A stretch of 64,000 nucleotides of DNA from a bacterium (GTDB lineage: Bacteria > Armatimonadota > Zipacnadia > Zipacnadales > UBA11051): assembly GCA_021372615.1 (NCBI GenBank), contig JAJFUB010000018.1, forward strand, positions 8,193-72,192. The letters run 5' to 3'. Made by a program: the position numbers and the translations under genes. How positions within the stretch are numbered: position 1 is the first letter of the stretch; the number at the start of each line of letters is the position of its first letter. The notes below the pieces were generated by a model that ran no database searches, was not told where the DNA came from, and saw only the letters and a list, made by a program, of their open reading frames with translations. Below, piece by piece: positions 1 to 64,000 of this stretch.

Positions 1-1
1 G

Positions 2-310
2 GTGTGCGTGGCGTGCTATGAGGCGGAGATGAACGTGGTGCTGCACGCGCGTTCGGGGTATGTGGCCGTGGACCTGTTCCCCGACCGCGTGGTGCTGCAG
101 ATCCTGGACCAGGGGCCGGGGATCGAGGACGTGGCGTTGGCGATGACGCCGGGGTGGTCGTCGGCCTCCGAAGAGGCCCGGGCACTCGGGTTCGGCGCGG
201 GCATGGGGCTGCCGAACATCAAGGCGCAGGCGGACGCGATGGAGATCGAGAGCGAGCCAGGGCAGGGCGTGAAGATGCGCCTGGTGTTTGAAATGAGGGC
301 GAACCCGTGA
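2..310 (+). CDS. histidine kinase-like ATPase / anti-sigma-regulatory-factor-like protein, hydrogenase-associated (5' end truncated by window edge)
   Basis: HATPase_c-like C-terminal motifs (LDQGPGIED, GFGAGMGLPNIK, GQGVKMRLVFE). The stop overlaps the next start (translational coupling). It sits in a hydrogenase operon context. Confidence 0.55.
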   Translation: MCVACYEAEMNVVLHARSGYVAVDLFPDRVVLQILDQGPGIEDVALAMTPGWSSASEEARALGFGAGMGLPNIKAQADAMEIESEPGQGVKMRLVFEMRANP

Positions 311-648
311 GCGTGACCGTGTCCGCAGTGATCGAGCGGCTGGGCCTGCAGGCGGCGGGGGGCGCCGACAATACCGAGACCGAAGTCACCGGCGCGCAGG
401 TGTGCGACCTGCTGAGCCACGTCATGGCCCAGGGACGCGCGGGGCAAGTCTGGATCACGATCCAGACCCACGCCAACATCATCGCCGTGGCGGCGCTGGC
501 CAAGCTGGCGGCGGTGATCGTGGCCGGCGGTTTCGCGCCCGAGGAAGAGACGATCATGCGGGCCGAGGAGGAGGGCATTGCGCTGCTGCTGTCGCGGGAG
601 AAGGCGTACACGCTGGCGGGGCAGTTGTATGAGATGGGAGTGAGGTGA
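307..648 (+). CDS. DRTGG domain protein (hydrogenase-operon accessory)
   Basis: 113 aa with a DRTGG-like pattern (HVMAQGRAGQVWITIQTHANIIAVAALAKLAAVIVAGG). GTG start overlaps the upstream stop. Confidence 0.55.
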   Translation: MSVTVSAVIERLGLQAAGGADNTETEVTGAQVCDLLSHVMAQGRAGQVWITIQTHANIIAVAALAKLAAVIVAGGFAPEEETIMRAEEEGIALLLSREKAYTLAGQLYEMGVR

Positions 649-845
649 GGGGCGGGGGTTGGGGATTGGGCATTGGGGATTGGGGACGGCGGAGGCAACG
701 GCTCGGATCTGCCTCACCCCCGGCGGCGGGGCCCGCCGCACACGTGAGACCGCAAGCGGTCTCGGCGGCACCCGCCGCCTGAGTGTTGCCCTACATGCCC
801 GGCCTTCACCAATGCCCAGTACCCAATGCCCAATCCCTAATGCCC
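649..845. repeat. G-tract spacer GGGGTTGGGGATTGGGCATTGGGGATTGGGG (649-690) and an inverted C-tract copy (812-845) flanking an intergenic region that also carries the ATCTGCCTCACCCCCGGC and GGCACCCGCCGCCTGAGTG motifs
   Basis: Four or more G-runs of 3-4 with 1-4-nt loops (canonical G-quadruplex motif) immediately after the DRTGG stop. The reverse-complement arrangement occurs 120 bp downstream. Confidence 0.6.
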
Positions 846-1706
846 AACACCTCCCTAGACCTGCATATCCATTCGGCGCTGTCACCGTGCGCTGACGAGG
901 CGATGCGGCCACCAGCGGTGCTGCTGACAGCGGAGCGGCGGGGGCTGGACGTGGTGGGGATCGTGGACCACTCAACGGGGCGGAACGGGTGGGCGTTTCT
1001 GACGGCGGCGGCGGCGTTTGAGGTGCAGGTGCTGGCGGGCCTGGAGATCGAGAGCAGTGAGGGCGTGCACCTGCTGGCGCTGTTCGATGGTCGCGAGGCG
1101 TTGGAGGATTTCGACGGGCTGGTGGCGCAACATCTGCCCGGCGGGTTGAACCGGCCGGAGGTGCTGGGGCCGCAACTACTGCTAGATGAGTGGGGCGAAG
1201 TGATCGGGGAGGAGCAGCGGCTGCTCATCACGGCGGTGGACCTGGGGCTGGAGCGGCTGGTGGCCATGATCGCCGATCATGGGGGGCTGAGCATCGCTGC
1301 TCACGTGGACCGGAATGCGAACGGGCTCCTGCCGACGCTGGGGTTCGTGCCGCCGAAGCTGCAGGTGGACCTACTGGAAGTGTCGTGGCGCATGACGCCG
1401 GCGGAGGCGCGGCGGCGGTGGCCGGAACTGGAGGCGTGGCCGCTGATCCGTAGCTCGGATGCGCATGTGCTGGAGGAGATCGGGCAGGGGAGCACGGTGG
1501 TGGAGGGGGGAGGCAAAGGCGACGGCTCCTCACCCCTACCCCTCTCCCTCGCGCGCGGTGAGGCTGCGCGCTCCGGAGAGGGGAACGGCAACGGCAAAGG
1601 CAACGGCAGCGACAACGGCTTGCCGGCTGGAAGCCGGCGCTCCTACGGCCTGCGGCAGTGGGTAGGGGAACTGGCGGAGGCGGTGCGGGTGAGCGAGGAT
1701 GCGTGA
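840..1706 (+). CDS. PHP (polymerase/histidinol-phosphatase) domain protein. The C-terminal region carries an in-frame palindromic repeat insertion.
   Basis: N-terminal LDLHIHSALSPCAD, VGIVDHST and later AAHVDRN motifs typical of PHP metal sites. The six-frame ORF starts at 783 but an internal Met at 840 precedes the PHP motif. The ORF runs through repeat element 1528-1650. Confidence 0.6.
   Translation: MPNTSLDLHIHSALSPCADEAMRPPAVLLTAERRGLDVVGIVDHSTGRNGWAFLTAAAAFEVQVLAGLEIESSEGVHLLALFDGREALEDFDGLVAQHLPGGLNRPEVLGPQLLLDEWGEVIGEEQRLLITAVDLGLERLVAMIADHGGLSIAAHVDRNANGLLPTLGFVPPKLQVDLLEVSWRMTPAEARRRWPELEAWPLIRSSDAHVLEEIGQGSTVVEGGGKGDGSSPLPLSLARGEAARSGEGNGNGKGNGSDNGLPAGSRRSYGLRQWVGELAEAVRVSEDA
1528..1650. 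repeat. family-1 palindromic element (CCTCACCCCTACCCCTCTCCCTCGC...GCTCCGGAGAGGGGAACGGCAACGGC) plus family-2 element (GCCGGCTGGAAGCCGGCGCTCCTACGG), lying inside the PHP ORF
   Basis: Near-identical copies at 10560-10650, 11440-11500, 20090-20150, 27860-27900 and 27990-28050. Family-2 copies at 34875-34905, 53600-53650, 30775-30810 and 56672-56700. Confidence 0.8.
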
Positions 1707-2244
1707 GCTGGCCCTGCACCTGTTGGATATCGCGCGGAACTCGATCGAGGCCGGGGCGACGGCGCTGGAGCTCGAGGTGTGTGAGGAGCCGGCGGCCGAT
1801 GAGTTGACATTCCGCGTGCGGGACAATGGGCGGGGGATGGACGCGGAAGCCCTGCGGCGAGCGACCGATCCTTTTTTTTCAACTCGCACGACGAGGAAGC
1901 AGGGATTGGGTCTCTCGTTGTTGAAGGAAGCCTGCGAGCGGAGCGAGGGGGGGCTCGAGGTGGAGTCGGCGCCAGGGGTCGGAACTACGGTGCGCGGGCG
2001 GATGCGCCTGTCGCATTTGGATCGGCCGCCGCTGGGGAAGATGGGGGGCGTGATCCAGGCGCTGGCATGTGAGGGGGAGCGGGTGAGCTTGCGGTACCGG
2101 CACGTGGTGGGGGGCCGGGAGTTCGTGCTGGATACCGAGGCAGTACGCCGGGAGCTAGGCGGGGGGAGGGTGGATGACCCGGCGGTGCTATGCTGGATTG
2201 AGCGGAGTGTAGAGGAGGGACTGACCGCGCTACACTCGGTTTGA
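1699..2244 (+). CDS. histidine kinase-like ATPase (HATPase_c only, no sensor domain), hydrogenase-operon accessory
   Basis: N/G1/G2-box-like motifs (LLDIARNSIEAGA, VRDNGRGMD, GLGLSLLKEACE, GVGTTV). Its start overlaps the PHP stop. Confidence 0.65.
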   Translation: MRELALHLLDIARNSIEAGATALELEVCEEPAADELTFRVRDNGRGMDAEALRRATDPFFSTRTTRKQGLGLSLLKEACERSEGGLEVESAPGVGTTVRGRMRLSHLDRPPLGKMGGVIQALACEGERVSLRYRHVVGGREFVLDTEAVRRELGGGRVDDPAVLCWIERSVEEGLTALHSV

Positions 2245-2362
2245 GACGGCAGGCGGTGGGGTCGGCAACAGGCGTGAAAGTCGTGGATCAGCGACTGTGA
2301 CCGTGCTCGCAGAAGGGTGTATGCGAGCCGGGAGCAGTCGCTACGGTTGGTGGTGTAGCCAC

Positions 2363-2380
2363 TTGTGACTTTTTTCACAA
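2363..2380. promoter_or_regulatory. Rex-type (redox-sensing repressor) operator-like palindrome upstream of the hydrogenase structural genes
   Basis: TTGTGAC-TTTT-TTCACAA has one mismatch to the Rex consensus TTGTGAA-N4-TTCACAA. It also contains TGTGA-N6-TCACA (CRP-like). It lies 47 bp upstream of the ferredoxin/hydC/hydB/hydA block. Confidence 0.5.
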
Positions 2381-2426
2381 TCTCAATCAGTTTGCATCGC
2401 ACCGTATCGGAAGGAGGCAGTACCAG

Positions 2427-2801
2427 GTGAAAACGCGTCAAGACCTGCAGGCTCTGCGTGAGAAAGCCAGAGCGGCCCTGGCTGTCCGAGACAGCCAGGG
2501 CGGGGCACGGGTGGTTATCGCCATGGGCACGTGCGGGATCGGGGCCGGGGCCCGAGAGGTGCTGGGAGCGCTGCTGGACGAGCTGTCCTTGCGGGGCCTG
2601 AGCGAGGTGACGGTGTCCCAGACAGGCTGCAAGGGGCTGTGCGACCAGGAGCCGCTGGTGGAGGTGCACATGCCGGGGATGCCGTCGGTGAGCTACGGGC
2701 GGGTGACGCCGCAGATCATGCGGCGGATCGTGGCCGAGCAGATCGTGAATGGTCAGGTGGTATCGGAGTATGCCATCGCGACCGGAACGGAGGCGGGTTA
2801 G
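2427..2801 (+). CDS. thioredoxin-like [2Fe-2S] ferredoxin (small hydrogenase subunit, HydD-like)
   Basis: 124 aa with a CxxxxC...CxxC pattern (GTCGIGAGA...GCKGLCDQEP) as in the NuoE C-terminal/2Fe-2S Trx-like fold. GTG start with GGAAGGAGG RBS at 2411-2419. Confidence 0.7.
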   Translation: MKTRQDLQALREKARAALAVRDSQGGARVVIAMGTCGIGAGAREVLGALLDELSLRGLSEVTVSQTGCKGLCDQEPLVEVHMPGMPSVSYGRVTPQIMRRIVAEQIVNGQVVSEYAIATGTEAG

Positions 2802-3281
2802 ATGGCTGCGGCCGAGAACATCTGTTGCGAGACCTTCGGCAAGATTGACGAGATCATCGCCCGCAAGGGGAGCACCCCGGACAGCCTGATCGAGGTGCTG
2901 CACGGGGTGCAGGAGGAGCTGGGCTACCTACCCCAGGCGGTGCAGGAGTATGTGGCCGGGAAGCTGGGGCTGGCCGTGGGGGCCGTGGAAGGGGTCATCA
3001 CCTTCTACAGCTTCTTCACGACCGTGCCGCGCGGGCGGCACAGCATCAAGGTCTGCCAGGGCACGGCCTGCTATGTGCGCGGCGGCAAGCGGGTGCTGGA
3101 GGCGGTGGCGAAGCACTGCGGGTGCGGCGTGGGCGAGACCTCCGAGGACATGCGCTACAGCCTGGACGTGGTGCGCTGCGTCGGGGCGTGCGGGCTGTCA
3201 CCGGTGATGACGGTCGGCGAGGACATCTACGAGCGGGTCAAGCCGACGAAGGTCACGGACATTCTGAACAAGTACGAGTGA
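2802..3281 (+). CDS. hydC: NADH:quinone oxidoreductase subunit E-like [2Fe-2S] protein (hydrogenase HydC/gamma)
   Basis: NuoE signature CQGTACYVRGG...CGCGVGETSEDMRYSLDVVRCVGACGLSPVMTV. ATG immediately follows the upstream stop. Confidence 0.85.
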   Translation: MAAAENICCETFGKIDEIIARKGSTPDSLIEVLHGVQEELGYLPQAVQEYVAGKLGLAVGAVEGVITFYSFFTTVPRGRHSIKVCQGTACYVRGGKRVLEAVAKHCGCGVGETSEDMRYSLDVVRCVGACGLSPVMTVGEDIYERVKPTKVTDILNKYE

Positions 3282-3332
3282 GGTGGGGGTTAGGCATTGG
3301 GGATTGGGCTTTGGGGCTTTGGGATCGGCAAT
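3282..3332. repeat. G-tract spacer (GGTGGGGGTTAGGCATTGGGGATTGGGCTTTGGGGCTTTGGG) between hydC and hydB
   Basis: Same motif family as 649-690, directly after a stop codon and before the RBS. Confidence 0.6.
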
Positions 3333-3345
3333 CAGGAGGATACAG

Positions 3346-6300
3346 ATGCCTGCGTTTAGATCACATGTGCTGGTGTGCGCCGGGGCCGGTTGCGTCTCGT
3401 CGGGGTCACAAGCCGTGGCGGACGCGCTGGAACAGGCGATTGTCGAGAGCGGCCTGAGCGGAGAGATCAAGGTCATCCGCACGGGCTGCATGGGATCGTG
3501 CGACCTGGGGCCGGTGGCCGTGGTGTATCCCGAGGGCGTCTTCTATCAGAAGCTGACGCCGGACGACTGCGCGGTGCTCGTCGAGGAGCACCTGCTGAAG
3601 GGGCGACCGGTGGAGCGGCTGATGTACATGCCGACCGAGGAGTACAAGCCGGCGCTAAGCATGGACGAGATCCCCTTCTTCTCGCTACAGCAGAAGGTCG
3701 TGCTGCGCAACTGCGGCGAGATTGACCCGGGGAACATCGAGGAATACATCGCGCGCGACGGCTACGAGGCGCTGGCCAAGGCGCTGACCGAGATGACGCC
3801 GCAGCAGGTCATCGAGGAGGTCAAGCAGTCGGGCCTGCGCGGGCGCGGGGGCGGCGGCTTCCCGACGGGGCTGAAGTGGGAGCTGACCGCCAAGAGCGCA
3901 GAGACGCCCAAGTACGTGGTGTGCAATGCGGACGAGGGCGACCCGGGCGCGTTCATGGACCGGAGCGTGCTGGAGGGCGACCCGCACAGCGTCATCGAGG
4001 CGATGACCATCGCGGGCTACGCCATCGGGGCGAACAAGGGCTATGTGTACGTGCGGGCGGAGTACCCGCTGGCCATCGCGCGGCTGGGCATGGCGCTGGA
4101 ACAGGCGCGGCAGTTGGGCCTGCTGGGGCAGAACGTCTTCGGGTCGGAGCACAGCTTCGACATCGAGATGCGCATGGGCGCCGGGGCGTTCGTGTGCGGC
4201 GAGGAGACGGCGCTGATGGCCTCCATCGAGGGCCGGCGCGGCGAGCCGCGGCCCCGTCCCCCCTTCCCCGCCCAGAAGGGCCTCTACAACAAGCCCACGC
4301 TGCTCAACAACGTGGAGACGTACGCGAACATCGCGCCGATCATCCTCCACGGCGGGCAGTGGCTGGCGAGCATCGGCACCGAGAAGAGCAAGGGGACGAA
4401 GGTGTTCGCGCTGGCCGGGCATGTGAACAACACGGGCCTGGTGGAGGTGCCCATGGGCACGCCGCTGGGCACGATCATCTACGAGATCGGCGGCGGCATC
4501 CGCAACGGGCGGAAGTTCAAGGCGGCGCAGTCGGGCGGGCCGTCGGGCGGGTGCATCCCCAAGGAGCACCTGAACACGCCGGTGGATTACGAGAGCCTCA
4601 AGGAGCTGGGCTCGATCATGGGCTCCGGCGGCCTGATCGTGATGGATGACACGACGTGCATGGTGGACCTGGCGCGGTTCTTCCTGGAGTTCGTGCAGGA
4701 CGAATCGTGCGGCAAGTGCCCGCCGTGCCGCATCGGGACCAAGCGGATGCTGGAGATTCTCGAGCGCATCTGCGCCGGGCAGGGGCGGGAAGGCGACATC
4801 GAGCTGCTCATCGAGCTGGGCGAGCAGATCAAGCTGACCAGCCTGTGCGGCCTGGGGCAGACAGCGCCGAACCCGGTGCTGAGCACCATCCGGTACTTCC
4901 GCGATGAGTATGAGGAGCACATCCGCGACAAGCACTGCCGCGCGGGAGTGTGCACCGAGATGATGAAGGCGCCGTGCGAACACGCCTGCCCGGCCGGGGT
5001 GGATGTGCCGGCGTACGTGGCGCTGATCGCCGAGGGGCGCTTCGACGAGGCCTACGACGTGATCCGCGACACGAACCCCTTCCCGTCGGTGTGCGGGCGG
5101 GTGTGCACGGCGTACTGCGAGCTGCAGTGCCGGCGGGGGCAACTGGATGACCCGGTGGCCATCCGGCTGCTGAAGCGGGCAGCGGCGGACCACCACACGC
5201 GGCCGTGGCAGCCGCCCCTGGAGCCGCAGCGGCACCAGCGGGTGGCCATCGTGGGAGGAGGCCCGGCGGGGCTGACGGCGGCGGCGGACCTGGTGCGCAA
5301 GGGGTACGAGGTGACGGTGTTCGAGAAGGAGGCGCTGCCGGGCGGGATGATGATGCTCGGAATCCCCGAATACCGCCTGCCCCAGGATGTGCTGCAGCAG
5401 GAGATCCAGGAGATCGTGAACCTGGGCGTGGAGCTGAAGACCGGGGTGAGCTTCGGACGGGACATCACGCTGCAGAGCCTATCTGACGACGGATACGGGG
5501 CGATCCTGCTGGCGGTCGGATGCCAGGAGGGCATGCCCCTGGAGGCGCCCGGCAGCGAGGCTGAGGGCGTCATGGACGCAGTCAAGTTCCTGCGGGACGT
5601 GAACCTGCAACGCCCGCCGGCGATCGGCAAGCGGGTGGCGGTGATCGGGGGCGGAGACACGGCCATCGACTCGGCGCGGTCGGCGCTGCGGTTGGGGGCC
5701 GACGAAGTGCACCTGGTGTACCGGCGGACCGAGGAGGAGATGCCGGCCCATGCGGCCGAGATCGCCGAGGCGCGGCATGAGGGAGTGCAGTTCCACTTCC
5801 TGGCAGCGCCCAAGGAGGTCACGGTCGAGGACGGCAAGGTGGTCGGGATGGTGTGCCAGCAGATGCGGCTGGGCGACTTCGACCGCAGTGGCCGGCGGCG
5901 GCCCGAGCCCGTAGAGGGCGCGGACTTCGCGCTGGAGGTGGACACGATCATCCCGGCCATCGGCCAGAAGATCACCACCGACTGCCTGTGCGTGGAGGCG
6001 TCGCGCGGGAAGCTGTGCGCCGACCCGCGGACCCTGGTGACCAACCTGCCGCACGTGTTCGCGGCGGGCGACGCGACCGACGGGCCGATGACCGTCGTGG
6101 ACGCGATCGCGGACGGGCACAAGGCGGCCCGGGCCATCCACAGCTTCCTGTCCGGCGAGCCGCTGCCGGAGCCGAAGCGGCGAGCCAAGACGAAGGTGAT
6201 GGCCGAGGCGATGGCGGCGCTGGAGGAGGCGACGGAGGAGGAGCCCGCGGCGGAGCCGCAGCGTGTGTCGGATGCCTACCGGCGCTCAGGGTTCTGCGAG

Positions 6301-6387
6301 GTGGAGCTGGGGTACTCGATGCCGGTGGCGTGCCGAGAGGCGTCGCGGTGCCTGCACTGCGACTTCGTGATGGTGGAGGAGGAGTAG
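3346..6387 (+). CDS. hydB: NuoF-like flavoprotein subunit of [FeFe] hydrogenase (HydB/beta). It has an N-terminal Trx-like [2Fe-2S] domain and a C-terminal glutamate-synthase-small-subunit (GltD/NfnB/DPD-like) FAD/NAD(P)H domain.
   Basis: The ATG at 3346 has an AGGAGG RBS; the six-frame ORF start at 3283 lies in a G-tract spacer. NuoF motifs are present (GRGGGGFPTGLKWE, CGKCPPCRIG, SLCGLGQTAPNPV). GltD/DPD-like Fe-S helical domain (CEHACPAGVDVPAYV, CGRVCTAYCELQC). Rossmann folds VAIVGGGPAGLTAAADL and VAVIGGGDTAIDSAR. Confidence 0.85.
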   Translation: MPAFRSHVLVCAGAGCVSSGSQAVADALEQAIVESGLSGEIKVIRTGCMGSCDLGPVAVVYPEGVFYQKLTPDDCAVLVEEHLLKGRPVERLMYMPTEEYKPALSMDEIPFFSLQQKVVLRNCGEIDPGNIEEYIARDGYEALAKALTEMTPQQVIEEVKQSGLRGRGGGGFPTGLKWELTAKSAETPKYVVCNADEGDPGAFMDRSVLEGDPHSVIEAMTIAGYAIGANKGYVYVRAEYPLAIARLGMALEQARQLGLLGQNVFGSEHSFDIEMRMGAGAFVCGEETALMASIEGRRGEPRPRPPFPAQKGLYNKPTLLNNVETYANIAPIILHGGQWLASIGTEKSKGTKVFALAGHVNNTGLVEVPMGTPLGTIIYEIGGGIRNGRKFKAAQSGGPSGGCIPKEHLNTPVDYESLKELGSIMGSGGLIVMDDTTCMVDLARFFLEFVQDESCGKCPPCRIGTKRMLEILERICAGQGREGDIELLIELGEQIKLTSLCGLGQTAPNPVLSTIRYFRDEYEEHIRDKHCRAGVCTEMMKAPCEHACPAGVDVPAYVALIAEGRFDEAYDVIRDTNPFPSVCGRVCTAYCELQCRRGQLDDPVAIRLLKRAAADHHTRPWQPPLEPQRHQRVAIVGGGPAGLTAAADLVRKGYEVTVFEKEALPGGMMMLGIPEYRLPQDVLQQEIQEIVNLGVELKTGVSFGRDITLQSLSDDGYGAILLAVGCQEGMPLEAPGSEAEGVMDAVKFLRDVNLQRPPAIGKRVAVIGGGDTAIDSARSALRLGADEVHLVYRRTEEEMPAHAAEIAEARHEGVQFHFLAAPKEVTVEDGKVVGMVCQQMRLGDFDRSGRRRPEPVEGADFALEVDTIIPAIGQKITTDCLCVEASRGKLCADPRTLVTNLPHVFAAGDATDGPMTVVDAIADGHKAARAIHSFLSGEPLPEPKRRAKTKVMAEAMAALEEATEEEPAAEPQRVSDAYRRSGFCEVELGYSMPVACREASRCLHCDFVMVEEE

Positions 6388-6404
6388 GTGGCAAGTGGGG
6401 CGCG

Positions 6405-6495
6405 ACGGTCGCGGTCGGTGACCGACATCTGCCTCACCCCCGGCCCCTCTCCTTCGCGCTCGATACGGCTGAGCGCTCAGGAGAGGGGGGAGCGA
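6405..6495. repeat. family-3 palindrome (GTCGCGGTCGGTGACCGAC) plus a family-1-like hairpin (CCCCTCTCCTTCGCGC...GCGCTCAGGAGAGGGG)
   Basis: Intergenic region between hydB and hydA. Shared motif ATCTGCCTCACCCCCGGC also at 706-723. Confidence 0.7.
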
Positions 6496-6567
6496 CGTGG
6501 AACGGCCCCGCCCACTGCGGCACCTCAGCCGAGCGCCGGCGGGGAGAAAGGCAAAGGAGACTGATCC

Positions 6568-8304
6568 ATGTCAGGATTGAGCATAACGATCAACGGTCAG
6601 GCCGTGCAGGCAGAGCCCGGGATGACCGTGTTGCAGGCAGCCAAGGGCGCCGGGCTGAAGATCCCGACGCTGTGCCACCACCCGGACCTGCCGCCGATGG
6701 GGGCGTGCCGGGTGTGCCTGGTCGAGATCGAGGGCGAGCGCGCACTGCAGCCCTCGTGCACGTACCCGGTGCGGGAGGGGATGGTCATTCAGACCCACTC
6801 GCCGACGGTGCGGCAGGCGCGGCGTACGGTGGTGGAGCTGCTGCTGTCGGACCACCCGTCGGACTGCACGGCGTGCGCGCGCAACAAGAACTGCGAACTA
6901 CAGTCGCTGGCGGAGGAGTTGGGGATTCGCGAGGTGCGAGTGAAGGCGCCGGCGCCAGGCCACGCGGTGGATGACTCGAGTCTGGCCGTGGTGCGCGACC
7001 CGGACAAGTGCATCCTGTGCCGGCGGTGCCTGCAGACGTGCGACCAGATCCAGGGCGTGTCGGGGCTGCGCATCAAGGGCCGCGGGTATGATAGCGTGGT
7101 CGGGGCGCCGTTCGATACGCCGCTGGGCCACGCGCTGTGCGTGAACTGCGGGCAGTGCATCAACCGGTGCCCGACCGGGGCGCTGACAGAGAAGACGCAG
7201 ATCCCCGAGGTCTGGGCGGCGCTGGAAGACCCGACCACGTTCACCGTGGTGCAGACGGCGCCGGCCGTGCGCATCGCGCTGGGCGAGGCGCTGGGGATGC
7301 CGGTGGGCGAGATCGTGACCGGGAAGATGACCTCGGCGCTGCGGCTGCTCGGGTTTGACCGAGTGTTCGACACGGACTTCACGGCCGATCTGACCATTAT
7401 GGAAGAAGGCTTCGAGCTGATCAAGCGGGTGAAGGAGGGCGGGGTGCTGCCGCAGCTCACCTCGTGCAGCCCGGGCTGGATCAAGTTCATCGAGCACTTC
7501 TACCCGGAACTGCTGCCGAACGTGTCGAGCTGCAAGTCGCCGCAGCAGATGTTCGGCGCCCTGGCCAAGACGTATTTCGCCGAGCAGGCGGGTGTGGACG
7601 CGGCGAAGATGAAGGTCGTGTCCATCATGCCATGTGTGGCCAAGAAGTTCGAGGCCGCCCGACCGGAGATGTGCGACTCGGGCTACCAGGACGTGGACTA
7701 TGTGCTGACCACCCGCGAGTTGGCGCAAATGATCAAGGAGAAGGGCATCGAGTTCGCGGCGCTGCCGGAGAGCGACTACGACGACCCGCTGGGCGAGTCC
7801 ACCGGGGCGGCGGTGATCTTCGGGGCGACCGGGGGCGTGATGGAGGCGGCGCTGCGTACGGCGTACGAGGTGCTCACCGGCGAGAAGCTGGAGGATGTCA
7901 ACATCGAGGCGGTGCGCGGGATGGAGGGCGTCCGCGAGGCGACGGTGATGGTCGGCGACCTGCCGGTGAAGGCGGCAGTGGCGCACGGGCTGTCCAACGC
8001 GGCGCAGGTGCTCGACAAGATCGTGGCGGGTGAAGCGGACTACCACTTCATCGAGATCATGTGCTGCCCGGGCGGGTGCCTGGGCGGGGGCGGGCAGCCG
8101 ATCCCCACGTCCCCGGAGATCCGGAAGCAACGGGCGGCGGCGATCTACCAGGCGGACCGTGACCTGCCCATCCGGCGCTCGCACGAGAACCCGTCCATCA
8201 AGGCGATCTATGAGAAGTTCCTGGGTGAGCCGCTGAGCCACAAGTCGCACCACCTGCTGCACACGGAGTATACGCCGCGGACGCGGGAGGCGGTGCAGGA
8301 GTAG
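6568..8304 (+). CDS. hydA: [FeFe] hydrogenase catalytic subunit (M3-type, HydA/alpha)
   Basis: N-terminal 2Fe-2S (CHHPDLPPMGACRVC). His-ligated and 2x[4Fe-4S] motifs (CTACARNKNCELQ, CILCRRCLQTC, CVNCGQCINRCP). H-cluster motifs L1 TSCSPGW (7459-7479), L2 MPCVAKKFEAARPEM and L3 EIMCCPGGCLGGGGQP (8053-8100). Confidence 0.9.
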   Translation: MSGLSITINGQAVQAEPGMTVLQAAKGAGLKIPTLCHHPDLPPMGACRVCLVEIEGERALQPSCTYPVREGMVIQTHSPTVRQARRTVVELLLSDHPSDCTACARNKNCELQSLAEELGIREVRVKAPAPGHAVDDSSLAVVRDPDKCILCRRCLQTCDQIQGVSGLRIKGRGYDSVVGAPFDTPLGHALCVNCGQCINRCPTGALTEKTQIPEVWAALEDPTTFTVVQTAPAVRIALGEALGMPVGEIVTGKMTSALRLLGFDRVFDTDFTADLTIMEEGFELIKRVKEGGVLPQLTSCSPGWIKFIEHFYPELLPNVSSCKSPQQMFGALAKTYFAEQAGVDAAKMKVVSIMPCVAKKFEAARPEMCDSGYQDVDYVLTTRELAQMIKEKGIEFAALPESDYDDPLGESTGAAVIFGATGGVMEAALRTAYEVLTGEKLEDVNIEAVRGMEGVREATVMVGDLPVKAAVAHGLSNAAQVLDKIVAGEADYHFIEIMCCPGGCLGGGGQPIPTSPEIRKQRAAAIYQADRDLPIRRSHENPSIKAIYEKFLGEPLSHKSHHLLHTEYTPRTREAVQE

Positions 8305-8345
8305 AAACCAGGGTTCAGGGGTCAGGGGTCAGGTATCAGAGCAAC
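8305..8345. repeat. G-tract spacer (CAGGGTTCAGGGGTCAGGGGTCAGG) directly after the hydA stop
   Basis: Seen directly. Confidence 0.6.
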
Positions 8346-8508
8346 GGCGAGGATTGGGTGAGGGGGCGCGCTACGCGAGTGGCGCGCCCCCCTTTGTGTG
8401 TGCGGGAGCAGGAAAAGCGGATGAGGATAGCGAAAGGCTGCAATAGCAGTGAACCAGACGACCGGTCCAGTGAGGGGTACGCCCCCCACCATCCAAGGAG
8501 GAGTTGCC

Positions 8509-9180
8509 ATGAGCAGGCGTGGGTTCACACTGATTGAGTTGCTGGTGGTCATAGCTATCATCGCAATCCTGGCGTCCATCCTCTTCCCAGTGTTCGCGCG
8601 GGCGCGGGAGAAGGCGCGGCAGACGGCATGCGTGTCGAACATCAAGCAGCTCGGCATGGCGTGCGCGATGTATACTCAGGACTACGATGAACTGATGCCA
8701 ACGGAGGACTACGACATCAACAGCAACGGGGACGGCAACGAGGTAGGGATTGACGCGAGCTGGCGCGGCGTGATCATGCCGTACTGCAAGAATGCCCAAC
8801 TCTTCCAGTGCCCCAGCTACCGGCCCTCGCCCGGGACGTATGGCCTGTTCGACGGCCGCATCAATGACAAGGGGCAGGTCGGCGGCTACGCCATCAATGA
8901 CGCGCACCAGGACTCGGGCTCGCCAACCCCGCCAGAGGCCCAGGCCCTGGGCTCGGTCGAGGACGCCTCTTCGTGCATCTTCCTGGTAGAGGGCAACGGC
9001 AGCGAGGCCGAGATCATGCCGAACGCGAACGAGCATGTGACCCTCAACATTGCGTCGCTGCGGCGACACAACGACGGCGCCAACTACGCCTTCGTGGATG
9101 GTCACGCCAAGTGGCTGAAGCAGACGGTCGTGTGCAAGGCGTCCGGGGACTGCCTGCTGAGCATGGAGATCGAGCCGTAA
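8509..9180 (+). CDS. prepilin-type N-terminal cleavage/methylation domain protein, DUF1559 (H-X9-DG) family
   Basis: GFTLIELLVVIAIIAILASILFPVFARAREKARQTACVSNIKQLGMA is the classic type IV pilin-like N-terminus. C-terminal HNDGANYAFVDGH is the H-X9-DG motif. RBS AAGGAGGAG. The family is typical of Planctomycetota/PVC genomes. Confidence 0.8.
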   Translation: MSRRGFTLIELLVVIAIIAILASILFPVFARAREKARQTACVSNIKQLGMACAMYTQDYDELMPTEDYDINSNGDGNEVGIDASWRGVIMPYCKNAQLFQCPSYRPSPGTYGLFDGRINDKGQVGGYAINDAHQDSGSPTPPEAQALGSVEDASSCIFLVEGNGSEAEIMPNANEHVTLNIASLRRHNDGANYAFVDGHAKWLKQTVVCKASGDCLLSMEIEP

Positions 9181-9204
9181 GTAGACAGAGAGACAGGACA
9201 CGCA

Positions 9205-9240
9205 GCGCCGGAGGAGAGATCCTCCGGCGCTTTCGTTTCC
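9205..9240 (+). terminator. rho-independent terminator after the DUF1559 gene
   Basis: GCGCCGGAGGAGAGATCCTCCGGCGC hairpin followed by TTTCGTTTCC. Confidence 0.65.
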
Positions 9241-9440
9241 CGAGGGGGCGGGCGGGGCAACGGCGGCCCACCCCCTGGCCCCCTCCCCGCGGGGGAGGGG
9301 GGGAAGGCCAACGGCGACCCACCCCCTGCCCCCTCCGGAGACGCTGCGCGTCTCACGGGGAGGGGGAACGGCAGACGGCACCCGCCGCCTGCCCCCTCCC
9401 CGCAGGAGAGGGGAACGGCAACGGCGGACGGCAGTCAGGG
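9241..9440. repeat. three tandem family-1 hairpin modules (CCACCCCCTGGCCCCCTCCCCGCGGGGGAGGGG / ...CTCCGGAGACGCTGCGCGTCTCACGGGGAGGGGG / ...CCCCCTCCCCGCAGGAGAGGGG), each followed by AACGGC hexamers
   Basis: Seen directly. Related copies throughout the window. Confidence 0.8.
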
Positions 9441-9546
9441 AGGTGGAGGATTCTTTGTGAAACTTCGTTCACAAATGCTAGTTCTGGGGTTTTGCTGTAC
9501 CTGCGATTATGGAGAGACGAATCAACACACACGCCGGGGACCTGTG

Positions 9547-11313
9547 ATGGAGCATGTGGATGAAGCGCGCACCAGAGCTGAACATGGGGGGCGGCACCGG
9601 AGGGTCTATGACGAGTGGCCGGTCGGGGTGCGGAGGTTCACGCAGGAGCGGCAGTACCTGGGGCTCGGCGACGAAGTGTACCCCCGCATCCTTGATACGC
9701 TGAGCCGCATCTTCCACGGGAAGTATGAGGAAGCAGCGCTGTGCTGGGGGATTGGATCGGGGAAGTCGTTCCTGTGCTCGCTGGCGCTGCTGTACATGGT
9801 GTACCGCACGCTGTGTCTGCGGGACCCGCAGCAGTACTACGGCCTGGCCGAGGGGAGCCCGATCCATATCGTGACGGTCGGGCCCACGGCACGCGTGGCC
9901 GAGAAGGCGATCTATGGCCAGATCCGCGGCATGGTGTCGCGGTCGCCGTGGTTCGCCGACAAGTACCCGGCCGACACCCGGACACGCCGCGAACTGCACT
10001 TCCCCAAGCATGTGGAGGTGCTGCCCGGGAACTCCAGCGACCTGTTCCCGCTGGGGCTCAATGTGCTGTGTGCGACCATGGACGAGGCAGCCTTCTTCGT
10101 CGAGACCCAGAGCGGCGGGCAGGAGGCAGCCGAAGAGGTGTACCTCGCACTGCAGCGGCGCATCAAGTCGCGGTTCGGTAGCCGGGGGCTCGTGCTAATC
10201 GCGTCCTCCCCACGGCACGGCGAGGACTTCATCATGCAGAAGCTGGCCGAGGCTGAGACGAACCCGACCGTCTTCGCGTCGCGCAAGGCCACCTGGGAAG
10301 TCAAGCCCGGCTTCAGCGGAGAGACGTGCGTCGAGGGCGGCCTGGAGGTGCCTGTGGAGCTGGCCGGGGAGTTCCGGCGCAACCCGCAGAAAGCGCGCCG
10401 TGACCTGGCCGCCCAGCCCGGAGCGGCGTACCAGCCGTTCTTTGTGGACATGGGGGCGCTGGAGGCGGCGTGCGGTGGGGCGCGGGACGGCGACGGCAAC
10501 GGCGTCCCACCCCCTGCCCCCTCCGCACGGGGGAGGGGGAACGTCAACGAGAACGTCAACGTCAACGGCGACGGCGTCCTCACCCCTACCCCTCTCCCTC
10601 GCCCGCCTTCGCCCTCCGGGCTACGGCAGGCTCCGGAGAGGGGAACGGCTGACGACAACGGCGGCCTACCCCGTCAGCGCTGCGCGCTGACACCCCTCCC
10701 TGGTAGGGAGGGGAAGGGCAACGGCGTGGAGGTGCGGCATCCGTTTGCGGAGGAGGGGAGGCTGGCGGATTGGTTCCGGCCTGATGATGCGGTGCCGCGC
10801 TATGTCCATATAGACCTGGGCCTCAAGAAGGACGCCTGCGGCATGGCCATGGCCAAGGTAGTCAGCGAGGGCGGGCAGCCTGTCGCGGTGGTCGAGCTGA
10901 TGCTGCAACTAACGGCACCGGCGGGCGGTGAAGTGAACCTCGCCACGCCACGGGAAATCGTGCTCGCTCTGCGCCGGCGAGGGTTCCCCATCGGCCAGGT
11001 GAGCTACGACGGATGGCAGAGCGCCGATAGCCTGCAGATCCTGCGCCGACACGGCGTGCGCGCGGTGACCGTGTCCGTGGACCGCGACCTGGGAGCGTAT
11101 GAGACGCTCAAGGAGCTGGCCAATGACGGGCGGCTGCGCATGTACCCCTTCAAGCCGTTCCTGGAGGAGTGCCGTCGGCTCGAACTGATCCAGGGGACCA
11201 AGGTGGATCACCCGGCCCATGGGTCCAAGGATGTGGCCGACGCGGTGGCCGGGGCGGTGAGCGAGGCGGTGAAGGCCTGGGGGGGGACGGATGTGAGGGG
11301 GAGGATCGTGTGA
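9547..11313 (+). CDS. terL: phage terminase large subunit (ATPase plus RNaseH-like nuclease). The inter-domain linker carries an in-frame palindromic repeat insertion.
   Basis: Walker A GIGSGKS, Walker B/catalytic VLCATMDEAAFF, C-terminal nuclease-like domain (YVHIDLGLKKDACGMAMAKV...DGWQSADS...DHPAHGSKDVADAV). The ORF track starts at 9457 and the first ATG is at 9475. An internal Met at 9547 (MEHVDE) is preferred but the start is uncertain. Repeat segment 10486-10725 translates as a low-complexity G/N/P-rich linker. Confidence 0.8.
   Translation: MEHVDEARTRAEHGGRHRRVYDEWPVGVRRFTQERQYLGLGDEVYPRILDTLSRIFHGKYEEAALCWGIGSGKSFLCSLALLYMVYRTLCLRDPQQYYGLAEGSPIHIVTVGPTARVAEKAIYGQIRGMVSRSPWFADKYPADTRTRRELHFPKHVEVLPGNSSDLFPLGLNVLCATMDEAAFFVETQSGGQEAAEEVYLALQRRIKSRFGSRGLVLIASSPRHGEDFIMQKLAEAETNPTVFASRKATWEVKPGFSGETCVEGGLEVPVELAGEFRRNPQKARRDLAAQPGAAYQPFFVDMGALEAACGGARDGDGNGVPPPAPSARGRGNVNENVNVNGDGVLTPTPLPRPPSPSGLRQAPERGTADDNGGLPRQRCALTPLPGREGKGNGVEVRHPFAEEGRLADWFRPDDAVPRYVHIDLGLKKDACGMAMAKVVSEGGQPVAVVELMLQLTAPAGGEVNLATPREIVLALRRRGFPIGQVSYDGWQSADSLQILRRHGVRAVTVSVDRDLGAYETLKELANDGRLRMYPFKPFLEECRRLELIQGTKVDHPAHGSKDVADAVAGAVSEAVKAWGGTDVRGRIV
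10486..10725. repeat. family-1 composite element inserted inside terL
   Basis: CCACCCCCTGCCCCCTCCGCACGGGGGAGGGGG. (AACGTC/AACGGC) hexamers. CCTCACCCCTACCCCTCTCCCTCGCCCGCCTTCGCCCTCCGGGCTACGGCAGGCTCCGGAGAGGGG. CACCCCTCCCTGGTAGGGAGGGG. Confidence 0.8.
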
Positions 11314-11319
11314 AGGAGG

Positions 11320-11570
11320 AGGCCGACCCTCACCCCCGGCCGCTCTCCCAGAGGGAGAGGGGAGCAGACGGCGGGGGTTGAAACCCCCGCCTGACGGGGA
11401 GGCGTCCCTCCGGGACGCCGGGACGGCAACGGCAACGGCGTCCTCACCCCTACCCCTCTCCCTCGGCCCGCTGCGCGGGCCTCCGGAGAGGGGAACGGCA
11501 ACGACGGCCTACCCCAGCCCTGCGGGCCACCCCTCCCTGAAGGGAGGGGGGAACGGCAACGACGGTGACG
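11320..11570. repeat. family-1 composite element between terL and portal (modules A, B and C)
   Basis: GGGGGTTGAAACCCCCGCCTGACGGGGAGGCGTCCCTCCGGGACGCC (module A, two short hairpins). AACGGC hexamers. CCTCACCCCTACCCCTCTCCCTCGGCCCGCTGCGCGGGCCTCCGGAGAGGGG. CCACCCCTCCCTGAAGGGAGGGGGG. Confidence 0.8.
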
Positions 11571-11719
11571 ACGGCGGTGTACGGGCGGCTCGGAAGCGAG
11601 GCGCTCTGTTCGGTTCTGGTGGGACGATGTGATGCTCTGACGGGGTCAGCCCCCCAGAGGACCGGATGCAGCCGGTCTTCCGGGGACGGACCCCACCCCG
11701 TACAGGTGGAGGCGAGGCA

Positions 11720-13090
11720 ATGTCGGATCTCGTGAAGGCGCAGGTTGTGGGGACGGACGGCAGAGGCGTGAGCAAGCAGTTGCCCGACTCGCCCTGGCAT
11801 GAGGCCTACGCACGGGGGGAAGTGGTGGAGCCCCCGTATGATCTGGAAGCGCTGGCAGCGCTGTATGAGACGAACTCGACCCACAAGGCGTGCGTGGACG
11901 CCAAGACCATCAACATCGTGGGGCTCGGGTACCGGTTCGTGCCCGTCGGGGGCGAGCGTGAGGCCGACAGCGGCAACCTGGCGCTGCTGCAGCACCTGTT
12001 CGACAACTCCAACCCCGAGATGACCTTCACCGAGGTGCTGCGGGCCGTGTGGACCGATGTGGAGTGCCTCGGGAATGGGTACCTGGAGTTGACCCGCAAC
12101 AGCCGGGGGCAGATTGACGGGATGTACCACGTGCCCGGGACGACGGTGCGGGTGCTGGCCGACCGATCCGGGTTCGTGCAGGTGCGCGACGGGAGGAAGC
12201 GGGTCTTCCGGAATGTGGGTGGAGAGCCGGTCGCGGTCGGTGACCGCTCCCACAACAGCACACAGGACGGGGGCGACGGGGGGCGGGGGGCGACTGCCAG
12301 CCTGGCAGATCATAGCGGGCGGGGTACGAGCGCCGCCCTGGCAGACCACAGTGGGCGGGGTACAAGCCCCCGCCCTACAGGGGACGCGGGCGAACAGAAT
12401 GAGGTGCTGCACTTCATGAAGTACACGCCGCAGTCCTCGTACTACGGGGTGCCCGACATCATCCCGGCGGTGTCCGCAGTGGCCGGCGATAAGGCGGCGC
12501 GCGAGTACAACATTGACTTCTTCAGCCACAACGCAGTGCCCCGGATGGCGATCATCGTCGAAGGGGGCGAGCTGTCCGAGGGCGTGGTGACGCAACTCAA
12601 GCACTTCATGGAGAGTGAGATCAAAGGGCATGGGCACAAGACGCTGGTGCTCGAGGTGCCCGGCGGCGGCGCCAACGTGAGGCTCGAGAAGCTCACCGTC
12701 GGAGGCTGCGAGGATGCGGCGTTCCTGGAGTACCGTCGGGCCAACCGGGATGAGGTGCTGCTGGTGCACCGCGTCCCGCCCAGCAAAGTGACCGTGGTCG
12801 AGAACGCCAACCTGGCCAACAGCAATGACCAGGACAAGACCTTCCGCGAGCAAGTCGTGCGGCCGGAACAGCGGCGGATCGAGTACCGGTTGAACCGGCT
12901 GGTGCGCGAGCAGCTCGGGATCGGGGACTGGGCCTTCCAGTTCAGGGAGATGGACCTGTCCGAGGCGCGCGAGGAGGCCGAGGTGGCTGCCATCTATGCC
13001 GGGATCGGAGTGCTGAGCGCGGAGGAAATCCGGGGGCGGCTCGGGATGGTGGCGTCGCCTGTGGCCCAGGCCGTCAGCGCTGGGCGGTGA
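11720..13090 (+). CDS. phage portal protein (HK97-like family)
   Basis: Immediately downstream of terL. 457 aa with a portal-like central region (KTINIVGLGYRF, YYGVPDIIPAVSAVAGDKAAREYNIDFFSHNAVPRMAIIVEGG). GGTGGAGG RBS before the ATG at 11720. The ORF contains a family-3 palindrome and an imperfect 36-bp tandem duplication (12234-12375). Confidence 0.7.
   Translation: MSDLVKAQVVGTDGRGVSKQLPDSPWHEAYARGEVVEPPYDLEALAALYETNSTHKACVDAKTINIVGLGYRFVPVGGEREADSGNLALLQHLFDNSNPEMTFTEVLRAVWTDVECLGNGYLELTRNSRGQIDGMYHVPGTTVRVLADRSGFVQVRDGRKRVFRNVGGEPVAVGDRSHNSTQDGGDGGRGATASLADHSGRGTSAALADHSGRGTSPRPTGDAGEQNEVLHFMKYTPQSSYYGVPDIIPAVSAVAGDKAAREYNIDFFSHNAVPRMAIIVEGGELSEGVVTQLKHFMESEIKGHGHKTLVLEVPGGGANVRLEKLTVGGCEDAAFLEYRRANRDEVLLVHRVPPSKVTVVENANLANSNDQDKTFREQVVRPEQRRIEYRLNRLVREQLGIGDWAFQFREMDLSEAREEAEVAAIYAGIGVLSAEEIRGRLGMVASPVAQAVSAGR
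12234..12375. repeat. family-3 palindrome (GGTCGCGGTCGGTGACCGCTCCCACA) plus an imperfect about 36-bp tandem duplication, inside the portal ORF
   Basis: Encodes ...SLADHSGRGTSAALADHSGRGTS... Family-3 copies at 6405, 35704, 37690-37765 (two inverted copies) and 51395. Confidence 0.7.
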
Positions 13091-13300
13091 GGGGCGGGGG
13101 GCAAGGGCGGGGGTTGAAACCCCCGCCTGACGGGGAAGCGTCCCTCCGGGACGCGGACGGAGGACGGCAACGGCGGCCCACCCCCTGCCCCCTCCCCACA
13201 GGGGAGGGGGAACGGCAACGGCAACGGCAGCAACGACGACCTACCCCCTGCCCCCTCCCTACAGGGAGGGGGGACGGCAACGACAACGGCGAACGGCGGT
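13091..13300. repeat. family-1 composite element (modules A, B and C twice) between portal and protease
   Basis: GGGGGTTGAAACCCCCGCCTGACGGGGAAGCGTCCCTCCGGGACGC. CCACCCCCTGCCCCCTCCCCACAGGGGAGGGGG. CTACCCCCTGCCCCCTCCCTACAGGGAGGGGGG. Confidence 0.8.
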
Positions 13301-13324
13301 GGCGCGCAGGCGAGCTGAGAGACA

Positions 13325-13801
13325 TTGGCGGGCTTGGAAGGTGATGGAGTGGCGGACGAGACGACCGCGGCGGAGTGGCAGTTCGAGGGCGTCGCGTCCA
13401 GCACCAGGCTGGACCGGCAACGGGAGAAGATCAGTAAGGGGGCGCTGCGACAGGTAGCGCAGAGAGGGCCCGTGGACCTGGTCGCGGCGCATAACGAGCG
13501 AGAGGTTGTGGTCGGCAGAATCGAGACGTGTGAGGTCGAGGGGGAGCTGCTGCGGGTCCGCGGGCGGCTGCGCGTGGACGCGCCCGAGGCCCGGGAGCTG
13601 CGACAACGGCTCGCGCGGGGCGAGAGGCTGGGGCTCAGCCTGGGCGGCAAAGTGAGCCGGGCCCACTGGGGCTGGGACAGCAATACCGAGGGACCCGTCC
13701 GGCATCTGGATGAGGTGGCCGTCGAGCATGTGGCGGTGTGCCGAGCGGAGCAAGCCGTGAACCCGGATGTGCGAGTACGACTAGTTGAGGGTGAGCAGTG
13801 A
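13325..13801 (+). CDS. prohead protease, HK97/U35-S78 family (start uncertain)
   Basis: FEGVASSTRLDRQREKISKGAL and LVAAHNEREVVVGRIE resemble the conserved S/H blocks of HK97 gp4-type proteases. It sits between the portal and major capsid genes. Confidence 0.5.
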   Translation: MAGLEGDGVADETTAAEWQFEGVASSTRLDRQREKISKGALRQVAQRGPVDLVAAHNEREVVVGRIETCEVEGELLRVRGRLRVDAPEARELRQRLARGERLGLSLGGKVSRAHWGWDSNTEGPVRHLDEVAVEHVAVCRAEQAVNPDVRVRLVEGEQ

Positions 13802-14217
13802 ACGGTGTGGTGCGCCGGATAGCCGAGAAGCTGCGGTGGGCGTGGCGGAGGCGACGAGGTGAGGACAAACGAGGGGACGACCTGGCCGAACGGCTCGGAC
13901 AGATCGAGGAGAAGCTGAGGGAGATCGAGGCGAGCATGCAAGCCGATGGCGGAGGCGCGACAGTGACGACGGGCAGCCAGCAGGCGCAGGAAGAGCGGGG
14001 ACCGGAGGTGTGGGAGGCGGCGGGGACGACGCCCCGGCCGCTGGTGGAGCGCACCGCAGTGCTGGCGAAGGCACAGCGGGCCGGAGACATCGTCCTGGCG
14101 GGCGATGAGGACGTGGCAGACGAGACGATGGTCGAGGTCAGGCCCGGAATGCCCCAGGGGCTACCGGGACAGCAGGCGCGGCGGAAGGCGGCGCGATTCT
14201 GGGAAGGGGTGCTGTGA
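13798..14217 (+). CDS. hypothetical phage protein (possible scaffold/decoration), charged and helical
   Basis: GTG start overlaps the protease stop (GTGA). Stop overlaps the capsid ATG (TGAATG). EKLREIEASMQ coiled-coil-like segment. Confidence 0.35.
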   Translation: MNGVVRRIAEKLRWAWRRRRGEDKRGDDLAERLGQIEEKLREIEASMQADGGGATVTTGSQQAQEERGPEVWEAAGTTPRPLVERTAVLAKAQRAGDIVLAGDEDVADETMVEVRPGMPQGLPGQQARRKAARFWEGVL

Positions 14218-15159
14218 ATGAGTGTCGAGGAGATGCTGCAGAAGGCCATTGACACGACGGATCTGGCGGCCGGTGGGCTGCTGGGGCCGGAGCAGTCGCG
14301 GAAGTTCACCGACTTGGTCATTGACCAGTCGGTGATGCTGCAGGAGGCGCGCGTGGTGCGGATGCGGTCGGCAGTGACCGAGATCGACCGCATCGCCACC
14401 GCCGGCCGGGTGAGCCAGCTCAAGAGCGAGGGCGTGGCGCCGAGCACGCTGGCCGAGCCCGCGTTCTCGAAGGTGACGCTGACGGCGGTGGATATCATCA
14501 CCCCGTTCGAGCTGACCTTCGAGGCGCTCGAGGACAACGTCGCAGGCGGGAACCTGGAGGATACGGTGATCCGGGTCATGGCCAAGCAGACGGCGACGGA
14601 CCTGGAGGAGCTGGCGATCAAGGGCGACGTCACGTCGGGCGACACGTTCCTGGCGGGCATGAACGGCTGGCGCGTGCTGGCTGACGGCGGCCACGTGGAG
14701 GACCTGGCGGGCGCGACGCTGGACAAGGGCGCGCTGAGCGCGATGTTCCGGGCATTGCCCGACAAGTACAAGCGCAACTACGGGGACCTGCGCTTCTACT
14801 TCGCGCCGACAGTGACCCAGGACTGGCATGACACGTTCGCCGACCGCGGCACCAGCGCGGGCGACAAGGCGCTGCTGGGCGCCCAGGTGCCGCCGTACAT
14901 GGGCGTGCCGCTGGTGACCGTGCCGACCATCCCCACGAACCTGGCCGGGGTGAGCGGGACCACGGGCACGAACCTGAGCTACGGGTTCCTGACCCCGCGC
15001 GACAACCTGATCTTCGGCATCCACCGGGAGATCCGCATCGACAAGGACCGCGACGTGCTGCGCGGTGTGAACATCTACGCGATCACCACCCGTGTGGCCG
15101 TGGAGTTCGAGAATGACGATGCGGTGGTGCTGGCGGTGAATGTCGGGAAGACGGCGTAG
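14218..15159 (+). CDS. phage major capsid protein, HK97 fold
   Basis: 313 aa. Gene order is terminase, portal, protease, capsid. HK97-MCP-like blocks are present (TATDLEELAIKGD, GMNGWRVLADGG, PTVTQDW, DVLRGVNIYAITTRVAVEFENDDAVV). Confidence 0.75.
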   Translation: MSVEEMLQKAIDTTDLAAGGLLGPEQSRKFTDLVIDQSVMLQEARVVRMRSAVTEIDRIATAGRVSQLKSEGVAPSTLAEPAFSKVTLTAVDIITPFELTFEALEDNVAGGNLEDTVIRVMAKQTATDLEELAIKGDVTSGDTFLAGMNGWRVLADGGHVEDLAGATLDKGALSAMFRALPDKYKRNYGDLRFYFAPTVTQDWHDTFADRGTSAGDKALLGAQVPPYMGVPLVTVPTIPTNLAGVSGTTGTNLSYGFLTPRDNLIFGIHREIRIDKDRDVLRGVNIYAITTRVAVEFENDDAVVLAVNVGKTA

Positions 15160-15335
15160 GGGCGGGAGAGGGAGAGGGCGGGGGTTGGCCCCCCCGGGAA
15201 GCGGGGCGGCAACGGCGGCCCACCCCCTGGCCCCCTCCGGAGACGCTGCGCGTCTCGCAGGGAGGGGGAACGGCAACGGCGACGACAAGGGCGGGGCCTG
15301 CGGCTCGTTCTGGGCCGCAGGCCTCTGCATGAGTG
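15160..15335. repeat. family-1 element plus an extra hairpin (GGCCTGCGGCTCGTTCTGGGCCGCAGGCC) after the capsid gene
   Basis: CCACCCCCTGGCCCCCTCCGGAGACGCTGCGCGTCTCGCAGGGAGGGGG. Confidence 0.75.
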
Positions 15336-15345
15336 GAGATGCGTG

Positions 15346-15729
15346 ATGAGACGGAAGCGATGGGCAGGACTGATTGCGGCAGTGTTGGTGCTGAGCTGTA
15401 GCGTCGGGCTGGCTGAGGATCTGGTGCTGTCGGTAGGGGCGGTTGGTGGGATCGCGCCGGATGGTGTGGTGGGGCCTGAGCTGTCGCTGCGGCTCCTGCC
15501 GCTGAAGGGCAGCACGACAGGACAGGGAACGCCATATCTGTGGCTCGATGTGGCGGCGACGACTGACGACTTCTCGCAGTGGGGCGTGATGACAGGACTG
15601 AGCGCGGACCTCGCGGCGGTGAGCAGTCTGACAGCCGGGATCGCACAGCGAGGCGGGTTCGGACGGGACTGGACGCGCGAGGTGTGGGTGCTGTATGTCA
15701 GCCGGAGCTTCTCGTCGCTGTTTGAGTAG
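15346..15729 (+). CDS. small secreted hypothetical protein (signal peptide)
   Basis: N-terminal MRRKRWAGLIAAVLVLSCSVGLA signal-peptide-like segment. GGAG RBS. Confidence 0.4.
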   Translation: MRRKRWAGLIAAVLVLSCSVGLAEDLVLSVGAVGGIAPDGVVGPELSLRLLPLKGSTTGQGTPYLWLDVAATTDDFSQWGVMTGLSADLAAVSSLTAGIAQRGGFGRDWTREVWVLYVSRSFSSLFE

Positions 15730-15762
15730 TACCGGCTTGCGGGAGTTCGCGTCACAAGGGCG

Positions 15763-15851
15763 GTGGGTGTCGCGGCGAGGACGCGCAGCGGTCTCCGAGC
15801 GGCGGCCCCACCGCTGGTCGTGGGGCCCGTCGCACACGACGCGACACCCAC
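15763..15851 (+). other. nested stem-loop structure (GGTGGGTGTCGCG...CGCGACACCCAC enclosing GGCCCCAC...GTGGGGCC) upstream of the LamG structural gene. Candidate structured RNA, attenuator or terminator.
   Basis: Two nested inverted repeats of 12 and 8 bp seen in sequence. The intergenic region spans 230 bp. Confidence 0.35.
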
Positions 15852-15958
15852 GACCTGTCACCGTTAGCATGCGAACCTAGTCAAGTCGGCACCAGGCCGG
15901 TGGCGAGGCGAGTCGGGACGAGCGGACGGACCGAGCTTGAGCGGAGGATCAGTCGAAC

Positions 15959-18900
15959 ATGCGTAAGCAATTCCTGTATCTGGATAAGGCAGGCTTCTAC
16001 TACAACGCGCCGGGCAACATCAGCATGGGCTCGGGAGCGAAGGGGAGCGTGTTCTTCTGGTACCATCCGGCGCCGTGGAACGACGGCAACCAGCCGGTCT
16101 GGGAGGCCACGTTCGACAGCAGCAACTACCTGCGGTGTGGCTTTACGGGCAACTCGCGCTTCAGCTTCGTGAGCTGCTCGAACGGCGTATGGTACGCCGC
16201 ACACTGGAACGACTTCTTTGTGAAGGACTACCAGCGCTGGCTGCCAGTGCTGTGCACGTGGGACTTCACCACGGCCGGCGCCGGACAGCTGCGGCTGTAT
16301 CTGGACGGCCAGGAAGCGCCGACGCAGTCGAACACCGCCGAGGCGCCCCTCGGCGAGGCTCTGCGGCTGTACCTGGGGGCGCGGTCGGACACCACGGCGG
16401 TGGGACTGGACGGGTACCTGGACAACATCGCGATATGGGACGGGGTCATGACGGCGACCCAGTACGCGGCGCTGACCCGGGGCGCTGCCACGTACGCCGA
16501 GCGGCAAGCGGCGCGACGACGCCTGCCCCGACAGAGCGACGGGAATGGGACGCTGACTTTCCTGGCACCGTTCGACGGGACGTTCGCGGCGCAGATCGCC
16601 GGGGGCGACCCGCAGGCGTACTGGATGGTGGGGGCCAGCGACTACCACCACTTCGCGCGGCTGGATGACGGCTCGCGGAGCCGGGGTCGGCGGCAGATGT
16701 TCCGGTTTGGCATCCCGCGTCACGATGATTCGGATGACGACCGGGTGCCGCTGCGCGCGGTGCTGGGGCTGCTGCGCGACCAGGGCGCGTCGCAGTACAC
16801 GACGCTCGTGGACCAGGCGACGCACTCGGAGATCAACGTCAGCCAGTACAAGGCGATCTCGGGCTATGGGCAGGGCGTGGGATGGCTGCGCTCGGCCATA
16901 GACCCCGGTGACCTGCCGTACCCGACGACGGTGCGCATGCGCGTGAACCTGCCGGATGCGACGAACCCCAAGAACACGAGGATCTGCCTGGGCCCGCTGA
17001 CGTACATCAGCGGCGGGATGCACGGGAACAACTTCACGACCTGGGGCACGGGCGAGAGCTTCATGGTCGTCGCCGACGCCGGGAACACCGCGGGGACGAT
17101 CAAGACGAGCCTGAGCGCCCGGACGGATGGATACTGGGCGGCGGCCGAGATCTCCATGCAGACGGGGGCGTGCGCCGGCTGCCGGCTGAAGGTGAGCGGG
17201 TACACGGCGAGCACCGGAGTGCTGACGCTGTCGGGGACGTTGCCGGCCACGCCGGCGGCGGGCGATGTGGGCGTGGTGGACTTCCGGGGCCGGCTGGTGC
17301 CGACCGGCAATCCGTGCGATGAGACCCAGAGCATGGAGGCGTGGCTGTGGGAGGAGTATGGGGAGGACAGGCCGTGGATCGAGCTGGAGGCGGTGTACGG
17401 GGCGACCAGCGGCTTTGGGATGGCGCGCTACCAGCGGGGCCGGTCCACATGGATGAACCTGACGCGAGCGAACGGCGGCCTGCAGGGCGCGTACCTGATG
17501 ATGGGGCGGAACGCCTGGGAGACGCCGGAGAGCTTCAGCTGCAACATCCTGATCGAGAGCCTGGCCATTGACGGGCCGGGCAGCTACCAGGTGATGTCGC
17601 CGGAGACGACGCGTTCGGGGCGGGGGTTCGAGCTGGCGGACCACTTCCTGCTGCGCGACATGGGCAACGGGCATAGCTGCCGGGTGTGGCGGGCGGAGAA
17701 CTGCGGGTGGAACAGTGCGGCCCCCACCGTGAACGCCGACGCGAGCACGGCGGTCGCGGACCTGCAAGTCGCAGGGACGTGGCGGGAGGAGGCCTTCTTC
17801 CACAGCGCAGTGCGGACAGGCGAGGGGACCGACGCGGTCGTGGCGGTGGTCAGAGGTACGAGTTCTGAGGGGATTGACCGGCTGGGATACGTGCGAGGGC
17901 AGTGGAATGCGTCCACCCAGCGCATCACCTGGCAAGACGAGACACCGCCGACGGGCAAGAGCAACCCGTTCCTGGACATGAGCCTCCTGCGGCCGTGGGA
18001 AAACCGTGACTCTACCTGGGGCCTGGAGGGCGACCCCGGGCTGGCGCGGATCTTCAGCAACGCGGGGAGCGAATGGGCGCTGCTGCTGGGCGGGAACGAG
18101 GACAACCCGGATCATTACTATGTGCGGGCATATCACGGCGCTCCGGACCGCTGGAGCTTTGACCCGCAGCAGCACTGGTGGCCTGAGAACCCGGTGGTGC
18201 CGGGGTTCGGGGGCGTGGACATGATGCCGCCGAGCGGCGGTGGGGTGAACTGCTTCGGCAACCGGGACGCGGAATGGATGGTGCTGCAGAACCCGTACGC
18301 GCGGGACGCGAGCCGGCGCTTCGCGGCCTACGCCCGGTTCAAGACGATCCTGCCGCTGACGGGGATGATCGGGGGCAACCGGCGCCCGTTGGCGGGGTGG
18401 ACCAGCCCAGACCTGAAGAGCTTCTTCCTGCTGCCCCATGGCAACAGCCTGTCGCCGCTGGGGATCGGCGAGGGGTTCACGATGTGCCCCTATGCCGTGA
18501 GCGATGACGTGATCGCGATGGTGGTGCAGTTCTACGGCGGCGTGGATCGGCTGTGGGCGTCGGATGATGACCGGCACTTCCAGCAGGTGATCTACAGCTT
18601 CATGCCCGACAGCAACCCGCTGGACGTGTTCCGGCTGGGCGACAGGCGGATCTACTACTCTGCTACCTCCGGCAGCGTCTTCAACCTAGCGTACCAGGAC
18701 TACAACCGCGAGACGTTCTACCAGCTCAGCTCGGGGCAGGTAAGCGGGACCCTGGAGACAGCAGCGCTGGTCAAGCCGGCGGACGGATGGGGCGGCCTGA
18801 TCGTGAACGTCGCGCCGCAGCAGGGCGCAGTGCGGGTCGAGGTGCTGAACGCCCTGACGGACGAGGTGGTCGCGGGGTTCGGCACCGAGGACTGCGACAG

Positions 18901-19369
18901 CCTGACGGACGGCGTGGAGCGCCAGGTGACGTGGGGCACGCTGGCGCTGTCGGAGCTGACGACCGAGGCGGTGCGCCTGCGGTTCGTGCTGACGCGGAGC
19001 AGCGCCGATGATACCTCGCCGCAGCTGTTCAGTTGGCAGATCGGGGAGGCGGAGGGCATTGCGGCGCCCCAGGTCAGCAGCCTGCAGGTGGAGGGTAAGG
19101 CGAACCCCACGGGGATCCTGGACGACACGCCAACGCTGAGCTGGAGCTATGCGGATGCGCAGGGGTACGCGCAGGCCGCCTACCAGGTGCTGGTGGCATC
19201 CAGCCAGGGCAGTCTGGACCTGAACGAGGGCGACCTGTGGGATAGCGGTGTGGTGGCGGGGCCGGCGACGTCGGTGGTGTATGCCGGCACGGCGCTGGGC
19301 GATGAGGCGATGTACTTCTGGAAGGTGCGGGTGCAGAACTCCGAAGGGGTGTGGTCCGAGGAATGGTAG
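15959..19369 (+). CDS. large phage structural protein with an N-terminal LamG/concanavalin-A-like lectin domain and a C-terminal rhamnosidase-N-terminal-like (FN3-like) domain. Candidate receptor-binding or fibre protein.
   Basis: LamG pattern (RLYLDGQEAP...GYLDNIAIWDGVMTATQY). C-terminal PTLSWSYADAQGYAQAAYQVLVASSQ...YFWKVRVQNSEGVWSEEW resembles the Bac_rhamnosid_N family. GGAGGA RBS. 1136 aa. Confidence 0.55.
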   Translation: MRKQFLYLDKAGFYYNAPGNISMGSGAKGSVFFWYHPAPWNDGNQPVWEATFDSSNYLRCGFTGNSRFSFVSCSNGVWYAAHWNDFFVKDYQRWLPVLCTWDFTTAGAGQLRLYLDGQEAPTQSNTAEAPLGEALRLYLGARSDTTAVGLDGYLDNIAIWDGVMTATQYAALTRGAATYAERQAARRRLPRQSDGNGTLTFLAPFDGTFAAQIAGGDPQAYWMVGASDYHHFARLDDGSRSRGRRQMFRFGIPRHDDSDDDRVPLRAVLGLLRDQGASQYTTLVDQATHSEINVSQYKAISGYGQGVGWLRSAIDPGDLPYPTTVRMRVNLPDATNPKNTRICLGPLTYISGGMHGNNFTTWGTGESFMVVADAGNTAGTIKTSLSARTDGYWAAAEISMQTGACAGCRLKVSGYTASTGVLTLSGTLPATPAAGDVGVVDFRGRLVPTGNPCDETQSMEAWLWEEYGEDRPWIELEAVYGATSGFGMARYQRGRSTWMNLTRANGGLQGAYLMMGRNAWETPESFSCNILIESLAIDGPGSYQVMSPETTRSGRGFELADHFLLRDMGNGHSCRVWRAENCGWNSAAPTVNADASTAVADLQVAGTWREEAFFHSAVRTGEGTDAVVAVVRGTSSEGIDRLGYVRGQWNASTQRITWQDETPPTGKSNPFLDMSLLRPWENRDSTWGLEGDPGLARIFSNAGSEWALLLGGNEDNPDHYYVRAYHGAPDRWSFDPQQHWWPENPVVPGFGGVDMMPPSGGGVNCFGNRDAEWMVLQNPYARDASRRFAAYARFKTILPLTGMIGGNRRPLAGWTSPDLKSFFLLPHGNSLSPLGIGEGFTMCPYAVSDDVIAMVVQFYGGVDRLWASDDDRHFQQVIYSFMPDSNPLDVFRLGDRRIYYSATSGSVFNLAYQDYNRETFYQLSSGQVSGTLETAALVKPADGWGGLIVNVAPQQGAVRVEVLNALTDEVVAGFGTEDCDSLTDGVERQVTWGTLALSELTTEAVRLRFVLTRSSADDTSPQLFSWQIGEAEGIAAPQVSSLQVEGKANPTGILDDTPTLSWSYADAQGYAQAAYQVLVASSQGSLDLNEGDLWDSGVVAGPATSVVYAGTALGDEAMYFWKVRVQNSEGVWSEEW

Positions 19370-20016
19370 CACAGGGCGTATTCACGACCGGCAACCTGAG
19401 TTCGTACTGTACGGCCGAGGACGTGGTCCGGGTCCTGACGGGCTATGATCTCGAGCCGCTCGGCGGCGAGGAGGAGCTGGTAGCCCGCGTGGCCGAGCTG
19501 CTCCCCCTGACGCACGGGATGGTGGACAGCAGCGCCGGGCGGGACTTCCGCTGGCACGCGGACCAGACGATCGTTGTGGACGGGAACGGGATGGATCGGC
19601 TCCTGCTGACCGAGGCCGCGGTGGCCCTGCCGGTGCAGGTGCGGGCGCTGCGCGTGGAAGGCACGACGCTCGAGGCGGAGGCCTACCACGCGTATCCCGA
19701 GACGGGGCTGCTGAGGCTCAAGCCACAAGCGACGCCGACACGGTTCCCCGCGGGCGTGCAGAATGTGGCGGTGGACCTGGACTGGGGGTTCGAGCAGACG
19801 CCCACGGAGATCGCGCTGGCCCAGGCGAAGCTGACCGCGGCGGAGCTGCTGGCGGAGCTGAGCGGCGAGGGCGGCGCCGTGCGGGAGACGCGGATCGGGG
19901 ACTACACGGTGCGGTACGCCGAGGAGGGTCGGTACGGCGCGGCGGTCCGGCGGCTGTGCGCCGAGGCGATGGAGTTGCTGCGGCGGTACCGGGTGGTGCG
20001 CGTGGCGGCGGTGTAG
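19363..20016 (+). CDS. hypothetical phage protein
   Basis: ATG overlaps the upstream stop (ATGGTAG), suggesting coupled translation within the structural operon. Confidence 0.4.
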   Translation: MVAQGVFTTGNLSSYCTAEDVVRVLTGYDLEPLGGEEELVARVAELLPLTHGMVDSSAGRDFRWHADQTIVVDGNGMDRLLLTEAAVALPVQVRALRVEGTTLEAEAYHAYPETGLLRLKPQATPTRFPAGVQNVAVDLDWGFEQTPTEIALAQAKLTAAELLAELSGEGGAVRETRIGDYTVRYAEEGRYGAAVRRLCAEAMELLRRYRVVRVAAV

Positions 20017-20018
20017 AC

Positions 20019-20190
20019 GAGGGCGGGGGTTGAAACCCCCGCCTGTCGGAAGCGTCCCTCCGGGATGCTGACGGAGGACGGCGACGGCAACGGCGTCCTC
20101 ACCCCTACCCCTCTCCCGCGCTACGCGCCGGAGAGGGGAACGACTGCAGCAGCGGCGGGCTACGGAGAGGGGAACGCCAACGGCGGAAGG
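20019..20190. repeat. family-1 composite element
   Basis: Module A GGGGGTTGAAACCCCCGCCTGTCGGAAGCGTCCCTCCGGGATGC followed by CCTCACCCCTACCCCTCTCCCGCGCTACGCGCCGGAGAGGGG. Confidence 0.8.
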
Positions 20191-20200
20191 GACTGCGAGT

Positions 20201-20548
20201 ATGGAGGATGTGAATCTGAGGATGGTGCTCAGTCAGGCGGCGTATGTGGACCGGGCCGAGACCGCTATCGGGACTGGACTTGATCCGCTCAGCCCGCGGT
20301 ATGCCAGAGACGCTGCGGCGCTGCCCGCGCTCGTACAGCCGCTGCGCGGGGACCTCGTGGTGACCGTGGCCGGGAAGCTGCCCGAGGCGACCCATGTGGT
20401 GTACCTCGAAGGCGGAGTGCAGCTCAGGCCGGGCGATGTGCTGGCCGTGGCGGAGGGTGCGTCGGAGAGGAAGTATGAGGTGCTGGACGTGGAGGATGAG
20501 GGAGGACAGGGGCACCATCTGCGGGTGGTCGTGAGGAGCAGGGGGTAG
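20201..20548 (+). CDS. hypothetical phage protein (possible head-tail adaptor size class)
   Basis: 115-aa ORF between two palindromic repeat islands, in the structural operon. Confidence 0.3.
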   Translation: MEDVNLRMVLSQAAYVDRAETAIGTGLDPLSPRYARDAAALPALVQPLRGDLVVTVAGKLPEATHVVYLEGGVQLRPGDVLAVAEGASERKYEVLDVEDEGGQGHHLRVVVRSRG

Positions 20549-20800
20549 GACGGCGGCCCACCCCCTGCCCCCTCCCCGCAGGGGAGGGGGAACGGCTAAT
20601 GGCGGCCTCGCCCGGCAGCGGAACGCGGGGGTTCAAGCCCCCGCCTGTCAGAAGCGTCCCTCCGGGACGCAGGACGGCGACGGCGGCCTACCCCGGCCCT
20701 GCGGGCTACCCCTCCCTGAAGGGAGGGGTAAAGGCAACGGCGGCTCAGCCTCTGGCCCCCCTCCGGAGACGCTGCGCGTCTCACAGGGAGGGGGGACGGC
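20549..20800. repeat. family-1 composite element (module C, module A variant GGGGGTTCAAGCCCCCGCC, module C twice)
   Basis: CCACCCCCTGCCCCCTCCCCGCAGGGGAGGGGG. CTACCCCGGCCCTGCGGGCTACCCCTCCCTGAAGGGAGGGG. GGCCCCCCTCCGGAGACGCTGCGCGTCTCACAGGGAGGGGGG. Confidence 0.8.
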
Positions 20801-20829
20801 ATGGCACACGATAGCATGCGGAGGGACGT

Positions 20830-21513
20830 ATGGGACTGGACATGTATCATCACAACGAGATCGCGCGGGCGCTGCGGATGCTGGTGCAGGGGGCGTCGGG
20901 GCTGACCGCGGATGCTGACGGCAGCGACCTAGTGAACATCGAGGCCAGCCCGCTCTTCGAGGTGGGGGCGGCGGTACGGTTAGTGGATGACCACGGCGTG
21001 ATCGAGAACCACACGGTGGCGGAGAGGCTGTCGGGGCTTCAGGTGCGGCTGGAGGCGCCCGTGGCGGGGGCGTTCACCGTGGCGGCCGGGGCGCGGCTGC
21101 AGCTCGCCACCGGGGCCGGAGCAGGGCTGAAGTGGGTAGCGCAGGGGCGCCCGGAACTGATGCCGCGGGCGCAGGCCATGCAGTTGCCGGCGGTGGTCGT
21201 CGAGCCGGTGTCGCTGGAGCAGCCGCCGCAGGCCGGGACGAACCGGACCTATCAGCAGGACTACACCTTCCACCTCTACTACATCCGCAAGATCGCGGAG
21301 GGGGAGCAGGCGAGTGTGGAGCTGCAAGACGAACTCGCCGACCTGTTCAACCTGGTGATGGCCGACCCGTACCTGGGCGAGACGTGCTGGCATGCGCAGG
21401 TGACCGGGGTGCAGATGCGGCCCCCGGAGGAGGAGAAGCTGCGGGCAGTCGCGCCCGGCGTGCAGGCGGTGCGGATGGAGGTCGTGGCGCGGCGGTCGGA
21501 GGTGTGGGGGTGA
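20830..21513 (+). CDS. hypothetical phage structural protein
   Basis: GGAGGGA RBS. 227 aa. Followed by a G-tract spacer. Confidence 0.4.
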   Translation: MGLDMYHHNEIARALRMLVQGASGLTADADGSDLVNIEASPLFEVGAAVRLVDDHGVIENHTVAERLSGLQVRLEAPVAGAFTVAAGARLQLATGAGAGLKWVAQGRPELMPRAQAMQLPAVVVEPVSLEQPPQAGTNRTYQQDYTFHLYYIRKIAEGEQASVELQDELADLFNLVMADPYLGETCWHAQVTGVQMRPPEEEKLRAVAPGVQAVRMEVVARRSEVWG

Positions 21514-21585
21514 GGCAGGGGCGAGGGTCGAGGGGCGAGGGTCAAGGGTAACGGCGACGGCGGAGGCGACGGCAGGGGCGACGGG
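21514..21585. repeat. G-tract spacer (GGCAGGGGCGAGGGTCGAGGGGCGAGGGTCAAGGGTAACGGC...) after the stop of 20830-21513
   Basis: Seen directly. Confidence 0.55.
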
Positions 21586-21659
21586 GACTGACACGGAGAG
21601 AGGCGATCTGCGGATCGGCTCTCTTCGCACTTCTGGTAGACGGCAAGGTGGTGCGGACA

Positions 21660-22562
21660 ATGGCAGTGGCACTGGCCCAGGAGGGCGCTTTCGGGTTTGG
21701 CTTGCAGACGCAACAGGGGACGGCTGTCGCGCCCAGTGTGTGGCTGCCGCTCATGGGCGGCGGCAACCGGGGCGAGACGCTCAAATGGCACAAGAACTAC
21801 GTGACGCTGGACATGGCGGACACGAACGACTTCGAGAGCCGGTACTTCAGCGTGGGCGAGTGGGTGGAGGGGCAGATCACCGTGCCCATGGTGCCCGGGT
21901 CGCTGACGGCCCTGCTGTCCTGGATCCAGGACCGAGACCAGGACAACCAGGGGAAGTGGGCGTCGCTGGTCGTGGACTGCGTGAATGAGGTCAAGCAGGT
22001 GACCGATGCCAAGGTGCGGCGGGTGACGCTGGACATGCTCAAGGGGCAGCCCGTGACCTGCACGCTCGACGTCGTGGCGCTCAAGATGCAGAGCGGGGCG
22101 GCGGCAGCGGTGACCATGCCGACGGCGGCGCCGTATCTGTACCGCGAGGCGATGGTGCAGATCGGCGATACCGGCGGCACGCTGGCGGAGGACGTGTCCT
22201 GCGAACAGATCCGCATCGTGATCGAGAACATGGTCGAGCCGCCGGCAGAGGGGCTGCGGCTGGTCAGCGGCGTCAACCCCCGGCACCTGTATAACCTCAG
22301 CGGCGTGCGGTGCCGCGGGGCCATCAGCCGCGACTTCGCGGACACGACGCTCTACGCCGACTTCGCGGCCGGGCAGGAGGCGGCGCTGCGGCTCGACCTG
22401 ACCCGCGGGGCCAGCACCGCGAGCATCTCCCTCCCGCGCGTGCTGTACACCGAGAGCGACCTGGGGCTGCCCGGCTCGCACGAGCAGCGGATCGTCGAGA
22501 CAGTGCAGTTCCTGGCACTCGGCAGTACGGATGGGCTGACGGCGCCGGTGGTGTTGGCCTAG
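21660..22562 (+). CDS. hypothetical phage structural protein (candidate major tail/tube protein by position)
   Basis: AAGGTGG RBS before the ATG at 21660. 300 aa. Positional inference only. Confidence 0.35.
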   Translation: MAVALAQEGAFGFGLQTQQGTAVAPSVWLPLMGGGNRGETLKWHKNYVTLDMADTNDFESRYFSVGEWVEGQITVPMVPGSLTALLSWIQDRDQDNQGKWASLVVDCVNEVKQVTDAKVRRVTLDMLKGQPVTCTLDVVALKMQSGAAAAVTMPTAAPYLYREAMVQIGDTGGTLAEDVSCEQIRIVIENMVEPPAEGLRLVSGVNPRHLYNLSGVRCRGAISRDFADTTLYADFAAGQEAALRLDLTRGASTASISLPRVLYTESDLGLPGSHEQRIVETVQFLALGSTDGLTAPVVLA

Positions 22563-22597
22563 CGGTCACCCCCGGCTCTGCCTGGTGGCGGGGAGGG

Positions 22598-22705
22598 TCG
22601 GCGGTTGAAGCCCCCGCCTGTGGGAAGCGTCCCTCCGGGACGCGGGACGGCAACGGCGTCCTACCCCCTGCCCCCTCCCTGAAGGGAGGGGGAACGGCAA
22701 CGGCA
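22598..22705. repeat. family-1 composite element (modules A, B and C)
   Basis: GGCGGTTGAAGCCCCCGCCTGTGGGAAGCGTCCCTCCGGGACGC. CTACCCCCTGCCCCCTCCCTGAAGGGAGGGGG. Confidence 0.8.
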
Positions 22706-23196
22706 TGCGGGATGCGGAAGGGTGGCGGTGGAGGGTGATGAGTTGGGCGGCGTGGGGTGACGGGGTTGAGGAGGCGGTGGTGGTGGAGGCGTCTGTTGAG
22801 ATCAGCGGGTGGGCGCGGAAGCCCTGGTTGAGGCTGCGGGCCCTGACTGAGGCGGAGGCGCTGGAACGAGAGAGCCTGGGGCTGGCGGAGGAGTATGAGC
22901 TGGTGAGCGGGGGCCTGCAGGAGCCCGCGGTGCGCGTGCGGCGGACGTATGACCTGCTCGTGATGGCTGAGTACGACTACGAGCACTGCGTCCTGGAGTT
23001 CTGCCTGCCGGAGCTGCAACGGGATGGGAGCGTGGCCGAACGGTGGATGGGGCGGGACGCTGAGCCCGGTGAGAAGGCGGCGTTCCTGGGACGGATGCAG
23101 CCGGCGATGGCGGAGTGGGTGCGCACCGAGATCGAGCGCGTGAACCATAGGCAGCCGGCGCAACGGGCGGCCATGGAGCTGGCGAAAAAAAACTGA
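22705..23196 (+). CDS. hypothetical phage protein
   Basis: 163 aa, acidic. Position is compatible with a tail assembly chaperone. Confidence 0.3.
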   Translation: MRDAEGWRWRVMSWAAWGDGVEEAVVVEASVEISGWARKPWLRLRALTEAEALERESLGLAEEYELVSGGLQEPAVRVRRTYDLLVMAEYDYEHCVLEFCLPELQRDGSVAERWMGRDAEPGEKAAFLGRMQPAMAEWVRTEIERVNHRQPAQRAAMELAKKN

Positions 23197-23234
23197 GGGG
23201 CCTCGCCCGCCAGGAGCATGGAACGGCGGCGGGG

Positions 23235-23519
23235 TTGGCGGAGGTGCTGGAGGGTGAGCTGCCGGCCCCGACCGTGCGTGTGCACGAGGGGGTGGACTTC
23301 ACCGACGCCCGGGAGGCGGCGGCGCTGCTGGGGACGGAGAAGCCAGTGGCTGTGCGCGTGCCGGCGTGGGCGCTGATGACGGTGGCGGTGCTGCGCGAGC
23401 TGTGGAGGCATGAGGTGACGGGGCAGTTGCCCGGAGGCAGGGCGTGCACGGAGCAGCCGGCGTGGAAGGTGGCGCTGTGGGAAGCGTACTGGCAGGCAAG
23501 GGGAGTGAGGCTGAGGTGA
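23235..23519 (+). CDS. hypothetical phage protein (candidate upstream ORF of a -1 frameshift pair)
   Basis: 94 aa. Its 3' end overlaps ORF 23444-24187, which lies in the -1 frame relative to it. Confidence 0.3.
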   Translation: MAEVLEGELPAPTVRVHEGVDFTDAREAAALLGTEKPVAVRVPAWALMTVAVLRELWRHEVTGQLPGGRACTEQPAWKVALWEAYWQARGVRLR

Positions 23520-24187
23520 GAGTACAGGCCACGATCAGTCCCCGCGCGCCGGCCCTGATGCTGCCCCGGTGGCTGCCGACTGGGGTCCGTGAGGCGCGCA
23601 GTGAGGCGGAGGCAGCGGCGGCGGAGGAGAGTGCGGAGGCGATCCAGGTCGCTGACGCACGGCCGAGGGCGGCGGGGGAGGGGGCGGCAGTGGGACGAGG
23701 GGCGCCAGGGAAGGCTCTCGCCCCGGGCAGTGTGGCCGAGAGGCTCACCCCCGGAGAAGGCGCCCCTCTCCCCCACTCCCGGGCGTGGCAAACGAGGCGG
23801 CGGGAGCTGACGGAGCTGCGCGAGAGGCTGCGGGCGCGGGCGATGCGGCGAGCGGCGGAGCCAGGCGGGCAGCGCGGGGTCGTCAGGCGCGGTGAGGCGG
23901 ACGAGGATGGGCGGAGTCTGGAAGGGCACGCTGTGCCGGACGTGGCGGCGGCGGCGTCCGTCGCGCCGCCGCCGAGCGCTGATGACGGCGGCCGCAGCGT
24001 GGCCGGAGGCTACGGCCATGGGGTGGCGGAGCGACGGCAGGTGACGCCGCTCGAGCCTGGAGGGCTCAGTGTGGCTGAGCGGGCTGCGGCAGGCGCGGCG
24101 ACCTGCGGCGGGCGTGAGGCAGCGGCGGCGATGCGGCGGGCTGTGTTTGACCACGATGGGGATGTGCGGCTGGAGCTGAGTCGGTAG
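23444..24187 (+). CDS. Ala/Arg/Gly-rich ORF, possibly the frameshifted extension of 23235-23519. It may be non-coding.
   Basis: Low-complexity translation, so a GC-driven spurious ORF is plausible. It is retained only because of the classic overlapping -1 frame geometry. Confidence 0.15.
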   Translation: MHGAAGVEGGAVGSVLAGKGSEAEVRVQATISPRAPALMLPRWLPTGVREARSEAEAAAAEESAEAIQVADARPRAAGEGAAVGRGAPGKALAPGSVAERLTPGEGAPLPHSRAWQTRRRELTELRERLRARAMRRAAEPGGQRGVVRRGEADEDGRSLEGHAVPDVAAAASVAPPPSADDGGRSVAGGYGHGVAERRQVTPLEPGGLSVAERAAAGAATCGGREAAAAMRRAVFDHDGDVRLELSR

Positions 24188-24274
24188 CGGGGTGGTGGTA
24201 GTAGGCGGCAGGCGAGGCGGGCAGGCGGGGTGGAGCCCCGTCCCGGCGCAGTCGGCGCGAGCGGCGCGGGAGGG

Positions 24275-24450
24275 GTCGGGGGTTGAAACCCCCGCCTATG
24301 GGAAGCGTCCCTCCGGGACGCGGACGGCGACGGCGACGGCAACAGCGACGGCGGCCTACCCCGGCCCTGCGGGCCACCCCTCCCTGAAGGGAGGGGTAGA
24401 GGCAACGGCTGCCTACCCCCTCCCTGAAGGGAGGGGGGAACGGCAACGAC
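24275..24450. repeat. family-1 composite element upstream of the large structural gene
   Basis: GGGGGTTGAAACCCCCGCCTATGGGAAGCGTCCCTCCGGGACGC. (GGCGAC)n. CTACCCCGGCCCTGCGGGCCACCCCTCCCTGAAGGGAGGGG twice. Confidence 0.8.
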
Positions 24451-24479
24451 GGGAGCTTGTGAGAGGCGGTGGCGATGGC

Positions 24480-27329
24480 ATGGCACCTGAGGGGCCCGGG
24501 CAGTGGGAGCAGGAAGTGGTGCGGCTGGGATCGGCGCAGGGCGTGACGGTGCTCCGAGACTTCACCACGGCCGGGCAGGTCACGTTCACCACGGCGGGGG
24601 GGGGCATCGCGGCGACCGTGTACAAGGCGCGGACGCCGGATGTGACGCTGGAGAACGTCGCGGTCTATCTCGTGCAGAAGCTGGCGGATGACTGGCAGAC
24701 GGGGCAGCCGTATGCACTCGTCGAGCAGTATGTGGTGATGGTGGATGACCCGTACTGGGGTCGGTGCATTCAGCCGGCGGGATTCGCAGCGGCGCCGCTG
24801 AGCCAGACGTTCGTGATGGGGTACCGCGTCAAGGGGCGCATTCTGCAGGACGGGGAGGCCGTGGCGGAGGCCAACGTGAGCCTGGAGGGGGTGTGCGCCG
24901 GAGGCGGCGGTGAGGCGGTCTTCTGGGACAGCCAGGAGTTCAATGAGCTGATCTGGTCAGATACGCTCGCGACGTACGTGGAGGGGTCCACTGTCCATGC
25001 GCCGATCATGACGGATGCGGAGGGACGGTGGTCGTTCATCTGCCCCAAGGGCCACGGGGCAATCTACCAACGCGAGGGCGACCGGCGCGATGGTACGCCG
25101 GAGACGGCGGCGGAGGCATTGCCCCGGCAGCTCACGAGGCTGTCGGCAGTGTACCACGGGCGGCGCGCGGAGCTGACCGAAGAGGTGGAAGCGGTCATTG
25201 ACGTGCTGAGTGGCAAGCTGAACGTCAGTGGCGAGCCGGGGGCATGGGTGAAGGTCGGGGCGCTCGATGAGGATGGCGAGGGGTACCCGATCCCCGAGGG
25301 GGGCAGCGTGCTGGTCGAGGGGCTGCCCGCCGGGGAACATGCGGTGGTGCAGTTCAAGCTGGCCGACGGGTGGGACTCGTCGTGGGGGTGCGCGCGGCAG
25401 GTCCTCGAGGTGGTCGAAGGCGCGACGGCCAGCGTGGCGATGGGGGCCATGCAGCAGTATGACCCCGGTGGTAACACGATCGCCGGGCGGGTGTATGAGC
25501 GACCAGGGGTGCCGGCCGCCGGCATCGCGATCGTGCCGATCAACTTCGAGACGATGGAAGTGCTGGACCCGATCGCCAGCACGGACGGCGGGGGGTACTG
25601 GGAGGTCGAGATCCCCGAGGAGGGCCTGGGGGGCGACCCGTGGGTGTATGACGGGACGTGGGGGTGTGTGCCACTGATCGGCTTCCCGTACTCGGATGTG
25701 GTGCTGGGGGCGAGGGCGTACAGCGGGTTCGCCGAGATCTACAAGCCGGAGGCGTGGCGGAAAGGGACGCGCGGTCACGCGAACTTCCAGTATGTGCCAG
25801 AGGGCGTGTGGGTCCAGGACAACGAGACGAACGAGGTGTTCGCCACCGAGGAGGCGGCGCACGGGGGGTACGTCACCACCGAGACGTTGCCGAAGTTCAA
25901 GTTCGTGGGCGATGTGAACGCGCTGCTGACGTCGGGGCCGCAACTGCGGGAGTATAGCCTGCGGACGAACGGCGAGGTGCTGCTGCCCGAGTTCACGCTG
26001 CGGTCGCAGAACTTCGAGGGGTATGAGACGCTGGCCGGGCAATACCGGGCGGCGGGGTTCTACCCGGAGATCAAGTTCCTGATCGGCGGGAAGGTCCACG
26101 GGGGCGTGGTGACGGGGTGCCAGGCGGAGATTGGCCTGACGCTGCCGGAGGCGTACCGAATCGGGCTGGAGTTCGGGGAGCATGAGTGGTTCACCCAGGT
26201 GACGGCAGTGTCCGGGGGGCGGCGGGCATGCTTCGCCGACCTGCTGTGCCCGTATTGCGGGGGGCCCACGTGGCGGGACCCGGACGCCAATGGCTATGTG
26301 CGCGGGTTCTGCTGGCAGTGCGCGCAGATGTTCGGGACCGGGGAGGCCATGGACGGGCGGACGCATTTCCAGACGCCGACGCTGGCGCCCGGGGTCGGGA
26401 AGACGCTGCAAGGCCTGTGTGTGCCGAGGAACGGGGGGAGCCGGGCGTACCCGGTCAACTACCACTGGCGGCCCGACCTGTATGACGAGAACGACAACTA
26501 CCTGGTGCAGAGCGGCACCGGGCAGACGACCAATGCGCCACGGTGGTTCGCCAGGCATGTGAGTGAAGTTGGCGATGGGCTGGGGTTCGGGCGGCTCGAT
26601 ACGAGCCTCTCCCCTGCCTTCACCGCCGGGCATGACCTGGAGTGGTTCGGAGCGCTGCCGGAAGTGGATCGTGACCTGGGGGTCACGCAGATGAAGCTGG
26701 TCTTCGCCGCGGGATACACCCAGGCCGAGGACGTCACCGTTGAGTTGGTCTGCCGGCTGCTGGCCGGGGGGACGGAGACCGTGCGGGTCGCCATCCCGGC
26801 AGGGACGGCGGGGCCCAGCGAGAGCCAGGCGATCAGTGACGTGGTGCGGATCAAGAAGGTCGGGAAGTGGACGGCCGAGCGGCGGGGGGCGCCGTACACG
26901 GGGTCGGGGCTGTATGTGGCCGTGACGGAGGCCCGAGTGGTCGAGCCGGCCGGGGCGACGTGTGAGTTCGTCATCGTCAACGATGCGCCGCTGCTGGCCA
27001 GCGCAGATGGGGTGCCCGTGGAGAGACAACGGGCTACGCCAGCGGCGCTGCAACTGGGGGCCAGCGGCGCGAGCGGGCCGCACCTGATGGATGACGCCGT
27101 GGGGCAGGTGTTCCTGTTCTACGCGCGCGAGGGTGAGGTGTGGATGCGCCGGCGAGCGGGACTGCCCGCCGCGTGGCGTGGGGCGGTGCAGGTGACGAGC
27201 GACGGGGACAACTCGGAGCCGTGCGCGGAGAAGGATGACGCGGGGCGGCTACGGCTGCTGTGGCAGCATGGCGGCGACGTGCGCAATGCCGTGTCGGTGG
27301 ATGACGGCGCGAGCTGGGTGGAGGTCTGA
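24480..27329 (+). CDS. large phage structural protein (about 950 aa) with an internal zinc ribbon and a C-terminal BNR-like repeat. Fibre/spike-like, not tape-measure-like.
   Basis: Start moved to the ATG at 24480 (MAPEGPGQW) because the upstream part of ORF 24192 translates repeat elements. CPYCGGPTW...CWQCAQ zinc-ribbon. Terminal SVDDGASW BNR-like motif. Beta-rich and W/Y/G-rich composition. Confidence 0.5.
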   Translation: MAPEGPGQWEQEVVRLGSAQGVTVLRDFTTAGQVTFTTAGGGIAATVYKARTPDVTLENVAVYLVQKLADDWQTGQPYALVEQYVVMVDDPYWGRCIQPAGFAAAPLSQTFVMGYRVKGRILQDGEAVAEANVSLEGVCAGGGGEAVFWDSQEFNELIWSDTLATYVEGSTVHAPIMTDAEGRWSFICPKGHGAIYQREGDRRDGTPETAAEALPRQLTRLSAVYHGRRAELTEEVEAVIDVLSGKLNVSGEPGAWVKVGALDEDGEGYPIPEGGSVLVEGLPAGEHAVVQFKLADGWDSSWGCARQVLEVVEGATASVAMGAMQQYDPGGNTIAGRVYERPGVPAAGIAIVPINFETMEVLDPIASTDGGGYWEVEIPEEGLGGDPWVYDGTWGCVPLIGFPYSDVVLGARAYSGFAEIYKPEAWRKGTRGHANFQYVPEGVWVQDNETNEVFATEEAAHGGYVTTETLPKFKFVGDVNALLTSGPQLREYSLRTNGEVLLPEFTLRSQNFEGYETLAGQYRAAGFYPEIKFLIGGKVHGGVVTGCQAEIGLTLPEAYRIGLEFGEHEWFTQVTAVSGGRRACFADLLCPYCGGPTWRDPDANGYVRGFCWQCAQMFGTGEAMDGRTHFQTPTLAPGVGKTLQGLCVPRNGGSRAYPVNYHWRPDLYDENDNYLVQSGTGQTTNAPRWFARHVSEVGDGLGFGRLDTSLSPAFTAGHDLEWFGALPEVDRDLGVTQMKLVFAAGYTQAEDVTVELVCRLLAGGTETVRVAIPAGTAGPSESQAISDVVRIKKVGKWTAERRGAPYTGSGLYVAVTEARVVEPAGATCEFVIVNDAPLLASADGVPVERQRATPAALQLGASGASGPHLMDDAVGQVFLFYAREGEVWMRRRAGLPAAWRGAVQVTSDGDNSEPCAEKDDAGRLRLLWQHGGDVRNAVSVDDGASWVEV

Positions 27330-27331
27330 GG

Positions 27332-27640
27332 ATGGCGACCATAGCCGGCCTGACGTACCCCACGATGGTCGAGCACAACGGGGTCATGTATGTGACCGGG
27401 TACCGCGAGGGCGGGGTGTATGTACGGCGGACCGCGGACGGCGGGGTGACGTGGCTGAAGTTCAGCGACGGAGCGGAAGAGCGGCTGGTGTGCGCGCCGG
27501 CGGATGAGGCACGGGCGGGGCTGGTCAAGATGGAGAGCCAGGGGCGGCGCCTGATGGCCGCGGTGTCGGTGGCGCCGGATATCGCCATCTATGTGAGTGC
27601 GGATGATGGGGAGACGTGGGGGTTCGAGGCGACGGTGTGA
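27332..27640 (+). CDS. BNR/Asp-box repeat protein. Possibly a C-terminal continuation of the upstream gene, separated from it by a single TGA.
   Basis: TADGGVTW and SADDGETW Asp-box repeats. The ATG lies 2 nt after the stop of 24480-27329, which itself ends in an Asp-box. Confidence 0.4.
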   Translation: MATIAGLTYPTMVEHNGVMYVTGYREGGVYVRRTADGGVTWLKFSDGAEERLVCAPADEARAGLVKMESQGRRLMAAVSVAPDIAIYVSADDGETWGFEATV

Positions 27641-28115
27641 GGGCCCTCACCCCCTGGCCCCCTCTCCCAGGGGGAGAGGGGGGAAAGGCGAACGGCGGGA
27701 GCGGGATGCCATGGCACAGCGTGCAGAGGACTCTTGACGCGACTCCGCCCGTCTTCGCCCTGTGGCTACTACGGCGGAGCGCGGGGGTTGAAACCCCCGC
27801 CTGTCGGAAGCGTCCCTCCGGGACGCGGGACGGCAACGGCAACGACAACGGCGTCCTCACCCCTACCCCTCTCCCTCGCCCGCCTTCGCCCTGCGGGCTA
27901 CGGCGGCGGAGCGCGGGGGTTGAGACCCCCGCCTGTCGGAAGCGTCCCTCCGGGACGCGGGACGACAACGGCAACGACAACGGCGTCCTCACCCCTACCC
28001 CTCTCCCTCGCCCGCCTTCGCCCTGCGGGCTACGGCGGGCTCCGGAGAGGGGAACGGCAACGACGGCCTACCCCGGCCCTGCGGGCCACCCCTCCCTGAA
28101 GGGAGGGGAACGGCA
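27641..28115. repeat. largest family-1 repeat island, containing a near-perfect tandem duplication of an about 127-bp unit (27769-27900 and 27896-28030)
   Basis: The unit is CTACGGCGGAGCGCGGGGGTTGA[A/G]ACCCCCGCCTGTCGGAAGCGTCCCTCCGGGACGCGGGACG[G/A]CAACGGCAACGACAACGGCGTCCTCACCCCTACCCCTCTCCCTCGCCCGCCTTCGCCCTGCGGG. Only 2 mismatches between copies. Confidence 0.8.
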
Positions 28116-28157
28116 GGCGGTGACGATGGACTGCGGTGACGAGGATTGGAGGGGCTT

Positions 28158-30449
28158 GTGAGTTCACGAGTGCATCCCATAGCGCGGTTGCGGGTGTATG
28201 AGGCCGGGGCGGAGCCGCGGGTGCGGTATGACGGCTTCGGTCAGTATGATGTGGCCGGGGAAGTGATGCAGAACGCCGAGACGCTCGTCAGCCCGGTGGA
28301 CCCCGTGGCCCTCGGGCTGTGGGAAGGCATGGGCTATCCGGCGCTGCTGCCGTCCGCGCTCCATGTGCCCGCCGAGGGCATCAACAGCGTGATCTGTCGG
28401 CCCTTCGCCGACACGTCGCAGAGCATCGGCCTGGGGCACTTCGACACGGTGGGGGGCACGTGGGAGGCGCTGCGCGGACTGGGGCTCAACCAGGAAGTCA
28501 AGCTGTACCAGTCCGACGGCACGAGCAACATGACCACCGGGCTGGTGAGCCGGTTTGCCTTGCCGCGCAACCCCATCTTCGCCGTGTCGCTCTACCGGGC
28601 CGAGCCCGGGCCCGACCATGACTGGTCGCAGCCACCATACACGGAGATCCACTTCGGGGTGAATGGCAACGACGAGTGGGCGATCCTGCTGCCGTACACG
28701 CAGAGCCTGGAGGTGCTGCGACGCACGCAGGCGGGATGGCGGGTGGTGCCCAGCCGGCGGACCAGCGCACCGCTGGGGCTGACGGAAGGCCATGCGCGCG
28801 GGCAGCGGCTGGTGCTGTGGGTGGCGGTGCTGCGCAACAAGCTGGCGCTGTCCACGGATGGGTTCCAGCGGCATGTGTGGACCTATGAAGACAGCGAGCC
28901 GGCCGTGGTGAAGAGCGGGAAGCTGACCGTGTGGCACAACGCCGGACAGTGGGCCGTGTCGCTGCTGCCGGCCAAGATGGCGCCGGCGGTGGTCTACAGC
29001 CCGCCGATTGAGACGGGGTTCCTGACCCGGGCGTCGAGCGGAGCAGTGCTGGTCGAGGGGCGGATGATGCCGGTGCTCGATGACGACCTGCAGATCCTGG
29101 CCACGCCCCTCATCATTGATGACAGTGGGACGCGAGCGGGGCTGAGCGAAACGCAGCGGTCGTGGAAGGTGCAGATCAACCCGTTCCGGTACCGGCAAGA
29201 GGCGGTGGGGGTGGACCCGGACACCGAGGAGACGGTGGACTTCGAGACGTGGCTGTCGCCGGAGTGGCTGTCGGCGCAAGTGGCCCAGGCGGCAGAACTG
29301 AGCGCCGGCGAGGAGCCCGTGTATCAAGACCTATCGGCCGATGCGCTGGCCGTGGAGGGGGAACACGCGGCAGACAAGGTGACCGCGAAGTACCGAGTGG
29401 CGCTGGACAACCAACAGGGGCAGCACAGCACGCTGCAGGAGAACCGGCGGACCAGCCTAGCGCTCGGGTGGCGGATGAGTGACGGAACGGAGGCGCTGGC
29501 GGGGATCGTGGACGGGCACCTGGTGGAGCCGCCGGTGCGGATGGCCGCCGGCGGGATGAGCGAAGCGGTCATCAACGTGCTGGACCCGATGCTGCGCCTG
29601 CGGGACGAGAAGGCCGATGGCCGCACGCCAGTGTTCGACGGGTGGCTGGTGCGCGAGGTGTTCCGGTGGGTGCTGGGGCGGTGCGGTGTGCCCGAGAGCG
29701 AGCAGGACCTGGAGGACACCGGGACCGTGCTGAGCACCGGCACGGTGGAGGAGCCAGCCTGGCAGGTGGAGCCTGGGCGGTCGTGGGCGGAGTTCCTCGA
29801 GCAGGTGGCTGAGTTCGACTACGGCGCCGCGATCCACTTCGATGAGGTCGGCGCGTTCCGCAAGACCTGCGGGTACTGCCGGCAGAAGCGCACCGCCGCC
29901 AATGTGACGACCCATGACGGGACGCTGACCGGGGCGTGCGACAATCAGGTGCGTTGGGAGCTGTACACGCGCGCGCAGGCCGCGCCCCAGAGCCAGGCGC
30001 CGGGCGAGGTGCTCGGTCTGCGGCGGACCCGGCGAAGCCTGGCGCCCGAGGAGTACGCCAACTACGTCGTGGTGTGCGGCGTGGACGAGGACGGGCGGCC
30101 AGTGCGCGCCACGGCGTTCGACGCGGCGTCGCTCTATGACCCGCAGTCCGAGCGGTATGTCGGCTGGCGGAAGATGGATGTGACGACCGTGCCGGGGTAC
30201 ATGACGCCGGCGGAGGTCAACCGTCTGGCGCTCGACCGCCTGCAGGAGCTGGGCACGCGGCCCGAGCACGTGACCGTCGTGACGCCGCTGCTGCCGGAAG
30301 TGCGGATCGGCCAAGTCATGCGGATCCACGGCGGCGAGACCGTGGGCGTCGCCGGAGAGCTGTACCGGGTGCAGGCGGTGCGGCATGAGGTGCGGCGGCG
30401 ACCGCATGAGGTGGCGGTGACGACGTTGGAGGGGCGCTGGCTGGGGTGA
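28158..30449 (+). CDS. large hypothetical phage structural protein (about 760 aa)
   Basis: GGAGGGG RBS then GTG at 28158; the ORF track uses TTG at 28146. Long ORF with ordinary, non-low-complexity amino-acid composition. Confidence 0.5.
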   Translation: MSSRVHPIARLRVYEAGAEPRVRYDGFGQYDVAGEVMQNAETLVSPVDPVALGLWEGMGYPALLPSALHVPAEGINSVICRPFADTSQSIGLGHFDTVGGTWEALRGLGLNQEVKLYQSDGTSNMTTGLVSRFALPRNPIFAVSLYRAEPGPDHDWSQPPYTEIHFGVNGNDEWAILLPYTQSLEVLRRTQAGWRVVPSRRTSAPLGLTEGHARGQRLVLWVAVLRNKLALSTDGFQRHVWTYEDSEPAVVKSGKLTVWHNAGQWAVSLLPAKMAPAVVYSPPIETGFLTRASSGAVLVEGRMMPVLDDDLQILATPLIIDDSGTRAGLSETQRSWKVQINPFRYRQEAVGVDPDTEETVDFETWLSPEWLSAQVAQAAELSAGEEPVYQDLSADALAVEGEHAADKVTAKYRVALDNQQGQHSTLQENRRTSLALGWRMSDGTEALAGIVDGHLVEPPVRMAAGGMSEAVINVLDPMLRLRDEKADGRTPVFDGWLVREVFRWVLGRCGVPESEQDLEDTGTVLSTGTVEEPAWQVEPGRSWAEFLEQVAEFDYGAAIHFDEVGAFRKTCGYCRQKRTAANVTTHDGTLTGACDNQVRWELYTRAQAAPQSQAPGEVLGLRRTRRSLAPEEYANYVVVCGVDEDGRPVRATAFDAASLYDPQSERYVGWRKMDVTTVPGYMTPAEVNRLALDRLQELGTRPEHVTVVTPLLPEVRIGQVMRIHGGETVGVAGELYRVQAVRHEVRRRPHEVAVTTLEGRWLG

Positions 30450-30828
30450 GAAGGCAGTGCAGAACGCTGAACGATGAATGATGAATGGGGTGGTGGGTGA
30501 TGGAGCTGGTGCAGATCGTGCGGCGGGTGGTGGACCGGCAGGTGCGGCCGGCGCTGGGCGGCGGGGCGACGACCGCCAGTGGGCGCGCTGCGGGCGCGGC
30601 CAAGGGGGGAGGGAACCGCTTCCTGATGCGGGTGGCGGCAGACGGGGCGGTGCTGAGGCGAGCGGTGTATGGGCGAGGGCGGTACGGGGTGGAGCGGTAC
30701 CTGTCGGGGTAGCGGCAGGTGAACGGCGGAGGCAACGGCGGGCGGGCTGGGAAGCCCGCGGTCCCAGTAACGACATGCGGCGTGCCGGCGGGAAGCCGGC
30801 GTGCCTACGGCACACGGCGAGGTGAGCC

Positions 30829-31530
30829 ATGGCGGGAACGACAGAGCATTACGGGTTGGCGGTCGGTGTAGTGACCGATGACATTGTGGAGCCGGACCAC
30901 CACAACCGGGTGGCGGCGACGCTGGACCGCGTGCTGGGCGGGGCGCTCAGAAGCCTGGTCGCCGACGGGGCGTACAGCGGGTGGCTGCTCAACACGTCAG
31001 GCGCGGTGACGGCGGGCGAGGGGCTGGTCGCGGGGTGCTGGTGCAAGACCACCGCCGACGCGGCCATTACCGGCCTGACGAGCGGGGCCACGAACCATGT
31101 GTTCGCCCGGAGCAACAGCGGGTCGGCGCCGGATGGGACGGTGGACTTCGCGGCGCAGTTGTCCGCGGAGAAGCCAGCCGGTGCGGTGTACCTGGGGACG
31201 GCCGAGGTGGACTCGGGCGGCGTGGTGACGGCCGTGGACAATGCGGCGGCCGGCGTGGACCGGAACTGCCTGAGGCTGGAGATCGGCCAGGCGGCCGGCA
31301 GCGGGACCGTCGCCAGTGTGCCGGCGGCGGGGACGTTCAGCGTTGAGATCACCCATGCGCTGAGTCTGCTGGTGCCCGGGGCCATCGCGTTCAGCTCGCA
31401 GAGCGCGAACTTCACCTGGGAGCTGCAGGAGACGTGGCGGGGCGATGGGTTCAAGGTGAGCGGCACGAACAACGGGGCCGAGGCCGCGGACCTCGTGTAC
31501 GCGTGGACGAGGCGAGGGCTGGTGGGGTAG
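30829..31530 (+). CDS. hypothetical phage protein (tail-fibre-like, G/A/S/T-rich)
   Basis: 233 aa, rich in small residues, last large gene before the lysis cassette. Confidence 0.35.
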   Translation: MAGTTEHYGLAVGVVTDDIVEPDHHNRVAATLDRVLGGALRSLVADGAYSGWLLNTSGAVTAGEGLVAGCWCKTTADAAITGLTSGATNHVFARSNSGSAPDGTVDFAAQLSAEKPAGAVYLGTAEVDSGGVVTAVDNAAAGVDRNCLRLEIGQAAGSGTVASVPAAGTFSVEITHALSLLVPGAIAFSSQSANFTWELQETWRGDGFKVSGTNNGAEAADLVYAWTRRGLVG

Positions 31531-31555
31531 CGAAGGCGAGTGGGGCGGGGGCAGT

Positions 31556-31610
31556 CGGGGGTTGAACCCCCCGCCTGGGGGGAAGCGTCCCTCCGGGACG
31601 CCGGGGGGAG
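31556..31610. repeat. family-1 module A solo copy
   Basis: GGGGGTTGAACCCCCCGCCTGGGGGGAAGCGTCCCTCCGGGACGCC. Confidence 0.75.
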
Positions 31611-31628
31611 GGCGGCGGGAGGTGAGAG

Positions 31629-31964
31629 ATGGCCGAGATGACGCGACTGTGGGAGCAAGTGGGGCCTGAGGTGCGGAGCTTCCTGTGGCTGACGCTGGCA
31701 GGGGTGCTCGGGGCGCTGGCGACCGTGGCGCTGGAGCGCAGGCCGATCGTGCCGCCACGGGTGCGACGCGGGGCGCTGCACCTGGGGTTCGCCGGCACAT
31801 GCATCATCTCGCTGGTGGCGGCGCATGCGGTGGATCACAGTTTCAGCACGGCGCTGGTGGCGGCGGTGTGCGGCGGGGCGACCCTGCGGCGACTGAAGGC
31901 ACAGATTGATCGGGGCTTTGAGCGGGAGCACCGGCGACTGGACGGTGAGGGCGATGGGACATGA
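31629..31964 (+). CDS. small membrane protein (holin/lysis-accessory candidate)
   Basis: Two hydrophobic segments (FLWLTLAGVLGALATVAL and LGFAGTCIISLVAAHAV). Stop overlaps the next ATG. Confidence 0.4.
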   Translation: MAEMTRLWEQVGPEVRSFLWLTLAGVLGALATVALERRPIVPPRVRRGALHLGFAGTCIISLVAAHAVDHSFSTALVAAVCGGATLRRLKAQIDRGFEREHRRLDGEGDGT

Positions 31965-32292
31965 GGCGCTCACGGCACTGGTGCCCGGGGCGGCGGAGGC
32001 GCTGCTGGTGGGGCTGGGCCTGGCCGTGTGGGCGAGGCTGCGGCAGCTCGGCGTCGGCGGCGTGTATCAGGTGACGGCGGCTGCCATCGTCACGGACGCC
32101 GTGAGCCAGACATGGCAGTTGTGGCTGCGACTGGGCCGGCCGGCCGGGGTAGTGTGGCTGCTGCACACCGCGGTGTGCGCCTTGCTGCTGTATGTGCTGT
32201 ACCGGCTAGGGTACCTGCTGGCGCGCAGGCGGCGGATGTGTCCGCCGGTGGCGCTGATCGAGGAGCAAGTGCTGGCGGAAGAAGGAGGCTAG
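31954..32292 (+). CDS. small membrane protein (holin/lysis-accessory candidate)
   Basis: Hydrophobic helices (ALLVGLGLAVWARL and VVWLLHTAVCALLLYVLYRLGYLL) followed by a basic tail. Start at 31954 is coupled to the upstream stop. Confidence 0.4.
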   Translation: MGHEALTALVPGAAEALLVGLGLAVWARLRQLGVGGVYQVTAAAIVTDAVSQTWQLWLRLGRPAGVVWLLHTAVCALLLYVLYRLGYLLARRRRMCPPVALIEEQVLAEEGG

Positions 32293-32296
32293 GCGA

Positions 32297-32590
32297 GTGG
32301 CTGAGATGGTGAAGGAGTGGTTGGTGCAGGTGGTCGTGCCGGGGCTGGGCGCGGCGCTGCTGGTGGCGGTGATCTCGTTCGTGCGGCAATACGCGGCGCA
32401 ACTGAAGGACGAGAAGATGCGCCAGGCGCTGCTGGCGCTGGTGCAGGCCGCCGAACAGCTCTATGGCGCAGGCAAGGGCGAGGCGAAGCGGCGGTTCGTG
32501 CGCGAGAAGATGAAGCAGAAGGGCCTGGAGGACCTGGGGCGTGAGGAGCTGGAGGCGGCGGTGTACAAGCTGAAGGCGGAAGGCAGTTAG
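32297..32590 (+). CDS. holin-like protein (N-terminal TM helix plus charged C-terminal helix)
   Basis: WLVQVVVPGLGAALLVAVISFV TM segment, then a Lys/Glu-rich tail. Immediately upstream of the endolysin. Confidence 0.45.
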   Translation: MAEMVKEWLVQVVVPGLGAALLVAVISFVRQYAAQLKDEKMRQALLALVQAAEQLYGAGKGEAKRRFVREKMKQKGLEDLGREELEAAVYKLKAEGS

Positions 32591-32625
32591 GAGTTAGGGG
32601 TTAGGAGTTGGGAGTGAAGGCGGGG
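32588..32625. repeat. G-tract spacer (TTAGGAGTTAGGGGTTAGGAGTTGGGAGTG) after the holin-like gene
   Basis: Seen directly. Confidence 0.5.
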
Positions 32626-32668
32626 CCGCTGCCGAGAGGTGGCGGCCCCGTATTGTTGGTTCCGGAGG

Positions 32669-33568
32669 ATGAGGATGATACGGCTTGAGGGGCTGTCGCT
32701 GGTGGTCGAGGCGTTCCTGCGCGACCAGGGCTTCCGCGTGGACAGCGAGGCGGCGGGGTCGGCGCAGATCGTCGGGATTCGGGGAGCGCGGATCGTGCGC
32801 GCGGCAGACGGGGAGGTCCAGGGCCTCAGCATCCTTCCGAGCCCGACGGCCATCACCGATCGCTATGATGACGCCATCTTCGTGTGTGGCCGCAAGGCCG
32901 GCGGCGAGCGCTACGCAGATGTGTTCCAGGCATCGCTGCAACCCGGCCGGGCGAGCTTCGCCCTGGCGCACTACCGGAACCGGGGCTGTCCCATCGTGCA
33001 GCCGGGGCAGTACCAGTATGGCAGAGGCCTGCACAACCCGCCCAGCGGTCAGTCCTACCCGGCGCTGCGGCAGCGGGCCGCCATCGTCGTCGTGCGCGAC
33101 TACGACCAGGATGCGCTGCAGGAGGCGACCGACCGGTGGGACTACCCGGCCAGCGGGCTGAACATCCACGCCGGCGGCGCGTCCGAGAGCGTGGGGCGCT
33201 GGTCAGAGGGCTGCCAGGTGATCCGGGGGGGACGCGGTGCCGGGAGTCCCTGGAGCCGGTTCCGCCGCCTCGTCTACGAGGTCGCGGCACCCCAGAGCGT
33301 GTTCCACTATGCGCTGGTGGACGGCGAGTTCTTCGGCAAGTGGTTTGACGCGGGGGGCGCATCGCGGAGCGATGCGGGCACGCGGAGAGCGGTGCGGCGG
33401 CTGTGGTTCGGGTCGCACGGGGAGCGTGTGGCGGAGCTGCAGGAGCGGCTGGTGAAGCTCGGGCACTACCATGCCGGCGGCGTGGACGGGGAGTTCGGCG
33501 TGAAGACCCACATGGCGGTACGGCGGTGGCAGGCGGCGGAGGGGAAGGCAGTGACGGGAGTCGTTTGA
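32669..33568 (+). CDS. endolysin: cell-wall hydrolase with a C-terminal peptidoglycan-binding (PG_binding_1) domain
   Basis: C-terminal RRLWFGSHGERVAELQERLVKLGHYHAGGVDGEFGVKTHMAVRRWQAAEGKAVTGVV matches the PG_binding_1 pattern. The N-terminal catalytic fold is not assigned. GGAGG RBS. Confidence 0.6.
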   Translation: MRMIRLEGLSLVVEAFLRDQGFRVDSEAAGSAQIVGIRGARIVRAADGEVQGLSILPSPTAITDRYDDAIFVCGRKAGGERYADVFQASLQPGRASFALAHYRNRGCPIVQPGQYQYGRGLHNPPSGQSYPALRQRAAIVVVRDYDQDALQEATDRWDYPASGLNIHAGGASESVGRWSEGCQVIRGGRGAGSPWSRFRRLVYEVAAPQSVFHYALVDGEFFGKWFDAGGASRSDAGTRRAVRRLWFGSHGERVAELQERLVKLGHYHAGGVDGEFGVKTHMAVRRWQAAEGKAVTGVV

Positions 33569-33690
33569 GGGTCAAGGGTCGAGGGTCTGGGGTGAAGGGT
33601 AGCGGCAACGGCAACGACAACGGCGCAGCCCCACCGTGAGGGACTGCGCCGTTACCCTAGACCCTATACCCCAGACCCTTCACCCTTTCC
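33569..33690. terminator. G-tract/C-tract imperfect palindrome between the convergent endolysin and oxidoreductase genes (bidirectional terminator candidate)
   Basis: GGGTCAAGGGTCGAGGGTCTGGGGTGAAGGGTAG ... CTACCCTAGACCCTATACCCCAGACCCTTCACCC. Confidence 0.4.
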
Positions 33691-33691
33691 C

Positions 33692-34735
33692 CTACTCCAC
33701 CTTCACCGCGCAGCCGGTGCGGGCCGATTCATAGCAGGCGTCGATGACCTTGTGGCTCCAGATGCCGTCTTCGCCCGGGATCGGCACGGGCGTATCGTTG
33801 GCGATGGCATCGCAGAAGGCCTGGACGTGGGCCTGGTACATGTTCGTCACTGCCGGCTCGATGATCTGCTCGCCGGTCTCCTCGCGCTTCTGGCCCGCGT
33901 CGTACCCCCTGTCGCCCTGCTCCACCACGGCGTGCAACTGCCCCGCTGAGCTCTGGCCGATGGTGCCGAAGGCGTAGACGCTACCCTTGGAGCCGTAGAC
34001 TTCCAGGGCGTTGCGCGCCGCCGCGTCCGGGACGTTGAAGAGCGCGTCCACCACCCCGATGGCCCCGTTCTCGAACTGCAGCATCGCCACCGCCGTGTCC
34101 TCGGTCGCGTAGTCCTGGACGAGGTTCCCGGTGTAGCACTTCACCTCGCGCACCCGGCCGAAGAACTGCTCCAGCAGGTCCACGCAGTGGTTCCCCATGT
34201 CAATGAAGCTGCCGCCGCCGCCCAGCTCGGGGTCCTGACGGAAGGCGCCGGGGATGGGCGGATACCAGCAGGTCAGCTCGGCGCGGCCCATGACCAGCGT
34301 GCCCAGGTCGCCGGCATCCACCATCTGCTTGAGCGCCAGGTGGCAGGCGTGGAAGCGCATCATGAAGTTGATGCCCAGCTTCACGCCGCGGGAAGCGCAC
34401 TCCTCGACGATCTCCTCACACTGCGGCAGCGTCAGCGCCAAGGGCTTCTCGCACAGTACGTGCTTGCCGGCCTCGGCAGCGGCCATGACCTGGCTATAGT
34501 GCAGATGGGTCGGGGTGGCGATGTAGACCGCTTGCACGTTGGGGTCGTTGAGCAGGTCGTACTCGCTGGTGTAGACCGCCTTGACGCCGTGCCTCTCGGC
34601 GACCGCCTTGACCCGATCTTCGGCGACATCCTGGACGGCGACGAGGGTGGCGTCGGGGCAGGGCATGATGCCCTCGGGTATGGTGCGGCGATCGGCGATG
34701 CCACCGGCTCCGATGACTCCCCAGTTGATGGACAT
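33692..34735 (-). CDS. Gfo/Idh/MocA family NAD(P)-dependent oxidoreductase
   Basis: N-terminal GVIGAGGIADRRTIP Rossmann motif and the EKPLALTLPQCEEI signature of the family. Confidence 0.85.
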   Translation of the reverse strand: MSINWGVIGAGGIADRRTIPEGIMPCPDATLVAVQDVAEDRVKAVAERHGVKAVYTSEYDLLNDPNVQAVYIATPTHLHYSQVMAAAEAGKHVLCEKPLALTLPQCEEIVEECASRGVKLGINFMMRFHACHLALKQMVDAGDLGTLVMGRAELTCWYPPIPGAFRQDPELGGGGSFIDMGNHCVDLLEQFFGRVREVKCYTGNLVQDYATEDTAVAMLQFENGAIGVVDALFNVPDAAARNALEVYGSKGSVYAFGTIGQSSAGQLHAVVEQGDRGYDAGQKREETGEQIIEPAVTNMYQAHVQAFCDAIANDTPVPIPGEDGIWSHKVIDACYESARTGCAVKVE

Positions 34736-34849
34736 GGTTGGATACCTCGCTCACATGACGTAACGACTGCAGCAGAAAGGAACTATTCGGCACGTTCCAG
34801 CGGTTTCCCTGCAGGGGGCGGATGTGTATAATGGGCAGGTTTGCCGGGC

Positions 34850-34925
34850 GGTGAGGGGGAAGGGAACGGCGAACGGCTTGCCGGCTGGAAGCCGGCGCTC
34901 CTACGACAACGGCAATGGCGAAAGG
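34850..34925. repeat. family-2 element (GCTTGCCGGCTGGAAGCCGGCGCTCCTACG) with flanking AACGGC hexamers, upstream of the aldolase gene
   Basis: Same sequence as 1618-1650. Confidence 0.75.
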
Positions 34926-34934
34926 CAGACGACG

Positions 34935-35708
34935 ATGATTGATCGGAAAGAACGGTTGGCGGAACTGGTGGCCATGTCGCGGGCGCTCGGACATCCGGCG
35001 GCCGACTGTGCCATGATGGGCGAGGGCAATACCTCCACGTGCGCCGGCGAGGGCACCTTCTGGGTCAAAGCCAGCGGGTTCCAACTGCCCTGCATTGACG
35101 AGGATGGCTTCACCGAGTGCCGCTTCGACAAGGTGCTGGAGTTGCTCGAGGCTGACGACATCTCCAACGAGAACGTCAAGCGCGTCCTGGCCGCCTCGCA
35201 GGTCAACCCCGAGGCGCCGCGGCCGTCGGTCGAGACGATCCTGCACGCCCTGCTGCTCCGCCTGCCCGGTATCGAGTTCGTCGCCCACACCCACCCGACG
35301 GCCGTCAACTCGATCCTGTGCGCCAAGAACGGCAAGGAAGCGTTCGCCGGCCGGATCTTCCCCGATGAGATCGTGTGCTGCGGGCCCAGGTACCTGTGGA
35401 TCCCCTTCACCGACCCGGGCGCACCGCTGGCGCGGGCCGTCAACCAGGCCGTGCGGCAGTTCATCGAGGACAACGGGATGCCGCCCAAGGTCATCCTGAT
35501 GCAGAACCATGGCTGCATAAGCCTGGGGCCGACGCGGGCCAGCGTCGAGAACGCCACGTTCATGCTCGTGAAGACGGCGCGGGTCATCCTGGGCACGTAC
35601 GCCCTGGGCGGCCCGAACTTCATGAGCGAGGAACTCGTGGACTACATCTACGCCCGGCCGGATGAGAAGTACCGCGAGGCGCTGCTCGAGGCGATCAAGA
35701 AGGGGTAG
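34935..35708 (+). CDS. class II aldolase/adducin-family protein (rhamnulose-/fuculose-1-phosphate aldolase-like)
   Basis: Start moved to the ATG at 34935 because the upstream ORF portion translates a repeat element. AHTHPTAVNSILC metal-binding His cluster typical of class II aldolases. Confidence 0.7.
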   Translation: MIDRKERLAELVAMSRALGHPAADCAMMGEGNTSTCAGEGTFWVKASGFQLPCIDEDGFTECRFDKVLELLEADDISNENVKRVLAASQVNPEAPRPSVETILHALLLRLPGIEFVAHTHPTAVNSILCAKNGKEAFAGRIFPDEIVCCGPRYLWIPFTDPGAPLARAVNQAVRQFIEDNGMPPKVILMQNHGCISLGPTRASVENATFMLVKTARVILGTYALGGPNFMSEELVDYIYARPDEKYREALLEAIKKG

Positions 35709-35916
35709 GTCGTCGCGGTCGGTGACCACTCCCGCAGGGCGGCGCCCGGAGGCCGCTTCTTCCCAGTAGGGCAGGCGGCCTCGCCTGCCTACCCGTCCCG
35801 CGCGGGCGGGGCCGCCCGCGCTACGCCGGGGGCGGCAGGAGTTGACTAATACTTGCGGCGGGGGCCATGTCTGCCTGAGGCAGACGCCCCGCCCTGATCG
35901 AGAGAGGCTGATTGGC

Positions 35917-37632
35917 ATGTCCAAGTTCTCTGATTTCCGCACGGGCGAGGGCCCGCTCAACGAGTTCCAGCAGGTCTGGCACCTGTATGGCCAGGGCCTC
36001 GACAAGCTGCAGCAGGACCCGCAGACGATGCCCTCCTACGGGCCGGATGAGCTGCTGGCGCGCATTGATGCCTGCGGCCTGTGTTTCTCGGATGTCAAGG
36101 TCATCCGGCAGGGCGGCGCGCACCCGCGGCTGTTTAGCCGCGACCTGGAGCATGACCCGGTCATCCTCGGGCACGAAGTGGCCCTGACGATCGTCGGCGT
36201 GGGCGCGAACATGGCGGACCAGTACGCGATCGGCCAGCGCTTCGTCGTGCAGGCCGAGATCTACTACCAGGGCAAGAACCTGGCGTTCGGGTATATGCTG
36301 CCGGGCGGACTCGAGCAGTATGTCACGCTGTCCAATGAGGTCCTGCGCGGCGACGACGGGTGCTACCTGATCCCCGTGCACGCCGACACGGGCTATGCCG
36401 AGGCGGCGCTGGCCGAGCCGTGGGCCTGCGTGGTGCGGGCCTATCGCGATACCCGGCGCAAGAGCCTCAAGCCCGGCGGGAAGGCCTGGGTCATCGGCAC
36501 CGCCGAGGGTGAGAAGCTGAGCTATGGGATGAGCGATTTGGACACGTCCGCGCTGCCGGCGGAGATCGTGCTGACCAATTGCCCGGCGTCCTTCGCCCAG
36601 ACCATCAAGACCATTGCCAGCGTCACGAGCATCAAGGTCACGACCGCTGACGGCGCGGACCTGCCGGCCATCGCCGCGGCGCAGGCCCCCGACGGCTTTG
36701 ACGAGATCTTCGTCCTGGGCGCGGACGTCGCGGTCGTCCAGGCAGTGGCCCCGTTGCTGGGCAAGGAGGGCGTGATGACCCTCGTCACCGAGGGCGCCCT
36801 CGACCAGATGATCGAGATTGACGTGGGCCGCGTGCACTATGACGCGCTGCAGTATGCGGCGACGAGCCCGGGCCGGCCGCTGGGCGGCTACAAGGCGCCG
36901 CGTCCGCTGAAGCTGCAGCAGGACGGCCAGTGCTGGATCTGCGGGGCTGGCGGGCCGATGGGCCAGATGCACGTGCAGCTCGCCATCGAGGCCTCCGATG
37001 GGCCGCGCACAGTCGTATGCACGGACATTGACACCGAGCGCCTCAGCCGCATCCCCATCCGCTTTGGCGAAGCTGCCCAGCGACGCGGCTGCAAGCTCGT
37101 GCTGCTCAACCCCAAGGAACTCGGCGACCAGTTTGAGGCCGAGCTGAACAAGATCGCGCCTGAGGGCTTCGACGATGTGGTCTGCCTGGTGCCTGTCCCG
37201 GCGATCATCAGCCAGTGCAGCCGCTTCGTGGGCAAGCGCGGGGTCTACAACATCTTCGCCGGCGTCGGCCGCGGCACGATGGCCCAGATGGACATGAACA
37301 AGGTCATCGCCAACAACGCTCGCTGGTTCGGGTCCAGCGGCTCGTTCATTGACGACCTGAAGATGACCCTGACGCTGGCCGAAAAGGGCGAGTTGTCGCC
37401 CAACATGGCCGTGGCGGCGGTCGGTGGGATCGAGGCCGTGCAGGACGGCCTGACCGCCGTGTCCGAGAGCGCCATGCCTGGTAAGATCGTCATCTACCCG
37501 CACATCGCGCACCTCCCGCTGACGACGCTGCCGCAGTTGCATCAGAAGATGCCGGCCGTGGCCGCGAAGCTGGGCCCCGACGACACATGGACCCGCGAAG
37601 CGGAGGAGGCGTTGCTGGAGGAGTTGCTGTAG
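35917..37632 (+). CDS. zinc-binding medium-chain dehydrogenase/reductase (polyol/sugar-phosphate dehydrogenase-like) with a C-terminal extension
   Basis: CGLCFSDVKV and GHEVALTIVGVG catalytic-zinc motifs. Rossmann fold CGAGGPMGQMHVQLAI. ATG at 35917. Confidence 0.7.
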   Translation: MSKFSDFRTGEGPLNEFQQVWHLYGQGLDKLQQDPQTMPSYGPDELLARIDACGLCFSDVKVIRQGGAHPRLFSRDLEHDPVILGHEVALTIVGVGANMADQYAIGQRFVVQAEIYYQGKNLAFGYMLPGGLEQYVTLSNEVLRGDDGCYLIPVHADTGYAEAALAEPWACVVRAYRDTRRKSLKPGGKAWVIGTAEGEKLSYGMSDLDTSALPAEIVLTNCPASFAQTIKTIASVTSIKVTTADGADLPAIAAAQAPDGFDEIFVLGADVAVVQAVAPLLGKEGVMTLVTEGALDQMIEIDVGRVHYDALQYAATSPGRPLGGYKAPRPLKLQQDGQCWICGAGGPMGQMHVQLAIEASDGPRTVVCTDIDTERLSRIPIRFGEAAQRRGCKLVLLNPKELGDQFEAELNKIAPEGFDDVVCLVPVPAIISQCSRFVGKRGVYNIFAGVGRGTMAQMDMNKVIANNARWFGSSGSFIDDLKMTLTLAEKGELSPNMAVAAVGGIEAVQDGLTAVSESAMPGKIVIYPHIAHLPLTTLPQLHQKMPAVAAKLGPDDTWTREAEEALLEELL

Positions 37633-37798
37633 GGATTGCTGGTTGTGCGGTCGGAAGCGGGAAGCGATGGCGCTGTTCGCTGCGGGCACGACGTGGGAGC
37701 GGTCACCGACCGCGACCGGCCCGGACGGCTGTCGCGGTGGGTGACCGCTCCCACAGCACACATTGCGGCAAGATGATCGCTGGAGCGTGGAGATAGAG

Positions 37799-38593
37799 AT
37801 GTCTGAACCGAAACTAGCAGGGAAGTTCGCACTCGTCACCGGTGGCGCGCAGGGCCTGGGGGCGGCGCTGTCGGAGCGTTTGGCCAAAGAGGGCGCGAAT
37901 GTGGCCGTCCTCGACCTCAACGGCGAGGGCGCGCAGGCAGTAGCCACGAAGCTGGCAGCCGACTACGGCGTCAAGACGCTCGGGGTCGGCTGCGACATCA
38001 CTGACGAGGCCAGCGTGGCGGCGGCGTTCGAGCAAGTCAGGAGTGCGTTCGGCCGCCTCGACCTGTGCATCAGCAATGCCGGGATCCTCATCTCGGGGCC
38101 GATCGCGGACTTCGATGTCGCCAAGTGGCACAAGGTCGTCGAGGTCAACCTCGTCGGCTACATGATCATTGCCAAGTACACGGCGCAGATCATGATCCCG
38201 CAGGGCTCTGGCGTCATCGTGCAGATCAACAGCAAGTCGGGCAAGAAGGGCAGCAACAAGAACAGCGCATACGCCGCCAGCAAGTTCGGCGGCATCGGCC
38301 TGACCCAGTCGCTGGCCCTGGAACTGGCCGAGTATGGCATCCGCGTGAACGCCCTGTGCCCGGGCAACCTGCTGGACTCGCCGCTGTGGCAGGACAGCCT
38401 GTACGAGCAGTACGCCAAGCGCTGGGGCCTCACCGTCGAGGAAGTGCGCCAGAAGTACGTGGATCAGGTGCCGCTCAGGCGCGGGTGTGTGTACGAGGAT
38501 GTCGCCAACGCGATGGTCTTCCTGTGCCTGGACGACAGCTCGTACATCACCGGCCAGGCGCTGAACGTGGACGGCGGGCAGACGATGCATTGA
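37799..38593 (+). CDS. short-chain dehydrogenase/reductase (SrlD/sorbitol-6-phosphate dehydrogenase-like)
   Basis: TGGAQGLGAALSERL cofactor motif, NAG and YAASKFGGIGLTQSLALEL (YxxxK) active site. Followed by a rho-independent terminator. Confidence 0.85.
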   Translation: MSEPKLAGKFALVTGGAQGLGAALSERLAKEGANVAVLDLNGEGAQAVATKLAADYGVKTLGVGCDITDEASVAAAFEQVRSAFGRLDLCISNAGILISGPIADFDVAKWHKVVEVNLVGYMIIAKYTAQIMIPQGSGVIVQINSKSGKKGSNKNSAYAASKFGGIGLTQSLALELAEYGIRVNALCPGNLLDSPLWQDSLYEQYAKRWGLTVEEVRQKYVDQVPLRRGCVYEDVANAMVFLCLDDSSYITGQALNVDGGQTMH

Positions 38594-38640
38594 CGGCAGG
38601 GGTCAGGTGACGGGGAACAGGGGACAGGAACGGCAACGAC
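38594..38640. repeat. G-tract spacer (GGCAGGGGTCAGGTGACGGGGAACAGGGGACAGG) after the SDR stop, preceding the terminator hairpin
   Basis: Seen directly. Confidence 0.55.
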
Positions 38641-38642
38641 AA

Positions 38643-38676
38643 GGCGCCCGGCGATGAGCCGGGCGCTTTCGTTTGT
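38643..38676 (+). terminator. rho-independent terminator after the SDR gene
   Basis: GGCGCCCGGCGATGAGCCGGGCGC hairpin followed by TTTCGTTTG. Confidence 0.65.
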
Positions 38677-38854
38677 GGGAGGAGGGTGGGAGGGGGGAGG
38701 CGAAGGCTGATCAGGTGTGGGAGATGCGGCGATTGCTGGCGCTATTCAACGCAGATTCTGCGGCGAATAGCTGTTCATGCGGCGAATAGGGGCGTTATTC
38801 ACCGCAAGAGACGCGGCGAAGGGCTTCTGAGCTACAACCCACGGGAGGGCGGTC

Positions 38855-41800
38855 ATGAGAAGCTGCGCTTGTCTGTTGGCGGTCATGCTGGCGGTGGGGG
38901 CCCTGGCGGCGCCGGGGGCGAAGCCCATCGGTAACGAGGTGTGGATCAACCACCTGCTGCCGCTGCCCAAGCAGGTCAAGATCGAGGGGGTCGTGACGGT
39001 GCGAGCCGCGGCCGTGGCTGTCCGCACGGCGGCCAATGCCACGGATGTGGAGCTGCAGGCAGCGAAGGAGGTCGAGGCGGCGCTCGCGGGCGCTCCGCCG
39101 ATCTCTCCTGCGAGCGCGGGCGCCACGTCCGCGCCGCCCCCTGCCCCTCCGGCGGCCGGCGGGGGAACGGCTGCGGCCGGGCCCGGGAAGGTGAAGCCTC
39201 AGTTCGAGATCACCCTGGGCCGGTGTGATGAGAAGGGACGCCTCGAGGGCAAGGTCATCCCGGAGGCCGCGACCCTCGCCAAGAAGCCCAACTCCGACCA
39301 GGCGTACTGCATCGTGCCCGCCGGGAAGGGCAGGCTGGTCATCACGGCGCTGAACCCCAAGGGGCTGTACTACGGAGCGCTGACGGTGGGGCAGCTAGTG
39401 ACGGCGGGCCGGATGATATCCGGCCCCTCCACTGTCACCCTTCCCCTGGTGCGCGTGGTGGACTGGCCGGACTTGTCCGAGCGCGGCGTGTGGGGCGGCT
39501 ATGCCGTCCCCGACCTGGAATGGATGGCCGCCCAGAAGCTCAACCTCATCGAGAACCACTCGACCCTCACGCTCGATGCCGACGGCAAGGGGGTGGCGAC
39601 GTTCGACCCCGAGGTGGTGACGCGCGGGCGGCTGCGGGCGATGAAGATCGTGCCCATCATCACCCACATGGACCAGATGCAGGGCAGCGGCATGTTCACC
39701 CGCTACCCGGAACTCAAGGGCGTCGGGCCCAAGACGCAACTGGTGCCCTCGCTGCAGACCGCGTGCTGGTCCCAGCCGCTGGCGGTCAAGATCCTTGGCG
39801 ACTGGGCCACCGACCTGGCGCGCAACCCCGACATCACCGACCTGTGCATCTGGCTGAGCGAGGACCCGGGGTACTGCGAGTGCGACAAGTGCAAGCAGAG
39901 CAACCAGTTCGTGCTGGAGACGCAGGCCTGCATCGCGGCGTGGCAGGCGGCCCAGCAGGTCAACCCCAGGCTGAAGCTGCGCATCCTGCTCACCCAGGGC
40001 ACCTACAGGGACAATGACAAGGTCCTGGCCGCCGTCCCCCCCGACGTCTACGTCAGCTACTATGACGGTGGGCGGACCTATGACTCCTCGCGCGACCCGA
40101 TGATCTACCCGCTGCTGGAGGACTACGCCAAGCAGGGCCGCTGGCTCGGCGTATACCCGCAGATCACCGCCTCGTGGCGCATCGTCTGCCCCTTCAGCTC
40201 CCCGCAGTTCATGCGCTCCCGCATGACTGAGTTCGTGGACAAGAAGCTGTCGTGCCTGTGCGGGTATGCCACGCCGAGCATGCGGTTGTGGGACTTCAAC
40301 TCCGCGGCCGCGGCCGAGTGGGGCTGGAACGCCCACGGCCGCGATGAGCGGCAGATGGCAGTGGCCTGGGCCACGACGCGGGGGCTGTCCGACCCGCAGA
40401 AGGCGGCGGACTGGGCCATGGCGCTCGGCGACGTGAGTTGGGATGTGTACGGCTCGCGGGTGCCCTATGGCGCGTTCTTCGGCGAAGCCGGGAACATGAT
40501 CAAGAACCGCGCCAGGCCGGTGCTGGGCAAGGGCATGTACCGGTACTTCGACTCCGAGCAGAAGCTGACGCAGAGCCTGGCGGCGTGTGAGAAGGCCGGA
40601 CAGCTTGCGGCGGCGCTGCAGTCGCCGGCCATCACGGCCGAGACGCAGGCCGTGACCGGGTATGTGAAGATGCTCGACCAACTGTACCGCATGGGCACGT
40701 TCATCACGCGCGCGACGCCGCCGACCGACGCCGAGCGCCTGGTCCTGCAGCAGGACCTGATGGCCTTCGCGGAGAGTGGCGAGAGCGTGAAAGCGGGCCT
40801 GCGGGCGTGGGCGGAGGCGTGCCTGCCCGGCCGGGCCATCGGCGGGCGCCTTACCGATACGCTCGACATCACCGACAAGACCGTTGCGACTGTCAGCGAG
40901 GCACTGGCGCCCTTCGGGGTGCGCAACCCGGTGTTGCCGTACCTGCGCAAGCGCGTCGGGGGCTGGCAGGACGACGACTTCGAGGCCAAGCAGCGGCTCA
41001 CCAAGAGGTGGGACGTGACACCGTACATCCAGGGGCCGGGGGAGTACCGCCTCGATCTCGTTCACGAGAGGGGCTGGCACGGGATCAGCGGGTACTCGGT
41101 AGCGTTGGCCACGGCGGCGGGGCCCGTCACAGGGATGTTACCAGACGGCGTCAACGTGACAACCACCGTCTTTACCGTTGTCGCGAAGGATGAGCACACC
41201 AGCTCCATCGGCTACACGCCGCGCGACCCGGTGTATGTGCTGAAGCTGCCGACCTATGACCCGCAGGCGAAGTACTTCATCGTGGCGGACATCCAGGGCG
41301 TGAAGTCCAGCGACAAGCCACCGGAACGGCGCGGCTGCCAGGGGAACGCGAACCTGTGGCGGGTCCGACAGCCGGACGAGAAGATCGAGATGCCACCGCT
41401 GCTGCCGATGTCCGACGGCGAGAAGGCGCGCTACGGCGGCCCGCAGTTCGGCAAGAGCGGGCTGCGCGTGGGCGTCGCCCAGGGCGGCTATGGGTCAGAG
41501 AGCCTCCTCCAGGCGGCACAGGCCCTCAGCGGCGTGGACGCCCAGCCGGTGTGGCTGATCTCGGACAAGAACCTGCAGAACTGCCAGGTGCTGATCGTGA
41601 CGCAGCCGCGCGCGGGCACGGCGATCAGCGAGGAGGCGGCCAAGGCGCTGGGACGCTTCGTGGAGCGAGGCGGCGGCCTGATCGCCACCCATGACGCGGT
41701 CGGCTATCGGCAGTGCCCGGTGGCCTTGCCGCAGGTAGCCAGGGGCATCCGGCACGTGCGCGTGGAGCAATGGGCGATGCAGGGAAGTCATCCGGTGTGC

Positions 41801-42061
41801 GCGGGCTTCACCGTCGGCCAGGGAGGCCGACAGAGCTACTACGACGCCATCGTGCTGGAGCCCGGGGCGGGGGCGACGGTCGTCGGCGTGGTCGGGGAGG
41901 AGAGCAGCCCGGTCATCGTCTGTGGCGAGGTCGGCAAGGGGCGCGCGGTGCTGTGCGGGCTGGGCCTGGCCTTTACGGCGACGGACGACGCGGACTGTGC
42001 GCCGACGGCCGACGAGGCACGACTGCTGGGCAACATGATCCACTGGTGCGGGCGGCAGTAA
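38855..42061 (+). CDS. large secreted protein: glycoside-hydrolase-like TIM-barrel region plus a C-terminal ThuA/class-I glutamine-amidotransferase-like domain
   Basis: Signal peptide MRSCACLLAVMLAVGALAAPGA. Low-complexity A/P linker. C-terminal ...QVLIVTQPRAGT...GGGLIATHDAVGY... ThuA/DJ-1-like pattern. Catalytic family not assigned. Confidence 0.5.
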   Translation: MRSCACLLAVMLAVGALAAPGAKPIGNEVWINHLLPLPKQVKIEGVVTVRAAAVAVRTAANATDVELQAAKEVEAALAGAPPISPASAGATSAPPPAPPAAGGGTAAAGPGKVKPQFEITLGRCDEKGRLEGKVIPEAATLAKKPNSDQAYCIVPAGKGRLVITALNPKGLYYGALTVGQLVTAGRMISGPSTVTLPLVRVVDWPDLSERGVWGGYAVPDLEWMAAQKLNLIENHSTLTLDADGKGVATFDPEVVTRGRLRAMKIVPIITHMDQMQGSGMFTRYPELKGVGPKTQLVPSLQTACWSQPLAVKILGDWATDLARNPDITDLCIWLSEDPGYCECDKCKQSNQFVLETQACIAAWQAAQQVNPRLKLRILLTQGTYRDNDKVLAAVPPDVYVSYYDGGRTYDSSRDPMIYPLLEDYAKQGRWLGVYPQITASWRIVCPFSSPQFMRSRMTEFVDKKLSCLCGYATPSMRLWDFNSAAAAEWGWNAHGRDERQMAVAWATTRGLSDPQKAADWAMALGDVSWDVYGSRVPYGAFFGEAGNMIKNRARPVLGKGMYRYFDSEQKLTQSLAACEKAGQLAAALQSPAITAETQAVTGYVKMLDQLYRMGTFITRATPPTDAERLVLQQDLMAFAESGESVKAGLRAWAEACLPGRAIGGRLTDTLDITDKTVATVSEALAPFGVRNPVLPYLRKRVGGWQDDDFEAKQRLTKRWDVTPYIQGPGEYRLDLVHERGWHGISGYSVALATAAGPVTGMLPDGVNVTTTVFTVVAKDEHTSSIGYTPRDPVYVLKLPTYDPQAKYFIVADIQGVKSSDKPPERRGCQGNANLWRVRQPDEKIEMPPLLPMSDGEKARYGGPQFGKSGLRVGVAQGGYGSESLLQAAQALSGVDAQPVWLISDKNLQNCQVLIVTQPRAGTAISEEAAKALGRFVERGGGLIATHDAVGYRQCPVALPQVARGIRHVRVEQWAMQGSHPVCAGFTVGQGGRQSYYDAIVLEPGAGATVVGVVGEESSPVIVCGEVGKGRAVLCGLGLAFTATDDADCAPTADEARLLGNMIHWCGRQ

Positions 42062-42128
42062 GGCCGCTGCGACGACACAGGTGTAGCCGGCGAGTAGGGA
42101 GCAGGACTGCGCAACCACATTCCGGGAG

Positions 42129-42584
42129 GTGTTAGTGATGGGACGCAGGCTGGTGTTGCTGATGGCCGTCCTGGTGGTCACGAGCAGTATGGCGATGGCC
42201 CAGGAGTGGATTCAGAACCCCGCGGGTTACATGGAGATCTCCATCCAGCGGGTGGAGGAGGGATCGCGCCTGCTGATCCAGATGCGTCCCATCTTCGAGG
42301 CGCTCGACTGGGTCGTGGACTGGGCGGCCGGCAGCCAGACGATCACCGCCACCCACCAGAGCGGCCAGTACCGCATGACCATGCAGATTGACAACCATCT
42401 GGTGCTCGTTAATGGCGAGCAGTTCAACCTCGACGTGCCGCCGCGCCTGATCTACGGCAGCACCTTTGTGCCGCTGCGCTTCGTGGCCGAGGTGACCGAC
42501 TGCCAGGTAGACTACATGGTGAGTGATGTGAAGATCACCGGGCAGGACGGGACGGTGCTGGTGGTGCACCTGATTGAGGACTGA
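42129..42584 (+). CDS. secreted protein with a copper-amine-oxidase-N-terminal-like (stalk) domain
   Basis: Signal peptide. IYGSTFVPLRFVAEV motif characteristic of the Cu_amine_oxidN1-type domain. Confidence 0.5.
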   Translation: MLVMGRRLVLLMAVLVVTSSMAMAQEWIQNPAGYMEISIQRVEEGSRLLIQMRPIFEALDWVVDWAAGSQTITATHQSGQYRMTMQIDNHLVLVNGEQFNLDVPPRLIYGSTFVPLRFVAEVTDCQVDYMVSDVKITGQDGTVLVVHLIED

Positions 42585-42611
42585 CGCGATACGAGGGGAC
42601 GAACGCACTAC

Positions 42612-42640
42612 GAACGCCCGGCTGATGCAGCCGGGCGTTC
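42612..42640. terminator. bidirectional hairpin between convergent genes
   Basis: GAACGCCCGGCTGATGCAGCCGGGCGTTC is a perfect 10-bp stem between 42129-42584 (+) and 42656-43129 (-). Confidence 0.4.
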
Positions 42641-42655
42641 GCGTTCGGGAGGAGA

Positions 42656-43129
42656 CTACTTACTGCGGCTGCCCTGGGTGCCTGCCTTGCCGCCCGCTCC
42701 GCCCGGCCGCATGCGGCTGTGCATGGCGGCCTGCTCGGTCTGCCACCTCTTCCACGCCGTCTTCTGCGCGGCGGTCAGCACGTTGGGGATGCGAGCGTCC
42801 AGGGTGCTCTTCACGTAGTCAAGCGTCTTGGCCGCGCTCTGGAAGTCCCGCTTCTCACGGGCGGTCTTCAGAGCGGTGTTGCGGGTCTTGTAGGCCCAGG
42901 CGTAGCTGGGCTTGAGCTTGGCGATCTGCGCGGCGCTGAGGTTGACCTCAAAGCACAGCGCCGTCCACGACTGCTCGACGTACATCATCGAGCCCATCAT
43001 GCCTCGTCCCCCGCCGCCCGGTCCCTTGCCGCCGGGTGGCTGGGCGAAAGCCACCCCTGCCAAAGCAGACGCCGCCAGCACAGCGACGATGAGTCGCGTT
43101 CTCATTTCGAAACTCCTCCTGTGTTGCAA
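42656..43129 (-). CDS. secreted hypothetical protein
   Basis: N-terminal signal-like RLIVAVLAASALAGVAFA. Gly-rich then helical. Convergent with the upstream gene across a hairpin. Confidence 0.4.
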   Translation of the reverse strand: MQHRRSFEMRTRLIVAVLAASALAGVAFAQPPGGKGPGGGGRGMMGSMMYVEQSWTALCFEVNLSAAQIAKLKPSYAWAYKTRNTALKTAREKRDFQSAAKTLDYVKSTLDARIPNVLTAAQKTAWKRWQTEQAAMHSRMRPGGAGGKAGTQGSRSK

Positions 43130-43133
43130 GACC

Positions 43134-44396
43134 TCATCGGTATGACGCGGGTCGGGTTACCGCCATTCCCCCTCCCGCGGGGAGCCGCGGGGTCGCCCGC
43201 TCCAGCTCCAGGTACAGTAGCGCCACCATCGCCAGGCTGACGAGATCGGTCAGGCCGCCGATGAGATGCCCGATGATGCTGGCGCCCATGGGAGCCTCGA
43301 ACGGCGAGAGCGTGGCGTGGAGGGCCTGCAGGGGGAAGAGGATGAGTAGGGCGCGGAGGGCGAAAACCAGCAGATCGGGAGCGTGCGCCCGAAGCAGTTG
43401 CCAGTGGCGCCGTAGCGCGCACGTGATGTCGGCGCGGTCGCGCAGGATGATCCAGGGCACGAAGAGCAGGGCGAGCTGCAGCAGCACCGGCAAATGCCAT
43501 AGCAGCCCGGCGCTCCCCGCGAGGGAGTCACTGCGCACGGGAAGGGCGCCCTGAAGCAGCGACCACGCCAGGGCCGGGGCGACGAGGACGAGGGCCAGGA
43601 ACCCCGTGAGGGGTATGAGGCACGCCATGGTCCCGCGGAGGGCCAACCCCAGCGACAGGTGGCGCCGCCCCTGGGCGACTTGCAGCAAGACGTGCCACAA
43701 CGGCCCGTACAGCGGGATACACGCCAGCATGGTCAGCGCGTGCACCAGGGGTGGCAGCCACCCGGGGAACCCCTGGCCCTGCAGGCGCACGAGCACGGCC
43801 ATCAGGGCCAGCGGAACCAGCAGGTAAGCCAGCGCAAGGCGTGGCTGCAGCACGTTGGCCCGGCCCAGCCAGTCAGGACGATGCCAGACCAGGGAGGCGA
43901 GGCACAGGAGCACGAGGGTGGTGAACAGCAGTTGCGAGTAGCCGCCCCACAGGTCAGCGCGCAGGGAGTTGGGGCCGGGTACGCTGTCGTCGAGTGCCTG
44001 TCCCGGTAGCCTGCCGTGGAGGGTGCGGAACTGCTCCCAGCCGTCCCTGAGCAGCACCCCTACCGGCCTCTCCTCGAAGCGGAAGCCGCCGAGGCGACGC
44101 TGTGCCATGTCGGGTCGGTGGGGCCGGGAGTCGTGCGCCGGGGCTCCGAGCTGGCGCATGAGTGCGGGCCGCTGGAAGCCCCAGTAGACCACCCCCGAGA
44201 GCAGCCAGAAGCCCAGCAGCGGAAGCATGAACTGGCGCGCGCGGGCCAGTTTGCCGATGGCCTGCACGAAGAGGAGGGCCGGGTGGCGCAGCGGCGAGAG
44301 GCGCCTGCCGCCGGACCGCGCCTGGTCCCATTCGGCGAGATACCACAGGAGGATCGCAACGGCGGCCAGCGCGAGCCATGGTCCGGGGCCGGGCAC
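43134..44396 (-). CDS. polytopic membrane protein, function unknown
   Basis: 420 aa with at least 8 hydrophobic helices. Confidence 0.45.
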   Translation of the reverse strand: MPGPGPWLALAAVAILLWYLAEWDQARSGGRRLSPLRHPALLFVQAIGKLARARQFMLPLLGFWLLSGVVYWGFQRPALMRQLGAPAHDSRPHRPDMAQRRLGGFRFEERPVGVLLRDGWEQFRTLHGRLPGQALDDSVPGPNSLRADLWGGYSQLLFTTLVLLCLASLVWHRPDWLGRANVLQPRLALAYLLVPLALMAVLVRLQGQGFPGWLPPLVHALTMLACIPLYGPLWHVLLQVAQGRRHLSLGLALRGTMACLIPLTGFLALVLVAPALAWSLLQGALPVRSDSLAGSAGLLWHLPVLLQLALLFVPWIILRDRADITCALRRHWQLLRAHAPDLLVFALRALLILFPLQALHATLSPFEAPMGASIIGHLIGGLTDLVSLAMVALLYLELERATPRLPAGGGMAVTRPASYR

Positions 44397-44577
44397 AGGC
44401 TCTCCCCCCTTCGGGGCGATAGTAGTGAGACTGTGTTCACTTGCAGTGTAGACTGCGCCGGGCGGCGGGCAAGGCAGCGCCAGCGGCGCGAAGCTGCCTT
44501 GCCCGGTCGCGGGGCCCCGCCCGCCTGCGCGCTGCGCGCTACGGCGGGCACCCCGCGACTCTCCTACTGCTGCCCTC

Positions 44578-45693
44578 TCAGCCTCTCCGCGCCTCCCACG
44601 GCTCGGGCTCGGGGATGCCGAACATCGCGCGCTTCTCGCGCAGGTAGTACAGATAGTCCTCGTAGGTCACGTCGGGCGGGCAGCGGTGGTCGCAGTGCGG
44701 GATGAGGCCGCCCTCGTTCACCAGCGGCTCCAGGCGGCGCAGCTCGGTGTCAATGGCCTCCTGGCCCGCGGCCATGGCGCGCTTGTTGACCCCGCCCATC
44801 ATCGGGCAGTCCTTGCCGTAGAGGCGGCGGATCGCCAGCGGGTCGCTGCCGCCGGCCACCTCGACCGGGAACATCACGTTCACGCCGCCCTCGAGCCAGC
44901 AGGGCAGTACGTCCATGATGTTGCCGTCGCAGTCCACGTAGAACAGGTCGCAGCCCGACTGGCGCACGAAGTCGGTGATGCGCTTGTAGCGCGGGGTGAG
45001 GAACTCGCGGAACATCTTGGGGCTGATGATGCAGCCGTGGTTGAAGCAGATGTCTTCCCAGAAGGCGCCGGCGTCAATCCGGACCTCGCGGACGGCGCGC
45101 TCGAGGACCTTGAGGACCAGGTTGGTGTGGGTCTCAACCATGTCCTCGATCAGGTCGGGCTGGTCCAGGCACATCATGGCGATGTTCTCGAAGCCGACCC
45201 AGTTGCGGAAGGTGCCGAAGAGCGAGCCGAGGCCGACGACGACGGGGCAGTCGGAGGCATTGAGCTGGGGGACGATCTCGTCCCAGTTGTCCGGGTAGCG
45301 GCCCGGCGTGTCGGGGTCCATGCGCTCCTTGAAGCGCTTCCAGCTGTCCCAGTCCTTGATGGGGAACTCCAGGTAGCGCGGGATGGACGAGTGGCCGTCC
45401 TTGAAGGTGATCTTCTTCACCCCGTCGGCGTCCTGGCTGATGATGTGCTCGTCGGTCTCTTCCAGAACCTGTCCGCCCTGGAAGCCGGGGAGCAGTCCGA
45501 CATTCACCGGCACGCCACGGCGCGGGGCAAAGCCGAAGAAGCGGTCAGCGATACCGTTGTTATTGATCTCGCGGGGGAGGCCCTGTTCATGCCAGACGGG
45601 GAAGGTCTCCTCCCAGTAGCCGAATTCCTCGTCGGGGACGTGATCCACAGGCTGGAAATGCAGGGCGTTCAGCCAACGTTCGCGATGGGTCAT
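44578..45693 (-). CDS. uroporphyrinogen decarboxylase (URO-D)-family protein (MtaA/CmuA-like methyltransferase fold)
   Basis: 371 aa with a URO-D-family-like organisation. Paralog of 60873-61943. Confidence 0.7.
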   Translation of the reverse strand: MTHRERWLNALHFQPVDHVPDEEFGYWEETFPVWHEQGLPREINNNGIADRFFGFAPRRGVPVNVGLLPGFQGGQVLEETDEHIISQDADGVKKITFKDGHSSIPRYLEFPIKDWDSWKRFKERMDPDTPGRYPDNWDEIVPQLNASDCPVVVGLGSLFGTFRNWVGFENIAMMCLDQPDLIEDMVETHTNLVLKVLERAVREVRIDAGAFWEDICFNHGCIISPKMFREFLTPRYKRITDFVRQSGCDLFYVDCDGNIMDVLPCWLEGGVNVMFPVEVAGGSDPLAIRRLYGKDCPMMGGVNKRAMAAGQEAIDTELRRLEPLVNEGGLIPHCDHRCPPDVTYEDYLYYLREKRAMFGIPEPEPWEARRG

Positions 45694-45881
45694 GGCAGTG
45701 TAGGTTCCTCTTCGCCGGGTTGTGGACGCTGGTTCGCTGTCCGTGCGACAGGCACCTGCCGGGATCGGGGGCTACGGAGGACCGCAGCGGAGTTGTGCGG
45801 AAATGCCATATGTAACCCTGGCGTCGCCGGAGGCTCATCGCCATCCACGTATGTCACACTAGCTACTGGAAGCAGCGTCCC

Positions 45882-47300
45882 GTGTTAGGCCTGTTGTGCC
45901 TGGCGGCATGGGCCGGCAGCGCGAGCGGCGGGCCGGCGCAGGCGCGCTGGGCGGTGGAGGGCGCGGAACTGGCGCCCATCCACGCCAGCTTCCACGTCCA
46001 CACCCAGTGGGGCGCCTGGCGGCACGGGGAGGGACAGGTGGACACCGTGGACCACGGACAGTGCGAGACCCCTGACCGCGTGCGGGTCCGGGCGGCGGCC
46101 ACCGGTTTGCAGCTCATCGCCTTCACCGACCACTGCTTTCAGCTAGACCCGTGGGAGTGGGGGCTGCGGCCGTGGAATGCGGTCCGGCTGCCGCACCCGG
46201 AAGCGGATTGGCGCAGGCTCACTATCCTGGGCAACAGCGGCGGCGAGAGCAACCCCGACCAGTGCCTCGCCCTGGCGGGCTTCGAGTGGACACCCGGGGC
46301 AGACTGGTGGGACATCGCCAACCTGCGCTGGGGACATGGCAGAGTCGGGCACATCAACGTCTTCTATCCCGATCTGGGCGCGGACGACATCGGCAACGAC
46401 GCGAAGGCCAGGACCCACCCGGTGCTGTACGGGCGACGGGTGAACTCCGGCAGCAAGGCCTTCGCTCGCGAGGCGCCCATGGCGGCCGTGGACTGCCCGG
46501 ACCTCAAGTCCCTGTATGCTCGCCTGCGGGAGCAGGTGAAGCGCGGCAGCAAGCCGTTGGCGCAGTTCAACCACCCCGTGACGAGGCTGGGCGGCGGACA
46601 GCGCAGCCGCTCGGTCGAGGCGTTCCCCGGTCACTTCAATGACTTCGCCTTCGACCCTCAGCTCGTGGACTGCTTCGTGCTGCTGGAGATCGCGACGACC
46701 ACCGCACGCAAGCTCGGCACCAAGCGCATCGTCTGGTGCGACATGCTGGACAATGAACCGGCGTACCAGCGAGCGCTGGCGGCCGGGTGGCGCCTGGGGC
46801 CCGCGATCGGGGTGGACAACGACGACGAGCGATTGGCTGCGGCCGCCTCGTCCTACACCGGGGTGTGGCTGCCCCCAGGCCCCTTCACCCTTGCCGACGT
46901 GGCGGCGGCGCTGCGGCAGCGCCGCGTGTTCGCGACCGAGATCCCCGGCCTGGCAGTGACCCTCCAGGCCACGGACGGTAGCGGCAAGGTCACGCCCATG
47001 GGGGGAGAAGCCCAGGCGCCGCAGGAGGGCAAGCTGCAGCTGCAGGCGGACTTCCTGATGGAGGACGGCAGTGCCGTCCCGACGCTCCTGTACGTGCGGG
47101 TCGTCGAGGTGCGGTCCAGCGGCGACAGCGCCGTGACCGACACACAGGTGGAGGACGGCCGGGCCACCGCCGAGGTCACCCCCGGCGCGCACACCCGCTG
47201 CTACTACGTGCGCGCGGCGTGCGCACCCGCAGACCACGGCCCGGAGCGGGGCCTCATCTCGGCGCCGATCTGGGTCAGGAGGCCGGCTCCCCGTCGGTAG
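45882..47300 (+). CDS. secreted PHP-like / CehA-McbA-family metallohydrolase-like protein
   Basis: Signal peptide. HASFHVHTQWG and IAFTDHCFQLD His motifs reminiscent of the PHP fold. Weak assignment. Confidence 0.4.
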   Translation: MLGLLCLAAWAGSASGGPAQARWAVEGAELAPIHASFHVHTQWGAWRHGEGQVDTVDHGQCETPDRVRVRAAATGLQLIAFTDHCFQLDPWEWGLRPWNAVRLPHPEADWRRLTILGNSGGESNPDQCLALAGFEWTPGADWWDIANLRWGHGRVGHINVFYPDLGADDIGNDAKARTHPVLYGRRVNSGSKAFAREAPMAAVDCPDLKSLYARLREQVKRGSKPLAQFNHPVTRLGGGQRSRSVEAFPGHFNDFAFDPQLVDCFVLLEIATTTARKLGTKRIVWCDMLDNEPAYQRALAAGWRLGPAIGVDNDDERLAAAASSYTGVWLPPGPFTLADVAAALRQRRVFATEIPGLAVTLQATDGSGKVTPMGGEAQAPQEGKLQLQADFLMEDGSAVPTLLYVRVVEVRSSGDSAVTDTQVEDGRATAEVTPGAHTRCYYVRAACAPADHGPERGLISAPIWVRRPAPRR

Positions 47301-47315
47301 GGCGCGTGCCTTCCC

Positions 47316-48698
47316 CTAAGCCCACAATTCCCCGATCATCTCCAGCAGCCGGTCCACCAGCACCTGCCCGCCGATGGGCCCCACGGGCCCGTCCACGACC
47401 TCGGCCCCATAGCTGCGCGAGGCGAGGGCGCGCGCGGTGGGCAGATAGCCGCCGGAGCGGGGCCCGGCCACCTCCGAGAGCTGGACGACGAAGGTCTGTG
47501 TGGCCGGGCTGCGCGCCTTGATCCTCTGGCCATGGTCCAGGAACAGTTCGAACGGGCACGTGCACATGGCGATGTCGCCCAGGCGCAGGACGTGCACCCG
47601 CACGGCGTAGGTGGGCTCGGCGTCCTGGCTCATGTAGCGATCCATGACGCGGCGGTTGCGGTTCAGCATCATCATCCGGGTCGAAACCTGGGCCAGGTTG
47701 TCGGGGTCCACCTCGCGCTGTTCGTGCTCAGCGTGCTGCTGGGCGGCTTCCTCGTACTGGGCCCGCGTCACGCGCCGGACGGGCAGATCGAGCGTCCGCG
47801 TCACGTGCGCGAAGGGCGGGTCCTGCTGGACATCCGCAGCGACCAGGGGCAGCACGTCATCCACGGCGTTGGCGATGCGCCGGCCGATCTCCTGGCGCTC
47901 CGTCAGCCCGCGCCGCTGCAGCATCAGCTTCTCCGCCGGTTTGTTGAGTAGCAGGTGGGGCGACTGGTCGCCGGCGGCGGCACACTGGGGGAGGACGAAG
48001 AAGTCGCTGCCGTGCCGCTGCCATAGCTCTTCGCGCACCTCGTGCCAGAAGTCGGCCGAGACGTACAGGGCGCCCTCGGTCTCCTGCGACGGGCAGGCGA
48101 GGTTCACGAGGACGCCCGTCGGCTTGCCGGTGGAGTCCCACGTATAGAGCAAGTCTACCCCGTGGTCTTCGTAGCCCTCGATGCACTCAAAGTCGGGCAC
48201 GGCGGTCTGGCCGTACATCTTGGAGAAGCCGCCGGCGTAGTGCGCGCGGCGGTTGTGGCCGACGACAGCCTGTCCGTAGCCCCAGCTCACGCCGCCGGGC
48301 GCCCGACCTTCCCAGGCGCGGACCGCGGCGTCCGCCATGCCTTCGATCAGCAACTGGGCGTACTCGGTGGGCGTCATGGCCCCGGCCGGAGGCGGCGGGT
48401 AGATGCCCTCGGTGACGCACGAGGCGGTATGGGCGTGCGTCGCACTGGCGGTAACGCACTCCGGATCGAGGCCCGGCAGGCGCTCGGCCAGCTTCGCCCG
48501 CACGCCGCTGATGATGTGCGCGGGGACGCTGACCGAATCGATGGAGAGGATGATGGCCTGACCGTCCTGGCTCTCCAACGCCAGGGCCGTGGCCCGCAGC
48601 GGGTCGTTGACATGAGTGGAGATGCGCGAGTGAAACTGCCCGTGCAGGATCACGGGCCTGTCCGGTGTGACGTCTGCCATGGCCCAACCGATGTGCAT
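47316..48698 (-). CDS. hypothetical hydrolase (possible neutral/alkaline ceramidase-like N-terminal domain)
   Basis: Start set at the ATG at 48696-48698 (MHIGWAMADVTPD), since the upstream ORF part covers a repeat. Weak family resemblance only. Confidence 0.4.
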   Translation of the reverse strand: MHIGWAMADVTPDRPVILHGQFHSRISTHVNDPLRATALALESQDGQAIILSIDSVSVPAHIISGVRAKLAERLPGLDPECVTASATHAHTASCVTEGIYPPPPAGAMTPTEYAQLLIEGMADAAVRAWEGRAPGGVSWGYGQAVVGHNRRAHYAGGFSKMYGQTAVPDFECIEGYEDHGVDLLYTWDSTGKPTGVLVNLACPSQETEGALYVSADFWHEVREELWQRHGSDFFVLPQCAAAGDQSPHLLLNKPAEKLMLQRRGLTERQEIGRRIANAVDDVLPLVAADVQQDPPFAHVTRTLDLPVRRVTRAQYEEAAQQHAEHEQREVDPDNLAQVSTRMMMLNRNRRVMDRYMSQDAEPTYAVRVHVLRLGDIAMCTCPFELFLDHGQRIKARSPATQTFVVQLSEVAGPRSGGYLPTARALASRSYGAEVVDGPVGPIGGQVLVDRLLEMIGELWA

Positions 48699-48723
48699 GT
48701 GCGTGCTCCCTGGTGCTTGTGTG

Positions 48724-48795
48724 AACGGCGGCCTACCCCCCAGCCCCCTCCCTAAAGGGAGGGGGAACGGCAACGGCAGACGGCGACGGCTCAGT
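48724..48795. repeat. family-1 module C solo copy
   Basis: CTACCCCCCAGCCCCCTCCCTAAAGGGAGGGGGAACGGCAACGGC. Confidence 0.75.
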
Positions 48796-50182
48796 ACGCG
48801 CCCTTGCCCAGGATCACGATGGGGAGGGTGCGCAAGAAAATGGCCAGGTCCAGCAGCAGCGACTGGTTGCGGATGTAGTAGAAGTCGTACTCGATGTTGT
48901 CGCGCAAGGGCAAGTCCTTGCGGCCCAGGATCTGCCACAGGCCCGTCAGGCCCGGCAGGGCTTCCAGGCGGCGGCGCTGCCAGGGCTCGTACTGGCTCAC
49001 CAGAAAGGGCATCTCCGGCCGCGGGCCAACGATGCTCATGTCGCCCTTGAGGACGTTGAGCAACTGCGGCAGCTCATCCAGGCTGTACCGCCGCAGCCAC
49101 CGACCCACCGAAGTGATGCGCTCATCGTCGGGCGTGTCGGGCGAGGGCGCATAGGCGTCGGTGTCCGAGCGCATGGTGCGGAACTTGTACATCGTGAACT
49201 CCCGGCCGTGCAGGCCCACCCGCTGCTGCAGGAAGAGTGCCGAGGCGCCGGTCTGGCGGCGGATGGCCAGCGCAATGCCGAGCAGGAGCGGCCCCGTCAG
49301 GACGAGCAGGATCGCGGCGCCCAGGACGTCGCACAGGCGCTTGGCGGTCTGCTGCACCGGGCCGAAGGCGCGCCGCCGCATCTCCAGAACCGGCAGGTCG
49401 GCCGGCCCGGCCAGCTCAGTGGCGGCGGTCAGCACCTGCAGCGGCCCGGCGATGATGAGGAAGTCCACATGCGCGACGTCGCTCTCGCCGATCGCCCGCA
49501 TCAGCGCCTGGCCGGGCAGCTCGGGGTCAGCCACCAGCACCTCGTCCACGCGATGCTCGGCGATGAGCCGCGGCAGATCGTGTAGGACGCCCAGCACCGG
49601 TACCCCCTCGATGGTGGCAGGGGCGCTCTCGCTCACGGTCACGAATCCGGCAACGTCCATGCCAAAGCGGCGATCCTGCAGGCGTGAGAGCACGATGCGG
49701 CCCAGATCTCCGGCGCCGATGATGATGGTGCGCGAGAGCATCTGGCCGCCGGTCAGTACCCGCTGGCGGTAGCGCCCCAGCGTGTAGCGCTCCGCCCACG
49801 TGAGCAGCAGACCCAGGGCCCAGAACTCCAACAGGATGGCGCGCGAGTAGTTGTGGTGGGCCAGGAAGCTGGCGGCGGCGATCATCAACACCGCCAGCGA
49901 GACGGCGCGCAGGTCATCGCCACGGGCGGCGATGGCGTTGAGCGTCCGCCGGGGCTCATACATGCCGACCAGGGCGAACACCACGAACCAGATGGCCATG
50001 ACGATGGGCAGGGCGCGCAGATAGTGGGTGACGGGGTGGCGCAGGGGCTCGAGGAACCAGGGGGCGTAGTAGGCCCGCAAGGCGAAGGCCAGTAGCACCG
50101 CCAGGGCGCAGACGACCAGATCGCTGAGCACCAGGAGCGCGATGAAGTTGTTCTCGAATTGCCGGCGCGGAGAGGCCAACAT
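48791..50182 (-). CDS. polyprenyl-phosphate glycosyl-1-phosphate transferase (bacterial sugar transferase, WcaJ/EpsB-like). Exopolysaccharide or glycan initiation enzyme.
   Basis: Multi-TM N-terminus. C-terminal bacterial sugar transferase signature (LDELPQLLNVLKGDMSIVGPRPEMPF...GLTGLWQI). Confidence 0.8.
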   Translation of the reverse strand: MLASPRRQFENNFIALLVLSDLVVCALAVLLAFALRAYYAPWFLEPLRHPVTHYLRALPIVMAIWFVVFALVGMYEPRRTLNAIAARGDDLRAVSLAVLMIAAASFLAHHNYSRAILLEFWALGLLLTWAERYTLGRYRQRVLTGGQMLSRTIIIGAGDLGRIVLSRLQDRRFGMDVAGFVTVSESAPATIEGVPVLGVLHDLPRLIAEHRVDEVLVADPELPGQALMRAIGESDVAHVDFLIIAGPLQVLTAATELAGPADLPVLEMRRRAFGPVQQTAKRLCDVLGAAILLVLTGPLLLGIALAIRRQTGASALFLQQRVGLHGREFTMYKFRTMRSDTDAYAPSPDTPDDERITSVGRWLRRYSLDELPQLLNVLKGDMSIVGPRPEMPFLVSQYEPWQRRRLEALPGLTGLWQILGRKDLPLRDNIEYDFYYIRNQSLLLDLAIFLRTLPIVILGKGAY

Positions 50183-50196
50183 GACGGGTCAGGGCC

Positions 50197-51384
50197 CTAC
50201 CACTGCTCTTTGGTGGCGCGATCCAGCTCGCTGCCCAGGGCACTGAACATGCCGTCGAGCGCTGCATTGGACAGGCCGTCGCCGATCGTCTGCTTGAGGC
50301 GGTCGGCCAGATCGCGCGGGTGCTCCGCCGCGAACTTCTCATCGAGCACGACCGGCAACAGACGGTCCCACAACTGGTGGAACTGCAAGGCGGTGCCGGG
50401 CGCGCGCAGCTTCAGATCAGCCAGTTCGGCGTGCATGTCCTGCTCCTGCTTGACGCCCTTGACGCTCTCGGCCATGCGCTGGAGCCCCTCGGCCACGCCC
50501 TTCGTGATGCCCATGAGCTCGGCCACCTGCGCGATGCCCCGCTGCAGGTCCTGGGTCTGGTCGTGCAGGCTGACCATCTGCGCCAACAGGGCGTCGAAGT
50601 CCGGCGCGTCCCCGTGCTTGGCCTCGGCGATGGCCTCAAGGATCTCATCCAGGGCCGCCTCGCGGCAGGCGCCTTCCAGGTCGGTCTGCAGGCGGTGTTG
50701 CTCGCGCTTGAGGCGCGCGATCTCGGCGGTGCGCAGCCGCCAGGCCTGCTGGAGGTTGGTTTCCTCCTCCGCGACGTTGGTTTCCATGGTGTGCCACGAG
50801 TTGCGCACTTCGGTCAGGCGAGCGTTGGCGTCGGCAAGCTGGCCGCCGAGGGCCTCGGCCTGGTTGCGTAGCTGCTTCACCTTGCCGGACTGCAGGAGCC
50901 AGCCCAGGCCGCTGCCGGCGGTACGCCATTCGGCCATCTTCGCTTCGAGGGCCTGCTGCAGGTCGCGCTCCTTGACCTTGAGCTCCTCTTCGCGGGCGTT
51001 GAGGCGGGGGTTGTTGGTCTTCAGAGCGGTCAGGCGGGCCCCGTTCTGGTCTTCCACGGCCCCCCGCTGCTCCTCCAGGCCGGAGAGCTCCCGGGCCAGG
51101 TCGTCCAGGCGCTGACGCTTGGCCTGCTCCACTTTGGGCAGACGCTCAGCGATGGCTGCGGCCAGCCACGCCGGTTGCTGCCAGCCGTGCTGCTCCACCC
51201 AGACGGCCACCTGCGCCTTGGTGTTCTCGAACTGCTGCTGGGAGTCCACCAGCCGGGTCTCGAAGGCGCGCTGAATCTCGTCAATCTCCTTCACCAGGCC
51301 GGTGATCTTCTGGCCCTGCGCGTCCATGTACTGCAGCATGGTGGCGAGGTCGTGGAAGGCCTCGGGGGTGGCAGTGGTTGTCAT
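50197..51384 (-). CDS. coiled-coil protein of unknown function, co-operonic with the rSAM enzyme
   Basis: Start at MTTTATPEAF; the upstream ORF portion covers a family-3 palindrome. Long heptad-like Q/E/A/L/R-rich sequence. 14-bp gap to the sugar transferase and 37-bp gap to the rSAM gene. Confidence 0.5.
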   Translation of the reverse strand: MTTTATPEAFHDLATMLQYMDAQGQKITGLVKEIDEIQRAFETRLVDSQQQFENTKAQVAVWVEQHGWQQPAWLAAAIAERLPKVEQAKRQRLDDLARELSGLEEQRGAVEDQNGARLTALKTNNPRLNAREEELKVKERDLQQALEAKMAEWRTAGSGLGWLLQSGKVKQLRNQAEALGGQLADANARLTEVRNSWHTMETNVAEEETNLQQAWRLRTAEIARLKREQHRLQTDLEGACREAALDEILEAIAEAKHGDAPDFDALLAQMVSLHDQTQDLQRGIAQVAELMGITKGVAEGLQRMAESVKGVKQEQDMHAELADLKLRAPGTALQFHQLWDRLLPVVLDEKFAAEHPRDLADRLKQTIGDGLSNAALDGMFSALGSELDRATKEQW

Positions 51385-51472
51385 GTCAGATCGTCCTTCG
51401 CCGGTGGTCGCGGTCGGTGACCGCTCGTACAGCAAGGCCAGGCGGCATCCGCGTGGGCGGCTCAGTTGCGTA

Positions 51473-52861
51473 TTAGCTTACGTTCACGCCCTGTAGGCGG
51501 CCGATCAGCCGCCGCTTCAGTTTCCACTTCAGCTCCGCCAGCGGGCTCTTGCGCGCGGCGCAGGGCAGCTCGCCGAAGCCATGCTGCTCGTCCCAGTACA
51601 GCGGGCACGCGCCGCAGCAGATACGGCTCATGTCGCAGTCCTCGCAGGCGGGTGGCAGGTACTCCTTGTTGCGCCAGTACTTCGCGGCGCGGCGGTTCCA
51701 GATCGTCGCGAAGGGCTCATGCACCAGGTTGCCCAGCCCGTGCTCGAACGAGGAGCAGGGCAGCACCTGCCCATCCGGCGCCACCGATAGCAAGCCGCTG
51801 GCCGCCGCGCAACTGTTGCTCCCCAGGCCGATGCTGAGGGGGTTGAACAGGCAGTACGGCAGCGGCGAATACCAGACCATCTTCAGGCTCAGGGCCTGCG
51901 CGCGCTCGTGAACGCGCGTGACGATGTCACCGATCTGTGTGTAGCCGACCTCGTTGCCATCGCCCGCCGCGCCGCCGGTGCGGATGACCATGTTCATCGA
52001 GAAGTAGCCGTTGCCCAACCCGCAGGCGAGGTCGGGCAAGTTGACTACATCCTCCACGTTCTGCGGGCAGATGGTCGTGTTCGTGTGCGTGTGGATGCCC
52101 CGCGCCTTGAGGTTGCGGATGCCCTGCAGATTTCTGTCGAACGAGTCGGGCGTACCGGTGACAGCGTCGTGCACCTCTGCCGTCGAGCCCTCGATGCTGA
52201 CCTGGGCCGAGTCGAGGCCGGCTGCGGCGAGGGCGTCGGCCAGCGTCTCATCGCTGCAGCGCACGCCGTTGGTGATGAGGTTGGCCCTCATGCCGAGGCT
52301 CTTGGCGTAGGCGATGAAGTCGGGCAGCTCGCGCCGCAGTGTCGGCTCGCCGCCGGTGAAGGAGACGGTCGGCACATGGGCCTCGTGGCGGATGCGGTCC
52401 AGGACCCGCCGCACCTCATCGGCCGTCATCTCCGGCACTTGCCGCCCGCGCTGGGGCGCATCGGCATAGCAGAACGGGCACTTGTGCTGACAGCGATAGG
52501 TCAGCGCGATCTCCGAGAGCACCGGGTACTTGATCTCGTGGCTGCCAAAAGGCGTGAACTTCACGGCCTCGGCGCGCGACCAGTCCTCCTGCAGCAGGCC
52601 CGAGAGGGTGCTCAGCAACTTGCGCAGGTCCTCGGCTACGCGCTCGGGCGCGGTGTCATACTCGGCCGCGACGTCGGCGACGAGGCGAGCCGTGTCCACT
52701 TCCTCCTGCGCATACAGGCGGCCGAGCAGCTCGCAGGCCGTCTCGTTCAGATGGTGCGTCTTGTTCGGACGCATGATGACCAGCCGGTCCTGCGGCCGGA
52801 TGAAGATGTAGTCGCGGGTGGAAGCGACGAACTGTTGGGCGAAGCGTTGTAGGTCGGTCAT
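51473..52861 (-). CDS. radical SAM/SPASM-domain enzyme with an N-terminal PqqD-like RRE-type domain (peptide/protein-modifying maturase)
   Basis: CQHKCPFCYA is the CxxxCxxC rSAM motif at about residue 95. Cys-rich C-terminal SPASM region (CAAASGLL...CSSFEHG...CEDCDMSRICCGACP). The about 85-aa N-terminal leader-binding-like domain is inferred from its PqqD-like pattern and position. ATG at 52859-52861 (MTDLQRF). Confidence 0.85.
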   Translation of the reverse strand: MTDLQRFAQQFVASTRDYIFIRPQDRLVIMRPNKTHHLNETACELLGRLYAQEEVDTARLVADVAAEYDTAPERVAEDLRKLLSTLSGLLQEDWSRAEAVKFTPFGSHEIKYPVLSEIALTYRCQHKCPFCYADAPQRGRQVPEMTADEVRRVLDRIRHEAHVPTVSFTGGEPTLRRELPDFIAYAKSLGMRANLITNGVRCSDETLADALAAAGLDSAQVSIEGSTAEVHDAVTGTPDSFDRNLQGIRNLKARGIHTHTNTTICPQNVEDVVNLPDLACGLGNGYFSMNMVIRTGGAAGDGNEVGYTQIGDIVTRVHERAQALSLKMVWYSPLPYCLFNPLSIGLGSNSCAAASGLLSVAPDGQVLPCSSFEHGLGNLVHEPFATIWNRRAAKYWRNKEYLPPACEDCDMSRICCGACPLYWDEQHGFGELPCAARKSPLAELKWKLKRRLIGRLQGVNVS

Positions 52862-52973
52862 GTTCTGAATGCGGAACGATGAATGATGGGGGCGGAGGCC
52901 GTTGGAGCGCGGCTCTCCAGAGCCGCACCTGGGCCGCAAACGGCTGCGGCTCTGGAGAGCCGCGCTCCGACGA

Positions 52974-53543
52974 CTAGGCCTGTGCCATCTCCACGCACTT
53001 CCCCCCCAACTCGCGTGCCGCCGCCAGGACCTCCGGCTTGCTCGCCACGAGGCCCTTCTTCTGCGCCACCACTGACACGTGGCCGGCCCACGGCGCCTCG
53101 AAATGCGCCGCCCATACCTGGATCGGGTCGGTCACCCACTTGTGGTGGTGCGGGTCCGGCGCGCCATGCGCGACGAGGGCCGCAAAGATCTTGCCCTTCA
53201 TGCCGTCCACCAGCAGCGGGTTGACGTAGTAGCACGACCAGCGGTCCACGAAGGCCTTCAGTTGCGCCGGCAGGCCCTGCCAGTACACGGGCGCGCCGAA
53301 GACGAGGATGTCGGCGGCCAGCACGCGCTCCAGTGTGGGCATGAAGTCGTCATCGGCGTGCACGTCCACGCGTTCGGAGAGCACATCGCCCACCGGACCG
53401 ATGGGGTGAATGTTCAGATCATCCACGAAGATCTTCTCCCCGTCGCCGCCGGCCTCGCGGACGCCCTCGAGGAAGGCGTCGGCGAGTAACTCGGTATTGC
53501 CGCCCTTGCGGGGTGAGCCGATGAGGATGATGGCGGTGGGCAT
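52974..53543 (-). CDS. flavodoxin-like fold NAD(P)H-dependent FMN reductase
   Basis: MPTAIILIGSPRKGGNTELLADAF is the flavodoxin-like P-loop for FMN. 34-bp gap to the rSAM gene. Confidence 0.75.
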   Translation of the reverse strand: MPTAIILIGSPRKGGNTELLADAFLEGVREAGGDGEKIFVDDLNIHPIGPVGDVLSERVDVHADDDFMPTLERVLAADILVFGAPVYWQGLPAQLKAFVDRWSCYYVNPLLVDGMKGKIFAALVAHGAPDPHHHKWVTDPIQVWAAHFEAPWAGHVSVVAQKKGLVASKPEVLAAARELGGKCVEMAQA

Positions 53544-53574
53544 GGTTGGGTCTCCTTGCGTCGCGGTGCCGTAG

Positions 53575-53655
53575 GAGCGCCAGCATCCTGCTGGCAGCCG
53601 TTGCCGTCCGCGCTTGCCGACGGCCTGTGCCGGCTGGCAGCCGGCGCTCCTACGG
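53575..53655. repeat. family-2 element variant (GCCGGCTGGCAGCCGGCGCTCCTACGGC) between the flavodoxin-like gene and the DUF2207 gene
   Basis: Perfect 8-bp stem GCCGGCTG/CAGCCGGC. Related to 1618-1650 and 34875-34905. Confidence 0.7.
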
Positions 53656-53656
53656 C

Positions 53657-55387
53657 TCAGAAGCTACTCACACAAGCACTGTGGCACGCGCTATGGCACG
53701 CCGAATGGCATACACAGGCGCTATGGCACGCGCTGTGGCAGGCATCGTGGACACAGGCGCTGTGGCAGGCGTCGTGGACGCAGGCGCTGTGACAGGCCGA
53801 GTGGCAGGCGCTGTGGCAGGCGTCGTAGCCGACGGCGGAGGCCACGCGGTCAGCCAGGCTCTGGGCGCTGTCGGCGACGGCTGCCGCCGTGCTCTCGACC
53901 TTCTGGGCCGCGCCGCGCGCGAAGTCCTCGACGCCGCTAGCGATGCTGTCGGCACCACGGGTGAGGGCGTTGTCGCCGCCAGTGTACACCGTGTCCAGGT
54001 TGTTGTCGCGCCAGCGCTGGTCGTAGTCGTCGTGCAGGATCAGCCACGGCAGGTTCTGGTTCCAGCCGTCCTGCGACCGCGTCCAGGTGTCGCGGCGTCG
54101 CGCTTCGTCCCAGCGCCGCTCGATCTCGTCCTGGTAGTGCTGCCGCGTGGCCGCCTTGTCGGCGTTCCAGACCTTGATCTCCAGTGACTTCGCTACGGCG
54201 TCGAGCACATAGGGCACCCGCGCCTTGTCCAGCGTGCCGTCCTCGGCCACAGAGGCCAGCAGAGCCTTCTCGTAGTCGGCCAGGTCCGGCGCCTGCGGCT
54301 GAAGGATCTCCAGTTGCATGGGCCGCCGGTTGACGATGTTGACGATCCCGCGCGCCGCCAGCGACATCACGAGCAGCGTGAGGACCTTCGCCGAGTCGCC
54401 CAGGTACATCGCCGCCTCAATGGCGTTGAGGTCCGGCACGACGCCGGGGGTCTCGTACGTCTCGATCTCGATCTCCGGCGCCTCGTAGAGCTTCTTGGTC
54501 GGCGGGGGCTTGTGCCCCAGCACCCACAGGCGCGAGACGCCGACGGTCAGGAAGGTGAGCAGGCCGAGGGCCAGCAGTATCTCCAGGGGGCTCAGGCCCG
54601 GGCCGCGGCGGCCCTTCTCGGCCTGCTCGCCCTGCGGGTGCCGCCGCATGTCCTCGATCTGCCCCTGCGTCGGCACGGAGAGGCCTGCGGCGGGGACGTA
54701 GAACTTGACGACAGCGTCGGCGCGCAGCGAGGTGTTCCGCTGCTTGAGTTGCACCGACAGGTATGCCTTGCCGGTGTTGTCGGGCGTGGGGTAGAAGTCC
54801 ACGTCGTCGAAGCCGCCAAACGCCTGCTTCTCGGTCAGCAGCCCTGCCGCCTCGACGACCTGCTGGGTCACTTGCTCGGGCTTGTCTATCCCGGCGGGCA
54901 GCTCGAAGGGGGTGATGAGGTCAATCTGCTGCAGCGTGATGGGCAGGTCCCACTGCGGAGGCGACCAGGCGACGGCCAGGTAGTCCTTGCCGTTGACGGT
55001 GGTGTGGTCCACGATGGGTGTGACAGCGAGGTACTTGATGGTGACGGTGTAGACGGTGCCGCGCTCGGTGGTGAGGCCCAGGTCCGCGCGGTACTTGCCG
55101 TCACCCAGGGGCTCCAGCGTGACCTTGGAGGTGCCGCTGTCGGACGCGATGGTGCTGCTGACGATCTTGTGGGAGGGGCGGAAGGGCCCGAGGGTCTTGA
55201 TCTGCGAGCGCCCGCCCTCGAGGTCCTTGAACACCAAGTCATACGCCACGGTGCAGGCGCCGTCGGAGTGGATGACCACGCGGCTGTGGGTCTTCTGCAG
55301 CTCGACCGGGGCGGCGTGCACGAGGCCGCTCGCCACCGTGAGGAGGATGAGGGTGAGCAGGCAGAGCCTCAGGTGTGACATGCGCAT
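53657..55387 (-). CDS. DUF2207-like membrane protein (signal peptide, extracellular domain, TM helices) with a C-terminal Cys/His-rich (A-C-H-S)n tandem-repeat tail
   Basis: Signal peptide MRMSHLRLCLLTLILLTVASGLVHA. Central hydrophobic helices (LEILLALGLLTFLTVGVS, VLTLLVMSLAARGIV). The last about 50 residues, DACHSACHSACHSACVHDACHSACVHDACHSACHSACVCHSACHSACHSACVSSF, are encoded by a 12-nt tandem repeat at 53676-53826. Confidence 0.6.
   Translation of the reverse strand: MRMSHLRLCLLTLILLTVASGLVHAAPVELQKTHSRVVIHSDGACTVAYDLVFKDLEGGRSQIKTLGPFRPSHKIVSSTIASDSGTSKVTLEPLGDGKYRADLGLTTERGTVYTVTIKYLAVTPIVDHTTVNGKDYLAVAWSPPQWDLPITLQQIDLITPFELPAGIDKPEQVTQQVVEAAGLLTEKQAFGGFDDVDFYPTPDNTGKAYLSVQLKQRNTSLRADAVVKFYVPAAGLSVPTQGQIEDMRRHPQGEQAEKGRRGPGLSPLEILLALGLLTFLTVGVSRLWVLGHKPPPTKKLYEAPEIEIETYETPGVVPDLNAIEAAMYLGDSAKVLTLLVMSLAARGIVNIVNRRPMQLEILQPQAPDLADYEKALLASVAEDGTLDKARVPYVLDAVAKSLEIKVWNADKAATRQHYQDEIERRWDEARRRDTWTRSQDGWNQNLPWLILHDDYDQRWRDNNLDTVYTGGDNALTRGADSIASGVEDFARGAAQKVESTAAAVADSAQSLADRVASAVGYDACHSACHSACHSACVHDACHSACVHDACHSACHSACVCHSACHSACHSACVSSF
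53676..53826. repeat. 12-nt tandem repeat (about 12.5 units; consensus plus-strand GCGCTGTGGCAG / GCACTGTGGCAC), coding for the (A-C-H-S)n tail of the DUF2207 protein on the minus strand
   Basis: Seen directly. The unit length is a multiple of 3, so the reading frame is preserved. Variant units encode ACVHD. Confidence 0.85.
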
Positions 55388-55610
55388 GGTTGTGCCTCGC
55401 GGTTGATTGCCGGTGGCCGAGTGCCTGACGGAGGGAGGAACGCGAAGGGCTGCGGGGTGATGGGGCCGCCGCCGCGTACGTAGTGCGGGCTTCCAGCCCG
55501 CCGCAGGTCAGGCCCGAGGACTCAGGGCGGGCTGGAAGCCCGCACTACAACCTCCCCGCTGACCGCGTTCCCGCCTCACCGTTCCCGCCTCACCGTTCCC
55601 GCCGTCGCCG

Positions 55611-56654
55611 CTACACTGCCTTGCCGCACTCCGGGCAGAACTTCGCGCCCGCCGGCATGGGCTTGCCGCAGCCGGCGCAGAAGGCCTGGCCGACGGGCTT
55701 GCCACACTGCGGGCAGAACTTGGCCCCCGCTGGGACCGGATGGCCGTCGGGGCATGTTCCCCCGCCGGCAGCGGGCGCGGTGGGGGCCGCTGCCGGAGCC
55801 GGGGCGAAGGCGTCCTTCATGGCCCCGGCCATGGCGGCGCCCATGCCCACGCCTGCGCCCATGCCCACGCCGACGGAGGCCGCATCGCCTGCGCCGCCCC
55901 CGGCCTGCGGCATGTCGCCGATGGCCTGGGCGGTGCGGAACTGCAGGAACTTGCGCAGATCGCCCGCCGCCTCCATCCCGGCGCGCTGGTCAATCATCGC
56001 CATGACTTCCTCGGGCGGGGTGATCGCCTCGACGAGGAAGTCCACCAGCTCCAGACCGTAGTTCTCGAAGTCCTCGCCCACGCGGGTCTTCACCCCGGCG
56101 GCGATCTCATCGTACTGGGTGGGCAGGTCGAGGATCGTCTTGAGCTGGCTGCCCAGGATGTCATTGAAGCGCGAGACGATGAAATCGCGCAGCCAGGAGG
56201 TGATGCTGTCGGTGTCGTAGCGGTTCTCGGTGCCCACGACCTCGTTGACGAAGAGCTGCGGGTCCTGCACACGGCAGGTGTACGCCCCCAGGGCGCGCAG
56301 GCGCACCATGGCCAGCTCACTGTCGCGGAAGATGATCGGCTGGGCCGTGCCCCACTTCAGCCCCGTCAGCGTGCGCATGTTGACGAAGTAGACCTCGGCC
56401 TGGAAGGGCGTCTGGCCGCCGAAGGGGATCTTGATGAGCTGCTCGAGGAGGGGGATGTTGCCGGTGGCCAGCGTGTGCCGTCCGACCCCAAGCACATCGA
56501 GGGCCTTGCCGTCGCGGAAGAACACGGCAGTCTGGCTCTCGCGCACGGTGAGCTGCGCGCCCAGACGGATCGTGCCCGGCCCGTACGGTGGCCAGCGATG
56601 CACGATCTCCTGGCCGCTGACGTCCTGCCATTCTATGACATCGAGAAGGTCCAT
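55611..56654 (-). CDS. SPFH (band-7/flotillin-like) domain protein with C-terminal tandem zinc-ribbons (YdjI-like)
   Basis: Start at MDLLDVIEWQ with a GGAGG RBS. SPFH core. The C-terminus CPDGHPVPAGAKFCPQCGKPVGQAFCAGCGKPMPAGAKFCPECG has two zinc ribbons. Confidence 0.75.
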   Translation of the reverse strand: MDLLDVIEWQDVSGQEIVHRWPPYGPGTIRLGAQLTVRESQTAVFFRDGKALDVLGVGRHTLATGNIPLLEQLIKIPFGGQTPFQAEVYFVNMRTLTGLKWGTAQPIIFRDSELAMVRLRALGAYTCRVQDPQLFVNEVVGTENRYDTDSITSWLRDFIVSRFNDILGSQLKTILDLPTQYDEIAAGVKTRVGEDFENYGLELVDFLVEAITPPEEVMAMIDQRAGMEAAGDLRKFLQFRTAQAIGDMPQAGGGAGDAASVGVGMGAGVGMGAAMAGAMKDAFAPAPAAAPTAPAAGGGTCPDGHPVPAGAKFCPQCGKPVGQAFCAGCGKPMPAGAKFCPECGKAV

Positions 56655-56739
56655 CGTGTGCCTCCTGGGAGCGCCGGCTGGCAGCCGGCGAGGTCGTCCT
56701 CCGTAATGGTCGCGGCGCGTCACCGCCCACACAGTGCGG

Positions 56740-57204
56740 CTAGTCGTATACCCGGAGTACCCGCAGGTCCATCTCCTCGCCGCCCAGGCGCTGTACCACG
56801 CCGTGCACATCCATGAACAGCAGCACGTGGCCCTCGCGCTCATAGTGGCGGTACTGGCCGACCCAGAAGTCGGCGTGGCCGTCGCGGCCGGAGCGCTCGC
56901 CCCGGGCCTCGCCATGATGGCGCAGGCGGTAGATCATGTGCTCGACCGTCAGCTCGGCCTCATCGGGCAGTGTCTCGACTTCGGTCGCGGTGATGCTGTA
57001 GAGGCGGTCACCGATGAGGGCGAGGGTGGAGACGGCGGGCGGGCTGGTAGCCGGCCCCGCCAACGGTTCCGCCCCCTGCTCCGCCGCCAGTCCGAAGACG
57101 AGCCAGGTCAGGGCCGTGGCGCGGCAGTGCATGACGCTGTCCAGGGCGTAGACCCCCTCGGGCAGCTCGATGGCATCGCCTGGGCGCGCGGCTGTGAGGT
57201 CCAT
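56740..57204 (-). CDS. hypothetical protein
   Basis: 154 aa. Start overlaps the upstream stop (operon with the SPFH gene). Confidence 0.35.
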   Translation of the reverse strand: MDLTAARPGDAIELPEGVYALDSVMHCRATALTWLVFGLAAEQGAEPLAGPATSPPAVSTLALIGDRLYSITATEVETLPDEAELTVEHMIYRLRHHGEARGERSGRDGHADFWVGQYRHYEREGHVLLFMDVHGVVQRLGGEEMDLRVLRVYD

Positions 57205-57205
57205 G

Positions 57206-57724
57206 TCAGGGCGCCAGTTCCGCCGCGACTTCGCTGCGCTGGTCGAGCATGCTGCTGAACTCCTCGATCTCATCGCCGAGCTGGCGCAGCATCTGGTCGA
57301 AGTTCTGCTGGGTCCCGCCGGTCACGGCGTCGGCGGCGGCCTCAATCTGCGCCAGAGTCTCCTTGAGGGACAGGTCGTAGTCATACATGCGGCCCAGCTC
57401 GGCTTCGTTCACCTGCGCGGCGTCCAGGAAGCCGGCATAGCCGTAGGGCGCATGGTCGAGGCGGTCGCGGGCGCGCGTGAGGCGCCGGCCGATGCGGTCC
57501 AGATCCGTCACCGGCTTGAACTCCCCGCGCGATTGCAGCTCGCGCTGGAAGCCGATCAGCTTCTGCCGAATGCCGTCCACCAGCCCGACCAGGTGGTCGC
57601 GCAACAGGCGGTCGGCGGTGCGGCGCTCCTCGCGCTCGCGGTACCCCTTGTAGCCGGGGATGCGGTCCAGCAGCTTCTTCAGGGCGTTTGCATCGTGGGG
57701 AATGCGGTCGAGCAGGTCTGCCAT
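57206..57724 (-). CDS. hypothetical helical protein
   Basis: 173 aa, charged and helical (ADLLDRIPHDANALKKLLDRIPGYKGYREREERR). Confidence 0.35.
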   Translation of the reverse strand: MADLLDRIPHDANALKKLLDRIPGYKGYREREERRTADRLLRDHLVGLVDGIRQKLIGFQRELQSRGEFKPVTDLDRIGRRLTRARDRLDHAPYGYAGFLDAAQVNEAELGRMYDYDLSLKETLAQIEAAADAVTGGTQQNFDQMLRQLGDEIEEFSSMLDQRSEVAAELAP

Positions 57725-57788
57725 GGACGCGGCCTCCTCACGTCGTGCTGGGAGGCTGTTCGCCGGGGCGGGCGGGAGGACCTGCCTG

Positions 57789-58601
57789 TCAGGGCGACGC
57801 ACCGTCGTCGCCAGGGCGATGCACCCAACGGCAGTGCCCGTCCACGTAGCCGACGTTGTAGCCCTCGCTGTGCGGCGGCGGAGCAGAGCCGTCCAGGAAG
57901 CCCTTGTCGAACAACTGAAGGACCTCGGAGGGGGTCTTCACGCTCCTGGCCTCAAGGCCATAGAGCTGCTCGCCGAACCCGTAGCTGTCGGGAGCCTGGC
58001 TGGTCGGGCACAGGAAGATCTCGCGGTTCCTGACATAGGGGTAGATGCGTTGCCGCCAGTCATCTGGTGCGAAGGGCGCGGGCGTGGCCCCCGCTGCGGG
58101 ACGCGGCGGGAGGCAGCCGTCGTTGTCCGCGCAGTACTGAAGCATGGCGAGGGACAACTGCTTGACGTTGCTCAGGCAAGACGACTGACGCGCCTTCTCC
58201 CGTGCCTTGGCGAAGACCGGAAAGAGGATGGCGGCGAGTATGGGGATGAACACCAGCGCCAGGAAGCACACCGCCCCGACAATGATGAGCGCCTGCATGC
58301 TGTCCCGCTGCCGCGGGCGCGACGCGGCATACTGCACCGGCGGGGGCGGCGCGACCGGGGGCAGGCTGGCGGCCTTCAGGACCGCCGCCAGAGGCTGCCA
58401 TTCGCCCTGACCGATCTTCACCTGATCCCCCGGCGCGAGCCGCCGCTGGACTCGGGCCTCCTCGAGGTCCTGCCGCGTGTACGGGCCGTATACCTGACCC
58501 GCCCGCGCGAGCCAGAACGACACCTCGGCCTGGCAGGCAGGGCAGGTGGCGGATGTTGGCGGCAGCTCGGTGCCGCACTGCGGACAGGTGGCCATCGTCA
58601 T
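57789..58601 (-). CDS. fusion protein: N-terminal zinc ribbon, GYF-like/DUF4339-like segment, then a prepilin-like TM helix with a DUF1559 (H-X9-DG) C-terminal domain
   Basis: MTMATCPQCGTELPPTSATCPACQ zinc ribbon. GQVYGPYTRQDLEEA. LIIVGAVCFLALVFIPILAAILFPVFAKAREKARQSSCLSNVKQLSLAMLQY pilin-like segment. C-terminal HSEGYNVGYVDGH. AAGGGGG RBS. Confidence 0.6.
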   Translation of the reverse strand: MTMATCPQCGTELPPTSATCPACQAEVSFWLARAGQVYGPYTRQDLEEARVQRRLAPGDQVKIGQGEWQPLAAVLKAASLPPVAPPPPVQYAASRPRQRDSMQALIIVGAVCFLALVFIPILAAILFPVFAKAREKARQSSCLSNVKQLSLAMLQYCADNDGCLPPRPAAGATPAPFAPDDWRQRIYPYVRNREIFLCPTSQAPDSYGFGEQLYGLEARSVKTPSEVLQLFDKGFLDGSAPPPHSEGYNVGYVDGHCRWVHRPGDDGASP

Positions 58602-58618
58602 GTCCCCCTTGGTGATGG

Positions 58619-59521
58619 TCAGTCGGCTGGCAGTCTGAGCAGGCGGGCTGCGTTGTCCCACGCGATCATGCGCACAGTGTCCTCGTCGGCCCCCGCCGCG
58701 CGCAGCAGGTCGGCCATCGCGGCGACGCTGGGCGGGTAGGGGTTGTCCGCGGCGCTGGTGGCCGGGAAGAGCACGCCGTAGGGCGGGAAGGGCGGGCCGA
58801 CGCGCGTGACCCAGTCCGTCCCTGCGATGATCCGGTCGTGCGGGATGCGGTCCAGGGCGCTCTTCACGCCGGGCGAGCTGAAGTCGCGGATCTCCGCCCA
58901 CATGTTGTCCGGGAAGCGCCCGTAGCGGCGGTCGAGGTCATCCAGGTAGCCATCCACGACCGGCGGGAGCTTGTCGGTGCCCACGAAGTGGGCCAGGATG
59001 TACCGCGCCTCCGGGACCTTGTCAACCAGGTCGCACAGGTCAGCGAGTTCCTCGTTCCCCGAGGTGAAGAGCCCCTGCGCGCTGTTGGAGGTGGAGATGT
59101 GCACCTGCACCGGCACGCCAAACTCCACGGCCCGCCGCACGAGCGTCTCGACCGCCGGGCTGTCCATGCGGAAGTCCATCATGTACTGGAGCATCTCGCC
59201 AAGCAGCGGGAAGGCGAACTCGCCGCAGCACAGGTCCATGGCCTGCAGCGCGAAGTCCAGGTGATGCGGGTTGACGCAGCACGCGCCGTAGAGGCGGCCG
59301 GGAGCGCGGCTGACCAGACTCTGGATGAAGCGCGCGGTATGGAGCTGCCCGTCGGGCTCGTTGATGATGCGGGAGAGATCGGCACTGTCGGGGCTGATGA
59401 CAAGCCGCAGGTCGGCCTCGTCGGCGTCGAGGACAGCCAGCAGGTCCTCCAGCAGGTGCTCGCGCCGGCTGTCGTCGGGACCGAAGCTGCTGACGTGGAC
59501 ATGGGTGTCAAGCCAGGTCAT
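58619..59521 (-). CDS. amidohydrolase-family (TIM-barrel metal-dependent hydrolase) protein
   Basis: MTWLDTHVHV N-terminal HxH metal motif. Later HISTS... and D residues typical of Amidohydro_2. Confidence 0.7.
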   Translation of the reverse strand: MTWLDTHVHVSSFGPDDSRREHLLEDLLAVLDADEADLRLVISPDSADLSRIINEPDGQLHTARFIQSLVSRAPGRLYGACCVNPHHLDFALQAMDLCCGEFAFPLLGEMLQYMMDFRMDSPAVETLVRRAVEFGVPVQVHISTSNSAQGLFTSGNEELADLCDLVDKVPEARYILAHFVGTDKLPPVVDGYLDDLDRRYGRFPDNMWAEIRDFSSPGVKSALDRIPHDRIIAGTDWVTRVGPPFPPYGVLFPATSAADNPYPPSVAAMADLLRAAGADEDTVRMIAWDNAARLLRLPAD

Positions 59522-59634
59522 GCCTCTCGTTTCGGCCTCCGGGCCTCGGGGACCTTGCGGCCGAGAAGACAAGTCGCCCCATGGCGGGCGCCATGGGGCG
59601 ATCTGGGAGGTCAGGTGCGGCAGTCAGGAGGCGG

Positions 59635-60177
59635 CTACGCGCCGAAGTAGCGCTTCAGCAGGCCGTAGAACCCGGCCGCATGGCGCGCCTCGTCCTTGCA
59701 GGCCTCGTGGACGCAGTCGTGGATGGCGTCCTGGTTCTCGGCCTTGCTGCGGGTCGCGATGTCCTTCTTGCCAGCGTTGGCGCCCGACTCGCCGGCCACG
59801 AGCTTCTCCAGGTTCTCCTTAGTGCTCTCGGACACGCCGCCGAGCAGTTCGCAGAACTGGGCGGCATGGTGCGCCTCTTCCCACGCCACGCGCTTCATGG
59901 CGTCGGCGATCTCCGGATAGCCCTCACGCTCGGCCTGCCGGGCCATGGCGATGTACATCCCCACTTCGGCGCACTCGCCCTGGAACTGCATCGTGAGGTC
60001 CTGCTCAAAGCCCGTGCCCTTGGCCACGCCGAGCTTGTTCCAGTCCACGAGCTGCAGCAACTCAGCCGCCGCGGCCAGTTGCTCGAACTTGGTGCTCGGG
60101 GCCTTGCAGTTCGGGCACTCCTTCGGCGCCTCCGACCCTTCGTGAACATACCCGCAAACAGTGCAGCGCCACTTCAT
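59635..60177 (-). CDS. reverse rubrerythrin (N-terminal rubredoxin-like, C-terminal ferritin-like di-iron domain)
   Basis: N-terminal CTVCGY...CPNC rubredoxin-like site. Di-iron E...ExxH motifs (ECAEVGMY, EEAHHA, EACKDEARHA). Confidence 0.85.
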   Translation of the reverse strand: MKWRCTVCGYVHEGSEAPKECPNCKAPSTKFEQLAAAAELLQLVDWNKLGVAKGTGFEQDLTMQFQGECAEVGMYIAMARQAEREGYPEIADAMKRVAWEEAHHAAQFCELLGGVSESTKENLEKLVAGESGANAGKKDIATRSKAENQDAIHDCVHEACKDEARHAAGFYGLLKRYFGA

Positions 60178-60204
60178 GTTCGTTCCGTCTCCCTTGTGTG
60201 TGGT

Positions 60205-60648
60205 CTATGGTGTCTCGTGGGCGCAGCGCCCACATGTTCCCTGGATCAGGATGTCGCGGACCGTGAAGCCTTCCGGCACATCGGGCGGCTCGGCCATGGG
60301 CCCCAGGTCCCAGACGGTCCCGCACTCGGTGCAGATCGCGTGCTGGTGGTCGGAGGTGTCGGGGTCGAAGTGGGCCTTGCTCTCCAGGCCGTCCAGACGG
60401 CGCACGAAGCCCAGTTGCTCCAGCGTGTCCAGCGTATTGTAGATCGTGGCCGGCGCGACACACCCAAGCCGCTCCCGCACCTCGGCCACGACGGCCTCGG
60501 CGGTCGGGTGGGTGCGGTTCCCGGCCAGTATGTTGAGCACCGCCCGCCGTTGGGGGGTCATGCGCGCCCCTCGCTCGCGGAGCCGCTTCTCGGCTTCCCG
60601 GGGGCTCAGCATCGTGCCGTAGACATTCGCTCGTTCACTGTTGGGCAT
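60205..60648 (-). CDS. Fur-family transcriptional regulator (PerR-like peroxide sensor by context)
   Basis: Winged-helix Fur fold (TPQRRAVLNIL...HPTAEAV). C-terminal HxH...CxxC...CGRC metal sites. Adjacent to rubrerythrin. Confidence 0.8.
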   Translation of the reverse strand: MPNSERANVYGTMLSPREAEKRLRERGARMTPQRRAVLNILAGNRTHPTAEAVVAEVRERLGCVAPATIYNTLDTLEQLGFVRRLDGLESKAHFDPDTSDHQHAICTECGTVWDLGPMAEPPDVPEGFTVRDILIQGTCGRCAHETP

Positions 60649-60699
60649 GTTCGATCAGCGCCTTGAGGGTTGCGTCATCTACTGAGGCTTGCACAACTC

Positions 60700-60870
60700 A
60701 GGGAGCCAGGCCGTGGGTGCCGCGTCGTGTGCGGCGGCACCCGCCGCCTGAGTGCTTCCTTACTTATCTGGATGGCTTCTTTAATTAGAACGACTTCATC
60801 TTAGCGCCAGCAACCGGGGCTGTCAAGGGCTTTTCTGCGGCAGGTGCGGCGGGCGTCGGGGCCGCCCTGG
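60700..60870 (-). promoter_or_regulatory. promoter/operator region of the Fur(PerR)-rubrerythrin-amidohydrolase minus-strand gene string
   Basis: The only AT-rich stretch of the window (CTTACTTATCTGGATGGCTTCTTTAATTAGAACGACTTCATCTTAG) lies upstream of the Fur-like gene. It also holds a copy of the GGCACCCGCCGCCTGAGTG motif seen at 750-780 and, without the terminal GAGTG, at 9378-9393. Confidence 0.3.
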
Positions 60871-60872
60871 GT

Positions 60873-61943
60873 TCAGAAGGAAGCGGCGAAGTCGTGGATG
60901 GCGCGGACGATCTCGGGATAGCTCGTGCGCCAGACGCCGGGCGGAACGTTCTCGGAGATCTGGATCTGCAGCCGTCCCGAGTTACCCGCCTGCTGCACAA
61001 GGCCCAGGGCCACCTCGTAGATGTGCTGCGGCTCGGCTATGTGGACGGACGAGGGGAAGTTGGCGAACAGACGCATGTGTGGCCACATCGCCAGGGCCTG
61101 CGCGACCGAAGTGTCGTTGTCCGGCGGCGGGGAGAACGAGTCAATGCCCTGCAGGCCCGACTCGCCGATGGCCGCCCACAGCGGCTGCAGGTCGCCATCC
61201 ATGTGGCAGAACGTCCTGATGTCCTGTTCGGCGAGCATGGCGGCAAAGCGCTGGTACAGCGGGAGGCAGTACTGGCGGAAGTAGCGCTGGCCGATGGTCG
61301 GGGCGGTGATGTTGTCGGGAATGTCCACGAAGGGGACCGGGACTGTCCGCGCGGCCGCGCAGACGGCCTCGAAGACCTGCACCTCGATGCGCTCCAGTTC
61401 GCCCGTGACCTCTGCCATCAGCTCCGGTTCGTCTACCAGGTGCAGTGCCAGGTCCGTCAGGCTGACCCACTGAATCCAGAGCTGCTGGTAGGGCGTGCGC
61501 ATCACGGCGGCCATGGGGAGGCCGTCCTCGCCGAGCGCCTGCCATGCGGACAGGTAGCCGTCCGCGTTCACCGTCACCGACACGTCGCGCAGGTAGGACA
61601 GCAGGAGGTGGTAGTCCGCGACCTCGGTGACGTAGTGCTTGTGAGCGGCGGTGGTGTTGTAGGTCGGCTCGTAGAGGCGCTCCTCGGTCAGCGCACCGGC
61701 GGGGGTGATGAGCGTGTTGCGGACGGCGCGGCGGCCCCCGCTCTCGAACTGCTCGGTCTCGGTGTGGCAGTGGGGGGCATGGAGCGCATGGAGCGCCGAC
61801 CACTGCAGCACGCCCATGTTCCCGCGGCCCACGTGCGCCCAGACTTCCTCATTGGGCGCCGCGATGCCGCTGTACTGCACGAAGGGCACGCGGTCCACCT
61901 CGTGCCCGGCGATGACGGCGAGAATGCGCTCACGGTTGGTCAT
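60873..61943 (-). CDS. uroporphyrinogen decarboxylase (URO-D)-family protein
   Basis: ATG at 61941-61943 (MTNRERIL). URO-D-family-like sequence. Paralog of 44578-45693. Confidence 0.65.
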   Translation of the reverse strand: MTNRERILAVIAGHEVDRVPFVQYSGIAAPNEEVWAHVGRGNMGVLQWSALHALHAPHCHTETEQFESGGRRAVRNTLITPAGALTEERLYEPTYNTTAAHKHYVTEVADYHLLLSYLRDVSVTVNADGYLSAWQALGEDGLPMAAVMRTPYQQLWIQWVSLTDLALHLVDEPELMAEVTGELERIEVQVFEAVCAAARTVPVPFVDIPDNITAPTIGQRYFRQYCLPLYQRFAAMLAEQDIRTFCHMDGDLQPLWAAIGESGLQGIDSFSPPPDNDTSVAQALAMWPHMRLFANFPSSVHIAEPQHIYEVALGLVQQAGNSGRLQIQISENVPPGVWRTSYPEIVRAIHDFAASF

Positions 61944-62038
61944 GGTTGGGTGTAGCGGCGCCATTCATGGCGCCCCTTGGTGTGTTGGGCGCGATGAATC
62001 GCGCCGCTACGGCACGCCCGGCAGGGCAGGTCGTGCCA

Positions 62039-62911
62039 TTAGGAGCCCACAGCGTCGTGCAGCCACTCCAGGAACGAAGGGACGCTGAACCACTGCTCCG
62101 GCTCGGCTTTGAGGATGGCCAGGATGTTGTCCACCATCACTTGCGCGCGGACGCAGCGCAGTGTCGCCGAGCCGATCTTGCCGAAGCGCACCAGGCCCAT
62201 CTCGGCGAGCCTCTCCCCCATCTTCTGGAACGGGTAGCGCGCCCACACCAGCGGCGGCACGTTCGGGTCGCCGCTGCTCAGCATGGGGTACCACTTCATG
62301 AGCGTCTCGAGGTCCCACAGCCGGGCCGCCAGCGCCTCGCGCTGCTCGGGCGGGGCCTGCTTTAGTGCCCACTCCTGGAACCGCACCTCGCAGTAGTGGC
62401 TCATGGTGTTGACGGTGAAGTCTACACCGATGAAGCAGTAGGCCGCGTTCCAGTCGTAGAGCCGCTGCCACGGGCTGGCCTCGGCGAAGGCCTTGTCGCC
62501 GTAGACGCAGTGGCGCAGCCCGTAGGCGCCGTGATCGGCGGTCAGCTCGGCGGCGCGCTTCCCGATGGCCGAGACCGAATGCGTGGGGTTGTTGCTGCGG
62601 ATACTGTCGGGGCGCTGGCGGAAGGTCTCGGTGATGATCCCCGGATACGAGGGGGAGGTGTTCACATCGAAGTCGGCCAGGTTCTGCTTGCCGGTCCACC
62701 ACAGCGTCGGACAGGCGACCGTGCCCTCGGGCCCCACCGCCTGCAGGAAGCCCTCGATGACGGTGTTCGGCCCGCCGACGACATCGCCCATGGACGACAA
62801 CGAGCTGTGGAACATGACGGTGTCGCCGGGCACGACGCCGACCTCGCGCAGTCCCTCCGCGACGGTGTCGGCGGTTACCTTGAGCTGCTTGTCTCCGCGT
62901 TCGGGGTCCAT
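62039..62911 (-). CDS. AAC(3)-family aminoglycoside N-acetyltransferase-like protein
   Basis: VMFHSSLSSMGDVVGGPNTVIEGFLQAVGPEGTVACPT matches the conserved N-terminal block of AAC(3) enzymes. Confidence 0.65.
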   Translation of the reverse strand: MDPERGDKQLKVTADTVAEGLREVGVVPGDTVMFHSSLSSMGDVVGGPNTVIEGFLQAVGPEGTVACPTLWWTGKQNLADFDVNTSPSYPGIITETFRQRPDSIRSNNPTHSVSAIGKRAAELTADHGAYGLRHCVYGDKAFAEASPWQRLYDWNAAYCFIGVDFTVNTMSHYCEVRFQEWALKQAPPEQREALAARLWDLETLMKWYPMLSSGDPNVPPLVWARYPFQKMGERLAEMGLVRFGKIGSATLRCVRAQVMVDNILAILKAEPEQWFSVPSFLEWLHDAVGS

Positions 62912-62992
62912 GTTGCCTCCTGAAGGCGCCGGCTCGCCGCCGGCCTGCCAGTGTCTCGGTCGCTCGTGCGGACAGTTCGCGTCTGTGGCCTG

Positions 62993-63880
62993 TCAGTCCT
63001 CGAAGAACCCCCGCAGGAAACCATCCATCGGCCCGTCGTACGTCGCTTCGGCGAGGAACTCCGTGCCCCGCTGGTTGCCCCAGGAGTACGTGATGACCGT
63101 GCGCCCCGCAAACTCGCAGAAGTCAATGTCCGAGTTGTTGATGTTCAGCGCGCCCGCGATGCGCTCCCGCTCGGCAGCGGTCAGGCGGTCGTTCGCGATG
63201 ACCTTGTCTTCATCCGAGGCGGCCAGCACCGGGTTGAGCGGACTCGCCTCCCATGTGATGAGATCGCGGGAGCGGACGACCCGCTGGTCATACTGCGGCC
63301 CTGGCAGGGCCTCCAGGTAGAAGTTGTAGTAGAAGCCGTCGAGGTAGCGCAGGGCGTGGGGCGCGGTGTAGCGGTCCTTGGAGTAGGTGCACTCCGGGGG
63401 CGTCAGCGTCCACGTCCGCAGGTCGCGCGAGGTCGCGAAGCGCGCGGTGAAGGGCACCCCGGCGACCTCCGGCGGCTTGCCGACCTCGAACATGAGCACA
63501 TACTCGTCCTCGGCCCGGCACATCGAGGTGTTGAATATGCCCCAGCCGGGCAGGTTCAGCGCCGGGCGCGTCTCCCAGTTCTCCATGTCGTCCGAGACGA
63601 ACAGGTCCACGCGCTCCCCGTCCCAGATGTTGGTCCCGGTGACGTACAGAACGTCGTCCTCAGCAAACACATTGCCCAGATGGTAGCCGACTGCGAAGCC
63701 AGCCGACGGCGCCCCGGTCGCGTGGTCCACGAAGCGGAAGTACGAGTCACCCGTGGTGTTGCCCGCATAGCGGGCGCGGACGTACTCGAAGCGGTAGAGG
63801 CGCTCGCGGAAGACGACGGGCGTGGTCTCCACGAGGTCACAGTCAATGGTGCCGAGTTTGCGGATGAGGGGTGCGGGCAT
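62993..63880 (-). CDS. glycoside-hydrolase-like five-bladed beta-propeller protein (GH43/GH32/GH130-like), family not resolved
   Basis: 295 aa. Repeated blades inferred from recurrent aromatic/Asp-containing beta-strand motifs (TNIWDGERVDLFVSDD, ITWEASPLNP, TVITYSWGNQRG). Confidence 0.4.
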   Translation of the reverse strand: MPAPLIRKLGTIDCDLVETTPVVFRERLYRFEYVRARYAGNTTGDSYFRFVDHATGAPSAGFAVGYHLGNVFAEDDVLYVTGTNIWDGERVDLFVSDDMENWETRPALNLPGWGIFNTSMCRAEDEYVLMFEVGKPPEVAGVPFTARFATSRDLRTWTLTPPECTYSKDRYTAPHALRYLDGFYYNFYLEALPGPQYDQRVVRSRDLITWEASPLNPVLAASDEDKVIANDRLTAAERERIAGALNINNSDIDFCEFAGRTVITYSWGNQRGTEFLAEATYDGPMDGFLRGFFED

Positions 63881-63888
63881 GTCGGTGC

Positions 63889-64000
63889 CTTTCTCCCCCT
63901 CCCTGCAGGGAGGGGGTCGGGGGGTAGGACGCCGTTCATCACCGCCACCAACGGCTGCCCACCCCCGCCGCTGCGCGGCGACCCCTCCCTAAGGGGAGGG
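63889..64000. repeat. family-1 module C copies at the window edge
   Basis: CCCCCTCCCTGCAGGGAGGGGG and CGACCCCTCCCTAAGGGGAGGG. Confidence 0.7.

Follow-up and report, generated by a model that had tools for sequence, protein, structure and literature searches.

The exchange of a ligating cysteine for serine in the L1 motif of [FeFe] hydrogenases is already published for a solved, active enzyme and is not new. In the electron-bifurcating HydABC complex of Acetobacterium woodii, Ser301 replaces one Cys ligand of cluster A1 (Cys299 in Thermoanaerobacter kivui); the IR signature is unaffected by it, the activity is similar, and the structure has been determined by cryo-EM (Katsyv et al. 2023, PMC10021017). 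Serine is found at this ligand position in ~20% of the sequences analysed by Kertess et al. (2017, PMC5855289); yet the same exchange, engineered into CrHydA1 as variant C115S, led to loss of most of the cubane and of all activity, to the surprise of the authors. The sequence TSCSPGW has also been mentioned in passing in a paper on Melainabacteria (PMC3787301). The number of cysteines in an H-cluster motif also differs in group B2, a natural clade with hydrogenases such as CpIII, which carry TSCCCPxW as L1, are about 450 aa long, and are predicted to be monomeric (PMC5506873); there, however, the extra Cys is located in L1 and no Ser is involved.

A second set of related systems comprises the Bfu-type transhydrogenases Stn and NfnABC (8OH5, 9BOV, 9N5U; PMC7483475, PMC12018979), which are made of NuoE-, NuoF-, GltD/NfnL- and NuoG-like modules, the GltD-like domain being fused to a NuoG-like large subunit without an H-cluster. 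NfnL-like domains have been noted in “FeFe hydrogenase group A” sequences as well (PMC12018979).

HydA of the window and its H-cluster motifs

The window, that is, the whole stretch of 64,000 nucleotides analysed here, contains hydA at positions 6568..8304 of the plus strand; it encodes an M3-type [FeFe] hydrogenase catalytic subunit of 578 aa, as judged from Pfam, NCBIfam, a PDB match and an AF2 model. The Pfam domains Fer2_4, NADH-G_4Fe-4S_3, Fer4, Fe_hyd_lg_C (3.3e-99) and Fe_hyd_SSU constitute the full M3 architecture, with modules for a [2Fe-2S], a His-ligated [4Fe-4S] and 2x[4Fe-4S], followed by the H-domain and a C-terminal small-subunit-like domain. Against NCBIfam NF040763 (NADH-dependent [FeFe] hydrogenase, group A6) the protein scores 896.5 bits (cutoff 765) over profile positions 2-571 of 571, and against TIGR02512 it scores 538 bits (cutoff 406). 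The score against TIGR04105, which tests for group B2, is 167 bits with a cutoff of 450, and membership in this CpIII-like group was rejected, as L1 is TSCSPGW instead of TSCCCPxW and the length is 578 instead of about 450 aa. Among PDB entries HydA1 of A. woodii (7q4v_A) ranks best (E 2.5e-205), followed by HydA1 of T. kivui (8a6t_A) and CpI of Clostridium pasteurianum; the closest database homologues are mainly from Armatimonadota MAGs. The AF2 model, made from a 50-sequence alignment and without cofactors, has a pLDDT of 91 and a pTM of 0.91.

The L1 motif TSCSPGW (T298 S299 C300 S301 P302 G303 W304) lies at 7459..7479 (+), where the codons in the hydA frame are acc tcg tgc agc ccg ggc tgg. 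Aligned without gaps to CpI and to HydA1 of A. woodii, the motif has its proton-relay Cys at C300 (7465-7467), and S301 (agc, 7468-7470) falls on the position of the cubane-ligating Cys, which is taken by C300 in CpI and by Ser301 in A. woodii. The L2 motif MPCVAKKFE (aa 354-362; 7627..7653, +) is canonical and includes the cubane ligand C356 as well as K359. In the L3 motif EIMCCPGGC (E496 to C504; 8053..8079, +), which was delimited from the codons and from alignment A1, the canonical ligands are provided by C500 and C504; the codons atg tgc tgc ccg at 8059-8070 specify M498 C499 C500 P501, and C499 (tgc, 8062-8064), which occupies the variable x of MxC as an additional Cys, is placed by the secondary structure of the AF2 model in a loop after strand 494-498. 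C356, M498, C500, G503 and C504 are invariant in alignment A1, and none of the F-cluster ligands or of the other H-cluster ligands is missing. The motifs, coordinates and codons given in the earlier note are exact, as a check against the reading frame of hydA showed. It had also considered an error in the sequence, but the motif pair is no sequencing or assembly slip because the same L1 and L3 motifs are found in two 98%-identical proteins, P0002 (ENA) and P0003 (Logan), which come from independent assemblies.

The two patterns expected for group A, MPCxxKxxE and ExMxCxxGCxxGGGQP, are present as MPCVAKKFE and EIMCCPGGCLGGGGQP. Only the textbook L1, TSCCPxW with both Cys, is missed, the relay Cys being kept and the ligand Cys being replaced by Ser; this textbook motif is too narrow because Ser is found in ~20% of analysed sequences (Kertess et al. 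2017, PMC5855289). Judged by its motifs, the protein is thus still a group A [FeFe] hydrogenase with Ser in L1, and the term “non-canonical” holds only with respect to the textbook consensus; within the enzyme's own clade TSCSPGW is the rule (116/120, see below).

HydA1 of A. woodii (7Q4V/7Q4W/8A5E) resembles the HydA of the window in its M3 architecture, in a near full-length alignment, and in its canonical L2; TSCSPGW occupies residues 298-304 in both proteins, and the alignment is ungapped over residues 208-309. The two differ in L3, which is ELMACPGGC in A. woodii and thereby has the canonical MAC. HydA1 of T. kivui (8A6T) and CpI (e.g. 4XDC) agree with the window in fold, domain order, L2, L3 ligands and proton pathway but have Cys at the L1 ligand position and Ala at L3 x (TSCCPxW / MACxxGC).

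With window numbering in the proton-pathway region being that of CpI + 1, C299, E279, S319, E282 and R286 of CpI correspond to C300, E280, S320, E283 and R287, all of which the protein has and which hardly vary in alignment A1; K359 and M498 (CpI K358 and M497) are also kept. As the relay Cys and the pathway residues are intact, the proposal of the earlier note that the motifs reflect an altered proton-transfer path, as in sensory or divergent HydA groups, fails. The intact pathway residues also rule out a sensory identity (groups C/D, HydS), together with the absence of a PAS or other signalling domain from the Pfam matches to HydA and the score above the group A6 cutoff. The protein is an ordinary, and probably functional, member of a large Ser-L1, NADH-linked clade of the HydABC type (NCBIfam group A6, A. 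woodii HydA1-like).

Distribution and coupling of the L1 serine and the L3 cysteine

How common the combination is was determined from two samples. Among the 120 closest 90%-identity clusters, which are 64-100% identical to the HydA of the window, 116 carry TSCSPGW (or SSCSPGW), 77 of them with MAC and 39 with MCC in L3; the other four combine TSCCPGW with MAC. When one genome per GTDB species was scanned for DNA that encodes MCCxxGCxxGGGQP, at least 120 matches were obtained, and those listed span Clostridia, Armatimonadota, Omnitrophota, Verrucomicrobiota/Kiritimatiellia, Deltaproteobacteria/Thermodesulfobacteriota and others, including a Melainabacteria-like “Cyanobacteria” MAG and Mollicutes-like lineages. 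L1 is readable in 107 of the loci listed (12 are cut by contig ends and 1 is masked) and reads TSCSPGW in 105 of these, so that the pair exists in at least 105 species. One of the remaining two is a truncated or frameshifted ORF which has Ser at the ligand position; the other, L120, has TSCCPGW, and Ser thus stands against Cys at L1 in 106 to 1 of the MCC-bearing species among the matches listed. The occurrence of the TSCSP/MCCP pair in many ordinary enzymes, which the earlier note had named as the observation that would speak against its reading, is therefore a fact across many phyla. As originally stated, the Ser/Cys finding matters little: Ser is published and the pair is present in at least 100 species. 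The searchable literature yielded neither MCCPGGC nor MCCxxGC; what is new, to a modest extent, is the MCC variant together with its dependence on Ser.

This dependence is apparent at several depths, although the sequences counted are related to one another. The pooled near sets contain 85 proteins with Ser in L1 and Ala at L3 x, 81 with Ser and Cys, 14 with Cys and Ala, 6 with Cys and Thr, and none with Cys at both positions; Cys at x is hence present in 81/166 of those with Ser in L1 and in 0/20 of the nearest ones with Cys in L1 (Fisher p=5e-6). The same comparison among representatives at 50% identity, an approximation to independent lineages, gives 3/14 and 2/96 (odds ratio 12.8, Fisher p=0.014). 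Ser-type enzymes make up about 13-20% of the whole family, across which x can be A, S, T, G, C or M; on the Cys-L1 background (n=96) it is A in 80 cases, S in 11, T in 2, C in 2 and M in 1. Ser being a single mutation away from Cys, the rarity of Cys at x on this background is not a matter of mutational access.

Position x changes far more often than L1. By Fitch parsimony on NJ trees, at least 10 switches between A and C at x are required among 116 sequences and at least 14 among 187, while on the same trees L1 changes 2 and 4 times, respectively. Because there are 10-14 independent switches, both states are viable and interchange often. Two nucleotides must change for Ala (GCC) to become Cys (TGC), as is seen between the window and its 93%-identical relative L121, where two adjacent bases differ at the codon for residue 499; no Ser or Gly intermediate was present at x among 186 close relatives. 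On the local tree alone the absence of switches from the Cys background is not significant: by a rough estimate, 13 switches spread by leaf number would miss its 25 leaves with a probability of ~0.15, and since this background is so small the signal rests mainly on the wider samples. A mutual-information scan of 112 Ser-type sequences found no third column tracking A/C beyond clade structure.

Taken together, the coupling is real but one-way: Ser in L1 has no need of Cys499, while Cys499 almost needs Ser. The extra Cys is not needed because HydA1 of A. woodii and about half of the clade have Ser with Ala. The idea put forward in the earlier note, a loss of Cys in L1 compensated by a gain of Cys in L3, with co-variation of the two as a check, holds in one half: Cys499 is nearly confined to the Ser background, and the two are statistically linked. 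The other half, compensation in the strict sense, is contradicted by the free occurrence of Ser without Cys499 and by the active Ser-Ala enzyme of A. woodii. The asymmetry itself, with Cys at x frequent on one background and nearly forbidden on the other, may deserve the attention of specialists.

Possible roles of C499

The coupling bears on an existing puzzle, namely that a Cys-to-Ser exchange abolishes the activity of CrHydA1, yet Ser is natural in ~20% of the sequences and at least one such enzyme is active. The exchange in C115S is the same, at the same ligand position, as in the HydA of the window; since it is inactivating when made alone, natural Ser enzymes must carry some compensating feature, and C499 could be this feature in half of them.

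The explanation considered best overall, to which a probability of roughly 0.6 is given, combines a Ser-ligated cubane with an intact proton relay and a second-sphere role of C499. S301, in place of the usual Cys, would hold the [4Fe-4S] of the H-cluster together with C356, C500 and C504, as in the cryo-EM structure of the A. woodii enzyme, and C300 and the chain of E280, S320, E283 and R287 would carry protons as in CpI. C499 would be a polymorphism of this clade that has arisen repeatedly at x, a position of MxC which varies naturally. Dispensable for activity, it would be acceptable, and perhaps of slight benefit, only next to Ser, an L1 ligand that is smaller and lacks a thiol; its role would most likely be a second-sphere one, with packing or an H-bond close to the cubane, and not that of a ligand. 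This explanation is weakened by the inactivity of C115S in CrHydA1 and by the near-exclusion of Cys from x in Cys-L1 enzymes. We infer that S301 ligates in the HydA of the window and that C499 does not. The one-way coupling provides a handle on first- and second-sphere tuning of [4Fe-4S]H.

Ligation of one cubane by two cysteines in tandem has a precedent in cluster N2 of complex I. By analogy, C499, which neighbours C500, could provide the fourth thiolate to [4Fe-4S]H in MCC-type enzymes, with S301 as a bystander; ligation by Cys alone would thereby be regained in another way, in line with the proposal of the earlier note. This re-wiring is a tentative alternative which gains from the near exclusivity of MCC to Ser-L1 enzymes in all three comparisons (106 vs 1 among the 107 species listed, 3/14 vs 2/96, and 81/166 vs 0/20) and from the inactivity of CrHydA1 carrying C115S alone (PMC5855289); further, the recurrence, at least 10-14 times, of a two-nucleotide change from Ala to Cys without Ser or Gly intermediates suggests selection. 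Against it stand the active HydA1 of A. woodii and about half of the clade, which do with Ser and Ala; the toggling between A and C among close relatives with an identical operon, which is hard to square with a change of a first-sphere ligand; and the local tree, whose few Cys-L1 leaves could be free of switches by chance (rough estimate ~0.15). That the consecutive C499 and C500 bind the cubane in about every second Ser-L1 (group A6) enzyme, that of the window included, is a rather improbable proposal; if it were true, these enzymes would have a naturally re-wired first coordination sphere, switching to and from Ser/O-ligation among close relatives.

An improbable alternative holds that C499 has no functional link to S301 at all and is a neutral polymorphism which was born inside one Ser-type clade and has hitch-hiked with it. 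Nearly all MCC cases do fall within one clade, no third alignment column follows A/C beyond clade structure, and the tree-aware local test is weak. On the larger Cys-L1 background, however, Ser at x is common (11/96) and Cys is rare (2/96) though only one mutation away, and repeated two-step switches between A and C without intermediates are not what drift predicts; the near-exclusion of Cys from x when L1 has Cys argues that residue 499 senses residue 301, unlike a purely neutral polymorphism. That the protein is instead a hydrogenase of a divergent or sensory type whose proton path is altered, an inactive pseudo-enzyme, or the product of an assembly error is very improbable, as its one argument is the departure from the textbook L1 consensus, while the relay Cys and E280/S320/E283/R287 are kept, HydA has no PAS domain and scores above the group A6 cutoff, the F-cluster and remaining H-cluster ligands are complete, and independent assemblies have the same motifs.

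The hyd operon and its HydB-GltD fusion

Upstream of hydA and on the same strand lie the genes for the partners that define HydABC (Bfu type 1), a NuoE-like HydC and a NuoF-like HydB, as is the case next to hydA in HydABC(D) of A. woodii. hydC (2802..3281, +) encodes a NuoE-like, thioredoxin-like [2Fe-2S] protein of 159 aa (Pfam 2Fe-2S_thioredx, 1.8e-48; NCBIfam NuoE/HoxE family). It is followed by hydB (3283..6387, +), an ORF of up to 1034 aa with a likely ATG start at 3346, which according to Pfam, NCBIfam and PDB matches is a fusion of hydB and gltD. The NuoF-like core consists of an N-terminal thioredoxin-like [2Fe-2S] domain, the FMN/NAD site and a [4Fe-4S]; residues 4-542 match residues 4-544 (of 599) of A. 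woodii HydB (E 2.9e-249). The C-terminal part is a GltD/NfnL-like module (Fer4_20 and the FAD/NAD(P)H domain Pyr_redox_2), and residues 541-1006 align with the GltD-like portion of 9bov_A, 8oh5_C and 9n5u_A (E 1e-102 to 1e-120), that is, residues ~101-567 of the large subunits 9bov_A and 8oh5_C and of NfnA (9n5u_A). In A. woodii HydB, by contrast, the C-terminus is an Fd-like domain with 2x[4Fe-4S] (clusters B3/B4), where ferredoxin has been proposed to bind. In HydB of the window the GltD-like module takes its place, and no Fer4-type Pfam match is present. The description of the operon in the earlier note as classic bifurcating HydABC has to be corrected in this respect.

The modules present are those of Stn and NfnABC but in a different arrangement: in the window it is HydB that carries the GltD-like domain, at its C-terminal end, and a complete hydrogenase stands in the place of the NuoG-like subunit. 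Identity with an Stn/NfnABC transhydrogenase was rejected, as the large subunit carries a full H-domain. A search for literature on a GltD-bearing, NADPH-linked Bfu hydrogenase gave no result. From its domain composition, the HydC / HydB-GltD / HydA operon could encode an uncharacterised hydrogenase which connects H2 with NAD(H) as well as with NADP(H), and the fusion may be a sign that the bifurcating hydrogenase exists in a variant coupled to NADP(H).

The fusion is also present in the 93%-identical MAC relative L121, which has the same operon, and at 7-9 MCC-type loci of several phyla, whereas about 78 MCC-type loci have the classic HydB. A link between MCC and the fused HydB was rejected; the motif pair is independent of the fusion because most MCC loci are classic and the MAC relative is fused.

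Further upstream, Pfam identifies an ORF with a PHP domain (783..1706, +) and one with HATPase_c (1699..2244, +), which may be co-transcribed accessory or regulatory genes, their position being the reason to count them to the operon. Downstream of hydA a phage portal gene is encoded.

The HydB-GltD fusion

In the HydB encoded at 3283..6387 (+), the ferredoxin-like 2x[4Fe-4S] domain with which classic HydB ends is replaced by a GltD/NfnL-like module of the FAD/NAD(P)H type, made up of Fer4_20 and Pyr_redox_2 and followed by a Cys-rich tail. The operon thereby has the module order NuoE / NuoF / GltD / NuoG-like of Stn/NfnABC, the Bfu-type transhydrogenases; there, however, the large subunit is without the H-cluster, while that of the operon described here is an intact hydrogenase. 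The fusion recurs in L121, the locus of a 93%-identical relative, and, among the matches listed, in 7-9 further loci from Omnitrophota, Verrucomicrobiota, Armatimonadota and Thermodesulfobacteriota. The operon may represent an NADP(H)-linked variant of HydABC.

Residues at the variable position of L3

Cys in L1 together with Cys at x of L3 (the variable residue in MxC) is a natural but rare combination, found among the matches listed in L120 (a locus of an Izemoplasmatales MAG) and the homologous proteins P0249 and P0264, where TSCCPGW or TSCCPAW is paired with MCC; the three are useful natural controls for the hypothesis that the L1 and L3 residues are coupled. One subclade of the closest Cys-L1 relatives (P0275, P0277, P0278, P0281, P0284, P0285) has Thr at x, its L3 reading EIMTCPGGC or EVMTCPGGC, which indicates that x is variable on the Cys background, too, yet avoids Cys.

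The protein ranked first by bit score in the search of representatives was P0121 (4122 aa), seven H-domain stretches of which were matched, each with Met at x (EIMMCEGGC or EIMMCNGGC); it is a giant [FeFe]-hydrogenase-like protein with multiple H-domains.

Genes surrounding the operon

Immediately 5′ of hydC and on the same strand lie a PHP-domain ORF (783..1706, +) and a 181-aa ORF containing only HATPase_c (1699..2244, +), the end of the former overlapping the start of the latter by a few bases; both may serve the hydrogenase operon in an accessory or regulatory role. The Pfam scan, which covered 23 ORFs of the window, showed no gene for the maturases HydE, HydF or HydG. A Radical_SAM + SPASM + PqqD ORF (51473..52939, -) has a RiPP-maturase-like architecture and is not related to the hydrogenase.

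Directly 3′ of hydA, a Phage_portal ORF (11666..13090, +; Pfam 2.4e-39) is flanked by two large ORFs without Pfam match (9457..11313, +; 14161..15870, -), and the region 9457..15870 may be a prophage or phage remnant. It is followed by a 1136-aa ORF (15959..19369, +) with N-terminal Laminin_G_3 and C-terminal Rha78A-like Ig domains, which probably encodes a secreted protein that either binds glycans or acts as a glycosidase.

Follow-up and report, generated by a model that had tools for sequence, protein, structure and literature searches.

REP, REPIN, RAYT, REPtron and TIRtron systems, as well as intragenic REPs, have already been described in bacteria (PMC3733652, PMC3116915, PMC2817692, PMC5581495). 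In TIRtrons, a tyrosine transposase (TIRYT) has on its flanks inverted repeats that are longer, in part double-palindromic and able to give rise to families, for instance in Koribacter versatilis (PMC3733652). Another multi-copy element, Acido-Lenti-1, is known from 89 copies and is filed as an sRNA, with neither an assigned function nor a described link to a transposase (PMC2864571).

Here, we analyze repeats in a 64-kb stretch of DNA (the window, which means the whole stretch) whose source is probably an uncultured high-GC, Armatimonadota-like bacterium, its closest relatives being annotated as Armatimonadota. Three modules recur in it. It is likely that they are lineage-specific, previously undescribed REP-like non-autonomous palindromic elements, of which module A would rely on a Y1 transposase, and that they have accumulated in a phage-like block.

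Repeat modules and their mosaics in the window

Module A is a two-hairpin unit of 46-50 nt. The window holds nine strong copies of it, between 11370 and 31604 and all nine on the + strand. When the window was scanned with the 16-mer GGGGGTTGAAACCCCC (at most two mismatches), 9 distinct + strand sites were found against 0.02 expected, and hairpin 2, GCGTCCCTCCGGGACGC, was present at all 9 of these hairpin 1 sites. Consistently, R1, a covariance model of module A made from 69 distinct copies, returns precisely 9 strong matches over the window, of 62-77 bits, and the next match reaches only 28 bits. In a census of 76 distinct copies over about 50 contigs, most lie about 2-150 nt 3′ of a stop codon. 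Within the window, the copies are same-strand singlets only, with no inverted doublets:

11370..11421, + strand: module A, GCG type; R1 66.7 bits; 59 nt past the terminase stop codon
13106..13157, + strand: module A; R1 72.0 bits; 18 nt past the portal stop codon
15179..15196, + strand: degenerate module A reduced to hairpin 1, GGGGGTTGGCCCCCCC; partial R1 match of 7.8 bits; 3′ of the capsid stop codon
20022..20071, + strand: module A with a G.U pair in hairpin 2; R1 71.2 bits; 8 nt past the stop of gene 19351-20016
20624..20673, + strand: module A with hairpin 1 variant GGGGGTTCAAGCCCCC; R1 62.0 bits
22597..22646, + strand: module A; R1 66.0 bits; 3′ of the tail-tube gene
24275..24324, + strand: module A; R1 76.8 bits; 3′ of gene 23444-24187 (its L126 orthologue lies 6 nt past the stop)
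27780..27829, + strand: module A, tandem duplication unit 1; R1 70.7 bits; full-length but weak match (21 bits) to Rfam Acido-Lenti-1
27912..27961, + strand: module A, tandem duplication unit 2; R1 66.9 bits
31554..31604, + strand: solitary module A without B or C; R1 64.4 bits; between 30829-31530 and 31629-31964

The sequence of hairpin 1, (G)CGGGGGUUGAAACCCCCG(C), is conserved. Immediately 3′ of it, the bases CT never vary, and the next two are mostly a purine and a pyrimidine; read on the opposite strand, these bases are RYAG, where classical REPs have GTAG. A literal CTAC (GTAG on the other strand) follows hairpin 1 in about 8 of the 69 copies. For hairpin 2, a GCG and a CCG subtype exist. 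Overall, 94% of stem cells are paired and six pairs are changed on both sides, while hairpin 2 is 100% paired (GC 44 / CG 25, UA 61 / CG 8) with no mismatches. The first-pass annotation had read the stem variants as compensatory. Pairing is indeed kept through two-sided changes, although much of the apparent compensation in hairpin 2 is due to the GCG/CCG subtypes rather than to many independent events. Together with the conserved sequence of hairpin 1, the two subtypes indicate that the variants point to a requirement for a hairpin. Such a requirement is as expected if a Y1 transposase recognizes single-stranded DNA, and it would not be specific for selection on RNA structure.

The other two modules are more widely spread in the window. 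C-type hairpins (CCCCCTCCC-loop-GGGAGGGGG and relatives) form the majority of units, about 29 with the CCCCTCTCC...GGAGAGGGG variants and long-loop forms included. The exact pattern CCCCCTCCC-N(3-30)-GGGAGGGGG has 8 matches against 0 expected, and module B (ACGGCRACGRC) has 33 against 0.38, of which 32 are on the + strand. Thus, the three-module family that had been proposed is real. Its B and C units occur in the following islands, some of which also hold module A:

1528..1620, + strand: C2 unit (core 1539-1583) and (AACGGC)6, in the 3′ part of ORF 783-1706, outside the phage block
6430..6490, + strand: C2-like unit between a NuoF-like gene and an [FeFe] hydrogenase gene
9256..9434, + strand: array of three C-type units with B runs (cores 9279-9301, 9329-9366, 9392-9413)
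10483..10731, + strand: three C-type units with B runs inside the terminase ORF (cores 10517-10539, 10589-10643, 10693-10713)
11320..11565, + strand: post-terminase island of a short C2-like hairpin (11343-11359), module A, B run, C2 (11453-11493) and C3 (11515-11549)
13164..13290, + strand: two C1 units with B runs, a 63-nt tandem pair (cores 13188-13210, 13251-13272)
15205..15290, + strand: C1 unit (core 15231-15268) whose loop holds an inner hairpin, and a B run
20074..20185, + strand: B run, C2 unit (core 20108-20138) and truncated C2 3′ half
20549..20800, + strand: island of C1 (20568-20590), module A, B run, C3 (about 20690-20730) and long-loop C1 (20756-20795)
22647..22704, + strand: B run, C1 unit (core 22671-22692) and B run, reaching the next start codon
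24324..24452, + strand: B run, C3 (about 24352-24398) and C1 (core 24416-24437)
27641..27700, + strand: C-type unit CCCCCTCTCCC-AGG-GGGAGAGGGGG (core 27658-27682), immediately 3′ of the stop of 27332-27640
27746..28038, + strand: tandem duplication of period 132, 2.2 copies at 95% identity (Tandem Repeats Finder score 537), made of module A, a B run and a C2 5′ half nested in a C2 hairpin loop
28040..28115, + strand: C2 3′ arm, B run and C3 (28066-28110)
48724..48790, + strand: C1 unit with B runs between two minus-strand genes, antisense to both
63889..64000, both strands: C1 (core 63895-63916, minus), then a C3-like unit (plus) that runs off the window end

Some details of the first-pass annotation change with this map. 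The tandem duplication, reported as 127 bp, is genuine, with a period of 132 and a span of 27746-28038. The island placed at 9241, preceded by a canonical terminator (9204-9240), carries three C units and lacks module A. Outside the phage block, the window has only C and B units (1528-1620, 6430-6490, 48724-48790, 63889-64000); the copies noted in the hydrogenase operon (6430-6490) and near 48724 and 63889 stand, none with module A, and near 34850 there is just a B run and a different shared segment. A genome-wide family had been suggested, and dispersal is seen in relatives, although in the source genome it amounts to these C and B units within 64 kb. The unit at 1528-1620 and the three C units in the terminase ORF (10483-10731) had been missed.

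The terminase insert (10483-10731) comprises 249 nt, or 83 codons, in frame, and lies in the linker that connects the ATPase domain to the nuclease domain. In terminase homologues, the insert is absent or other inserts occupy the same linker, several of which translate as element sequence.

The phage-like block and a possible RNA role of its elements

The phage-like cluster, which adjoins the hydrogenase operon, has head, tail and lysis genes only and resembles a gene transfer agent. Its genes show dN/dS values of 0.17-0.35; the block, a long-standing resident, is under purifying selection, and the elements are gathered at most of its gene junctions. An element at almost every junction had been claimed. 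Module A or C was found in 10 of the 14 gaps tabulated, and four gaps have neither (15730-15958, 21514-21647, 23197-23234, 30450-30477). For module A alone, the contrast is between 8 of 13 block junctions and none of about 30 elsewhere (p = 9e-6).

The suggestion that the elements are terminators found no support. A scan of 8201-28200 detected only two terminators, 8362-8391 and 9204-9231, neither of which is an A or C unit. Genuine terminators in the window have a U-tract, whereas the sequence 3′ of A and C units consists of G/A/C-rich runs without one. Intrinsic (Rho-independent) termination is therefore not supported for these units.

Whatever their origin, the elements may now work mainly as RNA. 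In this case, stable intercistronic hairpins would punctuate a long phage-like operon as 3′ exonuclease barriers, processing sites or modulators of translational coupling, in a manner resembling REPs in E. coli operons or T7 RNase III sites. Such a role, which is compatible with a REP origin, appears possible rather than probable. In its favor, the sense orientation is shared, within the + strand gene region of the window, by every module A copy (9) and every orientable C unit (17), and C units of the window and related loci together are 35 sense and 6 antisense (p = 5e-6). There are no U-tract terminators or sigma-70-like promoters inside 9457-28200, which together with the sense orientation makes it probable that the elements are co-transcribed. 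The position of module A 8-142 nt 3′ of stop codons and its enrichment at block junctions agree with this role, and its confinement in the window to the phage block, as same-strand singlets, could reflect function. Module A is also kept at the same junction in orthologues of 65-95% amino-acid identity (L126, L128, L131, L137, L151, L161).

Nevertheless, close relatives differ in occupancy, and C units can replace module A. For instance, L139 has flanks nearly identical to those of 9256..9434 in the window, with one module A instead of the first two C1 units, and L153 and L154 carry arrays of 250-440 nt at junctions where the window genes abut or overlap. Solitary antisense copies of module A exist in relatives (L123, L129, L147/L089), and copies adjoin unrelated host genes. 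In addition, array folding energies have no sense-strand preference and their z-scores are modest. Equally, orientation may track the direction in which replication proceeds, which single-strand transposition would lead one to expect. From the presence/absence differences between relatives, we infer that the elements are mobile.

Dispersal in relatives and a Y1 transposase

More than 45 independent contigs of metagenomic, viral or MAG origin carry module A, and the modules were found in 40 metagenome contigs, which come from about 11 sample series, as well as in IMG/VR contigs and MAGs. The neighbors of module A are phage genes and ordinary host metabolic genes alike; the latter (in L127, L129, L130, L147, L155 and L168) include URO-D-like, rhamnose-mutarotase-like, amidohydrolase and GFO/IDH/MocA genes. 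Often, module A of the relatives is paired into inverted doublets in the manner of REPINs or BIMEs; at least 11 convergent doublets were found, each with a GCG-type and a CCG-type half and a spacer of 7-24 nt (L003/L143, L129, L130, L134, L138, L141, L162, L163, L165).

The search for an IS200/IS605 Y1 transposase that the first-pass annotation had advised was successful in related genomes. At least five related contigs have such a gene with module A doublets on both sides (L129, L130, L134, L167 and L168, and also L170-L173). In the first five, every transposase flank within the contig has strong R1 doublets; L130 ends inside the gene. The protein scores 76-80 bits with Pfam PF01797 and 64-66 bits with the NCBIfam IS200/IS605 equivalog (cut-off 55), and it has the motifs DDHVHxLV (HUH) and AYIxxQ (catalytic tyrosine). 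With the NCBIfam RAYT model, REP_Tyr_transpos, it reaches 16.8 bits against a cut-off of 80. An Armatimonadia MAG, CAZZDO01, contains a 100%-identical transposase on contig 31 and dispersed module A copies on contigs 26 and 324. Around transposases of 43-53% identity, the flanking two-hairpin units are of other types; in one of these, from the distant relative L180, a literal GTAG precedes the second hairpin. Within the 64-kb window there is no transposase gene. Its module A would be linked to the transposase by repeat homology with relatives, not by co-occurrence in the source genome.

Copies in many contigs, turnover at junctions and a module-A-flanked Y1 transposase identify these repeats as kin of REP/REPtron systems, and they bear out the earlier idea of a REP/MITE-like, non-autonomous mobile family. 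According to the mechanism that we favor, the transposase would recognize module A hairpins as single-stranded DNA, cut beside the tag and then copy or move units. Arrays of A, B run and C unit would then be built and remodeled by tandem duplication on the spot and by recombination among units. Copies would survive where they do little harm, that is, just 3′ of stop codons and, once, in frame in the flexible linker between two terminase domains. C-type hairpins and ACGGCRAC runs would be companion modules in the same mosaics as module A; no transposase tied to C-type units was found.

Alternatively, module A could represent the ends of an active IS200-type IS of about 710-760 bp (doublet, tnpA, doublet), its solitary copies being MITE or PATE-like derivatives, with no domesticated REP/RAYT system. 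The transposase does pass the curated IS200/IS605 model and fail the RAYT model, and the size of the whole unit is that of an IS200-type element. This explanation is nonetheless unlikely. Identical or 83-88%-identical transposases occupy a single gene neighborhood wherever the retrieved contigs reach flanking genes: an M60-like peptidase or GHL6, then tnpA, a gene of 466 residues and an amidohydrolase. The arrangement recurs in L129, L130, L168 and L170-L171, across samples and species-level divergence. Moreover, each transposase protein cluster is on only 1-6 of the contigs retrieved, and both flanks are the same palindromic doublet, not distinct left and right ends. Judged by the neighborhood shared among the retrieved contigs, the transposase in relatives appears to be single-copy, syntenically conserved and vertically inherited.

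A regulatory site of a phage lineage, for a repressor or antiterminator (cf. mycobacteriophage stoperators), would account for a module A that in the window is limited to gene junctions of the phage block in a single orientation and that is also found in IMG/VR contigs, but the copies beside metabolic genes largely refute it and, with inverted doublets and the flanked transposase gene, make it very improbable. Finally, one 132-nt tandem duplication is what speaks for local duplication or a collapsed-repeat assembly artefact, which has practically no chance of being correct: units in so many independent contigs, with phage and host gene contexts, many samples and different assemblers, refute it, and the copies differ from each other and lie between intact genes under purifying selection.

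Significance and comparison with known systems

Recognition of these elements improves the annotation of MAGs because arrays swell intergenic space, make spurious long ORFs and add peptides to proteins such as the terminase. In addition, the heavy, one-strand colonization of a conserved phage-like cluster offers a natural experiment on repeats that are tolerated versus used. A more daring reading, which we consider doubtful, is that REP-like units and their companion hairpins have been recruited as punctuation between the cistrons of a domesticated phage-particle cluster that Armatimonadota-like bacteria inherit vertically. If so, a selfish Y1-transposase repeat system would set the stoichiometry or stability of the cluster transcripts, and the protein segment that the in-frame units add to the terminase linker would be tolerated or even put to use.

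Among described systems, Rickettsia palindromic elements (RPE) and intragenic REPs are likewise palindromic repeats inserted in frame in protein genes, at tolerated positions and with an added peptide (PMC3733652). In contrast to both, the site here is the interdomain linker of a phage terminase. The inserts are C-type units, another sequence family, and relatives differ in the insert at that spot.

A close likeness is with repeats and transposases of Proteobacteria. As in the REP/BIME/REPIN and RAYT systems (PMC2817692, PMC3116915, PMC3733652), the units are short GC-rich palindromes in high copy, mostly 3′ of genes. A putative unpaired tag lies beside the stem, two unit types form inverted doublets, and a single-copy HUH/Y1 transposase gene is flanked by repeats; occasional copies are intragenic, and occupancy differs between strains. 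There are also clear differences. The module A unit has two hairpins, 46-50 nt in total, and its putative tag is RYAG, not a strict GTAG. Its transposase, unlike a RAYT, scores as IS200/IS605 on curated models, and the host belongs to an uncultured Armatimonadota-like lineage. Lastly, the window has only singlets, all on one strand, which share mosaics with hexamer runs and another family of hairpins. The known range of the partnership of REPs with Y1 transposases would thereby take in a two-hairpin unit and an uncultured lineage that has hardly been studied.

By analogy, the doublet-flanked tnpA arrangement is like a REPtron or a TIRtron. TIRtrons, by their description, share with it a Y1 transposase, flanking inverted repeats with more than one palindrome, repeats that are also dispersed as singles, dimers and clusters, and an occurrence outside Proteobacteria. 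By contrast, each module A flank is itself an inverted doublet. In architecture, Acido-Lenti-1 (Rfam RF01687; PMC2864571) matches module A, with an 8-bp stem, a 4-nt loop, CU, a linker of about 12 nt and a second stem of 5-7 bp with a 3-nt loop (CGUxCC-UyC-GGxACG). Full-length alignments from the window score 14-21 bits against a gathering threshold of 37, which by Rfam's own standard places module A outside that family. A two-hairpin unit with a Y1 transposase provides a candidate explanation for two-hairpin motifs filed as small RNAs, including Acido-Lenti-1.

Two-hairpin units and hairpin arrays

The repeats of the window are a real, previously undescribed family that is REP-like and partnered with a Y1 transposase. 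The family is unusual in its two-hairpin unit, its dense colonisation of a conserved phage-like cluster on one strand, and its copies in frame within a terminase gene. That the repeats are real, as the first-pass annotation had proposed, is borne out by their numbers. Hairpin 1 of module A, the two-hairpin unit, occurs at nine + strand sites in the window, compared with 0.02 expected, and hairpin 2 is found at all nine; C-type hairpins, the second hairpin family, give eight exact matches where none is expected.

The structure of module A was studied in 76 distinct copies from the window, IMG/VR contigs, 40 metagenome contigs retrieved by structured pattern, and two contigs of an Armatimonadia MAG; 69 of the 76 were aligned. 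In this alignment, hairpin 1 has a 9-bp stem, a UGAA loop and a nearly invariant sequence. The C and T directly 3′ of it are invariant and are followed by a linker of 8-10 nt, and hairpin 2 has a 7-bp stem and a UCC loop. Stem cells are paired in 94% of cases, compared with 90% in shuffles and 39-62% with slid partners, figures to be read knowing that the search pattern itself fixed most stem positions. Six stem pairs show changes on both sides, and hairpin 2 alternates without any mispairing (GC 44/CG 25; UA 61/CG 8). The GC/CG alternation represents two subtypes (GCG and CCG), not many independent events. The earlier claim that stem variants stay complementary stands, although much of the compensation in hairpin 2 reflects the two subtypes, and hairpin 1 is near-invariant in sequence.

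A covariance model built from the alignment and run unfiltered on the whole window gives nine matches of 62-77 bits, all on the + strand and within 11370-31604, with no further score above 28 bits. Module A is present at 8 of the 13 junctions of the phage-like block and at none of about 30 elsewhere in the window (p = 9e-6). All window copies are GCG-type singlets; in relatives, a GCG-type and a CCG-type copy often stand as the two halves of a convergent inverted doublet, 95-110 nt long.

The bulk of the arrays consists of C units and B runs (GGCAAC/GGCGAC hexamer runs), both of which are also present outside the phage-like block. Island reading and a hairpin search give about 29 C units, which fall into three types:

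C1: CCCCCTCCC-loop-GGGAGGGGG, the loop sometimes holding an inner hairpin
C2: CCTCACCCCTACCCCTCTCCC ... GGAGAGGGG
C3: a small variable hairpin, then CCCCTCCC-TGAA-GGGAGGGG

Inner hairpins of C units vary in sequence and keep their pairing (GGCCC/GGGCC, GGCGC/GCGCC, GCCGC/GCGGC, GTCAGCGC/GCGCTGAC), and across the window and related loci 35 units are co-oriented with genes, compared with 6 that are not. A comparison of G.U with A.C mismatches in C-type stems, which addresses RNA- versus DNA-level constraint, is dominated by register errors. The B-run motif ACGGCRACGRC has 33 matches, 32 of them on the + strand, where 0.38 are expected. Genuine terminators near 33608 and 38630 are also preceded by B runs, which are therefore a more general gene-end feature of the source genome.

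Some details of the first-pass annotation need revision. The tandem duplication that it described is real (27746-28038, 95% identity), with a period of 132 rather than 127. Its listing of loci lacked three C units in the terminase ORF and a unit at 1528-1620, and its copy near 34850 is explained by a further segment that three loci share beside B runs. This segment, GCCGGCTGG(A/C)AGCCGGCGCTC(CTACGGC), lies at 1618-1650, 34868-34900 and 53620-53655, has its own hairpin and adjoins the B runs. Separately, G-rich heptamer runs (GGGGTCA/GGGTCAG-like) stand directly 3′ of stop codons at 8305-8345, 33569-33691 and 38593-38625 and precede B runs and genuine terminators; the run at 33569-33691 is a large palindrome between convergent genes. 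Other long, near-perfect palindromes occupy host intergenic sites (37690-37755, 44460-44560 and 55470-55560; folding z -3.5 to -7). Their sequences show no relation to those of A and C; a GGTCACCGACCGCGACCG-like sequence is common to one of them and 6400-6430.

The phage-like block as a setting for the repeats

Genes in the window, which has a G+C content of 66-72%, were called from third-position G+C. The phage-like block follows directly after a hydrogenase operon and one DUF1559 gene, and the remainder of the window holds ordinary metabolism genes.

Features of the hydrogenase operon and phage-like block
2802-8304: [FeFe] hydrogenase operon
8449-9180: DUF1559/prepilin-type gene
9457-33568, + strand: phage-like block
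9457-11313, + strand: terminase
11666-13090, + strand: portal
13325-13801, + strand: protease-like gene
14218-15159, + strand: capsid
15959-19369, + strand: 1136-residue protein, Laminin_G/Ig, between the capsid and head-tail adaptor genes
19351-20016, + strand: head-tail adaptor
21648-22562, + strand: tail tube
ending at 27329, + strand: probable tape-measure gene
between the tape-measure and endolysin-like genes, + strand: 767-residue protein
32639-33568, + strand: gene with a peptidoglycan-binding, endolysin-like domain

An NCBI protein with locus tag LLH23_02335 matches the terminase at 100% identity, and the nearest named relatives of the terminase are from Armatimonadetes, Armatimonadia and candidate division WS1. 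An exact look-up of the hydrogenase protein gave no record; the called start codon probably differs. The block contains head, tail and lysis genes only, with no integrase, repressor or replication gene seen for it within the window. Its genes have dN/dS values of 0.17-0.35 and are thus under purifying selection. A retrieved contig, L139, repeats the hydrogenase/DUF1559/terminase junction at 99%, 60% and 94% identity, respectively. Synonymous divergence from this contig is 0.18 for the terminase and 0.17 for the adjacent hydrogenase, so the block has long been resident and is not a decaying or newly arrived prophage. It appears to be a cluster of long residence, possibly domesticated, that resembles a gene transfer agent.

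Three other observations concern individual genes. The low identity at the junction is that of the DUF1559 gene (688-1383 in L139), and this stretch appears to be either a local divergence hot spot or a replacement. The 1136-residue protein combines Laminin_G_3 (concanavalin-like) with C-terminal Ig-like domains, and its position and size are unusual for a head-module gene. Finally, the ORF called from 24192 reads through an A/C array (24192-24503). The orthologue on the retrieved contig L126 aligns only from residue 105, so the true start of this tape-measure-like gene is probably near 24476-24504; repeat arrays thus inflate ORF calls.

Within the terminase, three C units lie in frame between the ATPase and nuclease domains. 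At this position, some aligned homologues are free of inserts and others have inserts of their own, several of which read as translated element sequence, for instance PPPAPSPRGRGNGDG and LTPTPLP.

A terminator role had been suggested for the repeats. No A or C unit has a U-tract, and the only terminators found by a scan of 8201-28200 are those at 8362 and 9204, with the block beginning downstream of both. Consequently, the units are not canonical terminators, and a single long operon transcript probably includes them. Relative to dinucleotide shuffles, whole arrays have folding z-scores of +0.7 to -6.5, which do not distinguish sense from antisense. The enrichment of repeats in the block could reflect tolerance, exposure of single-stranded DNA or a recruited function.

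Related contigs and the partner transposase

Comparison of window proteins with the retrieved contigs by tblastn gives two contig groups. Orthologues of phage-block genes, at 65-95% amino-acid identity, are found in L126, L128, L131, L137, L151, L153, L154 and L161. Module A also lies beside ordinary host genes, URO-D-like, rhamnose-mutarotase-like, amidohydrolase and GFO/IDH/MocA genes among them, so the family is not phage-specific. Nor is it confined to one locus: in agreement with the earlier view, it is present in IMG/VR, the 40 metagenome contigs and the Armatimonadia MAG, in both phage-block and host contexts.

Junction occupancy varies between relatives. For instance, arrays of 250 nt (L154) and 440 nt (L153) stand where window genes abut or overlap, while L139, with flanks almost identical to those of the window, has one module A in place of two C1 units. 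In L153 (740-1240, compared with 19330-19380 of the window), a stop/start overlap of about 20 nt (GTGTGGTCSGAGGARTGG) is found on both sides of the 440-nt array; this single case may be a long target duplication or, equally, a duplication that selection for two intact genes has retained.

A regular-expression search for motifs of REP-associated tyrosine transposases (RAYTs) had matches in no loci other than those of Terracidiphilus, which are unrelated. With the RAYT-like proteins of Terracidiphilus as seeds, phmmer gave weak matches in three contigs, L129, L130 and L134. These are Y1 transposases of 144-147 residues, scoring 76-80 bits with PF01797 and 64-66 bits with the NCBIfam IS200/IS605 model (cut-off 55); with the RAYT model they reach only 16.8 bits, short of its cut-off of 80. 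Module-A doublets stand to either side of the gene in L129 and L134, and in L130, where the contig ends inside the gene, the single flank present is a doublet. The same flanking is seen around homologues of 83% (L168) and 65% identity (L167, from an Armatimonadetes MAG). A 100%-identical transposase is on contig 31 of the Armatimonadia MAG CAZZDO01, with dispersed A copies on its contigs 26 and 324. The cognate IS200/IS605-type gene that the first-pass annotation had proposed seeking is thus found between module-A doublets in related contigs, this MAG included, and with the repeats themselves real, the REP/MITE-like reading is supported.

The transposase family is small (22 clusters in the database search). 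All retrieved places with enough flank share a neighbourhood, a 466-residue gene and then an amidohydrolase, which is more in keeping with a single-copy gene passed on vertically than with a mobile insertion sequence. Around transposases of 43-53% identity, the flanking units are different two-hairpin ones, and one has a literal GTAG before the second hairpin; thus, repeat and enzyme change together. No transposase with flanking C units was found among the more distant TnpA homologues, which carry those other two-hairpin units instead.

Similar repeats in other phyla and known systems

A full-text literature search found no papers on either the repeat sequence or REPs of Armatimonadetes. At gathering thresholds, Rfam has no match in the window; at E-value thresholds, only Acido-Lenti-1 appears, below its gathering score of 37, with module A aligning over its full length at 14-21 bits.

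When a genome collection was scanned with the hairpin-1 18-mer, the matches listed were dominated by a separate Terracidiphilus family and included two contigs of one Armatimonadia MAG. In Terracidiphilus/Acidobacteriaceae MAGs (among contigs L001-L120), a separate repeat, about 65 nt long and ending in GGCTTTA/TAAAGCC, has the 18-mer as its core (for instance, L074 605-2863, L087, and L110 2585-2960). In L074, this repeat is in frame within a UvrC-like gene (...GGGGFNPRISPAEKTRALAPE...). RAYT-like genes are present in L058, L073 and L110; one in L110 is truncated and about 100 nt from a repeat copy.

Two-hairpin units that begin with the exact 18-mer are also present in cyanobacterial, Anaerolineae, Cloacimonadota and Moduliflexus assemblies. 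These are Microcoleus/Tychonema, Anaerolineae L030, L077 and L112, Cloacimonadota L044 and L050, and Moduliflexus L107 and L120 (within L021-L120). In several phyla, CU/U and then a linker of 8-13 nt connect an identical hairpin 1 to a second hairpin that differs, which is the plan of module A and Acido-Lenti-1. No gene common to the neighbourhoods of hairpin 1 across phyla was found. Two-hairpin motifs of several phyla that are filed as sRNAs or are undescribed may be repeats associated with Y1 transposases.

Three known systems offer a comparison. Acido-Lenti-1, a motif of 89 copies without assigned function (PMC2864571), has the two-hairpin plan in common with module A. The in-frame inserts of the terminase recall intragenic REPs and the Rickettsia palindromic elements. 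Finally, the layout of a transposase between repeats is that of REPtrons and TIRtrons (PMC3733652, PMC2817692, PMC3116915, PMC5581495).

Follow-up and report, generated by a model that had tools for sequence, protein, structure and literature searches.

Among described systems, RcGTA of Rhodobacter capsulatus (Rhodogtaviriformidae, Alphaproteobacteria) is encoded by a chromosomal, HK97-like siphovirus-derived head-tail cluster with the gene order terL-portal-protease-capsid-adaptor-stopper-terminator-tube-chaperones-short TMP-tip. The cluster has no integrase or replication module, it evolves vertically at host-like rates, and in some members of the RcGTA type part of the functions is encoded outside the cluster. 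The locus described here, a string of phage head, tail and lysis genes at 9547-33568 (+ strand, ~24 kb) of a 64-kb window (the whole stretch of DNA analysed), is alike in these respects. In contrast to RcGTA, whose cluster is ~15 kb, it encodes holin-like proteins of its own and usually also a lysin, contains an 1136-aa LamG protein in the head module, has a hub with a lectin domain and without a recognised peptidase, and in the present lineage carries no TerS gene at the locus. No sequence relationship to RcGTA is detectable beyond HK97-family membership; the sole PDB sequence match of the portal, the RcGTA portal, is very weak (E 0.007).

At ~28 kb, PBSX of Bacillus subtilis is likewise a domesticated phage locus, and it too combines genes for packaging, particle structure and lysis. 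Its tail is contractile, and the locus includes TerS as well as linked regulators, namely xre and a late sigma-like factor, whereas the present locus encodes a tube without a sheath and has neither a linked regulator nor TerS. The host DNA fragments packaged by PBSX are smaller than its locus, 13.4 kb (PMC12946183). FpGTA of Faecalibacterium, a recently proposed GTA-like element outside the Alphaproteobacteria, was recognised, as was the present locus, by a clade-conserved structural operon without phage early genes (PMC12946183). FpGTA is podovirus-like, with operons of 10.5 kb and 5.5 kb and packaged DNA that was long-read sequenced (PMC12946183), whereas the present element is siphovirus-like, contiguous and predicted from sequence; the RcGTA side of our comparison draws in part on PMC12946183.

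All late-gene families, their order and the G/GT -1 frameshift chaperone are shared with temperate siphovirus prophages (HK97/lambda-like late region). In contrast to such prophages, the locus is without integrase, immunity, replication and terS genes and without an att/tRNA site, and its truncated content is alike in all relatives and co-diverges vertically with the host. We propose, at a probability of roughly 0.6, that the block is an anciently domesticated siphovirus-derived locus, vertical in the Armatimonadota, the phylum of the host, kept functional by selection and working as a gene transfer agent (GTA). A domesticated locus of this kind would be a viriform in ICTV terms. A literature search found no GTA reported in Armatimonadota.

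Extent of the locus and flanking genes

A first-pass annotation had described a head-tail-lysis block of ~24 kb. The Pfam and PHROG assignments agree that this block is real, with essentially the same coordinates, and the hydrogenase operon and DUF1559 gene placed to its left are seen as a HydABC-type FeFe hydrogenase and a DUF1559 prepilin-like gene (8449-9180). On the right the block is followed by GFO/IDH/MocA oxidoreductase, aldolase, ADH and SDR genes. Between the DUF1559 gene and terL lies one spacer, in which there is no terS:

9181-9546, + strand: left boundary spacer of GC-rich hairpin repeats (families D1, D8 and D13); its translation is repeat-derived

Across the scanned ORFs of the 64-kb window, Pfam gave no integrase, recombinase, repressor or replication protein, seven of the flanking-gene ORFs having no Pfam match of any kind; for the genes in and beside the block, neither Pfam nor PHROG pointed to replication, integration or regulation. 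The window has no tRNA. These scans agree with the earlier description of a window free of integrase, regulator, replication genes and tRNA. There were no Rfam matches. The lack of a linked regulator at the locus counts against the GTA reading. The composition of the block is host-like (codon-usage r 0.95; delta* 51 vs 39-43 in controls).

Several ORFs listed in the first pass are translated GC-rich hairpin repeats and not genes (11378-11632, 13087-13344 and 27616-28161), and the same is true of the ORF extension 9457-9546 and the first 96 codons of the 24192 ORF. The palindromic repeats had been considered alike inside and outside the block; they are instead enriched inside, where all copies of modules B, C and E (10/10, 9/9 and 6/6) and 9/11 copies of module A are found.

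Head module

9547-11313, + strand: TerL, with ATPase and RNase-H-like nuclease domains (phrog_2 4e-10; dN/dS 0.13)
11720-13090 (ORF from 11666), + strand: portal, HK97 family (PF04860 2.4e-39; phrog_12 3e-57; dN/dS 0.11)
13325-13801, + strand: prohead serine protease S78 (PF04586 3.7e-8; dN/dS 0.06)
13798-14217, + strand: scaffold-like small protein, by its position between protease and capsid; ORF present in a close relative
14218-15159, + strand: HK97-fold major capsid protein (PF05065; phrog_1623 2.5e-80; dN/dS 0.07)
15346-15729, + strand: small secreted protein, a moron, with an N-terminal hydrophobic signal-like segment
15959-19369, + strand: 1136-aa protein, LamG/pentraxin-like at the N-terminus and GH78-type Ig at the C-terminus (PF13385, PF25788)

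TerL has no Pfam match. Its true start is probably the ATG at 9547, in the ORF opening at 9457. In an alignment with relatives the Walker A and Walker B motifs and the nuclease aspartates are conserved. A repeat-derived in-frame insertion of ~83 aa (~10486-10734) is located in the interdomain linker; it is common to the close relative L112, absent from L004, L014, L011, L026 and L005, and keeps the reading frame in both genomes that carry it. The scaffold-like protein is poorly conserved in sequence (dN/dS 0.57 on 84 codons). The secreted protein is lineage-specific, being kept in L112 (dN/dS 0.08) and not found in distant relatives. The 1136-aa LamG protein (dN/dS 0.13) has PDB profile matches to 6i60, 3w5m and 3flp, and in every relative its gene is flanked by those for the capsid and the adaptor. 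This protein may be a capsid- or neck-borne adhesin.

Connector, tail and lysis genes

19363-20016 (ORF from 19351), + strand: head-tail adaptor (phrog_442 2.7e-14; 44-50% identity in relatives)
20201-20548, + strand: small connector, stopper/head-closure by position (weak tblastn matches in L009, L014 and L030)
20830-21513, + strand: tail terminator-like/completion protein (weak PF20765 match, 0.003; 38-56% identity, 17 loci)
21648-22562, + strand: major tail tube, siphovirus non-contractile type (PF18906 1.5e-14; 56-76% identity in relatives)
22705-23519, + strand: tail assembly chaperone pair of the lambda G/GT type, by sequence (G at 22705-23196)
23444-24187, + strand: short tape-measure candidate, ~250 aa, Arg/Gly/Ala-rich, by position after G/GT
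24480-27329, + strand: 949-aa all-beta tail protein, with pilin/adhesin-like Ig strings, an invariant four-Cys motif and two C-terminal sialidase/BambL-like propeller blades
27332-27640, + strand: 102-aa Asp-box (BNR) protein (faint BNR match, two Asp-box motifs; 44-69% identity in relatives)
28146-30449, + strand: tail (baseplate) hub, gp27/Mu gp44-like fold with an inserted legume-lectin/GH16-like jelly roll
30485-30712, + strand: conserved 75-aa protein (68-75-aa gene at the same position in L028, L029, L030, L115 and L116; dN/dS 0.24)
30829-31530, + strand: conserved 233-aa tail-associated protein (48-61% identity in 7 loci; dN/dS 0.23)
31629-31964, 31954-32292 and 32297-32590, + strand: three small membrane proteins, holin-like (2, 2 and 1 TM segments by hydropathy)
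32675-33568 (ORF from 32639), + strand: lysin (C-terminal PG_binding_1, PF01471 2e-12; N-terminal phrog_3000 1e-20; dN/dS 0.16)

The position of the small connector is occupied in L116 by a 116-aa gene. At the end of the G gene, a slippery heptamer A_AAA_AAC is found at 23187-23193, from which the -1 frame runs on to 23519; the G/GT arrangement and an EGxDF...QPAWR motif in the -1 frame are kept in L004, L008, L023, L029 and L030. The tape-measure candidate has no Pfam or PHROG family match, and its C-terminal LELxR motif is conserved in L004, L008, L030 and L023. With a siphovirus-type tube, a G/GT chaperone and a short tape-measure candidate in place, the earlier view that no tape measure was recognisable and that the tail type was unclear no longer holds. 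A tailocin-like particle, which had also been suggested, does not match the locus: selection has kept capsid, portal, protease and terminase conserved, and the tail is of the non-contractile type.

The product of 28146-30449 is the tail hub, as assigned by fold. From its position, the 949-aa protein may have a tail-tip, receptor-binding role, and the 102-aa Asp-box protein could form a two-blade propeller unit. The 1045-aa (24192 ORF) and 767-aa proteins carry invariant four-cysteine and CxxC...H...C motifs. The 233-aa protein has no PDB or family match. The three small membrane proteins are holin-like by size, topology and position; the trio (dN/dS 0.06-0.25) is conserved in L028, L029 and L117, and the L115 orthologue has a faint Phage_holin_6_1 match. 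The lysin slot is non-orthologous or empty in other species, with an Amidase_2 in L028, L029 and L118 and no lysin at L030, L116 and L117, which counts against the GTA reading.

The abundance of sugar-binding domains raises the possibility of an exaptation without DNA delivery, in which the locus serves programmed lysis or yields a surface-binding nanoparticle in biofilm/polysaccharide biology. Carbohydrate-binding modules are indeed unusually rich (LamG, GH78-type Ig, the lectin jelly roll of the hub, sialidase/BambL-like blades), and the locus endolysin is dispensable in some species. We consider such an exaptation unlikely, as it leaves the purifying selection on terminase, portal and tail-assembly genes, including the frameshifted chaperone, unaccounted for.

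Relatives and vertical descent

The same gene string, with terL first, is present in ~30 loci, and all of those that carry a name are Armatimonadota MAGs; these locus counts come from pattern-based scans that are incomplete and are not a prevalence across the phylum. When one genome per GTDB species was scanned, 26 loci were obtained, of which 21 bear an Armatimonadota title, one the title candidate division WS1 and four just 'bacterium'. The relatives are mostly MAG contigs, and the survey covers locus-linked genes. Another clade has a conserved TerS-like gene (~200 aa) ahead of terL. None is present at the locus here, and this counts against the GTA reading with respect to packaging initiation.

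Host genes directly adjoin the block in the relatives: ilvD/ilvB and leuD at the Zipacnadum locus, jag-yidC-rnpA-rpmH at L030, yidD-yidC-jag at L118 and Usp/M48 at L029. The early module or integrase that the first pass had proposed to look for beyond the block is absent in the three loci with both flanks visible, and neither an integrase nor an att repeat or tRNA site turned up at these three loci or in 8 more left and 5 more right flanks. The GFO-aldolase-ADH-SDR right flank is common to the window, L115 and L117, and in L117 identity is 71-84% for the host flank proteins and 43-71% for those of the block. A left flank of GT9 and membrane-protein genes is common to five species, with flank proteins 31-79% identical; for terL, portal and capsid the identities are 69-80%, 75-83% and 80-91%, and their ranking is concordant with that of the flank. 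A comparison of L030 with L118 gives 43-48% identity for YidC and Jag and 45-60% for the proteins of the block. Block proteins diverge to about the same extent as the host proteins next to them.

The capsid has 144 homologues at 59-98% identity, and all named ones are from Armatimonadota. The family is discrete, with at least 59% identity inside and at most 43% outside. Among 1.84 billion cluster representatives it is represented by one full-length sequence (372 bits), the next matches reaching at most 197 bits and 43% identity. In cultured phages, capsids are at most 34.6% identical among the matches listed, and terL about 31-33%. The nearest relatives among phages, siphophages of Vibrio (80 kb) and Streptomyces (130 kb), share 31-35% identity, so that the locus would have been domesticated independently in another phylum. 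In IMG/VR the capsid family is represented by two short fragments only.

A still-mobile element would be the late region of a phage or satellite that spreads horizontally, with excision, replication and regulation supplied by a helper, the host or unlinked functions. The chromosomal site does differ between clades, some relatives have a TerS-like gene beside terL, and morons have been inserted, for example a GT9 gene at L029 and, in the window, the gene for the small secreted protein. We regard this as improbable: the visible loci and flanks show no integrase, att repeat or tRNA site, species with host proteins at 31-84% identity have flanks in common and diverge concordantly in them, and the family is almost absent from IMG/VR. 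Moreover, there is no known tailed phage of 24 kb that lacks early genes altogether.

Selection and gene integrity

Compared with a 92%-identical relative, 14 of 15 block genes have dN/dS values of 0.06-0.25, similar to those of flanking host genes (0.08 and 0.16). Pseudogenisation in relatives was sought as the first pass had advised. No frameshift or truncation was found in terL (12), portal (18), tube (17) or hub (8), where single-stop flags in three portal alignments and one tube alignment were taken, without individual checking, for alignments that overran the start. Capsid ORFs are intact in 32 of 33 cases, the only frameshift in this gene being that of L026, and the LamG ORF is intact in 20 of 21 loci; overall, >95% of ORFs are intact across relatives. 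Single lineages do show decay, which counts against the GTA reading: L026 also has no G chaperone, and in L118 the LamG gene is split.

The option of a late-region remnant left open in the first pass is effectively excluded by the intact ORFs, the low dN/dS and the conserved gene content. A functionless, decaying late region of an ordinary prophage would explain the missing early genes, the entry of repeats into intergenic gaps and terL, and the occasional broken genes in relatives. It is highly improbable given identical boundaries and gene content in ~30 loci from divergent species, dN/dS values equal to those of host genes, a terL insertion that stays in frame, and co-divergence with the flanks down to 43% YidC identity. 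The domesticated, GTA-like alternative that had also been offered is instead supported by the gene content shared by these loci, the synteny of their flanks, purifying selection and intact ORFs.

Proposed function

A host-maintained, DNA-packaging particle locus is well supported, above all by the comparison with relatives, and action as a GTA is most likely its function. As read from the genes, the set should suffice for a tailed, DNA-filled particle and lysis of the producer cell. We propose that a subpopulation of cells would express the operon, under host control from elsewhere in the genome. TerL would fill proheads by a headful mechanism, the DNA taken up would not be that of the locus in particular, and the holins and lysin would set the particles free. 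Lectin-like and adhesin-like tip proteins, together with the LamG protein of the head module, may then bind the surface polysaccharide of neighbours. With delivery of the packaged DNA to a neighbour, the locus would act as a GTA.

The same genes could also produce a PBSX-like killer particle that packages host DNA incidentally and is selected for killing competitors or for a lysis-linked benefit (eDNA, nutrients). Its genomic signature (structural and lysis genes only, vertical descent, purifying selection) equals that of a GTA, lectin-like and adhesin-like domains are abundant at the tail tip, and PBSX, which is treated as GTA-like, packages 13-kb host fragments (PMC12946183). Killing and transfer look alike at the level of sequence. 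The linked repressor, late-gene regulator and contractile tail of PBSX are nevertheless all absent here, and the strong conservation of the terL nuclease/ATPase motifs and the portal suggests that DNA filling itself matters. We therefore hold the killer particle to be a rather unlikely explanation, though less so than exaptation or continued mobility. [quoted passage not shown]

Gene content and cellular surroundings of the block

The phage-derived head-tail-lysis block proposed in the first-pass annotation is borne out by Pfam and PHROG matches, TerL motifs and hydropathy, which place it at 9547-33568 on the + strand.

Assigned genes of the block
From 9547, +: large terminase (TerL), phrog_2 (4e-10), without a Pfam match
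In block, +: portal of the HK97 family, PF04860 (2e-39)
In block, +: S78 prohead protease, from family search
In block, +: HK97-fold capsid protein of 313 aa, PF05065; phrog_1623 (2.5e-80)
Head module, +: 1136-aa protein with LamG and GH78-type Ig domains, from family search
In block, +: head-tail adaptor, phrog_442
In block, +: tail terminator, weak match
In block, +: siphovirus-type tail tube, PF18906
Right end, to 33568, +: lysin with a PG_binding_1 domain, from family search

Three small membrane proteins, recognized by hydropathy, precede the lysin, and alignment with relatives shows the Walker A, Walker B and nuclease aspartates of TerL to be intact. The gene set thus comprises a full head, connector, tail and lysis complement on a host chromosome. 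The main genes of the first-pass ORF list stand, but the ORFs at 11378-11632, 13087-13344 and 27616-28161 are translations of hairpin repeats and not genes; the starts of two further ORFs (9457-9546, and the first 96 codons of the ORF beginning at 24192) likewise translate GC-rich hairpin repeat.

The flanks are cellular, as had been noted. A HydABC-type FeFe hydrogenase and a DUF1559 prepilin-like gene lie to the left, and a convergent GFO/IDH/MocA oxidoreductase followed by aldolase, ADH and SDR genes to the right. Host genes are found on either side in the window and in relatives, on contigs reaching 380 kb. The G+C content is 65-72% all along the window in 2-kb windows, and the host-like composition described earlier was recovered (codon-usage r 0.95; delta* 51 versus 39-43 for controls).

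A functional temperate prophage has an integrase, att sites, an immunity switch, replication genes and terS, a set of which nothing was detected here. In agreement with the first-pass annotation, family searches of the scanned window ORFs gave no match to an integrase, recombinase, repressor or replication protein, and a tRNA scan found no tRNA gene in the 64 kb. Neither attL/attR, nor an immunity or lysis-lysogeny switch, nor terS was detected in the window; the only direct repeats common to both block ends are members of dispersed hairpin families. No linked regulator was found in the window, and an Rfam scan of it was empty. An early module (replication, integration/excision, self-regulation) is absent from the window, from three fully visible relatives and from 13 further single flanks.

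Two observations on the surrounding DNA are recorded here. The left-flank operon at 2802-8304, with NuoE-like, NuoF/GltD-like and HydA genes, encodes an FeFe hydrogenase of the electron-bifurcating type in this member of the Armatimonadota; for the 77 marine MAGs of the phylum surveyed in PMC10290634, no such FeFe enzymes were reported. At 53714-53837 there is an imperfect tandem repeat with start-to-start spacing of alternately 27 and 12 nt, which lies within a - strand ORF (53657-55387, 576 aa, without a Pfam match).

Tail and tip proteins

The 163-aa gene 3' of the tube ends in GCG AAA AAA AAC TGA. The A_AAA_AAC heptamer (23187-23193) has the canonical form of a -1 slippery site, and no stop closes the -1 frame before 23519. 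The same arrangement, with a conserved EGxDF...QPAWR in the -1 product, is present in five relatives carrying the gene string (L004, L008, L023, L029 and L030). A slippery heptamer joined to a conserved -1 ORF is the signature of the lambda G/GT chaperones, here a predicted programmed frameshift in an Armatimonadota element. The following ORF (23444-24187), rich in Arg, Gly and Ala, shows little conservation but has an LELxR C-terminus that relatives keep; judged from its position, it is a candidate short tape measure. As a rule of thumb a tape measure accounts for ~0.15 nm of tail per residue, so ~250 aa would predict a tail of ~35 nm.

The 1045-aa ORF beginning at 24192 has a real core of 949 aa, whose predicted model (pLDDT 83) is all-beta: pilin/adhesin-like domains follow one another, with two sialidase/BambL-like propeller blades at the end. 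The 102-aa Asp-box protein encoded next to it resembles another unit of two blades. From their gene position, we infer a tail-tip, receptor-binding role for both proteins. Pfam and PHROG scans of the unassigned tail genes gave no match, and profile searches of PDB sequences returned nothing useful for the ~765-aa tail hub (28146-30449), the 1045-aa protein, the capsid or a 233-aa protein. It is noted that in L004 a 102-aa BNR/Asp-box homologue, 60% identical, lies between terL and portal (L004:7126-7431), where it replaces or adds to the usual copy 3' of the 1045-aa protein.

The first-pass view that the tail type was unclear and a tape measure unrecognizable is superseded by the tube, the G/GT slippery site and the short tape-measure candidate. 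The block combines a sheathless tube, a frameshift chaperone of the G/GT kind, a candidate tape measure and a hub resembling gp27, the marks of a siphovirus-type (non-contractile) tail. Since no sheath protein was found in the block, the particle is predicted to be siphovirus-like and structurally complete. A tailocin of the R or F type, being a tail-only particle, is excluded by the conservation of head and packaging genes: the block keeps capsid, portal, protease and terL under purifying selection.

Vertical inheritance, selection and intactness

Divergence of the block was compared with that of its flanks. Between the window and L117, a relative sharing the right flank, host proteins are 71-84% and block proteins 43-71% identical. 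Among five species with a common left flank, the membrane protein is 31-46% and GT9 orthologues are 67-79% identical, with TerL at 69-80%, portal at 75-83% and capsid at 80-91%; the species pairs rank in the same order as for the flank proteins. Two divergent species with the block beside yidC-jag, L030 and L118, give 43% for YidC, 48% for Jag and 45-60% for block proteins.

Nei-Gojobori dN/dS values, calculated against two contigs ~92% identical in DNA (L112, L115), are 0.06 for the protease, 0.07 for the capsid, 0.10 for the hub, 0.11 for the portal, 0.13 for both the C-terminal half of TerL and the LamG protein, 0.16 for the lysin and 0.06-0.25 for the small membrane proteins; flanking host genes give 0.08 and 0.16. 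Shared flanks, concordant divergence, dN/dS of 0.06-0.25, intact ORFs and a discrete capsid family together show vertical inheritance under purifying selection, as expected of a gene transfer agent (GTA).

Screening all family loci for intactness revealed only two genes that are clearly disrupted: the capsid gene of a Ca. Zipacnadum vermilionense locus (L026), which has a frameshift, and the LamG gene of L118, which is split into three ORFs (L118:2003-5209). Both Zipacnadum loci also lack the G chaperone; their signs of decay lie at L026:10001-10848 and L028:5797-6552. These disruptions point to local decay in single lineages, or may be MAG sequencing errors. The screen raised four more flags for single stops, in alignments of portal and tube, which were read as alignment overrun. 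Internal-stop flags in portal, adaptor and tube were attributed, on the evidence of query coordinates and not of stop positions, to alignments that run 5' of the true start into the stop of the preceding gene. It should be mentioned that in the assembly L113 (ERZ925387) a CxxCxxCC gene stands in place of terL (L113:1-620). Loss of terL was rejected, given that the junction falls exactly at a repeat cluster and that terL is present in L112, the sister assembly; the junction is probably an assembly chimera.

Hairpin repeats

Composite GC-rich hairpin repeats, all in + orientation, fill nearly every intergenic gap of the block (9257-33635).

Repeat clusters of the block
Left part, +: 9257-9430, 10477-10661, 11331-11630, 13091-13290, 15203-15300, 20006-20200
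Right part, +: 20547-20800, 22599-22710, 24277-24450, 27648-28110, 31538-31605, 33591-33635

The repeats had been described as the same inside and outside the block, which is contradicted by their distribution over the 64 kb: modules GGGGGTTGAAACCCCC and GTCCCTCCGGGAYGC are confined to block intergenic gaps (10/10 and 9/9 copies, all in + orientation), a third module is likewise block-restricted (6/6), and 9 of the 11 copies of module A lie inside. The repeats are specific to the species group of the window, being present in ~92%-identical relatives and absent from distant ones. Possible reasons for their enrichment and orientation are REP/MITE-like spread, a role as mRNA processing or stability elements, or a link to packaging. 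One cluster is carried in frame by terL (10486-10734), adding ~83 residues to the ATPase-nuclease linker. The 92%-identical L112 shares the insertion, also in frame, and L002 carries an independent, shorter one at this position. The linker appears to be permissive.

Distribution, gene order and boundaries in relatives

Capsid homologues number 144, at 59-98% identity, and for the hub as for the 1045-aa protein there are 70-80 of full length, at 43-96%; in every case all that bear a name are from Armatimonadota. Scanning a single genome for each GTDB species gave 26 loci, titled Armatimonadota in 21 (Armatimonadia, Ca. Zipacnadia, unclassified), candidate division WS1 in one and 'bacterium' only in four. 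The source records of family loci are sediment and other environmental metagenomes.

The string conserved in tblastn runs from terL, first at every mapped locus, through portal, protease, capsid, LamG giant, adaptor, small connector, terminator-like gene, tube and chaperone to the short tape-measure-like gene, the 945-1070-aa protein, the 100-aa BNR protein, the ~765-aa hub and proteins of ~74 and ~233 aa, and closes with small membrane proteins and an optional lysin. The lysin slot varies, holding PG_binding_1 in the window and Amidase_2 in L028, L029 and L118, and being empty in L030, L116 and L117. Cargo genes occur within the block, namely a GT9 glycosyltransferase in L029 (L029:13515-14570) and, in the window lineage, a small secreted protein (15346-15729) under strong purifying selection (dN/dS 0.08).

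Host genes begin immediately beyond the string in relatives, and no integrase, replication or regulatory gene was found at any relative locus whose boundaries were viewed.

Host genes bordering the block
Upstream of terL, Zipacnadum vermilionense: ilvD, TPR protein, ilvB
Upstream of terL, five species: GT9 glycosyltransferases, membrane protein, M14 peptidase
Upstream of terL, L004 and window: DUF1559
Downstream, Zipacnadum: leuD
Downstream, L029: Usp and M48 peptidases
Downstream, L030: jag-yidC-rnpA-rpmH
Downstream, L118: yidD-yidC-jag
Downstream, L116: caspase-like peptidase
Downstream, L115, L117 and window: GFO-aldolase-ADH-SDR

In L030 (L030:14713-18004) and L118 (L118:19427-22148), the block adjoins rpmH-rnpA-yidD-yidC-jag in opposite relative orientation. 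This cluster usually lies near the replication origin.

Taken together, the identical boundaries in dozens of species, the host-like rates, dN/dS far below 1 and the repeat insertions kept in frame cannot be explained by a decaying prophage remnant.

Candidate small terminase

In the CSMAG/Zipacnadum clade, a conserved gene of ~200 aa lies directly 5' of terL (L011:4340-4966; L017:4270-4890; L018:3385-3990; L026:5569-6066; and four metagenome loci, L120-L123). By this position it is a TerS candidate; Pfam, PHROG and profile searches found nothing for it, and when its alignment was compared by hhalign with the gene that precedes terL in Vibrio phage D4 the probability was 2%. The gene is absent from the window locus, where tblastn of the window found none, and from its nearer relatives; a metagenome scan for unlinked copies returned only ones directly 5' of terL in the same clade. 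The lack of a linked TerS may be taken as only suggestive of random host-DNA packaging.

Relationship to known phages and GTAs

Among the matches listed from 50,697 cultured phage records, the closest capsids are ≤34.6% identical (Streptomyces phages of ~130 kb, Agrobacterium JP1 and Vibrio phages of ~80 kb). TerL matches the same phage groups at 31-33%, and for the tail tube BLAST finds no match among these records. In IMG/VR the family is represented by two short fragments only, all else being ≤36% identical. An exhaustive phmmer search of 1.84 billion cluster representatives returned one full-length family representative (59% identity, 372 bits), followed by matches of ≤197 bits and ≤43% identity. 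The near absence of the family from viral collections, the shared flanks and the lack of a recombinase or att site fit poorly with a mobile phage or satellite.

The RcGTA-like family (Rhodogtaviriformidae) is defined by RcGTA head-tail homology and an alphaproteobacterial host; the block falls outside it, and its host belongs to Armatimonadota. The capsid profile had no match among PDB sequences, so the RcGTA capsid was not found, and the block portal reached only E 0.007 against the RcGTA portal Rcc01684.

Known GTAs are few, and each is apparently an independent domestication. A 2026 survey names as their hosts only Alphaproteobacteria, Desulfovibrio, Brachyspira and Methanococcus, together with new Faecalibacterium candidates (PMC12946183). 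Considering these hosts, and that neither GTAs nor domesticated phages are described for Armatimonadota in the literature searched, we judge the block to be an independent phage domestication in another phylum.

Discussion

The pattern of the block matches the genomic definition of a GTA, which is its predicted function. Functionally, a GTA would be marked by packaging of random host DNA in sub-genomic fragments shorter than the encoding locus, by transfer and by host regulation; that the particles kill, as PBSX does, or serve some other exapted purpose is a less likely possibility. For the GTA reading in its full form we propose, at a probability of about 0.4, that Armatimonadota own an ancient, still active and independently domesticated GTA that would constitute a new viriform family. 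Its ancestor would be related to large lytic siphophages, with vertical inheritance across classes (Armatimonadia and Ca. Zipacnadia). The particles would package random host DNA without a dedicated TerS, and would target recipients via lectin-like tail-tip proteins and the giant LamG adhesin of the head module. Unusual features of the block are a head module with a giant LamG protein, lectin-rich tip proteins and the lack of a linked TerS.

A further GTA family conserved over deep divergence in a little-studied phylum would show that domestication of phages into DNA-packaging particles is commoner than thought. Its dozens of orthologous loci with host flanks would give a clean comparative set on element maintenance. 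For prophage predictors, viral-looking contigs of the family, including the two in IMG/VR, would be host loci and not viruses. The family would also mark a concrete route of gene exchange in Armatimonadota-rich communities and, if the proposal is true, capsid-mediated gene exchange would be intrinsic to a phylum that is largely uncultured.
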